This document shows, piece by piece, positions 1 to 64,000 of a DNA stretch of 64,000 nucleotides. Source of the DNA: Eledone cirrhosa (taxonomy: Eukaryota). The stretch is from the NCBI GenBank assembly GCA_964016885.1, contig OZ024741.1:189286001-189350000 (forward strand). The letters are read 5' to 3'. Under the pieces are notes generated by a model. The model was not told the DNA's origin and ran no database searches. It saw only the letters and a program-made list of their open reading frames with translations. The number at the start of each line of letters is the position of its first letter. The first letter of the stretch is position 1. The translations under genes and the position numbers were made by a program.

Positions 1-59
1 AATTTTCATGATATAAATAAGATCAATAACAACAACAACAGACATACATTTTGACACTA

Positions 60-1130
60 ATACACAAACGTTGTTTGTCAGCATAGCATGCTTGTTGAAT
101 GTTTAGTCATGGCAAAAACACAGTCCAAAACAGACCAGTTGCTACATTGTGTCCAAAAGTATTGTATCTCCTTATTTGAAGAATATATTCAGAATCAGGC
201 AAAGAGAAACTGATTTACCCATGCCACATAAAGGCAAGGGGGACTTTCAATGTCTTCAAAATATGAATTGAAGGAAGCACTATCTGACAACTAAGCTAAG
301 ACTGTAAGTTTAGAAATGGGTAAAGTCAATGTGACCATTTACCTCACTTTCAAGAGCAAGGAGAAATTGAAGAGACAAGCAGAAATAGCATACAAAACCC
401 CTGATACCTGGATTGTACCCCCTCCATAGAATATGGGCAGTGTAAAAGTAACATCCAGAAGCATAGCAAATTACTTTAACCTCTGTGTCATATTTGCTCT
501 TGTTAAATAATTTGGGTGTGTAATAAGTGCCAAAGTAATGAGGTATGAAGCTCAGTATCGTCTTGCAAATTTACATGACTCCTCAGCACCATAAATCCAT
601 TCTAGAACTTTGTCCCATTTTGAGTGCAGAGACAGAACTGATAAGATTGACACTGCAGATCGGAAAGCCCTGTTGTTACACTTGTGGCAGCAAAAGCCAT
701 TCAAGGTCTTTCTACTCTGAGGGGCTGAAAACATGGCAAAATATTAAGCAAATTCCAGGGGCTATTGTTACTGTAACACCATCAGTCACATAACCTGTTC
801 GATTTCTAAAAATGACAGGAAAATCTGCTTCCTCCTTGGTTTCTGAAGCAGACAATGCTATTGCACCTCTTTCCAATCCTGAAATAGCAAAGGAAGCTAC
901 ATCATGTTAATTCTCAGAAGTGAAAGATGCCAACGTTTTTCCTCTAAAGGGTACCATCCCATTCATTGGTGATGATAAAGATGAAATGGAAGTTGAGGAA
1001 GGCCAGCAGACTGTTGTAACAGGAGTAGAGAAAAAATAAAATTAAAATAAAAAACACATCTGTCAGAAATCTTCAAAAGAAAAGGTGGGAAAGTGCAACG
1101 CACATTTGTCAGAGTCAATAACATTGGACT
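60..1130 (+). mobile_element. Decayed gag-like ORF1 relic of an L1/Tx1-type LINE
   Basis: ORF 545-793 contains CYTCGSKSHSRSFY, a broken CX2CX4HX4C zinc knuckle; the surrounding sequence is stop-ridden; boundaries approximate. Confidence 0.4.
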
Positions 1131-1136
1131 TGTTAA

Positions 1137-1344
1137 CTCTTTAGCAATTACATTACTCTATATTTACTATTATATTTTCACGGTGAAGGATTTACCGCCC
1201 ATAATATTGGATCTATGAGATTTTGATATTATTTATTTTGAGAACGATACCTTAATATCCGTATGAGCGGCCGGTTACAGCTAGTTTCAGCAGGAAGAGG
1301 TGAGAGAATTCTGGCCAGATACAGCCGGTTTAAATGCTAAAGGG
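1137..1344. mobile_element. piggyBac-like MITE
   Basis: TTAA at 1133-36 and 1345-48; termini ctctttagca / tgctaaaggg; related copies at 15773 and 59027. Confidence 0.75.
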
Positions 1345-1822
1345 TTAATGAAAGGTATGAATTACAGAAAAAAATCCCCACACAATATGTGAATGGACAC
1401 AGAAATATGGGATTGCTGTTACGAGCTCCCAGATTATAGTTTTACTTCAAATGACAAAAGAAGTATATGAAAAAGCATTTTTGTCCATAAGATGTGGGTG
1501 CTCTTATTGCTGAACCTACTGTAAAAATGTTTTCAGTGAATTTTAGTGATCCCTAAAAGTATATAATGTATGGTGGGGGAGCAGATATGTGGGGTGTTTT
1601 GAGTTGACTTACCTAGCGGGTTCTCATGTGTGTGGGTGCATAACCTGAGAATGTTTTTCATGTTTTATATCATGAGTTAATTATTGAGTACTTTATAATG
1701 TGTTTATACTTATTTCGTGTTTTATCAAATCTATTTGTCATTTGTAAATGGTCCTTGTCTCTATTCTCATTTTAATTAACTTTGTCCTTCAGAACATGTA
1801 CTGTAATCCCTATCATTTCCTT

Positions 1823-1907
1823 CATCATTTCCTTTTACATCCACTTTTCCCTGCTTGCAAGGGTGGGACAGGAACTGATTCTGGCTTGATTTCTACAGCT
1901 GGATCCC
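1823..1907 (-). mobile_element. SINE/RTE 3' tail fragment
   Basis: Matches the tail of the SINE at 46211-46557. Confidence 0.7.
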
Positions 1908-1920
1908 TACGTTTATAATA

Positions 1921-4160
1921 TTTGCTATGCAACTGGCAACAGAACGGGAGAATTCCCAGCTCTGTGAGCCGAGGAGCGGTGGCGCTGCTGAAAAAGGATC
2001 CGAACAAGGGGGTTAACATAGATAATTTCAGGCCCATAACTCTTCTAAACACAGAGTTCAAGATTTTGGCCAAGGTGCTAGCAAAGAGGTTGGCGCTTGT
2101 CGTTGGTGGTCTGGTGTAAGAGGCGCAAACATGTGCCATTCCTGACAGATCCATCCATGACAACCTCCACCTCATGCGATACATCGTGGAGCGGGTAGCT
2201 AGGGAACCTGGCACGGGTGGGTCCTTGATCAATTTAGATCAGTCAAAAGCTTTCGATAGGGTCGACCATCGTTATCTGGCGGCAGTCATGAGGGTGGCTG
2301 GCTTTGGGCCCATCTTCAGAGGCTGGATCACTGCCATGCACAGCGACATCTGCTCTGTGGTGAGAGTGAACGGTCACCTTTTGGAACCGTTCAACATCAT
2401 ACGCTCGGTCCGCCAAGGATGTCCCCTCTCGTCCCTCAAGCCATTACTGCACAAACTGGGGATGTTGAGGGGGCTCCCGCGCGAACTAGGATGCGGGAGA
2501 TCCGTGTCAGCATATGCGGACGATGTCACCGTAGTGGTGTCGAACGCCAAACACATCGAGGCAATCGGCACTACACTAAGAGAATACGAAGCGGTGACAG
2601 GAGCAATGATCAACCAGGAAAAGTCGGTGGGCCTGCAGCTCGGCACCTGGAGAGGCAGGTCCATGCCGTCCAACGACATCGTCGGGCGCTGGACGGACAG
2701 ACCACTTAAATTGTTAGGGGTCTGGTTCGGTCCGGACCTCCAGACGGACAAAAACTGGGACGAGGTGACGAGCAGGGTGGCTTCTCTCACCCAGAAATGG
2801 GCAGAGAGGAAGCTATCCCTGAAAGGTCGAGCGGAGGTGGCTAACACGTACATCGCATCCATCATCTACTACCGCCTGACTGTCGTGCCTTGTCCTAAGC
2901 CTCGCCTGACTGCGCTGGAGCGTTTGCTCTTTCGCTTTTTGTGGAAGGGATGCGCTCCGATGGTTAGGTGGTCCATCTGCTGTCAACACCCGCTACATGG
3001 AGGGCTGGGCATGCCATGGCTAATGATGCGCAGACACGCGCTCAGGCTATGACATCTCCACCTCTTCCTCGACGGTGATCAGGTGTGGTTGCCGTTTGCT
3101 AGATGCGTCTTTCCCAAGCTCATCTCCTTGACGGAGCTGCAGTCCTGGGTCAAGCAAAGACCAAGAGGGAGCGCTTGGAGACTGGAATGTCTTCAGGTGC
3201 TCACAGCACTCGACCAATCGGGCAATGTGATCGGTAGAAACTCCACATTGGCGTTCTATAGAGGATTAGTGAAGGGGAAGAGCGACGACGTACTTGGGGA
3301 AACTAGGCGTCGACGAAAATCAACTAGCCAATCTCTTTGGAGGAACTTTCGGGCCGGGGCCTATGGACAACTTCCAGAAATCCTTGGCCTGGCAGTGCTA
3401 CCAAGGAGCTTTGCCAGTTCGGGATAAACTCTACAGGCATGGAGGTGCCGTCAGCCGGACATGTCCGAGATGCGTGCAGGGCGACGAAACCGTCCTGTAT
3501 GCACTCATCCAGTGTCCGAGTATTGCTGACTTGTGGGTTTATGTCGAACACCTGCTGTTGCGTGTAGAATGGATCCGACTATCAGCTGAGTCCATCGTGA
3601 GGATTGCCCCGCCCTCTTCCTTTAGCCAGGAAGAGCAGGCAGTTTTTATCTGTCTGGTGGCATGGCGAAAGAGATAGTATTGTGGACGCGTCTGAAAGGG
3701 TTGAAGACGAGCACTTACCTCTTCAGTGATGTCCTGATTAACTTTTTCCAATTTCATTTGAAAAGGAAAATCAGGGTAGAGAGGGAGGTGCTCCCTTCCC
3801 AGCTTTTTGTTGAAAGATGGGTGAGAGAAGCAAGTATGGCCCGAGTGAGTGGACCTACTCTGAGTATATGCCTGTAAATTGAAGGTAGAAAACTGGGAGA
3901 GGACAATTGCCCTGATGGTCGGGGTCACCGTGGCTTTTTTAATGGGCTTTCTCCTTGATGGCCCTCGGAGGTCTCCCCCCATTGGGAAATTTTTTCATCG
4001 TTCTATTATTATATCCTCTGTTTTTTTTTGTTTTTTACACGCAGAAATGCCCATTTGTACCGTCCTGTATTGTCCTGTACTGTCCTTAATGTCTACTTTG
4101 TGTAAACCCTTGTGGTTAATAAAGAAAGCATTATTATAATCTTCATCATCATTATTATTA
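1921..4160 (+). mobile_element. 5'-truncated L1/Tx1-clade LINE (RT, zf-RVT-like C-terminus, 3'UTR, (TTA)n tail), inactivated
   Basis: NFRPITLLNTEFKILAK, LDQSKAFDRV, VRQGCPLS, AYADD, CPRC..ETV..ALIQCP; stops at 2117 and 3050 plus frameshifts. Confidence 0.9.
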
Positions 4161-5014
4161 TTATTGTTGTTGTTGTTGTTAATATCTATTTATTTGCATG
4201 CACTGTGTATGGATTTACTAATGAGAGATGTAAAAATATATACTTTCTTCCCATCTTATTTGAAATGTGAAAGCAGGAACCAACAAAGAAATATCTAAGT
4301 TCTCGTTCAAATGCTAGAAATAGCAATGAAATCTTCCTAATATCATGACCTAATGTCTTAAAATAAGACATTTATCTATCTACCTATTTTGTCTCTCTTT
4401 CTCTTCTTCACTCAATCTATTTTTGTATCGCTCGCTATTGCCTCCCTTTGTTTTTGCCACTGCTACTACTGTTACTTCTGCCTACTGTTGCTGCTGTTCC
4501 CTTATGAATAGCAAACAACCTCTTCTTTTGCCGATCACAGCTTGACATGAACGTACTTCACTACTCTCTTGTTCCTCTATTGTAGTATTTGAACAACATA
4601 AATTTAATTTCTGTTGCGTGGGCAATACTTCAAGACATAGTCCTTCCTTCTGCAAGAAATTATGCATAAGTATTGTGGGAAGCTGACGATTCAGATGATG
4701 CTAAAGTTCCTTTTTTCTTGTTAGTTTATTCTCTTCATCTTTCTATACATCTTTGTTTTTCTCCATAAGTCCTGCCCTATCATTTTCGTCCCCATTTTTC
4801 TCCTCTCCTCTTCCCTCTCTCATTTCACTTTAGTCTCTCTTTTTTCCTCTCTCACCCTGTCTTCATTCGATTTGAGGTTATATCTTAACAAAAAAATGTT
4901 TGCTATACATATAGTATCCAGCTGTTTACGACCACCCTTCACGCTAAGAATACTCCAACTTTATGACTTCATATACACTCAACGCTTCAAATTTTTCGAT
5001 TAATGTTGACATAT

Positions 5015-5193
5015 CATCATCATCATCATCATCATCAACGTTTAACGTCCGTGTTCCACGCTTGCATGGGTTTGGACGGGGGTAGTCCCACTTGAGGCAA
5101 GAGTGATTGTCTTGCTCGCATAGGACTGTCTGGCAGGTTTTCTACAGTTGGATGCCCTTCCTAACACCAACCACATTTACAGTGTGGGTCTGG
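5015..5193 (-). mobile_element. RTE family B 3'UTR fragment
   Basis: Near-identical to 33621-33777; (CAT)n tail. Confidence 0.85.
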
Positions 5194-5209
5194 ATATATA
5201 TATATATTT

Positions 5210-7190
5210 GTTTTGCAAGGTTTTTGATATGATATCGTGTGTCGAAACAAATATTGTTATACTTGGGGCGGGTCATATTGTTGTAATAATATTGCCAGAA
5301 TTAATAACAGAACACACTCACTGTTTGGTTGGTTTTCGCTTCTGTATCTTTTATCTTTTATATCAGTTAATTCATTCGGTCCTCAATGTGTACCATTGAC
5401 TGACCAACGGTCAAAAAATACAGATATAATATAGATATAAACACATATATATAGTCTAACAAAGTTCTTTCGTTGCACATCTACAACACGTCAGTGGTGC
5501 TATTATGTTCCCCCTGTTGTATTGTATATCTATGCCATCATTATTTAATGTTTATTTATTTATTTATTTTTGTCTTCTTCTCTGTGCATGCGTTTGCATG
5601 TGTGTATAGTGTTTGGTGTGAGTTCGCGTTTGGGTGACTGTGTTTTGGTTATTGTATTCTATCTTAGTTTACTAGTGTGTGTTTATATGTGTTTGTTGTT
5701 ATTGTGCTTGTGTATATATTTATTTATTTATTTATTTATTTATTTATATTTCTCTTAAGTCGGTATTGTTTGTTTGGGTGTTGTTATTCCATTCATTTTT
5801 TTCTGTTTAGCTTTGGCCTTCTAAGCTCTATTTCACTTGCTTCTCTGATTTGCCTATCTGCTGGGTCATTTCTATGTTTAGATATTATTTTAATTTCTAT
5901 GTTGTCTATGTTACCGTCATGTTGTTGTCTGGCGTGTTCGTATAGTACTGAACCGTTTTTTCATCCTTTTAGTTCCCCTCAGTGTTGTTCTATCCTTTCA
6001 CCTATGCTACGAGCTGTCTTGGATATGTATGTTGTTGTCATGTTTCTGCGAGTACCCTCTGTACATCTTATGCTATAGACGTTTCTAGTTTTACAGTTTA
6101 GCCGGGGGTTTACTTTACATATAATACATTTCCTATTAGTACAGTCAGTTTTCTTAAAAAAGTAGGTTTTGCTGATCAGGGATTTATGGTAGTTCTTGGC
6201 TTTTCTACCACCTTAATCTTTAAGTGGGTCTTTCGCAGGGTCTTTGTACACTGGTTAGCTAATTTCCCTCCAGGGGTAGCATCCATGAACATGACGCTCT
6301 GGTATCTCTGGTTGTCGTACCATGAGGTGGCTTTCCCTATCTTATGTTTAGTCCTATCTAAGCTATTCCATGATTTGCTCCTGTATAATGGGCAAATTCC
6401 TTTCATGTCCAGTTCTATGAGGGTCTTATACTTCTCTGTGGCTCCTTCGTATACTCTGATTCTGTCTCTTTGATTGTAGCCAGAGAACTGCATGCGGTTG
6501 ATGAAGTCTTGGATGTGTCTTTCCATTTCTGTTGGATAGCACATGCGGGACACGTTCTTCATCACTCGTACCAAGTCTGCGATCAGAATATTAAACTTAG
6601 CACTACTGGACATTGCTGAGTTTTTGGTTATCAGGTATTTGGAGTCCATGGGTTTAGCGTAGTGTGAGTGCAGAATTTGGGCCCTCTCGTCTATAGTGTT
6701 AATCCAGAGTTCCATGTCTAATACAGGTAGTCTACTGTTAGGGTGTTTGGAAGGGTAGTCGATAGTTACAGTTATACTCTGGTGTATGGAATTAGCTATC
6801 TGCTGGATGCTTTCCATTGTGCTACATTCTAAATCATACTTGTTAGTACTCTATTTGTGGGGGTGTCCTTATTACTATATTAATGTCGTCTACATAACAA
6901 GAGTACATGATGAGGTCTATGGAGCTCTCATCAAGGAGATCTTTGAGTCTCCTTTCCCACCATACCATAAAAAGGTTGGCAACATCACCAACTATGCTGA
7001 TGCCAATGGCTGCTCCCTCATTTTGGGTGTAGATCTTCTCATTGAATTTGAATATGTGGCCCTTTAGGGTAGTTTTAATATTAGCCCCTATTGCATGCGC
7101 GACCATTTTTCTTACCTGATCATTGTTTTTATCATTGGGATAAGAGGCTCTGCTAAAGTACTGGCTGGTCTGTGATGACATGTCCAACCC
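5210..7190 (-). mobile_element. Decayed Penelope-like element (RT C-terminus plus GIY-YIG endonuclease)
   Basis: ORFs 6843-7187 (YTQNEGAAIG, YVDD) and 6176-6817 (LPVLDM, HYAKPM); 5770-6090 on - reads NVYSIRC..TYISKTARSIGERIEQH..RQIREA..LNRKNEW; (TA)n on both sides. Confidence 0.85.
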
Positions 7191-7317
7191 TTACTAGCAG
7201 AGAAAATGGATGCTAAAGGAGTATTATGCATATATATATATATATATATATTAATAAGGTAATGAATTCTTTTACAATGGAATCAGCTCGAAGGAGGAAA
7301 ATACCCCCTGAGCAGTG

Positions 7318-7776
7318 TATAAATTAATATGTATGTGATGAAACACAGATACCAACACATCTGTATATATATTGCAAAAGAAAAATTTAGCCAGATTGAA
7401 GTATACTAATTATTATACTACAGTTTGTCCATATCGATTTAAAATAATAAATCAACGACAGCGAACTGTATTGCCAAGAGGCCGTGATGTTTAGACACAT
7501 TTAAATTTCAAAATCAAACCTGTTCCGTAGATAAGTTTAAACATATTTGGATCTTAAAGTTTAAACTTATCTACGGAACAGGTTTGATTTTGAAATTTAA
7601 ATGTGTCTAAACATCACGGCCTCTTGGCAATACAGTTCGCTGTCGTTGATTTATTATTTTAAATCGATATGGACAAACTGTAGTATAATAATTAGTATAC
7701 TTCAATCTGGCTAAATTTTTCTTTTGCAATATATATACAGATGTGTTGGTATCTGTGTTTCATCACATACATATTA

Positions 7777-7783
<7 letters not shown>
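7318..7783. repeat. Perfect inverted repeat, 225-bp arms, 16-nt spacer, between (TA)n tracts
   Basis: 7318-7542 is the reverse complement of 7559-7783. Confidence 0.95.
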
Positions 7784-7813
<30 letters not shown>

Positions 7814-8311
7814 ACTCCATTTCAAATTTCATACACACACACATACTGGTTCTTCATATCATTGCTCTCTCTTCTATTCACCACTTTGCTAATGCTACCT
7901 TGAATGAATGGAGACCAAGTTCTGTAGTGAATAGTATTTGAGTTCCAAGAGCCAAGGCAACCTTATTATTGCTAGTGCCTCAATAAAATGCACCCAGTCC
8001 ACTCTGTCAAGTGCTTGATGTTAGGAATTATAGAAATTATTCAAGAATGGACCTTACAAGTGGTACATGGTCCTCTAATTCATCTAAAAGAACAGTAACT
8101 TTCAAACTGACACAGACTGTAACAGCTCATCTAACTCATGCCTACTATATTCATACATGGAAAGGAATAGATCTCTGTTGGTTTTGACGATGAGTGTTTC
8201 AATTGTTTGATTAACACAACAACCTGTTCATGAAATTTCCTGAACATTCAACAAACACTTGTACCCTTAACATAATTCTCAGGGAGATTTAGCATGATAT
8301 AGTATGTGACA

Positions 8312-8597
8312 GTGGAGGCACGTGGCCTAGTGGTAAGGGTGTTGGACTTACGATCATAACATTGTGGGTTTGATTCCTGGGTTGCGTGTTGTGTTCTTGA
8401 ACAAAAGACTTCATTTCACGTTGCTCCAATATACTCAGCTGAAAATGAGTACCAGCAATAGCTGGAGGTTTAACCCTGCGATGGACTGGCGTCCTGTCCA
8501 CAGGAGAGTCTTGTACTCTCAGTCGCTTCATGCCATGAAACCGGGATAAGCACTGGTCAAATGACCCTTCTGGCTTAGGACAGACTTAAGACATTTT
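8312..8597 (+). mobile_element. tRNA-derived SINE with 12-bp TSD
   Basis: A-box-like tggcctagtgg and B-box-like ggtttgattcc; TSD tagtatgtgaca at 8300-8311 and 8598-8609. Confidence 0.85.
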
Positions 8598-9441
8598 TAG
8601 TATGTGACAAGGCTGGCCCTTTGAATTAGAAGTATTGTCCATCCAATATGCCTCCAAACAGTTTTTATCTATTCAGCTTCATTCATGAGAATTGGGTCAA
8701 TCCAAGGTACATCCCAGTGGGATCAAATTTGGGATTTTAGTGATTATGAAATGAACTTCTTAACGATATGGCCATGCTGTACCCTGACACACACACTCAT
8801 GTGTCCTCTAGCATACATAGCCTTTTTTGTTGTAATCATTCAATAAATGTAAAGAACTTACATCTAAATTAACCATTTAGCTGCTTTGCATCTTACAATC
8901 TTTTAAAAATGGATTTCTAGAACTTATAGCATTAATTTCTATTTGTTGCACATTAAATCTTAATGTCTTTTGCTTCTCTGACAACTACCACTTGCTGCTA
9001 TGTGTTGCTAGCATTGCCAAAGTGTGTGTGTGTGTGGGGGGGGGGTTATTTTCTCCTGAATTAGTGTCATCATTTTATGAGAATTTTTAGTATATATATT
9101 TATGTTTTTGTTGTATTGTAGTTGTTGTTGTACTGTTGTTGTTGTTGTGCTGCTGTTGTATTGTTTTTTATGTTATTATTCTTACTGATACTTTTATATT
9201 CTCTATGACAAATAAGACAATATGAGAACAGTTTGTTTACTTTTTGTTTATTTTTCTCTTTCATCTCATCCAGGCATAATTAAATTATTTAACACCTTTT
9301 GTTCATAAGATATATTACTTTATTTGTTTGCCTGTCTTTGTATCTGTGTGTTATTTTCTGTCTTTGTGTATGATTGTGTGTTTCTATCTTTGTGTGTCTC
9401 TGTGTGTCTGTCTGTATGTCATTATGTGTCTTATGTCTTAT

Positions 9442-9827
9442 AGGGCGGTGGATTGGCAGTATCGGTAGAGAGTCGAACGCCATGCTTTGATGCATAATTA
9501 CGGCCCTTGCCATTCTGAGTTCAAATCCCGCCGAGGTTTTAACTTTGCCTTTCATCCTTATGGGGTTGATGAAATAAAGTACCAATAATGTACTGGGTAA
9601 TTGCTGGCCTTGTGCCTAAAGTAGAAACAATTATTAGGGCGGTGGATTGGCAGTATCGGTGGAGGGTCGGATGCCATGCTTTGACGCATAGAGTTACGGC
9701 CCTTGCCATTCTGAGTTCAAATCCCGCCGAGGTTAACTTTGCCTTTCATCCTTACAGGGTCAATAAAATAAAGTACCAGTAATACACTGGGTAATTGCTG
9801 GCCTTGTGCCTAACGTAGAAACAATTA
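9442..9827 (+). mobile_element. Tandem dimer of SINE family 2
   Basis: Two ~190-bp units agggcggtggattggcag...gagttcaaatccc...gcctttcatcc...gtagaaacaatta. Confidence 0.85.
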
Positions 9828-10299
9828 TGTGTTTGTGTATTTTTGAATGTTGTTGTGTCTTTGAATGTCTATGTGTCATTGTGTGTCTGTCTATGTTATT
9901 GTGTCTTTCTGAATCTGTGTGTTATTGTGTGTCTTTGTGTGGGATTGTATGCCTGTGTGTGTTTGTGTAATTGTGTATATGTGTATGTTATTATGTCTGT
10001 CATTGTCTGTCTGTGTGTGTCATTGTGTTTCTGTGTATCTTTCTGTATCTGTGTCATTGAGAATCAATAGTATGTATGTGTGTCTTTGTGTGTCTCTTCT
10101 GTTATCTCTTTGTTTTGATATTTATTTGATTTGTTCTTTCTAAACTAATGTCGATGTTAGTCTTAAAAATAGTCACAAAAGAGTCACTGATGTCAGACTT
10201 AAAAGCAGTCACTCTGTTAATGTTGTGTCTTAAACACAGTCACTCTCTGTTAATATTGATGTAAGTGTTAAAGGCACTCACTCACTCACTCCTTTTCTC

Positions 10300-10337
10300 T
10301 CTCCTCTCTCTTTCTCTCTCCTCTCTCTCTCTCTCTC

Positions 10338-10411
<74 letters not shown>
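10300..10411. repeat. (CT)n microsatellite
   Basis: Seen directly. Confidence 0.95.
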
Positions 10412-10414
<3 letters not shown>

Positions 10415-12100
10415 GTCAGTCTTAAACACAGCACCTCTCTTTTACTGTTGATATCAATCATTAAGACAGTCACTATGTCGATGTGACTTCTTCACCCTGA
10501 TCATGAGATATTCCAGAACAACTAGAAGTGCAAATTAATGCTTTATTCCTCATACAACTTCAATCTGTAATCTCAAAACCTTTCACTGATTTACCTGTGA
10601 TTCTGTTGCTGTAGAATGCACATGATGCCACAAACAATACCTGGAAGATATCAACCACCACAAACTGGGAGACTTTCATCCATTAGTCTGATACTTATAA
10701 AATTACCCTAAAAATGTAAAGGATACCTCTGTATACAAAATACCCTACAAGTTCTCCCATCTCGCAAATACTGAGTGCTCACGTAGTCAGAAATGACGAG
10801 GAAAAGTAGTTTCAATTGACTAGAGTTTAGTATGTTACTTTTGCTCATTTTATTGCTGCTGAAATGATAAAAGGCAAAGTTGACCTCAGTGGGATTTGAA
10901 ATCAAAACATAAAGAGTCAAAACTAAATACTGCTCAGTATTGTAGTTCACTAGGAGACCAAGGATTAAGTTTAAAAGTTGAAGAAAATAAATTCAGTTAA
11001 TCCAGTCTAGACTATTTCAGAACAAATTTTGCTTCATGAGGACAGCAACTGAAACAGTCAAGGTGGGTATTTAAGCAGTGTTTCCCTGAAGCCAGTTATG
11101 AGAGTATATTCTGCTTCTCCAAGTTACGCAGCTGGTAAAATTTCATCCCATTGACATAGAGGTGGGGTGGATTTTTCTCTATCCTCCATTTAATGGAGAA
11201 CCCTGTGCCATTATGTTTGAGGTTCCACATATGGTTCATGAGTTGAGTGGTATGTTATTTTGTCAGAATGTCTGAAGGTTGTTTCATGGTTCAGGAAATG
11301 GCTTTTGAACTTGCTCTCAGACATTCCTACATAAGTTCAGACTTTAGTTTGGTGGTTCTTGTTGGTGAAGATCACTTCTGCTTCATATATAACTGCTAGC
11401 GTGTTGATCCAGGGGCATGTCTCTGGCCTTCTGCTTGAGCATCTGTAAGGTGCAAGGCTTTTACGTTTGTTGGTGATATAGGATTTTATGTTATTAGTAG
11501 AAGAGTAGTCTGTTGTTACTGTATGGCAGTTGAATATTTGTCAGTACTACAGGGAAGTGAAAATCTAGGAGGGCTAGGAATTTTCTACCTACATTAGTCT
11601 TCACACTAAGTGCGAATGGTGGCGCAAACCACAAGACAACTTTATGTCTAAATTTTTTTCTTACTAGATATAGGGTGGTGATCTGGAGAGTAAGTGATTC
11701 TCTCGGAAAAGCCGCTGTTGCTTAGGGCTGAGTTGTAGTAGGGGGCTGCCTTGTCAAATAGCTTTTGCTAGAAGAGAGGTTGGATATACTCTAACTAATG
11801 TTATTAAGGAGATTTTTAAAAGCTATAAGTTAGTCTTTATGAATGTACCTAATTTTTTTACTGGGTTTGTGGAATGGTCTGTATGTGTACACACACACAC
11901 ATGCACACTAACTTTCGCTCACAAAGTATTATACAACCTGGGGCTACAATAGAAGACACTTGCCCAAGATATTGTATTATGGGATTGAATCGGGAAGCAT
12001 GTATTGTTTATTTTTATATTTATTTGTTTTTGTTTGTTTCTTCTTTTTTTATATCTTTGTCTTTTGTGTAGTTTGATAATTTCCCTTGTGTTTTTTACAG

Positions 12101-12259
12101 TGCCAAAGATGAACTGGACTCTACAGAACTGATGTTTCTCTTGACTGGTGGTGTTGGTTTGGAGAACAAACTTTTCAACCCAGATAACACATGGTTGTCT
12201 GACAAATCATGGGATGAAATCTGCAGACTGACAGATATGAAGTCTTTCAAAGGATTTAG
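12101..12259 (+). CDS. DNAH12: Axonemal dynein heavy chain exon (AKDELD..FLLTGGVGLEN..WLSDKSWDEICRL..KGFR)
   Basis: ttttttacag acceptor, gtaatt donor; 159 nt, phase 2/2; dynein heavy-chain motifs. Confidence 0.9.
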
Positions 12260-12548
12260 GTAATTATGATTCATAAAATAACAATAACATTAACATTCAT
12301 AAAGAACTCAAGAATGGCTGGTGGGGATAGGTTATCACACAACCTGCCAAGTAGTCAGGGCTTTATATCTGACATTGGCACTGCACTGTCTCAAGAGAGT
12401 TCAGTCTATTTAGCTATAAGTAGACACATAGTTCACTGTATTCTGAGCAGATCCCTCCATGGGAGTTGAAGCATGTAACTATTGCTTACAGGGCAACTGT
12501 GTTACTAATTACACAAAGTAGCCTTTGAATAATTTTGACTAGTGTAAT

Positions 12549-15500
12549 CATCATCATCACCGTTTTACGTCCGTTCTTCCACGCTAGCATGGGTTAGACG
12601 GGTTGTCCTGTTGTGGGCAGTGTCTGGTCGGCTGACCATGCCTTGCTCATACAGGAACTGATCTGGCTTGATTTCTACAGCTGGATGCCCTTCCTAACAC
12701 CAACCTCATTTACAGTGAGTGCTGGGTGCTTTTTCGTGGCGCCTACACGTCCACTTTACAGTGTGGGCTGGGTGCTTTTTTGCCGTGGCACCTCCACGAC
12801 CACCTTGCGGTGGGGGGAGTGGGGGCATATTGTTTATATGCTTCAGCATGTACCCATGGGAGGTCGGGTACCCTGTATTACTGCGTGACGCCAGAAGTCA
12901 CGGTCGTGTGTCATTGACTTTGAGAGGTGTAGTTGGGTAAGGTCGGCTTTTATCACCTCATCCCAAGTCATCTTGGGTCTCCGCACTCCGCGGTTTCCAT
13001 CAACTTCTAGTGCTCTGCACCTTTTTATGCAGCTGTCATCCTTCATACGCATCACATGTCCATACCAGCGTAACCGCCTCTCCTGCACGCAGCATTTGAT
13101 TCCTCTTATGCTCAGTCTCTCTCTCAATTCCTTTATGCTTTGTCGTTCACGTATATTACTGTTACACATCCATCGGAGCATGCAGGCTTCGTTTCTCTCT
13201 AATCTACGTAAGTCTTCCACCTTCAGCGCCCAGGTCTCACTACCATGCAACATCGCTGTTCGGATACACGCATCATACAGTCTGCCTTTCATTCTGAGGG
13301 AGAAGCCTTTTGCAGCTAGCAGTGGTAGTAGTTCCCTAAACTTCTTCCATCCCGTTCTTACCCTAGTTATTGTACTTTCTGAGCACCCACCTCCGTTGCT
13401 AATTCGGTCACCTAGGTAGCAGAAGCTGTCTACTGTTTCTACAGGGCCCTCCCAGAGATTGGTGGTACTTGTTTCCTGTGGCTGTTTGCTTGCTGTTTCA
13501 GCACAGCTGCTGCATGTGAATCCTACATTCTTAATTAAGCTTCCTGAGATCCCGCTACATCTCTTGTGTACCCATTGTTTGCATTTGGGGCAGAGAATGG
13601 AGTTCCTACCTACACCTTTCCTACATACTGAGCAAGGCCATTTCCCTGAGGGGATCTGGGTTCTGTTTTCTCGTCTACTTATAAGGACCTTAGTCTTTGT
13701 CATGTTGACTTTGAGGCCCTTTCTCTCTAGTCCCTGCTTCCAGGTTTGGAATTTATTCTCTAGTTCTACCATAGATTCAGCTATGAGTGCGAGGTCATCA
13801 GCATACAGGAGTTCCCATGGGCATCCGGTCTTAAACTCCTCCGTTATTGCCTGCAGGACTATGATGAACAGGAGAGGGCTAAGAACAGAGCCCTGGTGGA
13901 CCCCAACCTGTACGCTAAATTCCTCGCTATACTCATTGCCAATCCTAACTTTGCTGACTGCTCCCCTATACATGGCTTGTACCGCTTTCACAAGCCATTC
14001 ATCTACTCCTAGTTTTCTAAGAGCCCACCAGATTACTGCACGTGGAACTCTGTCAAAGGCTTTCTCAAGGTCGACAAATGCCAAGTAGAGTGGCTTACTT
14101 TTAGCTAGGTACTTTTCCTGTAATTGCCTCACAAGGAAGAGGGCATCAGTGGTGCCTTTCCCTGGTACAAACCCAAATTGCATCTCGTCTATATTCACCC
14201 GGTCCCTAATCAGCTGTGCTATAACTCTTTCTGTTACTTTCATGACCTGGTCCATCAACTTTATACCTCTATAGTTTCCTCTATCTAGTGCATCGCCTTT
14301 ACCTTTGTAGCAGTTGACAATGATGCTACTGCACCAATCTTTTGGTATGGCCCCCTCTAGTATTACCTGGTTAACGATACGTGTGGTTATAGTGTGACCT
14401 ACAGACCCAGATGCCTTCAGCATCTCGGCAGCTATACCCGATGGACCGGTTGCCTTCCCTATCTTCATATCTCTGATTGCCTTACTTACTACACTGCCGC
14501 TGACTTGTACTGCTGGTCCCTCTATAGGGTCTACGTGGGGTAGGGTCTCTTCTTCCCATGCATTCTCCTCATTTAGTAATCTATCATAATGACTCTTCCA
14601 TGCATCTTTCTTCTCAGCACTTGTGAGGGCAAGCTCACCTTTATCATTCCGGATACACTTCTCTCCAATGACATCACAACTATCTCTGACACACTGCCTC
14701 GCAATCTTGAATACCTCCTGTTTCTGGTCCTCACGTTGTAAAACATGCTTGAATTTTCTATCCTCTGCTTCCCTCCTAGCTAAGTATACTTGTCGCCTAG
14801 CTTCCCTCTTGGTCTCTATGTAATGTACCCTGCTCCCCCCGTTCTTCCATTCTTTCCATGCCTGTCTCTTGGCCTTGACTGCTTCATCTACCTTATTGTT
14901 CCACCACCAAGTCACTCTCCTCCTGCTTGAGGTCTTACTCCAGCCACAAACCTCATCCGTCGCCTCTAGTAAGTTATTTTTTAGGAACTCCCAGTTCTCT
15001 TCTACGTTAAATATCTCTATCTGTTCTTCTTTACTGTCGTAGGCGTTGAGTAAAATATCTTTAAATCTGTTACTGGTTGAGGGGACTTTCAGCTTCCAGA
15101 TCTTTCTTCTCCAGGTTGGCCTCTGTTTCAGGGCTCGTCTAGTTCTGACCGTGAGGTCGCTGACAACTAAGCTATGTTGGGATGTACATTCCTCACTAGG
15201 GAAGGCTTTTGTGTTTACGACCGTCCATCTGTCACGTCCTCTGATGAGGATAAAATCTAACTGACTAGAGTGCTCCCCTGATCTATAGGTGATCAGGTGG
15301 TTGTCGGGTTTTTTAAAGTTTGTGTTACATATCGACATGTCATTGGCGTCGCAGAATTCTAGAAGTCTGAATCCTTCCTCATTCCTTGTGCCAACTCCAT
15401 GGCCTCCATGTACTCTATTGAAGCCGTCGCAGTGTTTACCTACGTGTCCGTTAAAATCTCCTGCAATGATTAGGAAGTCCTTGTCGTCTGTTAGAGCAGT

Positions 15501-15579
15501 AGTGTGTATTAGGGACTCGTAAAACCTATCCTTAAGTTCGTCTGGCAGCCCCGATTGGGGTGCGTAAGCTGATATTATT
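12549..15579 (-). mobile_element. RTE LINE family A, 5'-truncated, open APE-RT frame
   Basis: ORF 12843-15338 stays open upstream to IISAYAPQ; IAGDFNGH, LYADD; (GAT)n tail; candidate TSD gtgtaat at 12542-48 and 15580-86. Confidence 0.95.
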
Positions 15580-15772
15580 GTGTAATATGAAATATAAACA
15601 CCTTTATAGGATGTGATTAGAAATCTAGTCTACTCTTATGTCTCATGAGAATCACTGGCAATTTAGCAGCTACTTAACCACCTGCAGATACAGGATTATG
15701 TTAGGTACTTTACTTGCTAAACTGTAGTTGCTAAACTGTCTTTGATTCTCATGGGACATGAGAGCAGCTTAA

Positions 15773-15971
15773 TCCTTTATCATTTACATTACTCTATATT
15801 TACTACTGTATTTTTGCAGTAAAGGCTTTATATCACATAATATCGAATCTATGAGATTTTGATATTATTTATTTTGAGAACAATACCTTAACATCAATAT
15901 TAGTGGCCAGTTACAGCTGGTTTGAGGTGAGAGAATTCTGTCCGGATATGGCCGGTTTAAATGCTAAAGGG
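15773..15971. mobile_element. piggyBac-like MITE
   Basis: TTAA flanks; homologous to 1137-1344. Confidence 0.75.
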
Positions 15972-16254
15972 TTAAATTGTTGCGTTTATCCAGTAAAAAT
16001 CTATATATAAATGTTTTTTGACAGTTAAATTTGTATAATGAGTAAGACAGTCACTCTGTAAGCAATGGTTGCATGATTTGATTCTGTAGCACACCATATA
16101 TAAAATTAAAATTGCAAAGTTAAAATAATAAATTTAGCTAGGATAAAAGTATGCCTATTCAAAATATGATTATAACTTTGTTTTTTATTGTAATCCCATC
16201 TACATAGTGTCATGGTTCTCTACTTAAGTAATATACATGGTCAACTTTGTAATA

Positions 16255-16490
16255 ATGATTTCTACTATAGGCACAAGGCCAGTAAATTTCTACTATAGGC
16301 ACAAGGCCAGTAAATTTGGGGGAGGGGAAAGTAGATTAAATTGACCCCAGAACTTGCTTTATTTTATCAACCCCATAAGGATGAAAGGCAAAGCTAACCT
16401 CAGCAGGGTTTAAACTCAGAACGTAAAGGGCCGTAACTCTATGCTGCAAAGCATGTTGTCCGATGCTCTACTGATACCAATCCACCGCCA
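16255..16490 (-). mobile_element. SINE family 2 with a short internal tandem duplication
   Basis: Homologous to 9442; ttctactataggcacaaggccagtaaat occurs twice. Confidence 0.8.
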
Positions 16491-16606
16491 TCAACTTTGT
16501 TACAATGATATATAAATATAAGGAGCTCTACTCTGATTACTCTTATACTACTGATAAAGTAGCCATCACTACTGTCTTTCTGGAACTAGGAGTGAGTAAA
16601 CAAATC

Positions 16607-16653
16607 CTGATGATGGCTTAAGCAGAAGCTGAAACTCATCTGTTAGCTGACTC
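16607..16653 (+). ncRNA. Degenerate hammerhead-ribozyme-like motif
   Basis: CTGATGA-t-ggctt/aagct stem II-GAAA; stems I and III poor. Confidence 0.4.
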
Positions 16654-16981
16654 AATCCATGATCCTGACTCCTGAGAGCCCTTTGGTTTAAACAACGAAG
16701 TATATTTTCATAAATATGATTATTTAGCACATGATCATAACTTTATTTCCAATTTTAATAATTCTGTTTGTATGCACACACAACAATAACATTACAAATG
16801 GAAACTTAGTAAATTAGAGGTGAAAATCTTTTGAAAAGCTGATTTAAGTGAAACCAGTCAAGTACAAAAACTATTCTTTTTGGTGTGAAAAAATGTTTTT
16901 ATGTTGTGTACTATACATTTAAAATGTTTATAAATAAAAACATAGGTGATTTTTTTCAAATCTTTATCATCTTATATATAT

Positions 16982-17722
16982 ATCATCATCATATCATCAT
17001 TATCGTTTAACGTCCATCTTCAACGCTTGCATGGATTTGGACGGGAGTTTTCCCACTTGAGGCAAGAGTGGTTATCTTGCTCGCATAGGACTGTCTGGCG
17101 GGTTTTCTACGGCTGGATGCCCTTCCTAACACCAACCACGTTTACAGTGTGGACTGGGAGGTTTTTACCGTATTACCTACACGGCCACATTACAGCGTGG
17201 ACTGTGTGTTTTTTTGTCGTGACACCTACACGGCCTCATTTGTTTCGGATTGGATGTTGTGGTACCAACATAACTTTACATTGAAAGGGGTGGTGTGGAT
17301 GGGGTGGGGGTAGTGGGACGGGGGTGTAATTTTGTTAGGGGTGCCTACTGACTGTAGTAGGTTTCACTTTGTACTTAGGTAAGGCGGGTCTTCTGTATTA
17401 CTGTGTAGCGCCAAAGATCTCGGTCCAGTGACATTGTCTTGGAGTGGTGTAAGTGTGTGAGATCGGAATTTATCAAGTCGTCCCAGGTTTTTCTGGGTCT
17501 GCCTACTCTGTGGCTACCGTCTATTTTTATTGCCGTGCACTTTTTTATACAGCTGTCGTCTTTCATGCGCATCACGTGACCATACCAACGTAGCCTTCTC
17601 TTGAGTAAACAACATCTGATCCCTCTTATTTCTAATTTCTCCCTTAGTTCGTTTATGCTTTGCCGTTCATGTATATTACTATTACACATCCAGCAGAGCA
17701 TGCAAGCTTCGTTCCTCTCCAT
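16982..17722 (-). mobile_element. RTE family B' 3' fragment
   Basis: ERNEACML..RRLRWYGHV..GRPRKTW plus 3'UTR; (TA)n on both sides. Confidence 0.9.
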
Positions 17723-17844
17723 ATATATATCTATATGTGTGTATATATATAAGATGTTAAAGATTTGAAAAAAATCACCTATGTTTTTATTTATATATAT
17801 TTTACATGTATAGTACACAACATAAAATTTTTTCACATATACAT

Positions 17845-18170
17845 ATCATCATCATCATCTCAATTTAACATCAATTTTTCCATGTTAGCATGGGTTAGAC
17901 AAGTTATCTTGTTATGAGCAATGCCAGGCCAGGTGACCATGTTTTCCTCTTACAGAACCGATTTTGGTTTGGTTTCTACAGCTGGGTGCCCTTCCTATTG
18001 CCAACCTCATTTATAGTGTGCACTGAGTGCTTTTTGTCGTGACGACTACAAGACCACTTTACAGTGTGGACAGGGTACTTTTTGCCATGACACCTACACG
18101 ACCACTTTACACTGTAGGCTGGGCGCTTTTTTACTGTGTCGTCGTAACGACCGCTTTACTGTGTGGGCAG
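17845..18170 (-). mobile_element. Older RTE/SINE 3'UTR fragment
   Basis: (CAT)n tail and ctgggtgcccttcc module. Confidence 0.65.
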
Positions 18171-18477
18171 GAGGCTTCTCTGTATGTATGCTTCAGACTA
18201 TATTCATGGCTATTTATGAGAGTAGTGGTGTGAGGTGACGTGTTAAATACTATTTATGTACTCCCCCACCCATATATAAGTACATACTTACCTATGTGTC
18301 AGAGAGTGGTACTACTGATACCACCTGCCCAGTGACACAACTGCAATAGAAGTACCTAGAAAAGAGAAAACCTCTATAATTAGCACTTATCAACCTAGGA
18401 ACAGCACTTGGCAGAATCCCAAACTCTGTGATTTAATGGTTTCTTAGGTAGCTAAGGAGAGATGTGTGTGTGTGTGT

Positions 18478-18910
18478 CATCATCATCATCACCGTTTTAC
18501 GTCCGTTCTTCCACGCAAGCATGGGTTAGACGGGTTATCCTATTGTGGGCAGTGTCCAGTCGACTGACCTTGTCTTGCTCATACGGGAACTGATTCTGGC
18601 TTGATTTCTACAGCTGGATGCCCTTCCTAACACCAACCTCATTTTACAGTGAGTGCTGGGTGCTTTTTTTCCATGGCGCCTACACGTCCACTTTACAGTG
18701 TGGGCTCGGTGCTTTTTTACCATGGCACCTCCACGACCCACTTTGCAGTGGAATGATATGAACTCCAGTCCCTATCATCTCATTTCAACAGCTGAGTAAA
18801 CTGGAGCAATGTGAAATAAAGTGTCTTGCTCAAGAAAATAACACATCACCCGGTCCGAGAATTGAACTCACAACCTTTCGATTGCAAGCCCAATGCTCTA
18901 ACTACTAAGC

Positions 18911-18915
<5 letters not shown>
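18478..18915 (-). mobile_element. SINE family 1 carrying an RTE family A tail
   Basis: Head and body as in 38629-38974; tail 18478-18590 matches 12549-12660. Confidence 0.85.
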
Positions 18916-18981
<66 letters not shown>

Positions 18982-18984
<3 letters not shown>

Positions 18985-19802
18985 GTTGTATGATGCCTGC
19001 ATACGAATAGCAATGTTGCATGGCAGTGAGACCTGGGCATTGTGTGCAGAGGATATACGCAGACTAGAGAGGAACGAAGCTTGCATGCTCCGCTGGATGT
19101 GTAATAGTAATATACGTGAACGGCAAAGCATAAACGAACTAAGGAAAAAATTAGAAATAAGAGGGATCAGATGTTGTTTACTCGAGAGAAGGCTACGTTG
19201 GTATGGACACGTGATGCGCATGAAAGTCGATAGCTGTATAACAAAGTGCAGGGCAATAAAGATAGACGGTAGCCACGGAATAGGCAGACCTAGAAAAACC
19301 TGGGACGAGCTGATAAACTCCGACCTCACACACTTACACCTCTCCAAGACAATGTCACTGGACCGAGACCTTTGGCAGTACTCAGTAATAGAGAAGACCC
19401 GCCTTACCTAAATACAAAGTAAAACCTACTACAGTCAGTAGGCATCTCTAACAAAATACACCCCCGTCCCACCCACCCCCACCCCATCCACACCATCCCC
19501 TTCTATGTAAAGTTATGTTGGTGTCACACCATCCAGGCCGAAACAAATGAGATCGTGTAGGTGTCACGACAAAAAAACACACAGTCCACGCTGTAATGTG
19601 GCCGTGTAGGCAACACGGTAAAAACCTCCCAGCCCCACACTGTAAATGTGGTTGGTGTTAGGAAGGGCATCCAGCTGTAGAAAACCCGCCAGACATTCCT
19701 ATGCGAGCAAGACAATCACTCTTGCCTCAAGTGGGAATACCCCCGTCCAAACCCATGCAAGCGTGGAACACGGACGTTAAACGTTGATGATGACGATGAT
19801 GA

Positions 19803-19806
<4 letters not shown>
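18982..19806 (+). mobile_element. RTE family B 3' fragment
   Basis: RLYDACIR..IEKTRLT*, 3'UTR, (GAT)n; (TA)n on both sides. Confidence 0.92.
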
Positions 19807-19897
<91 letters not shown>

Positions 19898-19901
<4 letters not shown>

Positions 19902-19993
19902 TCATCATCATACGTCCGCTTTTCTCTGCTTGCAAGGGTGGGACAGGAACTGATTCTGGCTTGATTTCTACAGCTGGATGCCCTTCCTAACAC
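19898..19993 (-). mobile_element. SINE family 1 tail fragment
   Basis: Matches 46450-46550. Confidence 0.8.
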
Positions 19994-20008
19994 TATATAT
20001 ATATATAT

Positions 20009-20116
20009 AAATGGCTTCTACAGGACTAGAACTGTTTTATTCGAAGGAAATCATCAGGAAAGCTTTCCTGATGATTTCCTTTGAATGAAACAGTTCTAGT
20101 CCTGTAGAAGCCATTT
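20009..20116. repeat. Loopless palindrome, 54-bp arms, centred on AAGCTT
   Basis: Arms are reverse-complementary with 2 mismatches. Confidence 0.95.
20062..20111 (+). ncRNA. Type I hammerhead ribozyme motif
   Basis: gctttc-CTGATGA-stem II (ttc/gaa)-GAAA-cag..ctg-TA-gaagc. Confidence 0.7.
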
Positions 20117-20198
20117 CTATATTAAACATATTCTGCTATGTATTGAGTACTTTACTTACTGTGGTCGACCACGATTGAACCCAGGTTTCACTCACACG

Positions 20199-20941
20199 CA
20201 TCATCATCATCATCATCATCATCATCATTTTACGTCCGCTTTTCCCTGCTTGCAAGGGTGGGACGGGTCTTATTCAGCACAGCATCTCTCCACTCGTCAC
20301 GGTCCCTCGTCATCTCCACCGTGAGCTTCAATGATCTGAGGTCTGTTCTCACCACCTCCGCCCATGTTTTTCGTGGTCTACCTCTACCACGTCTTCCTTC
20401 AACTGGCATTTCCTGGCACTTCTTCACCCATCGGTCATCCTCCATGCGCATCACATGTCCATACCACCTCAGTCTCCTCTCCCGTACACTACATTCTATC
20501 CCTCTCAGACACAGTTTCTCTCTCAACACATTTATGCTGGGTCGTTCACGCACATTTACACTGCACATCCAACGGAGCATGCTTGCCTCATTTCTCTCCA
20601 GCCGTCGCATATCTTCTGCGGTAGCTGCCCATGTCTCACTACCATGCAGCATCGCGCTCCTCACACAGGCATCATACAACCGGCCTTTCGTACGCAGGGA
20701 GAAACCCTTCTTCGTCAACAGAGGAAGCAGCTCCCTAAACTTCTTCCAACCCGTCCTTATTCTAGATACTATGGCCTCGGAACACCCTCCTCCCATGCTA
20801 ATCTGATCTCCTAGGTACCGGAAGCTATCCACCACTTCTATAGCGCCCTCTCGCATTTGAAAAATGTGTCTATCAGTGCGACTTCTACTGTCTAATTTCC
20901 CTGTACATCTACTGCATACATATTTCTCCCTACCTGTTAGT

Positions 20942-20946
<5 letters not shown>
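20199..20946 (-). mobile_element. RTE family C 3' fragment
   Basis: ORF ends KTRPTLASREKRT* directly before (GAT)n. Confidence 0.92.
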
Positions 20947-21005
<59 letters not shown>

Positions 21006-21164
21006 GTGGTGTGTGGTAGAACACTGGGAGGTTATATCCGTAGTAAGTAGTGCACTCAGGCTTTACGATGAGTTTGGTATAAAGTTAGTACCACAACATA
21101 TTAGCAAACCATCTTCGAGGACACATACTACCTTACTCGAGTTGAAAATCTGTTAGGGGAAACA

Positions 21165-21321
21165 CATCATCATCATTTTACATCCGCTTTTCCTTGCTTG
21201 CAAGGGTGGGATGGGTCCTCTTCAACACAGTATATCTCCATTTGTCATGTTCCATTGTCATCTCTTCTGTGAGCTTCATCGATCTGTGGTCAGCTCTCAC
21301 CACCTCTGCCCATGTTTTTCA
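21165..21321 (-). mobile_element. RTE family C-like short 3' fragment
   Basis: Similar to 20220-20371. Confidence 0.8.
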
Positions 21322-22075
21322 TAGAAGAAACTCAAGCATAGAAATAATTGTAAAACAGCCAGCTTAGAGAATCGGATAAACAATACTTTATGGACAGAAA
21401 AGCATCCAGAGAAGAAGAGAGAGAGAAGTCAAAAGGGAAAGAAAGAGAGAAGAAAGGGATAGATAGATATAGGAAATGACAAGAAATATGTTGATGCGGA
21501 GAAGTAAGAATGGAATATTAGTGGAGAAGTGGAAAAGGAAGTTTGTATAACATATGTAGTGAAAAGCATCAAAATTACCTCAACAGCTCTCAATCATGCA
21601 TTTTACGCTAGCCCACATAACAGAACAAATATTTCTGTTGGTGTGATGCATGTAGGGTGACAACAAGACAAGACAAAACAAAACAAAGGAGCAGTAGAAG
21701 CGCGTCTGACCTGGGCTGTGACAGGCAGGAAAAGGGCAGTCTTGTCTTCTAGTGTGGGCGAATTACATGCAAATTAGTATGTCCATTTCAGAATAATACT
21801 GAGAGTGATTGGGTATATATACCCATCAAATACATGTTTTCTTTTGGTTGATTGATAAAATACATGCTTGATATTATTCTTATCGAATTAGATTTGAAAA
21901 TCAATTAAAGGTGTTTATCATTTTCTCAATTTACTGAGAAATTCGTATTTTCTGGTATGTTTACACATTTACTTATTAGGTATGTATATATTTATGCATG
22001 TTGGTGCAGTCTCGGTTACACATTCTGTATTTATACAGATATAACTTTATCATACATTTCAGCTGCTAACACAAT

Positions 22076-22106
<31 letters not shown>

Positions 22107-22120
22107 CTATATATATATGT

Positions 22121-22428
22121 GTGTAGAGGAATGAAGGAAAGAGCATAAAGGATAAAATAAAAATAACAACACGAGAGAGAGTTACCTTGGGAGAGATTTA
22201 ATTGTCCCTATATATTTCGGATTCACTTCCATCAACTGGGATTTTTTTCCGGGGTGGAAGAAAGGTGCCTTTCCGACAGACAACCTTTCCCCCACCCCGG
22301 AAAAAAACCCCAGTTGATGGATGTGAATCCGAAATATATAGGGACAATTAAATCTCTCCCAAGGTAACTCTCTCTCGTGTTGTTATTTTTATTTTATCCT
22401 TTATGCTCTTTCCTTCATTCCTCTACAC
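22121..22428. repeat. Inverted repeat, 146-bp arms, 16-nt spacer, in a (TA)n-flanked cassette extending to ~22603
   Basis: 22121-22266 vs 22283-22428, few mismatches. Confidence 0.95.
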
Positions 22429-23120
22429 GTCTTATACACGCCACGCATCTCAACGTACACCCCACTTACATCTCTCTCTCCACCACCGGATCTTGTTACC
22501 CGGAGATTTACCCATTTGCATTGTCGAGGCTTCCAAACGACTTAAATTAAAGAAATTTACCTTATTATTCCACAATGCTTCAAGCAAACTTCAATACTCT
22601 CTTATATATATATATATATAAATATAAAGATTTACATATACATAAAGTCACAGATATATATATGTTGCAACCGGTCACGTTGTGGCTCAATAAAGAATTA
22701 ATAAATTAAATAATCAGAGCAATATATCATAAATCATGACCTTAGAATTATTAGATAAAATGTATACCATTTCCTCTCCCAATTAGCATAATTAACCATA
22801 CAAAAAATCAATTAGACCAGGCTATAAGAATAAAGGCTCCTATGAAGAAATTTTCGACAAATAACCGAAAGTGGCCTCTTCGCGGTGGCCCCAATAGAGT
22901 ATTTATTCAACATTTCAACAGTATGTAGAAACTGACTAATATACTGTCAACCATACACAATTAGGTGTAAATTCAAACTTAGAAGAAATGTGTACATACC
23001 GTAATTATATATATATTTATTATTTATTATTATTGCTCTACGGTTCTTATATATTTGATATATATTATATTTATCCTTATCGAGCCCGCTTTGGATTTTA
23101 GTCTTCAAATTTATTATTAT

Positions 23121-23180
<60 letters not shown>

Positions 23181-23217
23181 CTGATATAATAAATCAGTAT
23201 ATTTGCTTTTCTTGTAG

Positions 23218-23362
23218 GGAAAGTTTTCGGGATAATTTAGAAAGTTGGTGTAAGTTCTACAACAGCAAAGAACCTCATTTAGAAGACCTTCCAGGAAAAT
23301 GGCATTCTAATCTGAACCAGTTTCAAAAATTAATTGTCTTGCGTTGTCTCAGACCTGACAAA
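23218..23362 (+). CDS. DNAH12: Dynein heavy chain exon (ESFRDNLESW..LIVLRCLRPDK)
   Basis: cttgtag acceptor, gtaaga donor; 145 nt; phase fits both neighbours. Confidence 0.92.
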
Positions 23363-23394
23363 GTAAGATTAATTTAAATTCTCATTGTCTATAT

Positions 23395-23565
23395 ACATTA
23401 ACCTTGGTCTTCCTCTTCCAGTGTGTCCATGTAGGGGCTCCCACAGGAGCACTGAGTGCAATGTCAACTCTGGATGTCGGTGACGCAGGACATGGCAGCG
23501 ATAATGAGGGACAGAGACCGCTGGAGAGAACTCGTCCATGGATCTCAGGAATTTTACCCGCCCTA
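23395..23565 (-). mobile_element. Old RTE-type RT C-terminal fragment
   Basis: HVLRHRHPE..VLLWEPLHGHTGRGRPRLMYID. Confidence 0.65.
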
Positions 23566-24159
23566 GAAAATTGTCTATATTCTTGTAAATGTGTATTTGT
23601 GAATATATGTGTGTATTATCATCATCATTTAATGTCCATTTTTCCATGTTTGATTAGGTTGGATGGGCCATCACAGACCAATTCAGTACTTAAAGTTACT
23701 GTCATCCCAGTCAGGCCAGAGGCCACATCTTGCTTGCATGCGTTCTGGTTTGGGCATGGTTTCTACAGCTGGATTCCCATCTTATCACCAGCCACTTTAC
23801 ACAATGCATTGGCTGTATTTTATTTTGGCACCTGCACTAGGGAAGGTGTCATATTCTTAAAACCACTTTGTTTTGAACAGTTCCTATTGTTGGATGCTTT
23901 TTTTAACACCACCCACTTTACAGAGTCCAATGGGTACATTTTATTGTGGAACCAGCACTAGGGATGATGTTGGTCATTGACTTGACTAAAGTGACATCTT
24001 TTAAGTTATTGGATGGGAGGATGCCTTGTTCTGGCCTGTTTGAAAAATCAGTAGCTCTGCTTGAGTTCTGACCCAGTCTATGACTATCCATCCAATCCTT
24101 GCCAGCAGGGAAAATGGATGTTAAATGATGATGATGATGATGATGACATATACCTCCCC

Positions 24160-24166
<7 letters not shown>

Positions 24167-24210
<44 letters not shown>

Positions 24211-24270
24211 TCCATGTATGTATGTATCCATGTATGTATGTATGTATCTATGTATATGTATATGTATGTA

Positions 24271-24343
<73 letters not shown>

Positions 24344-24348
24344 GTATC

Positions 24349-24427
<79 letters not shown>

Positions 24428-24455
24428 GCTTTTAAAGATTGTATATATATATATG
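24167..24455. repeat. Compound (TA)/(TATG) microsatellite
   Basis: Seen directly. Confidence 0.9.
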
Positions 24456-24777
24456 TATATTGTACTTATTTCACCCAGTAAGTATTTGTCTTTTTATTAG
24501 TCAACATCAAACAATCGCTTTCATTGTTGGTCTAGCTATAATGTCTGGCTAAAGCTATTTTCAATATTTATGAAGCTTTTGTTTGTTTACTATATGTGCG
24601 AGGGGAGGTCTATGAAGTGATGATGGTGTAGACTTTATTTTGCTTGTAAAGGGAAACCCCGATAAGACTTCTATTACAAAACAACAAAAACAAAGAGATA
24701 ACAAGATATCTTCTGAGACACTGGAAATCTTTCTTCTCGTATCAATGTTTAAAAAGCAACCTATTCTCTAATAAAAT

Positions 24778-24835
<58 letters not shown>

Positions 24836-24846
24836 TATATAGATAG

Positions 24847-24894
<48 letters not shown>

Positions 24895-24950
24895 ATATAT
24901 GTATATATTTATATATATATATATATAATTATATATGTGTGTATGTGTGT

Positions 24951-25183
24951 GAAGGCGTGTGGCTGAGTGGTTAGAGAATTGGATTCGCAATCGTGAAGTT
25001 GTGAGTTCGATTCCTGGACCAGGTGATGCGTTATGTCCTTAAGCAAGACACTTTATTTCACGTTGCTCCTTCTACCTGGAGTTGCGACCGATAGATAGTA
25101 TTAGCAATTGGAAAGACCAACGGAAACATTGTTTCCTCGGTCCGATTTGACGAAAGTCGATCGCTAGAAAAAAAAAAAAAAAA
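24951..25183 (+). mobile_element. SINE family 1 head joined to an unrelated ~100-nt segment and A16
   Basis: tRNA-like head and body to ~25069, then novel CpG-rich sequence and poly(A). Confidence 0.6.
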
Positions 25184-25719
25184 TGTGTGTATGTACATTT
25201 ATACATACATATACGTGTGTATGTTTGTGTCTGCATGTGTGCTTTGTGCTGTATATAGCAAAATAATGATAAAGCATATAAAGATAAAGAGAAAATAGAT
25301 AATCCAATTGAAATAGCAGGAAAGACACTTGAACAAGTTGACGAAGAATTTAGATATATTTGAGAAGAACAATATAAAACATGGAAGAATTGACACAGAA
25401 GAACATGGTGAAAACATGAAGTTCACTGATAACCATGAATGATGGAAGAAGGATGTTGTCTTACTTGCTGCTCACTTTGGAACTCCTTTGGCTACAGATT
25501 TGGTTGATTGATGAAACATAAATGCATACATACATGATGATGACTACAACTCGATTTCGAGTAATGCCATCATCATGGCATCAGCTCTATAACTTTATAG
25601 ATTGAGCTGAGTGCACTCAAATGGAGCAGAAAGGGAGGAAAAGAGGGTGAAGGTGAGCTGTGAGGTAATAGTACATGTATTTCCTTTATGTGGTTTCACA
25701 ATGATTTGTTATTTTCATT

Positions 25720-26560
25720 TCTCTCGGGTTGGAAGTGGTATCACAACTGGCAGGTGTAGAATCAGTCGGCTGGAATTTGCAGACAACATGGTATTACTTA
25801 ACTCAACAGAAGGTGATTTCTGACTTACATGTGATAAGTTTGATGCCGAGTGCTGCAATAACTAAGACACTTGTCCTTTCAAGGAAGCCTGCGCTGTGCA
25901 CTCTACATGTGAATGGAGTTACACTGAAGCAGGTGGAGAAGTTCAATTATCTCAGGACTGTATTCGCGAGTAATGGAAGGCAGGAGGCTAATTTAGGTGA
26001 AAGAATTGCAGGAGCTGGTGCAGTAGTGTGCCAACTTCTACATTTGGTAATCATCAGAAGGGAGGTAGGTGTAAAAGCCAAACTTGCTATCTTCAATTCG
26101 GTATTCATGCCAACCCTCACTTATGGTGATGAATCTTGGGTAATGACCAAAGGAAGAATACGATCACAAATACAAGCCACCGAAATGGGGGGGGGGTTTC
26201 TTCTGAAGGGTCTTAGGAGTAGCAATACTTGATAGAGTGCATAGGTCGAAGATCAGAGTCACTCCAGGTAGAACTGCTACTTCTCTGAATTGAGAGATCA
26301 CAGCTCCGATACTATGGGCATGTGGTTAAAATGTCTCAGGAAAGAATCACTGGACAGATTTTATGGGCAAAACCAACTGCCAGGAGACCCATGGGTAGAC
26401 CCCAAGTAAGATGGTTGGATAACATTCATGAGCTTGACCAGTCTCACTTGGAGATCTAGCCAGATTAATTGGAGACAGTTGCTTTTGACAAGACCCACTA
26501 GAAAGAGTGTTTGAAGACTGCACCCCCATGTCCCTCAGGAATAAGTGAACGGAAAAAAAG
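25720..26560 (+). mobile_element. Decayed RTE LINE of a separate family
   Basis: LEFADNMVLL, QVEKFNYL, PTLTYGDESW, QLRYYGHV, GRPQVRW; (GAA)n follows. Confidence 0.8.
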
Positions 26561-27023
26561 AAGAAGAAGAAGAAGAAGAAGAAGAACCACCACCACCACC
26601 ACCACCACCCAAGTAATTGGTAATTTTTTATAATTATTTAGTCAGCACTTAGAGGAGTTGAGATGCACTCTGATTTGTTATGAGTTTTATTGCTACTCAT
26701 ACACACATGCAGCATGCACACACATATCTATACTCTTTTACAGGTTCCTCTCAATGGACTGTGACCAGGCTCAGGTGATATGTGTGTGTATTTGTATAAA
26801 CTGTTTGATTTAGCTTTGCATTATCAGCAGTTTATCTATTGCAACAAGCCTGTCTGGTCATTTGTATATGATGTTACCAATTTTAAGTATTGTTTCATCT
26901 GAATGATCAGGTATGCTTTGTTTTTACTATGAAACTATTAGTAATGCAGATCTGAGTCAAAATATTTGGATTTAACCTATAAATTTAATCTTGATATTTA
27001 AACACAGAAAATAGATATACAAT

Positions 27024-27208
27024 GATAATTGTTTCTACTTTAGGCACAAGGCCAGCAATTACCCAGTACATTACTGGTACTTTATTTTATCGACCCCGTA
27101 AGGATGAAAGGCAAAGTTAACCTCGGCGGGATTTGAACTCAGACTGTAAAGGGACGTAACTATGCTGGAAAGCATGGCGTCCAACCCTCTACCGATACTG
27201 CCAATTCA
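27024..27208 (-). mobile_element. SINE family 2
   Basis: Homologous to 9442 and 37409. Confidence 0.85.
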
Positions 27209-27322
27209 CAAATTTCCATATATGTTGAATATACTTATTTTTCATCTTATACACCTATTTGTTTGTGTATGTGTATAAGTATGTAATGCATATATGTATG
27301 TGTCATATATCATGTTACCTCA

Positions 27323-27529
27323 TTATCTCTACAATATTTTGTCAGGTTATTAAAGGTAGACTGAAATAAATTTCTCTCACCAAAGTCGCTATATGTGATA
27401 GAGAGAGAGAGACACACACACATGTGTACATGCACACATATGTGTATATGTATCACATATAGCAACTCTGGTGAAAGAAATTTATTTCTGTCTGCCTTTA
27501 ATATAGCTAGTAGAATATTATAGAGATAA
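27323..27529. repeat. Diverged inverted repeat (~78-bp arms) around a microsatellite spacer
   Basis: 27323-27400 vs 27451-27529. Confidence 0.8.
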
Positions 27530-27979
27530 CAAGATAGCTGTCTGATAAGATAAATGAACTGTGTCTTACTTTAGAGAGAGCCATCATTGTTTAACTGTCT
27601 GATTTATCCCAATGAAACACATCTGTATTTGCATGTATCATCATCATCGTCATTGTCATCATCATCATTATCTTCATCATCGTCATCATCAATGTTCCCT
27701 GGTAGCAAAGGTTAGATGGCTCCAGACCAAGTCAGTACCTAATCATTGCCACTGACTTCATAAATGTGTGTCTGTGTGTGTGGAGTTACTACCCCTGTTG
27801 ACAACAAACAGATTCTCTCTATGAGTAAAAAGCAGCCTGTATGATACCTGCATGGGTAGAAAACACAAAGGTTATGCATATGTGGGACAGAAGTGAGTGA
27901 AGTATGCTCCAATGGATGTGTAATGTTAGTGTGTATGAATGGCAAAGCATGGATGAGCTTAGAGAAAGACTGGACATAT

Positions 27980-28047
<68 letters not shown>

Positions 28048-28189
28048 ACAGAGTCGGGCTAGATCGATACAGATTAAACCTTGATCTGATCAGTGGCAAA
28101 ACGCTCGTCACCAACCAAATAAACATAATGAAGGAGTAACCAATCGTCCTTGTTTTATTTTATTTTACTATATATATATAGATGGTCAT

Positions 28190-29520
28190 TGCTTCATCTT
28201 TGCAGATGATTGCATCAACCATCACCAACTCCAAACGTTCGTTCATGACCCCTTAGGTGGCTTTTAAGTCCAGCATTAGATTTGCATGGTCTGCAATAAA
28301 TGTGACAGTCAAAAGATGTTCCCTCTTTTGGATTGATTGGCTCAGTTTGTGGGATGTTTTCCTTATGTACCCTCATATGCCTTTTAAGACCAGAGATTGA
28401 TTTGTAGATCTTTTTGCACACCACACATGTTGTCTCACCTAGCATTGGGGGGATAGAGCTGCATACAGTTGGCTTTTTATGTGATTTTAAATGAGTGATG
28501 TACCCAAATTTAGAGAGCAGTGAATGACCACACACCTCACAAATCTAGCTCCCCATGTTCTTATTGAGGTTCATACTGTGGCCTTTTCGAAGCTAACGTT
28601 TAAGTTTTTATGGTCAAGACGTTTCTCTTCAAACATTCTGCAGCCTTCCTTCACATGTCCTGTCCATTTACCCCTCTTTAAAGCAAGCACTTCCCAGTTC
28701 TGAACTTCAAACTGAAGATCTTTAAGGTTGTTTTTTATGCAATCTTTATATCTTTTTCTTGGTTTGTGATGAGAATGTTTCCCAATGTGCAATTGACTGT
28801 AAAATAGTTGTTTTGGGAGTCCTTCCTCATTCATGCACACAACATAGCCTACCCAACGCATTTAAGACGATATGATGGTAGATTCAATGTCCGTGCAACC
28901 AGCATCTATGAGGATTTGTGTGTCAGTTATTTTTTGTTGCCATTTGATGTTTAGGATTCATCTTAAATACTTTTGATTAAAGTGTTCAAACAAATTAAGG
29001 TATTTACAATGCACTGTCCACGTTTCTAAAGAGTACAACAGAGCACCACTCAGAATACAAGCCTTGTACACACTAATCTTCGTCTTGATATTGATGCCAT
29101 GAGCCGCCCACACTCTCTTTCCAAGTTTTCCAAAGTCTGCAGAGACCTTTTGAATGCGCAGGTGTATTTCTGCATCCAGTGAACCATCCCTTGATAATGC
29201 ATTACACATGTAATCAAAAGTGTCAATTACTCCCAGCCTAGTTCCATGCATTATCATATTTGGCTCAATATATTCTTCCCCTGGTGATGAGGTGAACATT
29301 ACCTTAATCTCTTTTTAGATTAATTTTCATGCCAAAGGCATTACAAGAAGCTGCAAAATAATCCAGGATGTGTTACATGTCATCTTGAGAGTGAGCCAGA
29401 ATATCAACATCAACTGCATACAGCAGTTCTCTAATTAATATTTAGAACACCTTGGATTTGAAATTGAACCTTCTTAGGTCAAAGATCCTTCCTGTAGTTC
29501 TAACTTGCAATAGAACACTC
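28190..29520 (-). mobile_element. Decayed RTE (BovB-like) LINE with C-terminal C2H2 zinc fingers
   Basis: LLYAVDVD, LLYSLETW, RWVGYV..LPKQLFY, then three CxxC..H...H motifs at 28215-28545. Confidence 0.8.
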
Positions 29521-29565
29521 TTTGCACAGTCGTGGAATGCATGAGTCAGCATCACAGCTACATAC

Positions 29566-29639
<74 letters not shown>

Positions 29640-30674
29640 ATACTTTGGGAGGGTCATGTTGCCAATAAGAAACACACGCACCAGTTGCTTTCACTTCAAT
29701 TTATTATAATAAATTTATGAATTTATAAATTTCTGGTTGGTTGGCTGGTTCCACAACCAGATAGTTGTTTATATATTGTCATAGTTCTTTCGTCACACAC
29801 TCTGTGACCTCTTCAGTGACTGGGGATTCTTTTCTTTGTTTTTGTGCCTCTCCTTTGTTCTGTCCTACGCCATTTTGTTTCTGTTTGTGTCACACACAGA
29901 AAATACCTCGCCAAATTTACAATCTTCATCGGAGCAAGGTTTGGTCAACTCTCTGGCCAGATTTGACTCCCAACATGGACGACCCATCTAACCCATGCAA
30001 GCATGGGAAAATGGACACTAAATCATGATGATGATGATGATGATGATGATGATATATATATATACAAATACATATAACAATATGACTTAACCTATCTCCC
30101 ACCATTGTTCCTTAGTAATTATTCTCATAATCACTAAACCCTTTTCTATCTATGAACACCTCCCCTCCCTCCTAACAACCTTTCTTTTCTCACATCACCC
30201 AAAACCTTTGATATCATACTTGTTATTTCTCCCTCCCACTAACCTATTGTCCCTTACCCATGATATAGTTATTATCTCTTTTGCCTCATCCAGCAGTAGA
30301 ATCCATGCCAAAAAGGATTGAGAGGACTCTTCTGTCAAGGGCACAACAACTTCTCTAGTGTTGATGACACAATCAAATGCATCTGATACTCTATATACAG
30401 TGCAAAATGCTGGCTCTTGGTCCATCTGTGGGTTCACCTGCCTCAATTAAGACCTAACTTGGTTTATGATATGATGACCCATCTGACCCTTGCTATCAGG
30501 GAAAATGGACATTAAATGATGATGATGATGATATATGTGTTTATATATATATATATAGGGAGAGAGAGAAAATGTGAAGTTGGAAATAGCATGGAAAATA
30601 TATTTTAGGGTCTGTTTTTTTTTTGTTTTTTTTTTGTATTTTTCCTTCCTTTGATTCGTCAAAGTGACATTATT

Positions 30675-30863
30675 AGTGGATTGGCAGTATCGGTAGAGGG
30701 TCGGACGCCATGCTTTGATGCATAGAGTTACGGCCCTTGCCATTCTGAGTTCAAATCCTGCCGAGGTTAACTTTGCCTTTCATCCTTACGGGGTCGATAA
30801 AATAAAGTACCAGTAATATACTGAGTAATTTCTGGCCTTGTGCCAAAAGTAGAAACAATTATT
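30675..30863 (+). mobile_element. SINE family 2
   Basis: Homologous to 9636-9827. Confidence 0.85.
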
Positions 30864-31275
30864 TAAAAAATGAGAGACAATTCTTTTTAAAAAGTTTTAT
30901 AATGTATATGAAGTATCACCAGTTTCGCCGTATTAGTAAAATGCATCTTATCAAATGTTGAGTATTACAATTAAAAAGAATTAATAATAATTAAAAACTT
31001 AAAATTAAAGATTTAAAATTAAGATTTAAGTTTTTTTCATCTTCCTTGTTGAGAAGGAGACTGAGAGGAGACTTGTGTATAGAGAGAGAGGTGTGTAGTC
31101 ATGATAGTAGCAGCAGCTGAGTTGGTAGTTTCTTCACATAGAACAAAATTGTTTTTAGGAACAAAGGAAATATTCTGTACATATGTGTGTGAATCTCAAT
31201 TGTGTTAATGGACAAAGAGTTCAGAAGGGCAAAGGGGGGGAAGTGTAAGCTAGAGGAAAATTCTATAGAATTTCC

Positions 31276-32892
31276 TTGTACGACAACTACAGGAGAAGTA
31301 CTTAGCTTTTGTTGACTTGGAGAAAGCCTTTGACAGAGTCCTCCACGCCATTATCTGTTGATGAAATGCTTGTGAAAGCTATACAAGCTATGTATAAAGA
31401 AACAGTCAGTAAGGTTAAAATTAACAACGAATATAGTGAAGAATCTAGCATAAAAGTTGGTGTTCATCAGAGCTCTGTCCTTAGCCCCCTCCTATTTATT
31501 ATTGCCCTTCAGGCTATAACAGAGGAGTTCAAGACTGGCTGCCTATGGGGACTTCTATATGCAGATGATCTAACGCTCATAGCTGAATCTATGGCTGAAC
31601 TAGAGAAGAAATTCCAAACATGGAAGCATGGCCTAGAATCAAAAGGCCTTAAAGTTAACTTGTCTAAGACTAAAGTTCTAGTATGTAGGAAGGAAAATAG
31701 GGCACAGGTCCCTTCTGGGAAATGGCTATGCTCAGTGTGTAGGAAAGGAGAATGGCAAAAATTCTATTTTATGTCCCAAATGCAAAGTATGGGTGCATAA
31801 AAAATGATCACAGGTAAGCTATCTAAGAACGTAGATTTTATATGTGGCCGGTGCTCAGGTGCAATAAGTAGCAAGTACCCACAGGATACTAGCTTCTTCT
31901 ATTGCCCAGATGGTTCTATAGAAATAGTGGACACCTTCCGTTACCTGGGTGACAAAATCAGCAGTGGTGGAGGGTGCTCTGAAAGTACAGTAGCCAGAGT
32001 TAGAACGGGATGGAAAAAGTTCAGAGAGCTTGTACCACTATTGGCCACTAAAGGTTTCTCTCTAAAAATGAAACACAGATTCTATGATGCCTGCATACGA
32101 ACAGCAATATTACATGGCAGTGAGACCTGGGCATTGTGGGCAGAGGATCTGTGCAGACTGGAGAGGAACAAAGCATGCATGCTCTGTTGGATGTATAATA
32201 GTAATAATATACGTGAACGGCAAAGCATAAATGAACTAACTGAGAAATTAAGAATAAGAAGGATCAGATGTTGTTTACTCGAGAGAAGACTACGTTGGTA
32301 TGGTCATGTGATCCGCATGAAAGACGACAGCTGTATAAAAGAGTGCAGGGCGATCAAAATTGATGGTAGTTACGGAGTAGGTAGACCCAGAAAAACCTGG
32401 GACGATTTGATAAATTCTAACCTTACACCTCTCTAAGACAATGTCACTGGACTGAGATCTTTGGCGCTATGCAGTAATACAGAAGACCCACCTTGCCTAT
32501 GTACAAAGCGAAACCTACAGTCAGTAGGCACCTTTTAACCAAATATACACCCCCATCTCACTACCCCTACTTCACCCCCCCCCCCCATCCCACCAATACC
32601 ACCCCTTTCTCTGTAAAGTTATGTTGGTACCACAACATCCAGTCCTAAATAAATGAGGTCGTGTAGGTGTCACAACAAAAAAACACACAGTCCACACTAT
32701 AATGTGGCCGTGTAGGTAACATGGAAAAAACCTCCCAGTCCACACTGTAAATGTGGTTGGTGTTAGGAAGGGCATCCAACCATAGAAAACCTGCCAGATA
32801 GTCCTATATGAGCCTCAAGTGGGACAATTCCCGTATAAACCCATGCTAGCGTGGAAGATAGACATTAAACGATGATGATGATGATGATGATG
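31276..32892 (+). mobile_element. RTE family B' decayed copy
   Basis: LYADD, RRLRWYGHV; frameshifts; (GAT)n tail. Confidence 0.92.
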
Positions 32893-33620
32893 GCAACAGT
32901 AGGGTTGTAAAAGAAATTCTGTTTATGGAATATGGTTTTAGAAAGTGTGTGCGTGTGAGAGTGTATATATAAAAATACACACATGTGTGTGTGCTCCAGC
33001 CTGTTTGTCACAGGTCCCTTGTGGTGGGAAATAAAAAAAAAAAAGAGCAAAGCATCAGTGGTGGCTTTCAATCAGGAATTTTTGGAAAATATGTGTATGA
33101 GTATTTTTTCTCTTATTTCGTGGTGTGTATGTGTGGGAGAGAGAGATAATCTAATGGGGGGTGATTACATGTTTAATTCTGGTTTAAATTTGTTAATAAA
33201 TAGTTTTTCCTTATTTATTCTTTGTTGTTGAGTGAAAGAATCGGAGCACTTATAAAGGGGGAAGATTTTAAAGTTGGCTAGAGTCATTCCTGCAATGTGG
33301 CTACTTAAAGACCCTAAAATATATTTTCCGTGCTATTTCCAACTTCACCTTTTCTCTATAACCACTGTTTCGTATAGAACCTTACTTCCCTTTTCATATA
33401 TATAATAAGAAAATAAGAAATATAATTTTTAAAAAAATATTTAAGAACAAAGTGCATCGAAGAACCCATCTGTTTGCCCATCTCGCAGGTGGATGCACTA
33501 CAAGGGGCCGCTGTCTTACTTCAAGAGCTACCGATCCTGTCCTACCGCAGTAGCCCCAGTACTCGTCCCAGAGCACCAACACTCTTTTTCTTGCATTTTG
33601 TGTGTCTTTTTATGATATTT

Positions 33621-36600
33621 TCAACGTTTAACGTCCGTGTTCCACGCTTGCATGGGTTTGGACGGGGGTAGTCCCACTTGAGGCAAGAGTGATTGTCTTG
33701 CTCGCATAGGACTGTCTGGCAGGTTTTCTACAGTTGGATGCCCTTCCTAACACCAACCACATTTACAGTGTGGGTCTGGGAGGTTTTTACCGTGTTGCCT
33801 ACACGGCCACATTACAGCGTGGACTGTGTGTTTTTTTGTCGTGACACCTACACGATCTCATTTGATTCGGCCTGGATGGCGCGGCACCAACATAACTTTA
33901 CATAGAACGGGGTGGTGTGGATGGGGTGGGGGTTGTGGTGGTGGGACGGGGTGTATTTTGTTAGAGATGCCTAGTGGCAAGGCGGGTCTTCTCTATTACT
34001 GAGTACCGCCAAAGGTCTCGGTCCAGTGACATTGTCTTGGTGAGGTGTAAGTGTGTGAGGTCGGTGTTTATCAGCTCGTCCCAGGTTTTTCTGGGTCTGC
34101 CTATTCCGTGGCTACCATCTATCTTTATTGCCCTGCACTTTGTTATACAGCTATCATCCTTCATGCGCATCACGTGACCATACCAACGTAGCCTTCTCCC
34201 TAGTAAACAACATCTGATCCCTCTTATTTCTAATTTTTTCCTTAGTTCGTTTATGCTTTGTCGTTCACGTATATTACTATTACACATCCAGCGGAGCATG
34301 CAAGCTTCGTTTCTCTCTAGTCTGCGTATATCCTCTGCACACAATACCCAGGTCTCACTGCCATGCAACATTGCTGTTCGTATGCAGGCATCGTACAGCC
34401 TGCCTTTCATTTTTAGGGAGAACCCTTTAGCGGCTAATAGTGGTATAAGCTCTCTGAACTTTTTCCACCCAGTTCTGACTCTAGCTACTGTACTTTCAGG
34501 GCACCCTCCCCCACTGCTGATTTTGTCACCCAGGTAACGGAAGCTGTCCACTATTTCTATAGAACCATCTGGGCAATAGAAGGAGCTAGTATTTTGTGGG
34601 CACTTGCTGCTACTTATATCCACAGAACACCAGCCACATGTAAAATCTATGTTCTTAGTTAGCTTACCTGTGATCCCACTACATCTTTTATGCACCCAAA
34701 CTTTGCATTTGGGACACAAAATGGAATTTCTGCCTACGCCTTTCCTACACTCTGCGCATGGCCACTTCCCGGAGGGGACCGCCGCCTTATTTTCTTTCTT
34801 ACAAACTAGAACTTTAGTCTTAGCTAGGTTAATTTTAAGGCCTTTTGATTCTAGGCCGTGCTTCCATGTTTGGAATTTCTTCTCTAGCTCGGCCATTGAT
34901 TCAGCTATGAGCGTTAGATCATCTGCGTATAGGAGTTCCCATGGGCAGCCGGTCTTGAACTCCACTGTTATAGCCTGGAGGGCAATAATAAATAGTAGGG
35001 GGCTAAGAACAGAGCCCTGATGAACACCAACTTTTACACTAAACTCTTCACTATATTCGTTGTTAATTCTAACCTTGCTAACTGTTTCTTTATACATGGC
35101 TTGTATAGCTCTCACAAGCCATTCATCAACACCTAGTTTTCTAAGAGCCCACCAGATAATGGAACGGGGGACTCTGTCGAAGGCCTTCTCCAAGTCGACG
35201 AAAGCTAAGTATAGGGGTTTACTTTTAGCTAGGTACTTCTGTAGTTGTCGTACAATGAAAAGAGCGTCTGTGGTACTTTTTTCTGACACAAACCCGAACT
35301 GCATTTCATCTAGATCAATTCGCTTTCTGATTAGTTGCGCTATAACTTTTTCCGTGACCTTCATGACCTGGTCGATTAATTTAATGCCTCTATAGTTACT
35401 CCTATCTAGGGCGTCTCCTTTACCCTTATAACAGTTAACGATAATGCTGCTGCGCCAGTCCTTCGGAACAACCCCATTCTGTATGACTTGGTTGACTATC
35501 CGGGTGACCATGGTGTGTCCCACCGTACCAGATGCCTTCAGCATCTCGGCAACTATTTCCGAAGGCCCAGCCGCCTTGCCTGTCTTCATATCTTTGATTG
35601 CCTTACTTATTATACTACCCTCGACTAACACTGCTGGTCCCTCTATTGGGTCGATGTGGGGGAGACTGTCTTTCTCCCATTTATTCTCCTCATTTAGTAG
35701 CCTTTCATAGTGACACTTCCAAGCTACCTTCTTATCGGCGTCGGTGATGGCAAGTATGCCGTCATCGTTAAGTACACACTTCTCCCCGACAATATCACTG
35801 TTTTCCTTGACACATTGCCTAGCAATCCTGAACACCTCACGTTTTTGGTCATCGCGTTGTAGAACATGCTTGAACTTTCTTTCCTCTGCTTCCCTTCTTG
35901 CAAAGTACACTTGTTTCCTAGCTTCCCTCCTGGCCACTTGATAGTCTTCTCTGCTTCCCCCATCCCGCCATGCTTTCCAAGCCTGCTTTTTGGCCTTAAT
36001 TGACCCCTCCACCTTACTGTTCCACCACCATGTTACTCTCCTCCTGCCTACAGGCCTGCTCCAGCCACAGACTTCGTCTGCCGCCGTCAGCAGGTAATTC
36101 CCACTGTTCCTCTACCTTGTACGTCTCTAATTGCTCTTTCTCACTGTCGAAAGCATCAAGTAATATGCTTTGGAATTTATTTTTGGCTGTGGGGTCCTTT
36201 AGCTTCCATATTTTTCTCCTGAGGATAGTCCTCTTCTGTTGTCTAGTACGTCTCGTCCTGACTATTAGGTCGCTAATTATCAGTCTATGTTGGGAAGTGC
36301 ATTCTTCATGGGGGAGGGATTTAGTGTTTACGACAGTCACTTTGTCACGTCTTCTGGTAAGGATATAATCTACCTGGCTAGTATGTTCCCCTGATCTGTA
36401 GGTGATCAAGTGATTGTCTCGTTTTTTGAAGTTAGTGTTGCAGATAGTTAGGTTATTTGCGTCGCAGAATTCCAGGATTCTCGAGCCTTCCTCATTTCTA
36501 GTACCAAACCCATAGCCTCCATGGATTTCGTCGTAGCCGTCACAATGTTGTCCAACGTGACCGTTTAGGTCGCCTGCAATAATTATATAGTCACTGTCGG
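33621..36600 (-). mobile_element. RTE family B, ~3 kb, 5'-truncated, frameshifted near 36010-36100
   Basis: IIAGDLNGH endonuclease motif and 683-aa RT ORF. Confidence 0.95.
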
Positions 36601-37298
36601 TTTGTATGTGTGTGTGTATATATGCATGTGTGTGTGTGTGAGGATGGTGTATGTATATGTATGTGTGTATGTATGTGTGTATGTATGTATATGTATGCAC
36701 ATGTACAATTTCTATGTGCGAGACAGTGTGTGTATGTGCGTGTAGGTATTTATGCATGTGTGTGTGTGTGTGTATGTAAGTGATCATATATACATAGATA
36801 TATTTCTTTATTTATTTATATCGGTTATTTTTGTTTTTGTTTTATTTTTGTTTTTGTTTATAACTTTTTTTTTTCTTGTAATACTCGGGGTACGTGCGTC
36901 CGTTGGATTCTAGGCCCATGATTGGTCATTCTATATGCTTGTTTGTGTCTTTGCTGGTTCGTCCACAGATTTAATGTGGTTTTTGTTGTGTTAACACTGG
37001 TCTGAGGATCAGGCAGTCTAGGAGTCTGGTCTGGGGTGCCATCCCATATCACGATCCAGCTGCTTGAGAAACATTTGTAACCAGGATTGAGCAATAAATC
37101 TCATATTTAACACCTCCACTTTGTTCTTATATACACTCTGCTCTGCATGGATTGCTGCCCTTGGTTCTCTCACCAGTTTTCTTTGGACTTACTGAAATTT
37201 CTGTGCATATATATATATATATGTGTGTGTGTGTGTAAAAGGTAAATAATATATGGAAGGAATATATCAGGTTAACGCTTGAAATAGCAGGAAGAGGG

Positions 37299-37334
37299 TC
37301 TTAACGTTTCGGACGCTAGTCCTTCATCAGAAGA
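37299..37334 (-). ncRNA. Minimal hammerhead ribozyme motif (Penelope pLTR type)
   Basis: On -: tctt-CTGATGA-a-ggac-tagc-gtcc-GAAA-cg-TT-aaga. Confidence 0.75.
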
Positions 37335-37408
37335 AAGAATGAGAAATTAGAAAGATTGAAGGGATGGGCATATTTATATATACACACATATATATATATA
37401 ATATTAAT

Positions 37409-37605
37409 AATAATTGTTTCTACTTTTGGCACAAGGCCAGCAATTACCCAGTACATTACAGTACATTACTGGTACTTTATTTTATCGACCCCGTAAGGAT
37501 GAAAGGCAAAGTTAACCTCGGCGGGATTTGAACTCTGACTGTAAAGGGACGTAAATATGCTAGAAAGCATGGCGTCCAACCCTCTACTGATACTACCAAT
37601 TCACC
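37409..37605 (-). mobile_element. SINE family 2
   Basis: Homology to other copies; small cagtacatta duplication. Confidence 0.85.
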
Positions 37606-37779
37606 ATGATAATTTTAATAATAGTAATAAATACAAATTCCAATTTGTGTGTATTCAGAAAATAACTCTATATTTTTGCCTTTTAATTTCAAGCAATTTA
37701 CTCTTTGGATGGAAGCTATGGGGTAGCTGAAAACTGATAAAAAAACTGTTTTATTCAAAATATTATGTCTGTATATATA

Positions 37780-37878
37780 GAGGGTGTCCCAAAAATGTAT
37801 ACACACTTTGATTACCTGTACAGGCAGTATTTATTAGAATGCTGGTGAAGTGTGTATACATTTTTTGGGGACACCCTG
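37780..37878. mobile_element. Tc1/mariner-type MITE (99 bp)
   Basis: ~29-bp TIRs agggtgtcccaaaaatgtatacacactt; TA on both sides. Confidence 0.85.
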
Positions 37879-38174
37879 TATATGTTTGTATATAAATGGA
37901 GCAAGATTTTTCCACTGGGTATATAATCTTAGTATGCACGATCTGCAGAGCACAAATGAACTGAAAGAAAAGAGGAATACATGAGGAATTGGGTGTAGAG
38001 TACAAGAGAGGTAGTCTGCTCTGATACAGACTTTTAATATATAAAGAAGTGCTGAGCATTTAAAGTAGATGGAACCTGTGGGAGCGAGAGGCCTAAAACA
38101 TAGGAAGAAGTCGTGAAGTCTGATCTGAAGATGCTGAAGAAAAGCTACCCACTGATGATAAAATCTTCATTAAA

Positions 38175-38390
38175 ATAATTGTTTCCACTTTAAGCACAAG
38201 GTCAGCAATTTTGGGGAGGGGAAAGTTGATTAAATCGCACCCAGTGCATTACTGGGGCTTTATTTTATTGACTCCGTAAGGATTAAAGGCAAAGTTAACC
38301 CCAGCGGGATTTGAACTCAGAATGTAAAGGACTGTAATTTTATGCCATGAAGCAAGGTGTCTGACGCTCTACCGATTCTGCCATTCCCCT
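38175..38390 (-). mobile_element. SINE family 2, older copy
   Basis: Homologous to 16255. Confidence 0.75.
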
Positions 38391-38447
38391 AAAATAATGG
38401 TGATGGATATTGGGTTGTATGTGATATAAACATTGCCATTATATTGA

Positions 38448-38483
38448 CTAGCAGAAAACCACCCTAGGGTGGTTTTCTGCTAG
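38448..38483. repeat. 36-bp perfect palindrome of a dispersed repeat
   Basis: ctagcagaaaaccaccct|agggtggttttctgctag; second copy at 63534-63570. Confidence 0.85.
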
Positions 38484-38628
38484 CATGTGTAGTGTGTGTA
38501 TTGATATTATATGAAAGTATATATGCATGTAGATATGATACATCAAATAAAATCGTAATTGATAATATACACAGAAATTGAAGAGAGACTATGTTACACT
38601 GTCTTCTGTAATCAGTAGAGTAATCCAT

Positions 38629-38974
38629 GATCATCATCATCATCATCATCATTTTACGTCCGCTTTTCCCTGCTTGCAAGGGTGGGACGGGAACTGATTC
38701 TGGCTTGATTTCTACAGCTGGATGCCCTTCCTAACACCAACCTCATTTACAGTGAGTGCTGGGTGCTTTTTTGCCGTGACACCTCCATGACCACTTTGCA
38801 GTGGAATGATAGGGACCCTAGTCCCTATCATCTCATTGCTACAGCTGAGTAAACTGGAGCAATGTGAAATAAAGTGTCTTGCTCAAGGACACAACACATC
38901 ACCCGGTCTGAGAATTGAACTCACAACCTTTCGATTGCAAGGCCAATGCTCTAACCACTAAGCCATGTGCCTCC
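38629..38974 (-). mobile_element. Full-length SINE family 1 with RTE family C tail
   Basis: Near-identical reverse complement of 46211-46557. Confidence 0.92.
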
Positions 38975-39090
38975 ATGGTACATTTAAAAAAAGACGATAT
39001 TATATATAAACTGCATTAGGAGAAAATTAGCAATGGAAATATGTGCGATATTTTTATAAGTGTTATAATTTTAAAGAAGGGAATGTTTAA

Positions 39091-39876
39091 ATCATCATCA
39101 TCATCATCATCATCATCGTTTAACGTCTATCTTCCACGCTTGCATGGGTTTGGATGGGAGTTTTCCCCCTTGAGGCAAGATTGGTTGTCCTGCTCGTATA
39201 GGACTGTCTGGCGGGTTTTCTACGGCTGGATGCCCTTCCTAACACCAACCACGTTTACAGTGTGGACTGGGAGGGATTTACCGTATTACCTACACGGCCA
39301 CATTACAGCGTGGACTGTGTGTTTTTTTTGTCGTGACACCTACACGTCTGGCGGGTTTTCTACAGCTGGGTGCCCTTCCCAACACCAACCACGTTTACAG
39401 TGTGGACTGGGAGGTTTTTACCGTGTTACCTACATGGCCACATTACAGCGTGGACTGTGTGTTTTTTTTGTTGTGACACCTACACGACCTCATTTGTTTC
39501 GGACTGGATGTTGTGGTACCAACATAACTTCACATTTAAGGGGGTGGTGTGGATGGGGTGGGGGTAGTGGGACGGGGGTGTATTTTGTTAGAGGTGCCTA
39601 CTGACTAGGTTTCGCTTTGTACTTAGGCAAGGCGAGTCTTCTGTATAACTGTGTAGCGCCAAAGATCTCAGTCCAGTGACATTGTCTTGGAGAGGTGTAA
39701 GTGTGTGAGGTCAGAATTTATCAAGTCGTCCCAGGTTTTTCTGTGTCTGCCTACTCCGTGGCTACCGTCTATTTTTATCTCCCTGCACTTTTTTATACAG
39801 CTGTCGTCTTTCATGCGCATCACGTGACCGTACCAACGTAGTCTTCTCTCGAGTAAACAACATCTGATCCCTCTTA
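39091..39876 (-). mobile_element. RTE family B' 3' fragment with ~140-bp internal duplication
   Basis: gtctggcgggttttctac module at ~39206 and ~39346. Confidence 0.9.
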
Positions 39877-41302
39877 AGCTATAAAATATATTTAACCAAC
39901 AACCACGAAATTTAGCACATAAATTATGTAATATTCATTCATTATTTATTCAAAGTAATCGAATTTATTTTACAAACGGGGCAAAAAGATATATTCTGGA
40001 CGCAGTCTCACACTGCTTTCTTTTTTATAGTTAAGATGTTAAGACTCGATTTACTATCCTCTTCATTATGCTCTCCTTCTACTCTATTAACTGCCCCACA
40101 TTGTCTGTGTACTGAAAGACATATTTAATCTCTCCACTATCCCACCTTTCTAACACTCTAACTCTCTTCTATCATGAGACAAAAGATGCTTCATTGATAT
40201 CTACTCTCTCACTTATCATCTCCCATCTCTCTTTTTTACTAAACATCACTCACTTTCATCATCATCCATTTATTGATATCCCATCATCCTATTCATCTTG
40301 TCTTTTTTCAATCCCCTTACCAATAACCAACATGCAGCTATCACTGACTCTCTTTCATTACTTCATCCATTATCAGTTTCCTCCATCACACTCATACTCA
40401 TACACTCTCTTGGTTATTACCCTTTTTTCTGTTCACACTTTCAGTCACATATTCCTTGAAAGAATTTGTATATATGAACCCATAAGTCCTGATAGAGTTG
40501 TAGGGGTGCTGTTGTGACATACAGTGTGTCTTGGTCACTTTAAACTTGGTGAAGCCCATTGCTTCTCCAGGTTAGAACACAGCCAATTTATTCCAGAGAA
40601 GGAGAGAGAGTGAGAGAAAGGAAATGAGGAGGAGATATAGAGGAAGAATCAATCCTGGTACTTTTTGAATTGACCTCAAAGAGATGAAAGGCAAAGTTGA
40701 ACTGAAAAATTGCAAAGAGCTAGAACGAATACTGCATTCTATTCAATGTTCTAATGGCAATAAGGCAGAGAGACAAGGCAACCATGCTAGTGTTGGTACC
40801 CAGAAAAAATTCATCCTGTATACTTTGTAAATTGGTTGGTCATTGATTGGGATTTTTCAATCTTGTTAAGTGCATGATAATTTGTGTAGTACTAGTGATA
40901 TGACAAAACATGAGAATGCAAAGAACTCCCATTTTGTCCAACATTCTAACAATTCTGCTTCTGATGGTTAATGTAATTAAGAAAAAATATAGGAGATAAA
41001 AGCAAACAGTGACAGTAAAATTGATGAGTATTTCATTGCCTTACAGTAATGACTTCTATTTCTGCCATGGAATAAAACTGCCCATTATAGAGCAAGGAAA
41101 GATTTATTTCTAAAGCTTAATGCTATCAAAAACTGGAGATAAATACTGCCTCCTGTAAATCATTTTAATTCAGGAAAAGATTAGCTTATTTTTCAAGGGA
41201 TAAAATAAAATTACAAAAAAAAAGTCTTTTAACACTGGAATATTTTAATACAAACACATTGCTTTTTTGTGTTTCTCTGTTATTTATTTATTTATTTTGT
41301 AG

Positions 41303-41527
41303 ATTATACCAGCAATCACCAACTACGTGAGTGAAAAACTGGGCCAAAAGTTCATAGAACCTCCACCATTTGATTTAGCGAAGAGCTATTCTGATTCTAA
41401 CTCTTGTTCACCCCTGATATTTATTTTATCTCCTGGAGCAGACCCTACAATGAGTTTGCTTAAATTTGCTGAAGACAAAGGATTTGGGGGTAAAAGGTTT
41501 CAATCCATCTCCCTTGGACAAGGGCAG
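41303..41527 (+). CDS. DNAH12: Dynein heavy chain exon (IIPAITNY..EPPPFDL..PLIFILSPGADP..SISLGQGQ)
   Basis: ttttgtag acceptor, gtatga donor; 225 nt; AAA6 motifs. Confidence 0.95.
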
Positions 41528-41949
41528 GTATGATTCAAAATTTCCTTTTCAGTTTTTTTTAACAATTTCCTTTTCAATATATATGAGGATATCTGTATCA
41601 TTATCCTCATAATTTAACGTCTACTTTTCATGTGGACATGGGTTGGGCATCATTATGCCTTAAGTCTTATTCAGAGCTACTGCTCTCTGAGACAGGTTGG
41701 AGGACTGTGTCTCACCTGTACATTCCATTTTTGGCATGGGTTCTACAGCTGGATGCTTTTATTGATACCCTCATTTTCTCCACCCATGAAACTCTTTGCT
41801 GACATCAAGCACTGACACTTTCACTTACAATCACTCTTCTTTGTTGTTATTCACCACTCGCTCTCATCGACAATGACACATCTCGATCATAATCCTATTA
41901 TGCTGCTCATGCTGTCTTCTATTCAACTTCCTACCATGTAGTTACCGCT

Positions 41950-42270
41950 GCAGTCTCCTTCCTTAATAGCACATCTGTGGACTAGAAGTTGAAGCATGTT
42001 TTGAGTGAATTTCATCCAACCAGTTGAGTAGCCTTTCTTTGGATGCAATCTAGAATATCTGCATTTGTGGCAGCAGCACCATCCCAAATGTGGGAGCAAC
42101 ACTGTATTGTGGGTCTCACCTGATCCTTCTAGAGAGCTAGTAGTTATTGATGGCTAACATTTTTTCTCTCTCTGATAAAGAAAAGCACACTTTGAGATGC
42201 AGTATTTGCTATGTTGAGGATGTGCATTTGCCTAGAGATAGCATCAGAGATGGTGAAACCTCCATACTCA
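41950..42270 (-). mobile_element. Old CR1/L2/Jockey-group RT C-terminal fragment
   Basis: On -: QVRPTIQCCSHIWDGAA..LDCIQRKA. Confidence 0.55.
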
Positions 42271-42485
42271 AATGTATGCAACAGACCCAAAAGTGGGTTG
42301 TTTGCTATTCATGTTTAAGAATGTGTGTTCCATTTCTATTGAAACAGTTGATTGGCTTGTTTCATGCTTCCATATGGGTTTGGAAACTGATGGGGCACTG
42401 TTACTTTTTCATTGACCTTATTGTCAAACTACATAATTTCTGTTTATTTAATGACTGTTTCTGAATAATGTCATTCTTTCCTCAG

Positions 42486-42665
42486 GGTCCAATTGCTGCG
42501 AAGATGATTGATTTGGGTAAATTAGATGGCCACTGGGTACTATTGCAGAACTGCCATTTAGCTGTGTCTTGGATGAATGCCATGGAAAAAATCTGTGAGG
42601 AATTAAATCCTGAAAATACATCTGCAGATTTCCGACTCTGGTTGACAAGTTATCCATCACCAAAG
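42486..42665 (+). CDS. DNAH12: Dynein heavy chain exon ([34 protein letters not shown])
   Basis: cctcag acceptor, gtaaaa donor; 180 nt. Confidence 0.95.
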
Positions 42666-43100
42666 GTAAAAGAAACAGTTGTGATCTTTCTAGTGTAGTG
42701 TAGTAGTTAGAGTACTGGGATCATGATTGTAAGGGTGTGAGTTCAATTCCTGGACCTGTGGAATGCTCAACCAATTACTCATTAATTTCATGAGCAGGCA
42801 GTTTCATTGATTTAATCAACTAGAGAACTTGTTATCAGAAATGACAAACATCCAACAACAACACCCACTAATGGTACTCACAATAAAACAGAAATATAGA
42901 GAGAATGCTTTAGTTCTTTTTCTTTTTGTATATTGAGGACATAACAACATTTATAGAGCAAGTGCTACTATACAACACACCTAGTACACATTCTAAACTA
43001 GTTTGGGGATAGCTGTAAAAACAAATGTTGTCTGTTGCTCTAATAATTTTGCCAATCCACCGACCTAATAATAATATTGTATTGTTTTTATCTGTGATAG

Positions 43101-43241
43101 TTTCCAGTAACAGTGTTACAGAATGGAGTAAAGATGACCAATGAACCTCCTACAGGACTCCGACAAAATCTACTTCAATCTTATCTCACAGATCCAATCA
43201 GTGATGCAACATTCTTCAATGGTGTCAAAGGCAAAGAATTA
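43101..43241 (+). CDS. DNAH12: Dynein heavy chain exon ([32 protein letters not shown])
   Basis: gatag acceptor, gtaagt donor; 141 nt; not in the ORF track. Confidence 0.95.
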
Positions 43242-43314
43242 GTAAGTTTCAAATGTCTGCAGCATTTTCTTATTTATTAAATAGATGTTAAATAGTGGTG
43301 ATAATGATAACAGT

Positions 43315-45783
43315 GGTGGTGATGGTAGTGGTGGCCATGCTGGTGATGGTAGTGGTGGCCATGCTGGTGGTGATGGTAGTGGTGGCCATGCTGGTGGTGA
43401 TGGTAGTGGTGGCCATGCTGGTGATGGTAGTGGTGGCCATGCTGGTGATGGTAGTGGTGGCCATGCTGCTGGTGATGGTAGTGGTGGCCATGTTGGTGGT
43501 GGTAGAGGTGGCCATGCTGGTGGTGGTAGTGGTGGCCATGCTGGTGGTGGTAGTGGTGGCCATGCTGGTGATGGTAGTGGTGGCCATGCTGGTGATGGTA
43601 GTGGTGGCCATGCTGGTGGTGATGGTAGTGGTGGCCATGTTGGTGGTGGTAGAGGTGGCCATGCTGGTGGTGGTAGTGGTGGCCATGCTGGTGGTGGTAG
43701 TGGTGGCCATGCTGGTGATGGTAGTGGTGGCCATGCTGGTGGTGGTAGTGGTGGCCATGCTGGTGGTGGTAGTGGTGGCCATGCTGGTGGTGATGGTAGT
43801 GGTGGCCATGCTGGTGGTGATGGTAGTGGTGGCCATGCTGGTGGTGGTGGTAGTGGTGGCCATGCTGGTGGTGGTGGTAGTGGTGGCCATGCTGGTGGTG
43901 GTGGTAGTGGTGGCCATGCTGGTGATGGTAGTGGTGGCCATGCTGGTGATGGTAGTGGTGGCCATGCTGGTGGTGGTAGTGGTGGCCATGCTGGTGATGG
44001 TAGTGGTGGCCATGCTGGTGGTGGTAGTGGTGGCCATGCTGGTGGTGGTAGTGGTGGCCATGCTGGTGATGGTAGTGGTGGCCATGCTGGTGATGGTAGT
44101 GGTGGCCATGCTGGTGGTGATGGTAGTGGTGGCCATGCTGGTGGTGGTAGTGGTGGCCATGCTGGTGGTGGTAGTGGTGGCCATGCTGGTGGTGATGGTA
44201 GTGGTGGCCATGCTGGTGGTGATGGTAGTGGTGGCCATGCTGGTGGTGGTGGTAGTGGTGGCCATGCTGGTGGTGGTGGTAGTGGTGGCCATGCTGGTGG
44301 TGGTGGTAGTGGTGGCCATGCTGGTGATGGTAGTGGTGGCCATGCTGGTGATGGTAGTGGTGGCCATGCTGGTGGTGATGGTAGTGGTGGCCATGCTGGT
44401 GGTGATGGTAGTGGTGGCCATGCTGCTGGTGATGGTAGTGGTGGCCATGCTGGTGGTGGTAGTGGTGGCCATGCTGGTGGTGGTAGTGGTGGTCATGCTG
44501 GTGATGGTAGTGGTGGCCATGCTGGTGGTGGTGGTAGTGGTGGCCATGCTGGTGGTGATGGTAGTGGTGGCCATGCTGGTGGTGATGGTAGTGGTGGCCA
44601 TGCTGCTGGTGATGGTAGTGGTGGCCATGCTGGTGGTGGTAGTGGTGGCCATGCTGGTGGTGGTAGTGGTGGTCATGCTGGTGATGGTAGTGGTGGCCAT
44701 GCTGGTGGTGATGGTAGTGGTGGCCATGCTGGTGGTGGTAGTGGTGGCCATGCTGGTGGTGGTAGTGGTGGCCATGCTGGTGGTGATGGTAGTGGTGGCC
44801 ATGCTGGTGATGGTAGTGGTGGCCATGCTGGTGGTGATGGTAGTGGTGGCCATGCTGGTGGTGGTAGTGGTGGCCATGCTGGTGGTGATGGTAGTGGTGG
44901 CCATGCTGGTGATGGTAGTGGTGGCCATGCTGGTGGTGATGGTAGTGGTGGCCATGCTGGTGGTGGTAGTGGTGGTCATGCTGGTGATGGTAGTGGTGGC
45001 CATGCTGGTGATGGTAGTGGTGGCCATGCTGGTGGTGGTAGTGGTGGTCATGCTGGTGATGGTAGTGGTGGCCATGCTGGTGGTGATGGTAGTGGTGGCC
45101 ATGCTGGTGGTGGTAGTGGTGGCCATGCTGGTGGTGATGGTAGTGGTGGCCATGCTGGTGATGGTAGTGGTGGCCATGCTGGTGATGGTAGTGGTGGCCA
45201 TGCTGGTGATGGTAGTGGTGGCCATGCTGGTGGTGATGGTAGTGGTGGCCATGCTGGTGGTGGTAGTGGTGGCCATGCTGGTGGTGGTGGTAGTGGTGGC
45301 CATGCTGGTGATGGTAGTGGTGGCCATGCTGGTGATGGTAGTGGTGGCCATGCTGGTGGTGATGGTAGTGGTGGCCATGCTGGTGATGGTAGTGGTGGCC
45401 ATGCTGGTGATGGTAGTGGTGGCCATGCTGGTGATGGTAGTGGTGGCCATGTTGGTGATGGTAGTGGTGGCCATGCTGGTGGTGGTAGTGGTGGCCATGC
45501 TGGTGATGGTAGTGGTGGCCATGCTGGTGATGGTAGTGGTGGCCATGCTGGTGATGGTAGTGGTGGCCATGCTGGTGGTGATGGTAGTGGTGGCCATGCT
45601 GGTGGTGATGGTAGTGGTGGCCATGCTGGTGATGGTAGTGGTGGCCATGCTGGTGATGGTAGTAGTGGTGGCCATGCTGGTGATGGTAGTGGTGGTCATG
45701 CTGGTGGTGATGGTAGTGGTGGCCATGCTGGTGATGGTAGTGGTGGCCATGGTGGTGGTGGTAGTGGTGGCCATGCTGGTGGT
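43315..45783. repeat. Intronic minisatellite, ~100 units of 24/27 bp (catgctggt[ggt]gatggtagtggtggc)
   Basis: Seen directly; unit lengths vary only in whole triplets. Confidence 0.97.
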
Positions 45784-46210
45784 GAAAATGACAGCCACAG
45801 CCGCTACCATACTGCTCTTCGCCACCACTGCAACTGTTGTGGTGTAGAGGGGTATGTTATGGTGGAGGTGGATATGTTATGGTGGAACAATGTATGTCAG
45901 TCTCCAGTAGGCAGACAATGATGTTATGAACAAAAGTCAGCTGGGAGTTTCTGTCAAAGTCGATTACATATTTCACAGAAGGATAAAATGAATGAATAAA
46001 TGCATGAATGAATGAATGATGAGAATAGAATTAAGAATGTATGGATGGTGTCTTTGTTATTTTTTTATAGTTCAGTTTAGTTTAGATTTTAGTTGTTGTT
46101 GTTGTTGTTGTAATACAGTTACAAATATTGATGTGAAAGTGAGTGCATAGTGTGTCATCATTTGTAAATGATATATATATATATGTATATATGTATATAT
46201 GTATATATAT

Positions 46211-46557
46211 GGAGGCACATGGCTTAGTGGTTAGAGCATTGGCCTTGCAATCGAAAGGTTGTGAGTTCAATTCTCAGACCGGGTGATGTGTTGTTTCCTT
46301 GAGCAAGACACTTTATTTCACATTGCTCCAGTTTACTCAGCTGTAGAAATGAGATGATAGGGACTGGGGTCTCTATCATTCCACTGCAAAGTGGTCGTGG
46401 AGGTGCCACGGCAAAAAAGCACCCAGCACTCACTGTAAATGAGGTTGGTGTTAGGAAGGGCATCCAGCTGTAGAAATCAAGCCAGAATCAGTTCCCGTCC
46501 CACCCTTGCAAGCAGGGAAAAGCGGACGTAAAATGAAATGATGATGATGATGATGAT
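46211..46557 (+). mobile_element. Full-length SINE family 1
   Basis: tRNA-like head tggcttagtgg / gagttcaattc, central domain, RTE family C tail, (GAT)n. Confidence 0.92.
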
Positions 46558-46635
46558 GTGTGTGTGTGTGAATGAAGTAATTCCGTCGGAAAGGTACAGG
46601 AAAAAAGAGTGCTCTATGTAGGTTACAGACCTTAT

Positions 46636-46863
46636 TAGTTATGTAATAAACAACATAAGATAATTATTTCATTTACCAGTGGTTTCTTGAAAGCAAATAT
46701 ATCTGTTTTCAGTCTTCAGAATGAATAAAACATGGTGTTTTTATTAAATATGGATTTTCAAATCAAACACCATGTTTTATTCATTCTGACGACTGAAAAC
46801 AGATATATCTGCTTTCAAGAAACCACTGGTAAATGAAATAATTATCTTATGTTGTTTATTACA

Positions 46864-46869
<6 letters not shown>
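46636..46869. repeat. Inverted repeat, 105-bp arms, 24-nt spacer, abutting (TA)n
   Basis: 46636-46740 vs 46765-46869. Confidence 0.95.
46780..46837 (+). ncRNA. Type I hammerhead ribozyme motif (mirror copy on - strand in the left arm)
   Basis: ttcatt-CTGACGA-c-tgaaa..tttca-a-GAAA-ccactgg-TA-aatgaa; the left-arm copy has CTGAAGA. Confidence 0.85.
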
Positions 46870-46928
<59 letters not shown>

Positions 46929-47392
46929 GACCTCAACTAAAGTGAGTTACATTCCTTTTTAAACTTCACTCCACCATCTACATTCCACTATCAATATAAC
47001 AATTCCTTTTTCTTCATAGGTTCTTTATAGTAATTCTATTTTTAACACCATTTAACTATTACTTTCAAAGGGTCATGACCTCAACTAAAGTGAGTTATAT
47101 TTCATGTTAACATCATATGGCAAAAAACCATTTGATTGGTTTGTTCTTCAGCTACCTCCGCATAAGGTCATAGAACTCAATTTACTATTGATTTTGAATA
47201 AAATTTTCATTGCTTTTGACAACAGCTGATGACATACATGTAGGTAAATATATTCCTTATTTGATATTTTGTAACTAACCCTACATAGATTGATAACGAA
47301 ATATGTGTACAATGTATTATTATCACCTAGAAACGGTCGTAAAGCAGTGAAATATATTTCTAATGACTTCAATTTTTATTTCATTGTTTCAA

Positions 47393-47458
<66 letters not shown>

Positions 47459-47487
47459 TATTATTTATGTATATAAATATATATATA

Positions 47488-47842
47488 CAGTGTACCCCTG
47501 GCATTTACGGTCCCAACGTTTGCGGTCCCAGTTTTCCTTAGAACCTAACTAATAATTGTATGTGAAAACCACCACATATTCACAGATATTCCGCAGATAA
47601 CTTCCGCGATTTTTTAATGTTGTTTTTTTGTGGCAATATATATTATTTAACACTAAATTTATAGTAACAATATACCATATTTGCCAGCCCATTGGATACC
47701 CCTTCGCATAGACGCTCCTTCTTTATTTTATTATATTTTTACATTTATAGACATTTTTATGGACCATGTCCAATATTCGCAGTTTTTCTCTCTTCCTGGT
47801 TGCTCTAGGAATGTAATCCCCATGAATACCTGGGAACAACTG
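47488..47842. mobile_element. Tigger/pogo-like MITE, degenerate
   Basis: TA|cagtgtacccctggcattt ... gaatacctgggaacaactg|TA imperfect TIRs. Confidence 0.55.
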
Positions 47843-47856
47843 TATAAATATATATA

Positions 47857-48220
47857 TCATCATCATTTTACGTCCGCTTTTCCCTGCTTGCAAGGGTGGG
47901 ACGGGAACTGATTCTGGCTTGATTTCTACAGCTGGATGGCCTTCCTAAAACCAACCTCATTTACAGTGAGTGCTGAGCGCTTTTTTCTTTCCGTGGCGCC
48001 TACACGACCACTTTACAGTGTGGGCTGGGTGCTTTTTTGCTGTGGCACCTCCACGACCACCTTGCAGTCCCTATCATCTCATTTCTACAGCTGAGTAAAC
48101 TGGAGCAATGTGAAATAAAGTGTCTTGCTCAAGGAAACAACACATTACCCGGTCTGAGAATTGAGCTCACAACCTTTCGATTGCAAGACCAATGCTCTAA
48201 CCACTAAGCCATGTGCCTCC
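47857..48220 (-). mobile_element. Full-length SINE family 1
   Basis: Homologous to 46211, with an extra ~40-bp subrepeat. Confidence 0.92.
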
Positions 48221-48750
48221 AATATTTATTTGGTTCTTTTACCGGTTTTGCAGTTCTCCTGCTTTTCAAAAGTAGAGTTGAGATGGAGGGTCTGTGGTTT
48301 TTCTCACATCTGGTTGGTCTCTAAATGTTTTATATGGAAAAAGTGGCTTGAAATGCCAGGTTTTTAGAGAAGTAATTTGATTGGTTGGTCAATAATTATA
48401 ATAAATTTTGCGCCAGTTCACGTTACAAAGTTCTTCAAACAAGGGGGGGGGGGGGGTCACAGGTTGTTTTTTCATATATGAGTGTTTGAATTTCTTTTTA
48501 CTTAAAAAAGAGGGGGCTCACGAAGGCTTTTTTTTAATAAACGTAATTTTATTGGTTATTAATGAAATTATGGCTGTCACGTGAACAAGTTTTCATTAAA
48601 TTTCCGCGCCCTTATTTGGAAATCCATTCTGTAGCCTTTTTAGAGAATTTTATGATAAGTAAAAGATAATGGTCAAGAGAAATGGGATGGGAGAATTGTT
48701 CTGGTTCATTGAATATGGTTAGTTCGCTGGGGTGTCAGAATTCAGATTAC

Positions 48751-48911
48751 CGGAGGTGGTAAGAGCAGACCTCAGATCACTGAAACTCGCCGAGGAGATG
48801 ATGAAGCACCGTGACAAGAGGAGAGTTGCCGTGCTGAATAGGGCCCATCCAACCCTTGCAAGCAGGGAAAAGCAGACGTAAAATGATGTCAACGATGATG
48901 ATGATGATGAT
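48751..48911 (+). mobile_element. RTE family C short 3' fragment
   Basis: EVVRADLRSLKL.. plus tail. Confidence 0.8.
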
Positions 48912-49566
48912 ATATGTGTGTATGTGAGATTGAGTGAGAGAAAAATGTGTGTTTTGTACACTCATGCATACAACCACATATGCATGTATATATGATATGT
49001 GTATGATAAAGATATATATATATTTTTACTAATTTCAGCAAGTACTATGTCCAGTACACTCTCTACTAAAATGATTGGTGTTAGTAAAGGCTTTTAGCCA
49101 TAGAAATTTAATTTAAAGCCAATTTAATTTTGGATATATATATGGCCCCTTGATTGTAGAGCTAATTCAGTTGAATGAACTCAGCTGCCATTTCTAGCTG
49201 TCGATAATCCTATTCAAGCCACTGGGATGACATGGTGCGGTGTCTGTAGTTTTTATAAAATGCAACACGTGGTTCGAGTCATTTACAGATTTGTATTTGA
49301 TGTGTAAACACAGATGGTTGGATCTTCTCTTTTGGTGACCATCCAGGATTTGTCTGCTGTGATTTACTGGTTAATTGGTGAAATATATTTTTTATTTAAA
49401 GAAATATATACAAAGGAGATTAATCATTTTAAAAGGTATCTATATTTGAAGTTATAGTTTAATTAGTTACCTACCTAGCTATGTGTGTTTACACACTTTA
49501 CAAATTATTCCCTGAGATTGTTTCATGTGTTTATTTTATATATATATGTGTATATATATATATATA

Positions 49567-50164
49567 TCATCATCATCATCATCATCATCAACGTTTAACG
49601 TCCGTGTTCCACGCTTGCATGGGTTTGGACGGGGGTAGTCCCACTTGAGGCAAGAGTGATTGTCTTGCTCGCATAGGACTGTCTGACAGGTTTTCTACAG
49701 TTGGATGCCCTTCCTAACACCAACCACATTTACAGTGTGGGTCTGGGAGGTTTTTACCGTGTTGCCTACACGGCCACATTACAGCGTGGACTGTGTGTTT
49801 TTTTTGTTGTGACACCTACACGATCTCATTTGTTTCGGCCTGGATGGCGCGGCACCAACATAACTTTACATAGAACGGGGTGGTGTGGATGGGGTGGGGG
49901 TGGTCGTGGTGGGACGGGGGTGTATTTTGTTAGAGATGCCTACTGGCTGGAGTAGGTTTTACTATATATTTAGGTAAGGCGGGTCTTCTCTGTTACTGAG
50001 TACCGCCAAAGGTCTCGGTCCAGTGACATTGTCTTGGAGAGGTGTAAGTGTGTGATGTCGGAGTTTATCAGCTCGTCCCAGGTTTTTCTAGGTCTGCCTA
50101 TTCCGTGACTACCGTCTATCTTTATTGCCCTGCACTTTGTTATACAGCTATCGACTTTCATGCG

Positions 50165-50168
<4 letters not shown>
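49567..50168 (-). mobile_element. RTE family B 3' fragment
   Basis: Near-identical to 50332-50927; (TA)n on both sides. Confidence 0.93.
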
Positions 50169-50204
<36 letters not shown>

Positions 50205-50331
50205 CTTTGTTCTTTTTCACTAATATTTCTACTCTGCTTATACGCATAGAGCTTAACTAGCTACCATCACATATTTGGTAGGTCAGACGTGATCATCGCG
50301 ATTCACATACGACCTACCATATATCTTGCTT

Positions 50332-52082
50332 ATCATCATCATCATCATCAACGTTTAACGTCCGTGTTCCACGCTTGCATGGGTTTGGACGGGGGTAGTC
50401 CCACTTGAGGCAAGAGTGATTGTCTTGCTCGCATAGGACTGTCTGGCAGGTTTTCTACAGTTGGATGCCCTTCCTAACACCAACCACATTTACAGTGTGG
50501 GTCTGGGAGGTTTTTACCGTGTTGCCTACACGGCCACATTACAGCGTGGACTGTGTGTTTTTTTGTCGTGACACCTACACGATCTCATTTGTTTCGGCCT
50601 CGATGGCGCGGCACCAACATAACTTTACATAGAACGGGGTGGTGTGGTTCGGGTGGGGGTGGGGGTGGTGGGACGGGGTGTATTTTGTTAGAGATGCCTA
50701 CTGGCTGGAGTAGGTTTTACTATATATTTAGGTAAGGCGGGTCTTCTCTGTTACTGAGTACCGCCAAAGGTCTCGGTCCAGTGACATTGTCTTGGAGAGG
50801 TGTAAGTGTGTGATGTCGGAGTTTATCAGCTCGTCCCAGGTTTTTCTAGGTCTGCCTATTCCGTGACTACCGTCTATCTTTATTGCCCTGCACTTTGTTA
50901 TACAGCTATCGACTTTCATGCGCATCACGTGTCCATACCAACGTAGCCTTCTCTCGAGTAAACAACATCTGATCCCTCTTATCTCTAATTTATTCCTTAG
51001 TTCGTTTATGCTTTGCCGTTCACGTATATTACTGTTACACATCCAGCGGAGCATGCAAGCTTCGTTCCTCTCTAGTCTGCGTATATCCTCTGCACACAAT
51101 GCCCAGGTCTCACTGCCATGCAGCATTGCTGTTCGTATGCAGGCATCGTACAACCTGCCTTTCATTTTTAGTGAGAACCCTTTAGCAGCTAATAGTGGTA
51201 TAAGCTCTCTGAACTTTTTCCAACCAGTTCTGACTCTAGCTACAGTACTTTCAGAGCACCCTCCCCCACTGCTGATTTTATCGCCCAGGTAACGGAAGCT
51301 GTCCACTATTTCTATAGAACCCTCTGCGCAATTGAAAGAGCTAGTAGTTTGTGGGCACTTGCTGCTACTTATTGCACCAGAGCACCGGCCACATGTAAAA
51401 TCTATGTTCTTAGTTAGCTTACCTGTGATCCCACTACATCTTTTATGCACCCATACTTTGCATTTAGGACATAAAATGGAGTTTCTACCTACGCCTTTCC
51501 TACACACCGAGCACGACCATTTCCCAGAAGGGACCGCCGCCTTGTTTTCTTTCCTACAAACTAGTACTTTGGTCTTAGCCAGGTTAATTTTAAGTCCTTT
51601 TGACTCTAGGCCGTGCTTCCATGTTTGGAATTTCTTCTCTAGCTCGGCCATTGATTCCGCTATGAGTGTCAGGTCGTCTGCGTATAGGAGTTCCCATGGG
51701 CAGCCTGTCTTGAACTCCTCTGTTATAGCCTGAAGGGCAATAATAAATAGTAGTGGACTGAGAACAGAGCCCTGATGGACGCCGACTTTTACGCTAAACT
51801 CTTCACTATATTCGTTGTTAATTCTAACCTTGCTGACTGTTTCTTTATACATGGCTTGTATAGCCCTCACAAGCCATTCGTCAACGCCTAGTTTTCTAAG
51901 AGCCCACCAGATAATGGAGCGGGGGACTCTGTCGAAGGCTTTCTCCAAGTCGACAAAAGCTAAGTAGAGGGGTTTACCTTTAGCTAGGTACTTCTCCTGT
52001 AGTTGTCGTACTATGAAAAGAGCGTCTGTGGTACTTTTGCCTGACACAAACCCGAACTGCATTTCATCTAGGTCAATTCTCT

Positions 52083-52085
<3 letters not shown>
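50332..52085 (-). mobile_element. RTE family B, 5'-truncated, open RT frame
   Basis: 444-aa ORF MQFGF..LYADD..TEKTRLT*. Confidence 0.95.
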
Positions 52086-52146
<61 letters not shown>

Positions 52147-52221
52147 GGAGGAAATATGGTAAGGAACCAGGTGGACCATAATGCACCAAAGTACTCAATA
52201 CTTAGGGTAGTAGAGTGGGTA

Positions 52222-52346
52222 ATAGGAACGAGTAGGACCCCGACGGCTGAGCTCAAGCCGTTTCGACGGCTAATTCTGGACTAAAAGTCAGTCCAGAATT
52301 AGCCGTCGAAATGGCTTGAGCTCAGCCGTCGGGTCCTACTCGTTCC

Positions 52347-52349
<3 letters not shown>
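52222..52349. repeat. GC-rich inverted repeat (~60-bp arms, 7-nt loop) between (TA)n tracts, carrying the 3' half of a hammerhead
   Basis: 52222-52282 vs 52290-52349; GAAA-(c/t)ggc..gccg-TC. Confidence 0.9.
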
Positions 52350-52445
<96 letters not shown>

Positions 52446-52448
52446 ATG

Positions 52449-52483
<35 letters not shown>

Positions 52484-53299
52484 TGCAAGAATCCAACAAA
52501 TGAATAATAATGTTCTTGTAATATTCGTAATGACAGACTTAAAAAGAATTAGTTGTCCAAAATGATGGAATCCAGCTGGGGTTCTTTGATAAACATTGCA
52601 TATTATTGGGAGAATATTTATTGATGCAACTTGGGGTTGGATAACAAATCAAAAAATAATCACGCATGAGGAATTTTTTTATCATTGTCATTTTCCCATA
52701 TTTCATGAGTTTTAGACATTAAATGATGCTTTTAATGAGACTCCATTACAATATTGGTACATGGAAAAAGAAGAAACAAACAAAGTGTGTTTCATAATCT
52801 TTTCGAATATTATTTCAGCTGAAGTAAAAAGGAAAGCATTGTATTTAAATAAATACTGTTTTTGCATAAAAATGGTATTTGTTATGATGTCCATAGCCCA
52901 GTTGTGGCTATGTGGTTAAGAATATCACTTTAGATCCTTAAGCTTGCATAGTTTCTACTGTAATATTTGTATCATCATCATCAACATCATCATTTAATGT
53001 CCATTTTCCTTGCAAGCAAGCATTGATCTGGTTATCACAAACCAACTCAATACTTAATCAGAGGTACTGATCTCTTAGACAACCCAAGGGCTACATCTTG
53101 CTTACCTATCTTCTTGCACTCAACTAAAAGAACTTGCGACACTTTGTTTGGCAAGTTTTCTATGGCCTTTCATATTACCAATCCCTTCACAGTATGTGCT
53201 GAATGTATTTTATTATGTCATCAACACAAGAGAGGTTGTTATGCTATTGACACAACTGAAAAGATCTCTCAACCATTTGTTTGGCAAATTTTCATTGGC

Positions 53300-56073
53300 T
53301 GATGAAATTATTGTGTACAGTGCTCAGGTGCACTACAACTCATCAAAGGTACATGTATAATACATAGAATAATGTACAAATGTCAGGAAAGTGAACAGTG
53401 TATGAGTTATGATATACATGTGTGTGTGTGTATGGAGGGGGATATCAGGTATAGTGTTAGTGAATTTCAGGAAGCATGGAGGTTTTAAAGGATGAAGTGT
53501 TCCGACAGCTAACAACTGATGCAGGTAGTTTGTTCCATGCTTCAGCAACTCTGAGCGTGAAAAAATGTTTCCGAAAGTCATGGGAGCTGTACAATTTTCT
53601 GACTTTGTAGGCATGCCCACGTCTGTTAGACACATGGAATTCAAAAAGGTGCTCAGGGTTGTTGTTGGCAAGATGGTTAATAATTTTGTGGATGTTTACC
53701 AAGTCAGTTGCCAGATGTCAAAGATTCAATGTATCCATGCCCAGAGAAGCAAGGGTTTCTGAGTATGGTAGATGCCTGATGGAGGGTATTCGCTTGGTTG
53801 CACGTCTCTGAACAGTTTCAAGGAGGTCAATGTTCTGAGCAAGATAGGGGTTCCAGACTGGTAATGCAAATTCTAAGTGTGGCCACACCATAGCTATATA
53901 CAGCTTTAAATAGACAGCTGGAGAGTGGTTGACAAAGGTCTTGCTGGGTGATGCTAAGAGACCCTCGGCCTTCTTGACAATTTTAAAGACATGCTTTGTC
54001 CAACGCAAATCGCTGCTGACAAATCGCTGCCCAGGTTATATTCACAAGAAGACTTTTTGATATTAGTGTTGTGGAGGGAGTATGTGGGTTTTTCCTCCCA
54101 AAATGTATGGTGGTACACTTGTCCACAACCAACTTGAGTTGCCAGTCCATAATCCATTGTTGCATGGTGTCCAGGTCTGATTGCAGGAAAGATCTATAGT
54201 GTTCAGAATCTGTCCTTTTTATCTCAAGGTACAGCTTAATGTCATCTGCATATTTCAGTACTGTGGCATTCTTTAAGTTGGCATCTATGTCATTAGTATA
54301 TGCAACAAACAAAAGGGACCAAGAACAGATCTCTGTGGTACACCAGATGACATAATCATACAGTGAAGAATGCTGTCCTAGAACCATGACTATCTCTTTT
54401 CGACTGAGAATGAAGGACTTCAACCAGTTAAAAAGATCATCCTTCACACCCATTGCAGAGTGTTGTGCCATAAGTCTTTTATGTGGCACAGAATTAAAAG
54501 CTTTAGTAAAGTCAAGGTAAACATCTACCCATGAGCCGTCATCAGTGATCCGGCTGATGTCTTCAAGAAACTCGATAAATTGATCACAGCAGCTGGAGTT
54601 GGGGATAAATCAAAATTGCGAGGGCCAGATAAGACTGTGAGAATTCCAGAAGTTCCAAATGTCTCTGTGACACAGGATTTCATCAGTTTGGTAATGCAGC
54701 TGGTAATACTGACTGGATGATAGTTGACTAACAATATGCAGTCACCCTTTTTGAACAGAGGAACGACACTGGCACTGCTCCGGAGTAGCACCGTTGTTAA
54801 GATAGAATTGAAAGAAGAGTGATAGCTGGTGCAGAAGGAAGTACCCACCATGTTTGAGGAGCAGGTACGTAACACCATCAAGACCAGGAGAGGCATGGTT
54901 GCGTTTATTCATAAGGTGACGTTGCAGCATTGCAGGTGTAAATTCCATAGTTGTTATAGAATTTGATGTCAAAGGTGGTGGAGATGGTACATTTTGGTTT
55001 TCAACAGTAAAAATGCCTGCATAGCATTCAGCAATGAGTTCTGCGCATTCTTTGGGGTCGTCAGTAATCTGACTTGTGTTGGGATTGCAAAGAGGACCTA
55101 CTAGAGAGTGAGGTCTCTGCTTTGAATGTACATATTTCCAGAACACCTTACTGTCAGGGTTCGTTGCTATGAGCTGTTCAAATTCAAGCACTGCCATTTT
55201 TGTCACCTGCTTGAGCTGGTTGGATGATTTATTTCACTTTTTTCTATCGATATCTGATTTATGCAGTTTGTATTCACGTTCAGCATTACAACATTCTTTC
55301 CTGGCAAGACGGACTGCTGCAGTCTCCCAAATTACATTTTTGGGATGTTTTTTTGTGCTTACATGGCACTGATGCTGCACATGCTGTCCATATTGAGTTC
55401 AGGATGTTCTAAGTATAGTGTTTGCATCTCCAGAGTCGTAAAATTCAAGCCAGTTTGGGCGTTGCAGCTCGGTGCAGTAACAGTTCCAGTCTGCTTTATT
55501 CCAGTCAAAGTTAGCAGTTTGGAGATGGTTGTGGTTTTTGTTACTGCCCATAAGAGACAGATTGGCAATGATCATACCGTGATCAGGGTCACCTAAAGGT
55601 TCCTCAATAGTAACACTAATAACTGATTCAGAAGTAGTGGTTAAGAGTAGATCCAAAGTGTTATCACCTCTTGTTGGGGAGGTGACTACTTGGGACTAGT
55701 CCAAGTCTAGCACTAGCTCAAGGAAATTATTTGCACTTTGCGGCCAACGAAAAGTTTCCCAATCAATCTCAGGGTGATCGAAGTCACCTGCAATAAAAAC
55801 GTAACTGGCAGCAGCTCTGAGGATATCACAAAGCTGAGTGTCCTGATGGTAGTTTGGAGGAAGGGGGGGTGTGGTAAACAACTCCAGGTAGAAGTGTTGA
55901 CATGGTCATACGTATATCGCAAAAAAATACTTCTTGTTGTGATTGGTTCAAATCAACGCAAGGTATTGCTGAAAAGTTTGAACGAATGTAGACCGTTACA
56001 CCACCACGACAATTAATGCAGTCTTTGCGAGACAAGTTGTAGCCAGCTATGCTGAAAACCCCATCCCAAACCA
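53300..56073 (-). mobile_element. Decayed CR1-group LINE (APE plus RT)
   Basis: YNLSRKDC..RGGVTVYI, IAGDFDHPEIDW, NYHPVSITS, YADDIKLY, FFTLRVAEAWNKLP; many frameshifts. Confidence 0.9.
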
Positions 56074-56405
56074 CTTTAGAGAATGTTCTGGGTGCATTAT
56101 ATTATATATATGTAGAGTTGCTCTACGGTTTTATATATTTTTATATATATATTATCCATATCGAGCCCTCTTCGGATTTTAGTCTTCACATTTATTATTA
56201 TTACTATATATATATATATATATGTATATATAAGGGATAACAAAATATTGTTATAGGTAATTCAGTTAGAGGTTGTGAATATTTAAAATTGAGTGGCACA
56301 GCTTCAAGTGTTCAGCAATTTTTAGACAACTTAATCAGTGAAACAATTGTTAAAACTGTAAATAAAACCCGTTTTTGTACTGTTGACCATGTTATTCTTC
56401 ACTCT

Positions 56406-56461
<56 letters not shown>

Positions 56462-56500
56462 ATATATATATGTGTATATATATATATGTATGTATGTATG

Positions 56501-56531
<31 letters not shown>

Positions 56532-56717
56532 ATTTGTATATATATATATATATATATAATTGTTGGTGTGTGTTCTTATATTGTTTTACTATTTTTGGTC
56601 ATTGGACATTGGTCATGCTGGGGCAATGCTCTCTAGAGTATAATCAATTACTTAGACCTCAGTATGTTTAATGACTCTTTCTGCCTGACTGACTCAAATT
56701 GTCTCCCATCTTTTCAG

Positions 56718-56855
56718 CAATTTGAGAAACTGCTCTTTGGTCTGTGTTTCTTCCATGCCCTTGTCCAAGAACGACGGAAATTTGGTCCAATAGGCTGGAA
56801 TATTCCTTATGGATTTAATGAATCAGATTTAAGGATTTCAGTACAGCAACTTCGG
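56718..56855 (+). CDS. DNAH12: Dynein heavy chain exon ([46 protein letters not shown])
   Basis: ttttcag acceptor, gtgagt donor; 138 nt. Confidence 0.95.
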
Positions 56856-56986
56856 GTGAGTTTGTTATTTTGATCTTGAATTTTATATTTCCTTTTGTGT
56901 ATGTAAAAGAAATAACAATAATAATAATAATTCTAATAATAATAATTGTTTCTACTTTTGGCACAAGGCCAGCAATTACCCAGTGT

Positions 56987-57424
56987 ATAATGCTTTCTTT
57001 ATTAACCACAAGGGTTTACACAAAGTGAGACATTAAGGACAGTACAGGACAATACAGGACGGTACAAATGGGCATTTCTGCGTGTAAAAAAAAACAAAAA
57101 CAGAGGATGTAACAAAATAAAGGAACAATGAAAAATTCCCCCATAGGGGGGAGACTTCCGAGGGCTGTCGTGGAGAAAGCCCATTAAAAAAAGCCACCTT
57201 CAATTTACAGGCACATACTCAGAGTAGGCCCATTCACTTGGGCCATTCTTGCCTCTCTCACCCATCTTTCAACAAAATGCTGGGAAGCGAGCACTTCCCT
57301 CTCTACCCTGATTTTCCTTTTCAAATGAAATTTGAATAATAATAATAATAATGATTTCTTTATTAACCACAAAGGGTTTACATTAAGAAAAACATAATGA
57401 GGGCACAGGACAAAAACATATTGT

Positions 57425-57513
<89 letters not shown>

Positions 57514-58257
57514 GGTGAGTGGGTTTTGTGTATAAACAATGTTAAAAAAGAAAAATAACAACAGAATTTAAACAAAGAGGGTTCCTCAATAGGGAGGAGA
57601 CATTTGAGGGTCACTCATGGAAAAAACTCCAACAACAACAACCTAATAATAATAATAATTCTTTCTTTATTGGCCACAAGGGCCTACATATACAGGACAA
57701 CACAAAGGCACAGATAGTTGGCGTATACAATGAAATCTTGTAAAAAATGTATATAAACAATAATAATAAAGAATAAAAATCAAACAACAGAATTTCCCAA
57801 TAAGGGGGAGAACCACCCAGGGGCAACTTAGGTACTCCACCGATCCTGAACTGCCTGACGCTTCGAGAGCACCCAGGAAGGGCACCCCCTCTCCTCCTCA
57901 AATCAACCAGCTTCCAGGCACATCCTCAGAGTAGGCCCATTCACATGGGCCATTTTAGCAACATTCACCCACCTTTCAGCAAATGTACTGGGGGGCAGCA
58001 CTTCTCTCTCCACCCTTACCTTCTTTTACAAGTGAAACTTGAAAAAGTTGATGAGGGATTAGCCAAAGAAAAAAGTATGTCTTCAGTCCTTTCAACCTGG
58101 TCCACCATATAATCTCTTTCGCTGCTGCCACCAGACAGAGGAAAACTGCCTGCTCTTCCTGGCCAAAAGAAGGCAGTAGGGCGATCTTCACTATGGACTC
58201 GGTCAATAGCCGGATCTGTCCTACACACAATAACAGCTGTTTAGCATGACTCCACAA
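56987..58257 (-). mobile_element. Stack of three Tx1/L1 3' fragments (~56987-57335, ~57336-57620, ~57644-58257)
   Basis: Homology to 3540-4140; separated by (AAT)n; (TG)n inside the second. Confidence 0.85.
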
Positions 58258-58920
58258 TTTCTCTTCCCATGTGGAAGGGGTACATTGTAACTTTGCTGGT
58301 TTTGCAAGGAGTCACTGAGTGTTTCGTAGCGAGGGTGTCTGACTTAAATGAACCTGAGATGGTGCCGTATTGTCTGCCCTTGTTAGGTACTCTGTGTCTT
58401 GCCTGATGCATTTCAATGCAGTTTCTACTTCAACTCACAGAGTGACCTCTGCTTTGTGAGTCTGAGCTGAAATACATCTAAACATTACTGTCTTTCTCTC
58501 CATTGTTTCTATAGCCTCTAACGGGATGGTTAAGTTGGCCCAGATTTGCACTTATTTAATAAGTTTCCATGTCTGGACCAACTTTTTGTCCTTTTCACTA
58601 AGGTCCATACTAAAACATAGCCTCTTTTTGCTATTGGAGCAGCGAAAGAGTTTTTGATGTTGTCATAATTGCAGTTGGTGTTGTTGGTATTGTTGTCATT
58701 GTTGTTCTCACTTTTGTTTTCCTTGTTCTTGCTGTTGATATTGTTGTTGTTGTTGTCATTGTTTTTGTTGTTGTATTTGTTCTCCTTCGAGTTGTTCTTG
58801 TTATTGTAGTTGGTTTTGATATTGTTGTTCATGTTGATTAGTTTTCCTTATCCTTGAGTGTTCAAGGCCATATTATTTAAAATAATATAGCTTTGTCTTT
58901 CTTTACAATCTCTCTCCATT

Positions 58921-59019
58921 GGGTTAACTTTGTCTTTCATCATTACGGGGTCGATAAAATAAAGTACCAGTAATGCACTGGGTATTTGCCGGCCTTGTGC
59001 CAAAAGTAGAAACAATTAT
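58921..59019 (+). mobile_element. SINE family 2 3' fragment
   Basis: Homology to other copies. Confidence 0.75.
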
Positions 59020-59026
59020 AATAAAC

Positions 59027-59174
59027 TCACATAATATCGAATCTATGAGATTTTGACATTATTTATTTTAAGAACAATAACTTAACATCAATATGAGTGG
59101 CTAGTTATGGCCAGATTGAACAGAAAGAGGTAAGAAAATTCTGGCCGAATACAGCCAGTTTAAATGCTCATGGG
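59027..59174. mobile_element. piggyBac-like MITE, partial
   Basis: Homologous to the right part of 1137-1344; ends gggTTAA. Confidence 0.7.
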
Positions 59175-60427
59175 TTAAAAGCAACATTTAAGGAAAACAA
59201 ATCTGCAAAAAACAACTTGAACAGTGATAATGAATTTTCCAACCAAAAAATAATTGCCATTCTGGAATCTCAAAATGTTCCTCTTTGAATCCTAAAATTT
59301 CCCCTAAGTTATGAATTGTGATGCAAGATATACTAGGAAAAACTAGGATGATCATAGCTGAAAGCCTTTGATCACAGGTCTGCTCCGCCATTGGTTTCAA
59401 AAATGAGTATTCAGTAATTTAATCAACAAAATGTCAGGCTTGTCAAATTAACATGTAAATAGCTGAGTATTCCACTGGCACGTGTACTCTTTACATGATT
59501 CTTGTTATATATTGGTGTGGCACAATGTGTAACAATGTTGGACCTTTTAATTCCTCATACAATTAATCCAACGGGTTTCAACTCACAACAGCAGCACCAC
59601 CATTGTGACTAAACAACATCAGTAATTACATAAATAATAACACCAACATCGACAACAAATCTCATAGCCTGTTTTGCATGCTGTCATTATCCATAGTCTT
59701 ATTTTCTATGTTAACTTGAATAAAATGGAAATAATACGGAGTGAAACAAGGACAGATAGTTTATGATTAATTTCTTGGTTGAGATGACATTCATCACCTC
59801 ACAATTATTAATCATAAATAAATAAACTAACAAAAATTTTAAAACAAAACAACACAACTCTAGCAATACATTTCATCATCAGTCAAAATATTCATAGAGA
59901 AAGCAATGCCATGAATATATCCATTAATATATCTATGCATGATAAGATATTCTGATTCACCTCCTCAGGAGAGTTATTATCATAGAATAAAGGATGAATA
60001 TAGAATGGTCTATTTGGAAGAATTTCTCAGGATATATCTGTATAAATTATTTCTAGTTAGTTGCTTTTAATGTCCCCTGCAAAAAATACATTAGCACTAA
60101 ATTAACTTTTTTTATCATATGTTTGGCATTCCTGGGATATTTATTATCTAAATAACTCTGTTTCTATATCCTAGCCAATGTATATATCTTGTACAATGAT
60201 TTTGGCAGGTGTGACAAAGTTTAAGCTTCACCGATAAGCTCATAATAAGACAGAACATCCCAGAGTTGTCTCCTATATTTGCTGAAATAATAAGAAGGAT
60301 ATTAGTCAGTCATACATATCATTTTTTTCCTCACCCTATATTTATATCTAATTAGCTTCTTATTGCCTTGTGCATTAAATGTGTTAAAAGTAACTTAACT
60401 ATATATCTATCTGTTTATTTATTTCTG

Positions 60428-60677
60428 ACAAAAAGCACCCAGTCCACACTGTAAAGTTGTTGTGTAGGTATCACTACAAAAAGCACACAGTACTCACTGT
60501 AAATGAGGTTGGCGTTAGGAAGGACAACCAGCTGTAGAAACCAAGCCCAAATCAGTTCTGTATGAGCAAGACATGGTCACATTATCTGGCATTGCTCAAA
60601 ACAGGACAACTCGTCTGACCCATGCTAGCATGGAAAAATGGACGTTAAAACAGTGATGATGATGATGATGATGATGA
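60428..60677 (+). mobile_element. RTE/SINE 3' tail fragment
   Basis: catgctagcatg palindrome and (GAT)n. Confidence 0.75.
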
Positions 60678-60718
60678 TCTATCTGCCCATGTATCTATTT
60701 CACTAGCTACCAATCTAT

Positions 60719-61790
60719 CATCATCATCATCCACACCGTTTTACGTCCGTTCTTCCACGCTAGCATGGGTTAGACGGGTTGTCCTGTTGTGGGCAGTGTC
60801 TGGTCGGCTGACCATGCCTTGCTCATACAGGAACTGATTTGGCTTGATTTCTACAGCTGGATGCCCTTCCTAACACCAACCTCATTTACAGTGTGGGCTG
60901 GGTGCTTTTTTGCCATGGCACCTCCACGACCACCTTGCAGTGGGAGGGTGTGGGGGCATATTGTCTATATGCTTCAGCTTATACCCATGGGAGGTCGGGT
61001 ACTCTGTATTACTGCGTGACGCCAGAGGTCACGGTCGTGTGTCATCGCCTTTGAGAGGTGTAATTGGGTAAGGTCGGCTTTTATCACCTCATCCCAGGTC
61101 ATCTTGGGTCTCCCCACTCCGCGGTTTCCATCGACTTCTAGTGCTCTGCACCTTTTTATGCAGCTGTCATCCTTCATACGCATCACATGTCCATACCAAC
61201 GCATCCGCCTCTCCTGCACACAGCATTTGATTCCTCTTATGCTCAGTCTCTCTCTCAATTCATTTATGCTTTGTCGTTCGTGTATATTACTATTACACAT
61301 CCATCGGAGCATGCAGGCTTCGTTTCTCTCTAATCTACGTAAGTCTTCCACCTTCAGCGCCCAGGTCTCACTACCATGTAACATTGCTGTTCGTATACAC
61401 ACATCATACAGTCTGCCTTTCATTTTGAGGGAGAAGCCTTTTGCAGCTAGCAGTGGCAGTAGTTCCCTGAACTTCTTCCATCCCGTTCTTACCCTAGTTA
61501 TTGTACTTTATGAACACCCACCTCCGCTGCTAATTCGGTCACCTAGGTAGCAGAAGCTGTCTACTGTTTCTACAGAGCCCTCCCAGAGATTGGTGGTACT
61601 TGTTTCCTGTGGCTGTTTGCTGCTTGCTGTCCCAGCACAGCTGCTGCATGTGAAGCCTACATTCTTAATTAAGCTTCCTGAGATCCTGCTACATCTCTTG
61701 TGTACCCATTGTTTGCATTTGGGGCAGAGAATGGAGTTCCTACCTACATCTTTCCTACATACTGAGCAAGGCCATTTCCCTGAGGGGATC
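60719..61790 (-). mobile_element. RTE family A 3' fragment
   Basis: Highly similar to 12549-13657. Confidence 0.93.
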
Positions 61791-63256
61791 TACCTATGTA
61801 ATATCCTTATATATGTGTGTGTGTGGTGTGTAAACATCATGTGATTAGAAGATGGTGATCGAAATTGAAAATTGAATTGAGTTGGTAACTTTACCATATT
61901 TTTTACTATGAAAAATAGTCAAATGATAACAGGGTGTATGAACCTCCAGAATGGAGAAACATGGACATCAGCATGCCAGGGAATTGAACCCACACCTACC
62001 TCTCTATCTGCTATTCATCGATCTATCTATCGATTTATCTATTTATTTATCTCTCTATATATTTATATATGTATATGTATGTGTGTATGTCCATATACCT
62101 ACCTATCTATCTAAATATGTATACAGATTATAATCATTCATACAAACCCTGGTTTCATCCATTACCATATGGTAACTTCTAAGTAAACAACATGCAGCCT
62201 TCTTTCATTCACCAACATGCTAGAAATGGCGACTCTGAAAAAAAGAAACACAAAGTTTTAGAGAACAGAAATACTACATTGAAATCATTTTAATCGTTAA
62301 AAAAAATGTAAAACAATTGCACAGAATTCTGATGCCTTCAACTGTTCCTGCTACAACAGCACCAACAGGTCTACAGTCTAAGAAAATCAAGAAGAAAAAA
62401 AAGATACAAGAAAAGAAAAAGTATAGACCTACAATTTGTGAAAAAATAAATGCTAGATGATCTGAGAGAATGTTATCTGTAATAGATTCATGTCTTATCC
62501 AAGGAAATATTTATCTCTGATTTGCTTCATATGATGGAATTAAAGGCAAGCAGTGGTTATTAAATTGCTTCTGGTCTTACCTAAATAGTATTTATGATTC
62601 CACATAGCATGCTCTGTTATTTAGGACTGAAAACATGCCATGCCTTGGGTTCCCATAGAAAAGATGATCAAGAAATTTTGTTGAAATTGAGTTACTAAAT
62701 TCTAGTCAAAAGATACAATTACAGTGAAAAGCTATAAATAGCAGCCTAATCTCTCTCAAATCACATCATATATTTTAGAATAAAGAACAATGTATTGGAC
62801 CATGTAGTTGTCCCCAATATATAAAAAGGCAACATGGTCACAGTTAGAACATCTTTGATCGTTGGTCAGTTGGATCAGAGTGGACCTGATAAGTCACATT
62901 AGACAATGTAGTCTTAGACACAGTACATCTGAATAAAAGAAGAGGGAGTCACAGCTGGAACATCTTGAGTAATAGGTCTGCTGAATCAGATCTGAACTTG
63001 GTTTAAACAACATCACAAATAATAACTAGTAATAATTTTCTTGATCCCAGAAGGATAAAGGCCTATGTCACATCCAGTAAGATTCTCACATAGTGAGACT
63101 CATTAGATTTGTGTGTATCTATACTTCAGGAATGTGATAGATTAATTTGAACAGAGACCATCTACTGCATTGTTTTGTTTTTTGTTTTGTTTTGTTTGCG
63201 TGTTTTTTGTTTTGTTGTTGTTGTTTTCTTTTAAACAAGGTCTTGTTATTTTTCAG

Positions 63257-63490
63257 ATGTTCATTAAGGAATATCCAGAAGTTCCATTTGATGCTATCAC
63301 ATATATGACTGGAGAATGCAATTATGGAGGGCGTGTCACAGATTCCTGGGATAGGCGATGTCTGTTGACCATTCTAGCAGACTTTTACAATCCAGCAGTT
63401 ATAAAGGAAGCCAAGTACAAGTTCTCCTTGAGTGGTATCTACTATGCACCGCAGAAGGGTTCATATGATGATTATGTGGAATTCATTAAG
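63257..63490 (+). CDS. DNAH12: Dynein heavy chain exon (MFIKEY..TGECNYGGRVTDSWDRR..YVEFIK)
   Basis: tttcag acceptor, gtaatg donor; 234 nt; paralogue assigned from remembered similarity to DNAH12 rather than DNAH3/7. Confidence 0.93.
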
Positions 63491-63599
63491 GTAATGTCAG
63501 TTTGTTTTATTAATTTTATTAGTATTATTGTTACTAGCAGAAAACGACCCTTCGAGTGGTTTTCTGCTAGCATGTGTAGTGTATTGATATTACACGCAA

Positions 63600-64000
63600 A
63601 TCATCATCATCATTATCATCGTTTAACGTCTATCTTCCACGGTAGCATGGGTTTAGACGGGAATTGTCCCACTTGTGGCAAGATTGGTTGTCTTGCTCGT
63701 ATAGGACTGTCTGGCGGGTTTTCTACGGCTGGATGCCCTTCCTAACACCAACCACGTTTACAGTGTGGACTGGGAGGTTTTTACCGTGTTACCTACACGG
63801 CCACATTACAGCGTGGACTGTGTGATTTTTGTTGTGACACCTACACAACCTCATTTATTTAGGACTGGATGTTGTGGTACCAACATAACTTTACAGAGAA
63901 AGGGGTGGTGTAGATGGGGGTGTAGTTTTGGTTAAGATGTGACTACTGACTGTAGGTTTCACTTTGTACTTAGGCAAGGCGGGTCTTCTGTATTACTGTG
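63600..64000 (-). mobile_element. RTE family B' 3' end, cut by the window edge
   Basis: Homologous to 39091 and 16982. Confidence 0.9.

What the first reader, a model, noticed from the sequence alone, without database searches (positions are those of the whole stretch)
7252..52349. Family-diverse fold-back cassettes at (TA)n carrying outward-facing hammerhead motifs
Seen: five inverted repeats with no evident similarity between their arms (7318-7783, 20009-20116, 22121-22428, 46636-46869, 52222-52349) share one plan: near-perfect arms, a 0-24 nt spacer, one arm extended by a unique 65-175 nt tail, and an adjacent (TA)n. A hammerhead or hammerhead-shaped motif reads outward from the centre (canonical in two, half in one, variant in two). 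Established: Penelope-like elements carry hammerheads in their pLTRs and often leave inverted pLTRs. Inference: this is a dense, diverse population of short non-coding ribozyme hairpin insertions formed by fold-back during Penelope reverse transcription. Because each is symmetric, the host pre-mRNA receives a sense motif and a long dsRNA stem whatever the insertion orientation.
Basis: partly seen in the sequence, partly recalled or inferred. Interest (0 to 1): 0.85.

Follow-up and report, generated by a model that had tools for sequence, protein, structure and literature searches.

The report
Head-to-head Penelope ends in TA repeats
The five hairpins are back-to-back pairs of short end-pieces from five abundant repeat families, four traced to Penelope-type jumping genes and one a non-coding repeat that likely borrows their enzyme; they were likely made when both cut DNA strands were extended on RNA and the two copies joined, a known layout whose details hint at how these elements insert.

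Summary
All five inverted repeats are real, and strand-switch joints of two families occur in raw short reads. Each repeat belongs to a different high-copy family (about 900-4,300 search candidates). Three families are 3' ends (pLTRs) of Penelope-like elements with RT plus C-terminal GIY-YIG ORFs, and a fourth is linked on thinner evidence. The fifth is a non-coding 517-nt tandem retrozyme. Four families carry a type I hammerhead: complete in the window for two, cut to the 3' half in two. The fifth has only a hammerhead-like core. Inverted pLTRs, tails, (TA)n targets and opposite-strand hammerhead pairs are published Penelope features. 'Fold-back' fits poorly. In 24 of 74 two-armed copies the tail-less arm holds sequence missing from the tailed arm, and two insertions join two different families head-to-head. 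This favours two separately primed cDNAs. Both arms tend to stop at one family-specific site, not at the ribozyme cut site; that site is possibly the transcript start. The cassettes likely lie in introns of a dynein heavy-chain gene, where the hairpin is predicted to mask the ribozyme. Known kind, with modest mechanistic interest.

The parts
7250..7542 (-). F1 tailed arm: 3' part of a 517-nt non-coding tandem unit; tail 7250-7317 ends in (TA)n
   Evidence: tandem arrays of the unit in L153
7539..7783 (+). F1 tail-less arm, including the spacer; 4-nt microhomology (7539-7542) with the other arm; carries the 3' half of the hammerhead (predicted cut after 7607), catalytic 5' core absent
   Evidence: (L438)
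20003..20062 (-). F2 tail-less inverted arm; GAAA box mutated
20063..20187 (+). F2 tailed arm with complete type I hammerhead (core 20068-20074, GAAA 20087-20090, predicted cut after 20106); probable 3' end of a Hydra-type PLE
22121..22266 (-). F3 inverted arm, starting 175 nt inside the element end (usual starts are 39 and 58 nt)
22269..22604 (+). F3 pLTR with tail of an autonomous RT plus GIY-YIG PLE; hammerhead-like core 22314-22334 without stem I
46571..46762 (-). F4 tailed arm with complete type I hammerhead (core starts at 46719); 3' end of a Hydra-type PLE with a UTR of about 2 kb
46765..46869 (+). F4 tail-less arm with complete hammerhead (core 46786-46792, GAAA 46819-46822, predicted cut after 46831)
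52142..52285 (-). F5 tailed arm: pLTR end of a Hydra-clade PLE; 3' half of a U3-A8 type hammerhead, truncated in the stem II loop
52290..52349 (+). F5 tail-less arm, starting 80 nt inside the element end (20 of 23 inverted arms start here)
41303..42695 (+). Context: two open frames with dynein heavy chain D6 P-loop exons (host gene)
56637..56870 (+). Context: open frame with a dynein heavy chain AAA-lid exon (host gene)

Best explanation
Each cassette is a head-to-head pair of 5'-truncated 3' ends from a high-copy Penelope-type family, likely formed when a Penelope RT/GIY-YIG enzyme cut a (TA)n tract, extended both DNA ends on element RNA and had the two cDNAs joined. Shown: the family membership, the ORF linkage, the two fixed outer ends (one with the tail, one without) and the independent inner ends. 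Inferred: one strand is primed at the distal initiation site (tailed arm) and the other at the proximal site (tail-less arm); the two cDNA 3' ends are joined by microhomology or a few added bases; uncleaved RNA is the template. More speculative (about even odds): most copies are short because priming occurs at the 5' pLTR and the RT runs off the transcript start, which sets the hairpin centre. The hammerheads are passengers of the pLTR and are predicted to be masked in host transcripts.
For: ORF linkage: F3 has an RT plus GIY-YIG ORF upstream in the same sense in 4 of 7 long stretches, with pLTR-ORF-pLTR in L164 and inverted pLTR-ORF-pLTR in L165. F5 in 2 of 2, with pLTR-ORF-pLTR in L257. F4 in 3 of 7 direct, plus inverted UTR-and-ORF arms in L315 and L319. 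F2 has a GIY-YIG end upstream in 4 of 20 loci. Among 136 loci picked by the tail alone, 88 have an adjoining inverted arm: F1 14/19, F2 20/30, F3 15/30, F4 16/30, F5 23/27. Inverted arms start at preferred sites, e.g. -80 in 20/23 for F5 and -59 in 11/20 for F2. Non-nested arms: 24 of 74 in F2-F5; the window's F1 copy is itself non-nested. L471 joins a short tailed F4 arm to a kilobase-long arm reaching into the RT. Two-family head-to-head joins without TA at the junction: L161 (F1 plus an F3-sister RT-EN element) and L470 (F5 plus another Hydra-type element with its own hammerhead end). Direct arms ending within 2 nt of the hammerhead cut: 2/30, 2/30 and 0/27; arms passing it: 25/30, 18/30 and 23/27. 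Shared stop zones: F5 15/27 direct and 14/23 inverted; F2 13/30 and 10/20; F4 5/30 and 5/16; F3 6/30 and 5/15. F5 depth falls about 20-fold there in contigs of X1. In vitro, a Penelope enzyme extends both strands, starts at two sites that define the tail, and uses uncleaved RNA (PMC11167929).
Against: 34 of 74 two-armed copies have arms ending within 10 nt of each other and 16 have the tailed arm longer, and both groups also fit fold-back. Later deletion across a palindrome centre could create non-nested arms. Only 2 two-family chimeras were verified, out of 8 loci with a nearby inverted PLE ORF among 240 screened by that criterion, and nested insertion could mimic them. Samples are the top 30 hits by identity, not random draws, and the stop zones were drawn after seeing the data. 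The depth drop at the F3 stop zone is slight, and in RAD runs the F5 drop coincides with a site where most reads end. Initiator-like words at the stop zones are only suggestive: good in F5, weak in F2 and F4, and a DPE-like word at +27 in F3. The F2 ORF link crosses simple repeats and other insertions. No autonomous partner was found for F1.
Confidence: 0.7

Rival explanations
1. Fold-back: one cDNA primed at the tail loops back on itself and is copied up to the first TA-like site; asymmetric copies arise later by deletion.
For: 50 of 74 two-armed copies are nested or symmetric. The window's F2-F5 copies are compatible. Several junctions use the hammerhead's own palindromes as microhomology. 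The inverted starts lie at TA-rich points.
Against: 24 of 74 copies are non-nested; L471 has a kilobase-long tail-side-independent arm; L161 and L470 join two families. In the young F1 family (98-99% identity) the tail-less arm can hold seven extra units (L153).
Confidence: 0.15
2. Same two-primer origin, but the shared stop zones are RT stall or slippage points at RNA structure or A/U runs, not transcript starts.
For: The stop zones lie in or just upstream of the hammerhead fold; F5 stops fall in an A/U-rich loop, and several junctions carry added A/T runs. No RNA data support a start site.
Against: Stops are not at the 3' foot of the strongest helices, F3 has a sharp stop without a hammerhead, and F5 and F3 show promoter-like words at the stop. 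Penelope has an internal promoter in its repeat (PMC2377424).
Confidence: 0.3
3. The hairpins are assembly or library artefacts, or DNA-transposon-like fold-back elements (MITEs).
For: F1 arms are identical over 225 nt; palindromes are a known assembly hazard (my knowledge).
Against: Arms differ at 2-4 sites in the other four; centres differ from copy to copy; strand-switch joints occur in raw reads; the arms continue into RT-GIY-YIG ORFs elsewhere.
Confidence: 0.03
4. The cassettes are retained because they act on the host transcript, by cleavage or as dsRNA for editing or small RNAs.
For: They lie inside a likely dynein heavy-chain transcription unit and would form 60-225 bp stems.
Against: Thousands of like copies are scattered genome-wide; the hammerhead fold is disfavoured by 77-80 kcal/mol; cores decay among copies (F2: 61 of 94 intact; F4: 101 of 119 among the listed variants fit CTGANGA). 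No conservation test across species was possible.
Confidence: 0.07

Closest known systems
EN+ Penelope-like elements with inverted 5'-truncated copy and tail (Craig et al. 2021, PMC8557442; D. virilis Penelope, PMC2377424)
   Same: RT with C-terminal GIY-YIG, pLTRs, an inverted truncated copy at the 5' end, a tail at one end only, hammerhead in the pLTR, (TA)n targets.
   Different: Tails here are 39-80 nt rather than 30-40. Most copies are reduced to two arms of 60-300 nt with no ORF, and the inner ends cluster at one site.
Hydra clade PLEs (PMC8557442)
   Same: The F5 ORF has DKT, an RWR version of RWK, and a CxCX5C linker; hammerhead present; (TA)n target. F4 and F2 ORF pieces are 32-49% identical to it.
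   Different: No tree was built. The F5 endonuclease region has Cys/His residues I did not align against the clade. Cephalopod Hydra-clade families were not seen in the passages read.
Opposite-strand pairs of minimal hammerheads in Schistosoma (Cervera and de la Pena 2014, PMC4209133)
   Same: Dual hammerheads 100-700 bp apart on opposite strands, ascribed to truncated PLEs; U3-A8 core variant as in F5.
   Different: Motifs here have a real helix III (long in F1 and F5); the paper gives no junction analysis in the parts read.
Metazoan non-LTR retrozymes (PMC7229834; bioRxiv 10.64898/2026.07.22.740005)
   Same: F1: non-coding AT-rich tandem unit with one type I hammerhead per unit, dispersed arrays, PLE-like ends.
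   Different: Unit is 517 nt with a 12-bp helix III; arrays are head-to-head; RNA circles and cleavage are untested.
Anolis Poseidon PAc in vitro (Frangieh et al. 2024, PMC11167929)
   Same: Two initiation sites defining the tail, both strands extended, AT-rich targets, uncleaved RNA as template.
   Different: That work did not address inverted products in the text read; different clade.

Membership tests
EN+ Penelope-like element (F3, F4, F5; F2) | Single ORF with PLE-type RT and C-terminal GIY-YIG upstream of the pLTR | tested here: met
   F3: RVT_1 E 7e-10, GIY-YIG weak (E 0.003), homologues carry both domains. F5 and F4: by motifs and tblastn only, Pfam gave no hit for the F5 ORF. F2: only the EN end, 4 of 20 loci.
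EN+ Penelope-like element | pLTR in direct or inverted orientation flanking the ORF | tested here: met
   L164 and L257 direct; L165 and L315 inverted. Not shown for F2.
EN+ Penelope-like element | Tail extension on one end only | tested here: met
   Preferred inverted starts at -68 (F1), -59 (F2), -39/-58 (F3), about -65 (F4), -80 (F5).
EN+ Penelope-like element | RT phylogeny within PLE clades | not tested
   No named reference set was fetched; assignment rests on motifs from PMC8557442.
Hydra clade (F5) | DKT, RWK-like motif, CxCX5C linker, hammerhead, (TA)n | tested here: met
   L257 translation and flanks.
Hydra clade (F5) | Absence of the CCHH motif in the endonuclease | not tested
   Not aligned to reference endonucleases.
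Type I hammerhead (F1, F2, F4, F5 families) | Core boxes, three helices, NUH site | tested here: met
   core intact in 28 of 29 F1 units; F5 varies as T/C-TGA-N-AA. F2 and F4 have an unpaired 10.1-11.1 position. Rfam gave no hammerhead hit in the window at E up to 1.
Type I hammerhead (F3) | CUGANGA-type core and stem I | tested here: not met
   No descriptor hit in the joined F3 reference or the sister element; only TTGAT, a 4-bp hairpin and GAAA.
Type I hammerhead | Self-cleavage | not testable with these tools
   Needs in vitro assay.
Non-LTR retrozyme (F1) | Non-coding tandem units each with a type I hammerhead | tested here: met
   Six full units in tandem plus flanking partial units in L153.
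Non-LTR retrozyme (F1) | Monomeric linear and circular RNA in vivo | not testable with these tools
   No RNA holder listed.

The most novel reading that the evidence does not exclude
These palindromes are a genomic record of the Penelope insertion reaction: a dimeric enzyme primes both target strands on two separate RNAs, which can come from different families, and most products run off the transcript start inside the pLTR. In F5 that start lies inside the hammerhead, so only the read-through 3' copy of the pLTR can form the whole ribozyme. The head-to-head layout also silences every inserted ribozyme in either orientation, which would make such copies tolerable in introns.
Probability: 0.4. 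Interest if true: 0.6.

Novelty: new member of a known kind. Interest (0 to 1): 0.35.

Why it matters
How Penelope-like elements form their tandem and inverted insertions is named as an open problem (PMC8557442), and the one in vitro study leaves the later steps open (PMC11167929). Thousands of short copies from several families in one genome make this countable: nested against non-nested arms, two-family joins, and stop sites against transcript starts. The cassettes themselves are ordinary repeat debris with no sign of a host function. They matter as a source of intronic dsRNA only if RNA data show editing or small RNAs.

Tried and rejected
Rfam scan of the window: no hammerhead family, only microRNA-shaped hairpin matches below threshold. 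A strict descriptor missed F1, F4 and F5 and was relaxed. My first reading of F4 and F1 as degenerate motifs was wrong; each uses a different GAAA or a long helix III. The PLE RT fragment next to F1 in the window (about 7190-5800, minus strand) is a separate 5'-truncated element across a (TA)n run, not F1's ORF. The GIY-YIG upstream of F4 in L258 belongs to another element. L151 and L152 were fetched on the wrong side and refetched. Hairpin queries are biased towards hairpins, so counts come from tail-only queries. Before counting I dropped 14 of 150 tail loci (11 re-hits of the same F1 insertions, 3 F5 segmental duplicates) and reclassed 4 inverted calls that fell in simple or internal repeats. 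No autonomous partner of F1 among fetched loci; two diverged relatives at 71-84%. No RNA holder listed for the F1 unit. Hammerhead cleavage as the source of the 5' ends was rejected. Paper searches: (Penelope, inverted, pLTR, transcription start, palindromic) returned 0 papers. I saw no paper stating two-RNA priming or run-off, but the library lacks most subscription papers and I opened no supplements.
Full report
Observation. The five inverted repeats are in the window as described. An exhaustive scan for fold-backs with spacers up to 60 nt found these five and one weaker one at 27348-27503. The window is G000:C2:189286001-189350000 of a 3.0-Gb animal genome, probably a cephalopod: one named homologue of the F3 protein is from Octopus bimaculoides at 52% identity, which is a hint only. 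Dynein heavy-chain exons lie on the + strand at about 41.4, 42.5 and 56.7 kb, and AAA_9 exons lie 90-110 kb upstream on the same strand. All five cassettes are therefore likely intronic in one gene; this is inferred from domain order.

Each cassette is a family. Searches of the own genome gave 1527 (F1), 4322 (F2), 2214 (F3), 2657 (F4) and 2092 (F5) candidates, 40 scored each. Tail-only queries gave 932-1924. These are rough figures, not copy numbers. The hairpin centres differ between copies, so each palindrome arose at its own insertion. Raw Illumina reads of same-species runs show opposite-strand joints on single linear copies of F5 and F3, which argues against an assembly artefact at family level.

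Parents. Read from arm to tail, F3 follows an RT plus GIY-YIG ORF in 4 of 7 long stretches, with direct and inverted pLTR forms. F5 follows an ORF in 2 of 2; L257 is pLTR-ORF-pLTR and shows DKT, RWR and a CxCX5C linker, the Hydra-clade marks given in PMC8557442. F4 follows a related ORF across a UTR of about 2 kb in 3 of 7 stretches, and two more have it inverted. F2 has a related endonuclease end upstream in 4 of 20 loci, across simple repeats, so this link is weaker. F1 is a 517-nt unit without an ORF, in arrays of 98-99% identity. I found no autonomous partner for it.

Hammerheads. A type I descriptor, relaxed after a stricter version missed three families, finds complete motifs in F1, F2, F4 and F5 and none in F3. 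In the window only F2 (+ arm) and F4 (both arms) are complete; F1 and F5 are cut to their 3' halves. Shuffled-arm palindromes hit in 1-5 of 2000. F5 uses the U3-A8 variant described in PMC4209133. Rfam found no hammerhead. In the + strand pre-mRNA the hairpin beats the hammerhead fold by 77 (F2) and 80 (F4) kcal/mol. Because the motifs face outward, the antisense arm comes first whichever strand is read, so host cleavage is unlikely.

Mechanism. Among 136 loci chosen by the tail alone (14 of 150 dropped as duplicates, 4 inverted calls reclassed), 88 have an adjoining inverted arm. Both outer ends are element 3' ends, one with and one without the tail. A single folding cDNA must give an inverted arm nested in the tailed arm. 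In F2-F5, 24 of 74 are not nested, 16 have the tailed arm longer and 34 end within 10 nt; four of the 24 start far from the usual site. Later deletion can blur this test. Stronger cases are L471, a short tailed arm joined to a long arm reaching the RT; L153, seven units on the tail-less side; and two joins of different families without TA at the junction, L161 and L470. These two came from 8 loci with a nearby inverted PLE ORF among 240 screened. The pattern fits the in vitro behaviour of the Anolis enzyme: both strands extended, two start sites defining the tail, uncleaved RNA used (PMC11167929). Direct arms seldom end at the ribozyme cut (4 of 87) and mostly pass it (66 of 87). Both arms tend to stop in one zone per family, most sharply in F5 (15/27 and 14/23 within 19 nt) and not evidently in F1. 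Initiator-like words lie there in F5 and F3, and F3 has a DPE-like word at +27, resembling the internal Penelope promoter (PMC2377424). Run-off from the transcript start is my preferred reading at about even odds; stalling is the rival. The zones were chosen after seeing the data, samples are top-identity hits, and no RNA data were available.

Comparison. Inverted truncated copies, one-sided tails, hammerheads in pLTRs and (TA)n targets are standard (PMC8557442). Opposite-strand hammerhead pairs 100-700 bp apart were reported in 2014 (PMC4209133). F1 fits the non-LTR retrozymes (PMC7229834; bioRxiv 10.64898/2026.07.22.740005). What I saw of each paper: PMC8557442, PMC2377424 and PMC7229834 as term passages; PMC11167929 parts 1-2 of 4; PMC4209133 parts 1-2 of 4; the bioRxiv preprint parts 1-2 of 5; no supplements, which may hold cephalopod family lists. 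Earlier AI notes of this scan give the same head-to-head and run-off reading for other windows. I had written mine down before seeing them, and they are not independent support.

Verdict. Real, Penelope-derived and of a known kind. The value lies in testable clues to the insertion mechanism. Interest 0.35.

Noticed in passing
window 43285-45921 (+): A 2.6-kb array of 21-27-nt units that is open in several frames (878 aa Gly/His-rich on +, His-rich on -), between dynein exons; a minisatellite or a nested low-complexity gene.
   Followed up: no
window 37002 (+): Another complete type I hammerhead with a long stem II, outside the five cassettes.
   Followed up: no
window about 7190-5200 (-): A 5'-truncated, broken PLE of a further family (RT, GIY-YIG, UTR) directly beyond the (TA)n run at F1's tail.
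   Followed up: partly
window 20123-20187, 46571-46635, 52142-52221: The tails of the three Hydra-type families share a GAGYACY motif 45-55 nt from the end; F1 and F3 lack it. Candidate enzyme-binding signal.
   Followed up: partly
loci L010-L468 (flanks): At least eight further hammerhead-bearing repeat families appear in the flanks of fetched loci, several with palindromic helix III; they cluster at (TA)n runs.
   Followed up: no
window 28218-28544 (-): A C2H2 zinc-finger open frame antisense to the dynein gene.
   Followed up: no
   Followed up: no
window 11180-11767 (-): Decayed fragment of a Hydra-type PLE ORF.
   Followed up: no
L256/L363-L366 (contig C20): Four near-identical long F5 copies with shared flanks, apparently segmental duplicates.
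   Followed up: partly
L472:3935-4674: An F5 copy whose short inverted arm continues directly into an inverted endonuclease of a third PLE family, a possible template switch.
   Followed up: partly

Follow-up and report, generated by a model that had tools for sequence, protein, structure and literature searches.

Head-to-head 5'-truncated ends of a probable Hydra-clade Penelope-like element in a dynein intron of Eledone cirrhosa, with a hairpin predicted to mask both of their hammerhead ribozymes

From the evidence assembled for the window (the whole 64,000-nt stretch of DNA analysed here), two short repeat copies lying head to head are understood as the 5'-truncated ends of a Hydra-clade Penelope-like element (PLE), left behind by one insertion into a microsatellite and joined into a hairpin that is predicted to mask the two hammerhead ribozymes carried by the copies. 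We put the probability of this reading at roughly 0.85. The features on which it is built are the following.

43242..56717, + strand: host intron (13.5 kb) of a DNAH12-like axonemal dynein heavy chain gene, with GT at 43242, AG at 56716-56717 and flanking exons in frame; an extra small exon may lie inside these bounds
46559..46570, + strand: (TG)n run closing a SINE-like repeat, left flank and likely target (from the sequence and repeat pairs)
46571..46757, - strand: left copy, a 5'-truncated element end of 187 nt including the tail (family-read coverage from 46571 to 46757)
46571..46635, - strand: 65-nt tail of the left copy, missing from the right copy (the arms cease to match at 46636/46869)
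46611..46631, - strand: putative tail hairpin with a 2-nt bulge (from comparison)
46668..46725, - strand: type I hammerhead motif of the left copy, with CUGAAGA and a G.U at the equivalent of 46802/46809
46755..46757, no strand: inversion junction, a 3-nt overlap of the 5' ends of the copies (by-eye comparison)
46755..46869, + strand: right copy, a 5'-truncated element end without tail, in dynein sense orientation (from arm comparison and family reads)
46780..46837, + strand: the right copy's type I hammerhead motif, with cleavage predicted after 46831 and stem III at 46822-46830
46868..46928, + strand: (TA)n run, right flank and likely target (from the sequence)

The exons on either side of the site, read on the + strand, match Pfam Dynein_heavy and AAA_lid_11, and the top PDB match of the gene is DNAH12, which bears out the dynein intron proposed in an earlier note on this DNA. 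The arms of the inverted repeat (46636-46751 and 46754-46869) are 116 bp each and 94% complementary, with mismatches at 7 of the 116 positions. Two of these fall inside the outer 105 (46765-46869), where the arms are 98% alike, and they are located at 46790 (N7 of the ribozyme core) and 46809 (stem II). The hairpin is itself bracketed by SINE-like inverted copies (46210-46536 and 47863-48221), which are 97-98% complementary over 157 and 124 nt, lie 1.3-1.7 kb apart and could give this intron another, longer stretch of double-stranded RNA. About 45 nt past the dynein donor site at 43242 there begins a 2.5-kb GT-rich array of 9-15 nt units with several frames open (43285-45790), and just right of the (TA)n flank there is a 36-nt direct repeat (46927-46962 and 47075-47110; 89% alike, spacing 148 nt). 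The dynein introns are filled by long reverse-transcriptase ORFs at 12843-15629, 33961-36111 and 50728-52083 (- strand), which we take to be of the non-LTR type and one of which runs for 928 codons without a stop, together with many truncated relatives.

In both arms the hammerhead core is complete (C3 U4 G5 A6 N7 G8 A9, G12 A13 A14 A15.1, U16.1 and H17) and is framed by three helices with stem I as the open end, these being a 6-bp stem I, a 9-bp stem II with one mismatch and a stem III of 3-4 bp. In the right arm, six Watson-Crick pairs between 46780-46785 and 46832-46837 make up stem I, the core is read as CUGACGA (46786-46792) and GAAA (46819-46822), stem II (46794-46817) consists of 5 bp, an A.C mismatch at 46799.46812, 4 bp and a 4-nt loop, and cca-c-tgg (46823-46829) is followed by GUA. 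The anatomy described earlier (6-bp stem I, CTGACGA in one arm and CTGAAGA in the other, GAAA, cca-c-tgg and GTA) is thereby confirmed, each element in its place. A loose type I descriptor matches twice in the 64-kb window, at the two arms and nowhere else, compared to a chance level of 0.067 matches per simulated 64-kb window (60 simulations); because the arms are copies of each other, the two matches count as one event. Both motifs are real and exceed what chance would give.

The closing pair of stem II at 10.1/11.1 is C46793.A46818 in both arms, not G-C. A G10.1-C11.1 pair aids the activity of hammerheads, and the cost of the C.A mismatch rests on that. The pair is highly conserved in hammerheads, though not universal (PMC4209133), and the passages of PMC2837043 and PMC544870 that were consulted give no rate for a C.A closing pair. 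The Rfam hammerhead models return no match at gathering score in the whole window, and they are absent from the 30 matches up to E=10 in 46400-47100. Of the description as two canonical cores back to back, the presence of both cores therefore stands while the word canonical goes too far, in view of the C.A at 10.1/11.1 and the Rfam hammerhead models without match. As regards a tertiary contact between loop I and loop II, no obvious extension of stem I is apparent by eye. A microRNA precursor was considered for the hairpin and rejected, as the hairpin-driven Rfam matches all lie under gathering score (best 80.2 compared to 245 bits).

The two copies belong to a dispersed multicopy family that is present in all four of the runs examined. 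These four (X1, X5, X8 and X15, the last of them RAD-seq), from 17 listed public runs, were aligned to the 298 bases of 46571-46868. The matching pieces number 2830 contigs in X1, 24 in X5 and 5 in X8 and 4547 reads in X15, totals that give no copy number, since contig depths are summed and X15 is RAD-seq. The family has a first 3' end at 46572-46575 (20 and 15 X1 contigs, 304 X15 reads) and a second at 46636 (22 X1 contigs, 256 X15 reads), and both lead into TA- or TG-rich repeats, with (TA)n following 46636. The left copy carries the 65-nt tail because its end is of the 46572-46575 type, and the right copy stops exactly at the second 3' end of the family.

Selection keeps the ribozyme in this family, in that the core is conserved and stem II varies while mostly retaining its pairs. 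Among the listed variants (36 of the 40 listed rows, from 78 in all, the four at 46730-46759 being left out because they lie beyond the motif), variation affects 1 of 19 positions in core and stem III compared to 12 of 25 in stem II, loop II and N7 (Fisher p=0.0025). Covariation among copies, set beforehand as one of the points on which the ribozyme reading could fail, was thus found at the level of the family, with pairs kept or restored in stem II. The variants 46798 A>G (114 of 155 X15 reads, 0.57 of X1 depth) and 46813 T>C (197 of 276 X15 reads, 0.62 of X1 depth) jointly convert A-U into G-C, and 46813 T>C singly breaks a pair; because the variants are unphased, it is their matching frequencies that point to compensation. 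The A.C mismatch of the present copy is mended by either 46799 A>G or 46812 C>T, and at 46799 most of the family is free of it (0.92 of X1 depth, 218 of 426 X15 reads). Similarly, the wobble of the left arm is mended by 46802 G>A or 46809 T>C, while 46816 C>T yields a wobble. The only varying position of core and stem III is G8, replaced by A at 1% of X1 depth and, in X15, in 107 of 423 reads from 2 starts, and of the stem I variants one is a wobble and one, at 46783, is pair-breaking (35 of 141 X15 reads, 1% of X1 depth). With G8 changed and stem I broken at 46783 in part of the reads, some family copies are decayed. Judged by its letters, the present locus is a slightly damaged version of the family ribozyme. 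There is also a large subfamily with another stem II (929 X15 reads, loose end behind 46697), which by eye is fully paired and has U-A at 10.1/11.1 and G at N7.

The family is most likely a Hydra-clade PLE represented by 5'-truncated copies, as suggested from sequence comparison with Hydra-1_Obim, Hydra-1/2_Ajap, Hydra-2_Amil, Hydra-1_Crog, Penelope-13_HM and Penelope-17_HM (Craig et al. 2021, PMC8557442). By eye, the locus and the Hydra-clade PLEs have in common a type I hammerhead that lies close to the 3' end and whose palindromic stem III places 4 pairs round a single nucleotide. In most Hydra rows of File S2, stem III has three pairs and A15.1-U16.1 round a 1-nt loop, and the acca-c-tggt found here compares with acca-a-tggt in Hydra-1_oBim (PMC8557442). 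By eye, they further share the frequent absence of G10.1-C11.1, the (TA)n targets, a tail confined to one end, an inverted, 5'-truncated copy that gives each strand a ribozyme, and a hairpin placed 31-39 nt after stem I. According to the same source (PMC8557442), U.U replaces G10.1-C11.1 in many Hydra rows of File S2, (TA)n is the target of nearly all Hydra-clade elements, the inverted 5'-truncated copy of Penelope-13_HM comes with a ribozyme listed for each strand, and PLEs may have an optional tail as well as an inverted 5'-truncated copy, the tail being one-sided. There are differences, in that stem II spans 26 nt between the core halves here compared to 7-17 nt in the core descriptor of PMC8557442, the tail has 65 nt rather than the 30-40 bp described there for PLEs, and position 10.1/11.1 is C.A or U-A in this family, unlike in the Hydra-clade rows.

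In Hydra-clade PLEs the terminal repeat is preceded by an ORF with RT motifs RWK and DKT, a CxCX5C linker and GIY-YIG at the C-terminus. No reverse transcriptase ORF linked to the family was found at the locus or in scans of metagenome and viral contigs. An exact 19-letter scan of the metagenome contigs gave six loci, all six of them chance matches without an upstream core, and the viral contigs contained no match to an 18-letter pattern and no confirmed relative of the Hydra-like ORF remnant of the window. Hydra-1_Obim was rejected as the parent, since exact 9-12-letter probes had no match at the right place and the ends differ by eye; the Naiad families were rejected because no probe matched at a matching place.

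Other traces of PLE character are scattered over the window. A broken ORF remnant at ~11100-11900 (- strand) resembles by eye the thumb, linker and GIY-YIG parts of Hydra-clade PLE proteins; it has no DNA likeness to the inverted-repeat family, and no hammerhead was found after it. A broken PLE-like ORF at ~5750-7190 (- strand) gives a weak RVT_1 match (E 0.0014, below cut-off) and has, by eye, a cysteine-rich linker and a GIY-YIG-like end. A minimal hammerhead of classic PLE type stands alone between microsatellites at 37330 (- strand); it has an extra base, G10.1-C11.1, a 2-nt palindromic stem III and a 4-bp stem I, and its sequence is unrelated to the inverted repeat. A hammerhead-like motif at 29816 (- strand) has a 6-bp stem II and a 4-bp stem I, and its stem III palindrome is not clear.

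Regarding the way in which the pair was made, both copies are 5'-truncated because family sequence continues upstream of 46757 and is absent at this locus. The junction was called by eye, comparing the window at 46740-46770 with the loose-end consensus behind 46757 (8 X1 contigs, agreement 0.86), and the same inspection shows that, just inside the junction, 12 nt of the left copy are missing from the right copy. No contig or read among X1, X5, X8 and X15 spans the locus's own junction, and even the public run richest in words of the locus contains just 0.42 of them. The lack of a spanning read would fit a palindrome that arose as an assembly or library fold-back artefact, which we nonetheless find barely credible: a fold-back would give identical arms, whereas these differ at 2 of 105 positions, both of them family-variable, and they show a 12-nt gap at the junction together with two different native ends.

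At least 13 other joints leading from left arm to right arm were noted (7 in X1, 6 in X15), with scattered breakpoints, short sides (20-35 letters where given) and low depth, such that library fold-back chimeras may be included; judged by eye, 9 of them have no complete motif left, 4 have a single one and none has two. This suggests that fold-back insertion is routine for the family and that the presence of two whole ribozymes here is an accident of where copying stopped. The joints 46729/46776 and 46731/46777 were discarded as new junctions, since the mapping switches between mirror positions instead. A miniature inverted-repeat transposon was rejected because the ends are unequal (one-sided tail) and the breakpoints differ among copies.

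Most likely, the inverted arrangement goes back to reverse transcription that was primed twice, once on each strand of the (TG)n/(TA)n target. A first cDNA, primed from the (TG)n run, would start at the tail end 46571 and give the + strand to 46757; a second, primed from the (TA)n run, would start at the no-tail end 46869 and give the - strand to 46755. Both would stop 32-37 nt beyond the ribozyme and join through the 3-nt overlap. Two-strand priming is one of several ways to make such an inversion, and a target-site duplication is unreadable inside microsatellites. By analogy, the two 3' ends with their TA-rich repeats match the PLE tail and inverted copy of PMC8557442 and the two initiation sites of PMC11167929. 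Because they share rare letters, the arms derive from the same source subfamily.

The main alternative to two-strand priming is snap-back copying of one cDNA. Along with a template switch in host repair, it would have one insertion made palindromic later, the second arm being copied from the first, which alters how the pair arose and not what the pair is. The rare letters common to both arms (e.g., 46799, 46805 and 46807), their 98% likeness over 105 nt and the tiny mirror overlap at the junction are all compatible with such a conversion. We nevertheless consider it rather unlikely, as the first letters of the right copy lie, by eye, upstream of the end of the left copy and so could not be templated by it, the right copy ends exactly at a native 3' end of the family, and both arm differences (46790, 46809) occur at family-variable sites.

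Quite improbable, in our assessment, is a non-autonomous element of retrozyme-like or SINE-like kind that has a PLE terminal repeat and is moved in trans, the locus then being an inverted pair of its units. Coverage depth falls off sharply on the 5' side of stem II, and no attached ORF was found, as would be expected of such an element, and animal retrozymes are reported to be derived from PLE terminal repeats (bioRxiv 10.64898/2026.07.22.740005). Non-coding repeats and type I hammerheads related to PLE terminal repeats are indeed shared with animal non-LTR retrozymes (PMC7229834; bioRxiv 10.64898/2026.07.22.740005). However, retrozymes are defined by head-to-tail arrays, whereas the copies at this locus are inverted and truncated; none of the 13 joints in one listing, 8 of which are among the left-arm-to-right-arm joints above, goes back on the same strand (query 46571-46868, with family sequence up to 46757); the fall in depth is largely explained by the subfamily with the other stem II; and family reads extend upstream of 46757.

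Taken in isolation, each arm has the hammerhead shape as its best ViennaRNA structure (-8.6 and -6.0 kcal/mol), and single arms fold no better than shuffles (z -1.29 to +0.40, 6 folds). The best monomer fold uses a 3-bp stem III with a 3-nt loop at a pair probability of 0.64, the fourth pair being unable to close a 1-nt loop. The proposal that stem III is too tight for a monomer is thus right for the fourth pair and not for stem III as a whole, which is predicted in the 3-bp form. In the model, a strand-swapped dimer of the right arm through the stem III palindrome reaches -26.2 compared to -17.2 kcal/mol for two monomers, and the lowest two-strand fold (-30.0) swaps stem II, palindromic too, rather than stem III. 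The dimer is favoured by these calculations, and a monomer stem III could also form. That hammerheads with a short palindromic stem III function as dimers, as the earlier note had stated, is reported (PMC4209133, PMC6765202) and agrees with the advantage of 9 kcal/mol for the model dimer.

Metazoan PLE terminal repeats contain minimal hammerheads whose dimers cleave weakly, and some of these occur as dual motifs, one per strand, at a spacing of ~100-700 bp (Cervera and de la Pena 2014, PMC4209133). The present motifs resemble those of PMC4209133 in the long stem II, the short palindromic stem III, the dimer model, the dispersed truncated copies and the opposite-strand duals. They are distinct from the consensus of that study, which has an extra base before the highly conserved G10.1-C11.1 and a stem III of 0-2 bp; moreover, the cores here are just ~60 nt apart in a near-perfect hairpin, in contrast to the wider spacing of the published duals. 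In the RNA of the parent element, the hammerhead would cut after GUA weakly, either as a stem III dimer or helped by the element's protein, to judge from related families.

The situation predicted for the locus itself is different from that of the isolated arms. The whole inverted-repeat stretch folds as one hairpin (-172 kcal/mol, z -24.8), which leaves the hammerhead helices of either strand with probabilities of <=2e-18; in each of 6 growing prefixes, the left arm has already captured the core by pairing (P >=0.997). With the copies joined at their 5' ends, transcription of either strand would yield the antisense arm first. Masking by the antisense arm, as had been anticipated, is thus obtained as a prediction of the fold model with a probability near 1. 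The 116-bp hairpin is predicted to keep both ribozymes from folding, and since the antisense arm would be made first on either strand, the ribozymes at this locus are likely silent. No second same-strand copy of the repeat family to dimerise with is found in the 64-kb window, nor is a further copy of the tail motif, the sole 2-mismatch match being at chance level.

A switch kept by the host, in which the sense ribozyme cuts the dynein pre-mRNA unless the antisense arm masks it and in which editing or unwinding of the hairpin releases it, might be suggested from the sense orientation of the right copy with its 13 core letters and 6-bp stem I, from its stem II being one wobble better than that of the left copy, and from the hammerhead shape of the isolated arm. 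We regard such a switch as very improbable: the antisense arm, made first, is predicted to pair with the core as the core emerges; both arms have the C.A closing pair and the A.C mismatch, the latter missing from most of the family; two cores are kept in none of the 13 listed other fold-back joints; a same-strand family partner is missing from the window; and for ribozymes of the parent type cleavage is poor (PMC4209133) or dependent on protein (PMC11167929). A potentially active intronic ribozyme special to this locus consequently finds no support, as the motif belongs to what is most likely a high-copy Penelope-like terminal repeat, opposite-strand ribozyme pairs are published, either strand would give the antisense arm first and the window offers no same-strand partner. 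Two intact cores lie in a hairpin that is predicted to mask them, and the masking looks like a by-product, because the other fold-back joints scatter and none of them keeps two intact cores.

The tail of the left copy holds the putative bulged hairpin, of which a private change at 46630 breaks one pair in this copy. In the family, the pairing letter at 46630 is found in 1517 of 1556 X15 reads and at ~100% of X1 depth, and the other two listed tail-hairpin substitutions sit at the loop. The tail hairpin of this copy alone folds no better than shuffles (z -0.17), and ViennaRNA prefers another register. By eye, a similar bulged hairpin is present in 4 of 6 Hydra consensus sequences (Hydra-2_Amil, Hydra-1_Ajap, Hydra-2_Ajap and Hydra-1_Crog; File S7, PMC8557442), with a 14-letter exact match of the tail hairpin to Hydra-1_Ajap and another to Hydra-2_Ajap, while Hydra-1_Amil ends short of the hairpin point and Hydra-1_Obim has no clear match. 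The hairpin begins 36 nt past stem I at this locus; for the three Hydra consensus sequences with a 3'-end hairpin, the corresponding distances are 31, 36 and 39 nt. The words stem-loop and hairpin are absent from the main text of PMC8557442, and among the titles and abstract beginnings covered by a literature search there was no paper dealing with a Hydra-clade tail hairpin. The outer tail (46571-46620) is common to 346 X15 reads and one X8 contig with different sequence behind 46620, and the reads diverging there suggest that a second family uses a related tail hairpin.

A mechanistic analogy is offered by PAc, a Poseidon element of Anolis, whose protein, a dimer by prediction, cuts and extends both DNA strands (Frangieh et al. 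2024, PMC11167929). Its reverse transcription starts at two sites flanking the tail, a stem-loop is found at the start region, the targets are AT-rich and the ribozyme is dispensable for in vitro insertion (PMC11167929). We liken to the present locus the two start sites round the tail, the start-region stem-loop, the extension on both strands and the AT-rich targets. PAc differs in belonging to another clade and in having a ribozyme that overlaps with the start of the ORF and needs protein to cut (PMC11167929), and the biochemistry described was shown for PAc. We tentatively suggest, as a possibility that we hold to be worth stating rather than probable, that a dimeric Penelope-like enzyme simultaneously copied two RNAs into both strands of one microsatellite break, with the cDNAs starting from either side of the tail and meeting at the 3-nt overlap, and that the bulged tail hairpin, shared across Hydra-clade elements, is the signal bound by the enzyme to set the two start sites. 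If true, this would explain in one step the inverted pairs with a one-sided tail.

Lastly, the value of the locus is modest and is seen in the mechanism of insertion rather than in ribozyme catalysis. The hammerheads of PLE terminal repeats, their dimer requirement, the opposite-strand pairs and the inverted copies are already in print, so that as a ribozyme find the locus is ordinary, and insertion probably left it as a usual by-product. PMC8557442 names as an open question the way in which PLEs come to insert in inverted form with the tail on one side. A short, recent-looking pair with a readable junction, together with a tail hairpin that by eye is shared with four Hydra-clade families, provides a concrete and testable model of inverted PLE insertion.

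Follow-up and report, generated by a model that had tools for sequence, protein, structure and literature searches.

Short palindromic insertions of a Hydra-clade Penelope-like element in Eledone cirrhosa as a possible record of capped RNA ends and joined cDNA pairs

The EN+ Penelope-like elements (PLEs) of the Hydra clade are characterized, in the accessible text of Craig et al. (2021, PMC8557442), by a reverse transcriptase (RT) followed by a C-terminal endonuclease. Section 11 of that paper lists an RWK-like motif, a change of DKG to DKT, a CxCx5C linker, the absence of CCHH, a CxxC plus CxH arrangement and (TA)n targets, and a type I hammerhead at the 3′ end, an inverted 5′-truncated copy and a one-sided tail are also described. 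How inverted PLE insertions are formed and whether the hammerhead cuts in vivo are stated to be open questions, both in section 15 of that paper and in the available text on PAc, the Poseidon element of Anolis carolinensis analyzed in vitro (Frangieh et al. 2024, PMC11167929). The PAc protein, a predicted dimer, nicks and extends both strands, starting reverse transcription at two internal sites, and the stretch between these two sites defines the tail. Inverted copies are left unexplained in the parts of that work at hand. For Penelope of Adineta vaga, the available sections of Arkhipova et al. (2013, PMC3846280) report head-to-head pseudo-LTRs with a junction palindrome and an Inr-like sequence in the pseudo-LTR, as found here. 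The A. vaga junctions were read as self-priming on an antisense template, whereas the junction letters described below point to two sense-templated cDNAs. In Drosophila, transcription of Penelope begins within the upstream pseudo-LTR (PMC2377424).

The element type, inverted shape, truncated copy and one-sided tail are thus already known for PLEs. In L1 twin priming, two cDNAs copy adjacent parts of the RNA. Unlike in L1, both cDNAs would copy the same stretch in the element analyzed here, which yields a perfect palindrome; priming at both ends and an extra G marking run-off at the cap are common to the two (PMC11702581 and PMC3287187, in the portions available). With the Cercyon PLEs of Schistosoma, as far as the accessible text of Cervera and de la Pena (2014, PMC4209133) goes, our element shares the covariation of a U3-A8 core and a palindromic loop III, but it has a full 5-bp helix III, a long stem II and one large subfamily with a C3/A8 mismatch. 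Relative to the Hydra-clade PLEs presented in the available parts of PMC8557442, it has a unit of approximately 3.54 kb rather than mostly less than 3 kb, a tail of 79 nt rather than 30 to 40, and a U3-A8 or C3/A8 core with a long stem II rather than the canonical cores of File S2. Most copies end in a single 13-nt window, unlike those described there, and a 16-mer of the hairpin family was absent from the accessible supplement of that paper. Our literature search, which left most subscription papers and bioRxiv supplements outside its scope, found no evidence of twin cDNAs, cap run-off or hammerhead cut sites for PLEs.

The hairpin under study lies in a 64,000-nt stretch of the Eledone cirrhosa genome, hereafter the window. 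It is an inverted repeat at 52222-52349, with arms at 52222-52282 and 52290-52349 and a 7-nt spacer at 52283-52289, and its features are as follows.

52085 to 52142, no strand: (TA)n target microsatellite, left flank, evident from the sequence
52143 to 52221, minus strand: one-sided PLE tail of 79 nt, assigned by the one-tail rule and by analogy with PAc
52222 to 52285, minus strand: tailed arm, the 3′ end of the element, reaching 10 nt past AATT (92% match to the long copy L111)
within the tailed arm, minus strand: stem I 3′ strand 52238-52241, GTC 52242-52244, stem III 52244-52260, GAAA 52261-52264, then the stem II 3′ strand
52286 to 52289, plus strand: junction insert AGTC, directly repeating the four bases with which the right arm opens, evident from the sequence
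52290 to 52349, plus strand: tail-less arm, from the A of TTAGTC (52290) to TTCCTA, evident from the sequence
52297 to 52334, plus strand: 3′ half of a type I hammerhead, assigned from intact relatives
within the hammerhead half, plus strand: stem II 3′ strand 52297-52307, GAAA 52308-52311, stem III with palindromic loop 52312-52328, GTC 52328-52330, stem I 3′ strand 52331-52334
52350 to 52374, no strand: (TA)n target microsatellite, right flank, evident from the sequence

The center of the hairpin is an 18-bp stem, gacggctaattctggact (52265-52282) and agtccagaattagccgtc (52290-52307), and its longest exact inverted match is 22 nt, compared with a maximum of 14 in 300 shuffles. Directly 3′ of this stem come the GAAA, another stem, whose loop TGAGCTCA (52317-52324) is palindromic, and the GTC. 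This order, noted in an initial sequence-only reading, was confirmed by the coordinates (52265-52330). Two of its details were corrected: stem III opens with tggc on the plus strand (cggc belongs to the opposite arm), and GTC is followed by a run of three rather than four G's. Loci L001, L002, L005, L012, L013 and L029 also have three G's at the predicted cut site on the tail-less arm and four on the tailed arm; these loci were picked for their likeness to the window copy, and the pattern may reflect that bias or homopolymer slippage.

In this copy, the start of the tail-less arm at 52290 would correspond to a capped transcription start (+1), its TTCCTA end to a second reverse-transcription start site, and the end of the 79-nt tail to the first one. 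The AGTC insert probably arose from a slip at the end of the template. The cut site is predicted after 52330. Core positions 3-9 and the 5′ strand of stem I were absent from both arms; with the 5′ half of the hammerhead missing from the hairpin, there is no complete ribozyme at this copy. An Rfam search at gathering threshold gave no match anywhere in the window.

Other features were observed in the window. A TA run at 20011-20198 holds a hairpin of a second family, whose hammerhead is canonical (CTGATGA) and whose tail contains the shared motif GTATTGAGTACTTT. One apex pattern of this family has 244 matches; in these, the arms come to a sharp stop some 6 nt short of the core, and additional C's, possibly templated, are frequent there. 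A 451-aa open stretch at 50731-52083 (minus strand), which we take to be a LINE-type reverse transcriptase, starts right at the TA run that holds the hairpin. Another stretch, of 224 aa, at 6179-6850 (minus strand) has LPVLD and YAKPM motifs, by which it presumably resembles another Penelope-like RT. A long G-rich tandem repeat of short units, with several frames open, occupies 43242-45918.

The hairpin is the 3′ end of a Hydra-clade PLE, present as a short end-piece. Family counts rest on exact-pattern matches and are therefore lower bounds. A pattern spanning the apex, with 0 to 30 nt between the arms, detected at least 11,197 tailed hairpins, so that the locus is not the one-off snapshot it had first been taken for; 37,994 exact matches were obtained with a 19-mer from the arm, and the 203-bp hairpin unit gave 2,030 candidates in this 3.0-Gb genome. 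The top 30 copies were all within TA runs and had varied apices, and exactly one tail was present in 103 of 105 hairpins taken in genome order. Apices differ from copy to copy, and arm ends are confined to a 13-nt window. Both arms of a locus derive from the same source or template: they differ by 1.4 per 49 nt, compared with 3.2 between loci (105 hairpins without gaps, out of 127). The very high copy number, the constant overall shape and some recurring apices might be accounted for by wholesale copying of a non-autonomous element from a single master hairpin or a few of them. As apices vary even inside subfamilies whose members are near-identical, and particular apices are shared between different subfamilies, we consider this very unlikely.

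Non-inverted copies run upstream into a long 3′ region and then into an ORF on the hammerhead strand. In L111 this is a 710-aa open frame (1773-3902, hammerhead strand) encoding an RT and then a C-terminal GIY-YIG-type endonuclease. Pfam gave no match on this ORF, and the domains were thus assigned by motif. RWR, SDKTG (DKT) and CNCPDRSIC (the CxCx5C linker) are present, the endonuclease part has VIYQ..AYIG without the Cys pair or His (no CCHH), and CxxC and CxH surround a conserved E and N (CNLC..E..N..CKH). There are 403 homologues over the whole length of the frame, nearly all without a name. Judged by these motifs against the published description cited above (PMC8557442), the element belongs to the Hydra-clade PLEs. 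Its insertions display Hydra-type traits, with a (TA)n target, tandem pseudo-LTRs, an inverted truncated copy and a one-sided tail.

Tandem junctions, with the tail leading on to the 5′ region and an ATG, numbered 342. At L373, L374/375, L377 and L379, copies start at or near the arm-end window, extend 63-820 nt beyond the tail into the 5′ region and the ORF, and then repeat from the start window. Since hairpin-type starts extend past the tail toward the ORF, the short template would be the 5′ end of an RNA reading into the ORF. No full-length copy starting at the inferred +1 was found among 30 tandem junctions examined, and 16 of the 30 kept the whole upstream hammerhead; long copies therefore need another template, such as read-through, multimeric or circular RNA. 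At L402:369-1459 (minus strand) and L403:286-966, a unit that begins at the start window, includes the tail and extends a further 114-820 nt is repeated in tandem, which suggests template jumps from the 5′ end of the RNA to an internal point. At L382-L385 (G000:C1:91476608-91487256), there are four tandem junctions spaced by 3.54 kb, all with a complete hammerhead upstream; such an array would be the product expected of a circular or multimeric template.

We examined the hammerhead in intact relatives. Intact arms have, in order, ACCCC, the core, a G, CTCGGCTATT, approximately 35 nt, AATTAGCCGTC, GAAA, stem III, GTC and GGGGT, and the core (TTGANAA or CTGAGAA) is some 55 nt upstream of the stem. 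Among 68 intact arms, the cores were TTGAGAA in 34, CTGAGAA in 21, TTGATAA in 6 and others in 7; a rarer TTGANGA core is also present, and position 7 varies (G, T, A or C). No canonical CTGANGA core was present among the first 100 of the 5,016 intact cores. In 14 subfamily representatives, 92.6% of cells were paired in a type I fold with three helices around core positions 3-9, GAAA and NUH, compared with 27-52% when the fold was slid along the sequence. The hammerhead was the minimum-energy fold in one of three sequences tested. With sequences 89% identical, there were no two-sided pair changes in the 14 representatives, and stability z-scores of −0.2 to −1.2 were no better than those of shuffles. 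Conservation is lowest for the distal stem II hairpin, in which 79.5% of cells were paired. By this comparison, the intact relatives carry a type I hammerhead with a U3-A8 core or a C3/A8 mismatch and are predicted to self-cleave after GUC. U3-A8 is a known variant of PLE hammerheads (PMC4209133, available part).

These relatives also bear on the initial proposal that the 18-bp stem is stem II of the hammerhead, on which the cDNA snapped back before copying itself. Non-inverted relatives build stem II from CTCGGCTATT and AATTAGCCGTC, approximately 35 nt apart; the 18-bp stem exists because the arm was duplicated by inversion. The 5′ half of the hammerhead was indeed replaced by the inverted copy; the relatives' cores are TTGANAA or CTGAGAA. 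A search for CTGANGA within 25 nt of GACGGCTAATT gave 26 matches; of 20 that were read, 7 were in an unrelated repeat and 13 were decayed arms of the family, and the intact relatives have no CTGANGA beside the stem. The apex does fall between the two strands of stem II, and 173 copies are joined at stem III homology, as a snap-back might leave them. These joins occur in both orientations, however, with the loop on the tailed arm in 94 and on the tail-less arm in 79. The predicted product, keeping the full loop with the 5′ strand of stem II joined to GTCGAAAC, was found in 0-1 copies genome-wide (one doubtful match, L231), the loop being deleted rather than kept. A snap-back on stem II thus appears extremely unlikely. 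The sequence-only reading saw a true hammerhead half and was largely right in its observation, as well as in placing the origin of the inversion in reverse transcription, but its mechanism was wrong.

We then analyzed where the arms stop. Arm ends span 0-13 nt. Their mode, accounting for 64 of 206 arms, is the A of TTAGTC, 6-7 nt upstream of AATT, and a second group lies at TCATTT, 10-11 nt upstream of AATT. Both sites resemble what we take to be the TCAKTY initiator (Inr) consensus; by eye, no convincing match to the consensus of a downstream promoter element was found. A match 14 nt further upstream was present in only 4,661 of the 37,994 arms, part of this drop being loss from the longer exact pattern. 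Thirty copies anchored on the tail alone were classified by eye: the end fell within the 0-12 window in 15, at the G run that follows GTC in 4 and at other places in 6, and 5 extended beyond the core. Long arms have long partners (25 inverted pairs in the first 100 entries, hand count), indicating that the stop is a property of the template and not of each RT on its own.

We propose that a short insertion arose when the two ends of a cut in (TA)n each primed a cDNA, and these two cDNAs, having reached the capped 5′ end of the RNA and run off it, were joined head-to-head. From the sequence evidence, we give this a probability of approximately 0.7. The endonuclease would cut both strands within (TA)n. 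Transcription would start inside the pseudo-LTR at TTA(+1)GTC, with a minor start at TCA(+1)TTT, between the two strands of hammerhead stem II; the 5′ half of the hammerhead would be missing because the template RNA never contained it. One RT would start at the tail end and the other at TTCCTA, copying approximately 135 and 60 nt, respectively, and each would run off the capped end and add a C opposite the cap. The 3′ ends of both cDNAs would then join blunt or by pairing of 1-2 nt, and this head-to-head join would complete the insertion without separate second-strand priming. Nicking and extension of both strands from two start sites has a counterpart in PAc in vitro (PMC11167929, accessible text). 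The observed parts of this scheme are the family, the ORF with RT and GIY-YIG-type endonuclease, the one-sided tail, the 13-nt arm-end window, the symmetry and the junction letters. The 13-nt spread of the arm ends, the window copy, whose junction has no cap-type G, and the tailed arm being more often the longer one count against run-off at a cap.

The junction letters were tallied by hand from the first listed entries (start of contig C1, and for the cut-site class also C2 and C3). There are 521 hairpins in which each arm ends at the A of TTAGTC; in the first 50, the inserts were C in 13, G in 10, CG in 2, CAG in 7 and CTG in 4, giving C, G, CG or C[A/T]G in 36 of 50 joins. The others had no insert (9), GG (1) or A/T only (4), and GC or GNC was not seen (0). 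Copying of the cap is credited with one extra C on the cDNA, which shows up as an additional 5′ G (PMC3287187 and PMC11702581, available parts). The C, G, CG and CNG inserts at +1 would thus be the mark expected from cap copying, and the CG and C[A/T]G inserts mean that a C was present on both cDNAs. The base before +1 is T, not C, in the subfamilies of all 13 CG/CNG loci and of all but approximately 6 of the rest of the 36 C, G, CG and CNG loci. As long copies of those subfamilies have T before the A, the inserted C is not templated. At a control position 3 nt downstream of +1, empty joins and C, G or CG inserts were found in 0 of 50. Single-base inserts were C/G in 23 and A/T in 3 at +1, as opposed to A/T in 20 and C/G in 3 at the cut site (first 100 of 305; Fisher p=9e-8). 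An extra C or G was nevertheless present at approximately 11 of 100 cut-site joins, and hence C addition is not strictly cap-bound. Long A/T runs are found at the apex of L007, L011, L163 and L251, where the arm ends in template TTT, which suggests reiterative slippage at the RNA end.

The two cDNAs might have been joined head-to-head after being stopped by a roadblock on a long RNA, either a protein bound there or the hairpin of distal stem II. The 3′ strand of the predicted distal hairpin overlaps with the stop window, a shared block would also couple both arms, and the lack of full-length copies starting at the stop window among the 30 tandem junctions is in keeping with such a block. However, the distal hairpin is the helix with the poorest conservation, and the RT traverses three stronger helices before reaching it. 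A stall, moreover, gives no reason to expect C[A/T]G and CG inserts at a single position but not 3 nt downstream. We therefore regard the roadblock as unlikely and favor run-off of two cDNAs at a capped end.

Fold-back of a tailed cDNA can produce only hairpins in which the tailed arm is the longer, so that those with a longer tail-less arm cannot arise in this manner. Among the 103 one-tailed hairpins, the tailed arm was longer in 53 and the tail-less arm in 33 (33 of 86 unequal ones; p=0.04), and 17 were equal. Mirror patterns searched genome-wide gave 1,412 tailed-longer and 1,137 tail-less-longer copies (55:45), and long pairs gave 11 and 8 (19 pairs, 2 of 21 being left out as complex). 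The mild excess of longer tailed arms (p=0.04) is the sole result leaning towards fold-back. A single cDNA folded back, or sealed as a hairpin, near the 5′ end of the RNA, with the loop later flipped, would be close to the self-priming proposed for A. vaga (PMC3846280, available sections). It could explain this excess, the subfamily variants shared by the arms and the 1-nt microhomology at 31 of 103 joins. Flipping would be required in approximately 40-45% of copies, however, including some with kilobase spacers between arms of approximately 150 bp, and if the joins were intramolecular, a 1-nt loop would be needed in 38 of 50 short ones (first 50 of 751, hand count). With the tail placed on the left, CAG occurred 5 times and CTG 6 times, which also speaks against a single cDNA, and we consider that origin quite unlikely. 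Perfectly palindromic spacers, found in 13 of 103 hairpins, likewise favor two cDNAs.

In a separate class of 305 mini-palindromes, both arms end at the G run after GTC, the predicted hammerhead cut site. For PAc, in contrast, no RNA reads ended at the hammerhead site, according to the accessible text (PMC11167929). The TCCTAC subfamily has C3/A8 in 21 of 29 intact arms, and the TCTTAC subfamily has U3-A8 in 30 of 30. TCCTAC accounts for 45% of tailed arms (6,556 of 14,487) and 46% of stem III joins (80 of 173, hand count). Its share fell to 22% of cut-site copies (67 of 305; p=6e-8 relative to stem III joins), in a comparison between subfamilies that differ at other sites too and perhaps in age. 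The depletion of the core-mismatched subfamily among cut-site copies suggests that hammerheads with the U3-A8 core cleave in vivo.

The short palindromes may represent a genome-scale fossil record of the PLE cycle, a reading to which we give slightly better than even odds. They would record a capped start to single bases, two independently primed cDNAs joined at their 3′ ends without a second-strand step, and in vivo self-cleavage by the hammerhead, with the core mismatch as a natural control. If this is true, the junction letters in thousands of copies answer both questions on PLEs, the formation of inverted insertions and in vivo hammerhead cutting, from DNA alone, and they provide base-exact predictions for the +1 site, the two priming sites and the cut site. 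The junction count can be applied to any PLE-rich genome. It would also explain how a ribozyme-bearing element gave rise to more than 11,000 perfect 60-bp palindromes that resemble a separate non-autonomous family.
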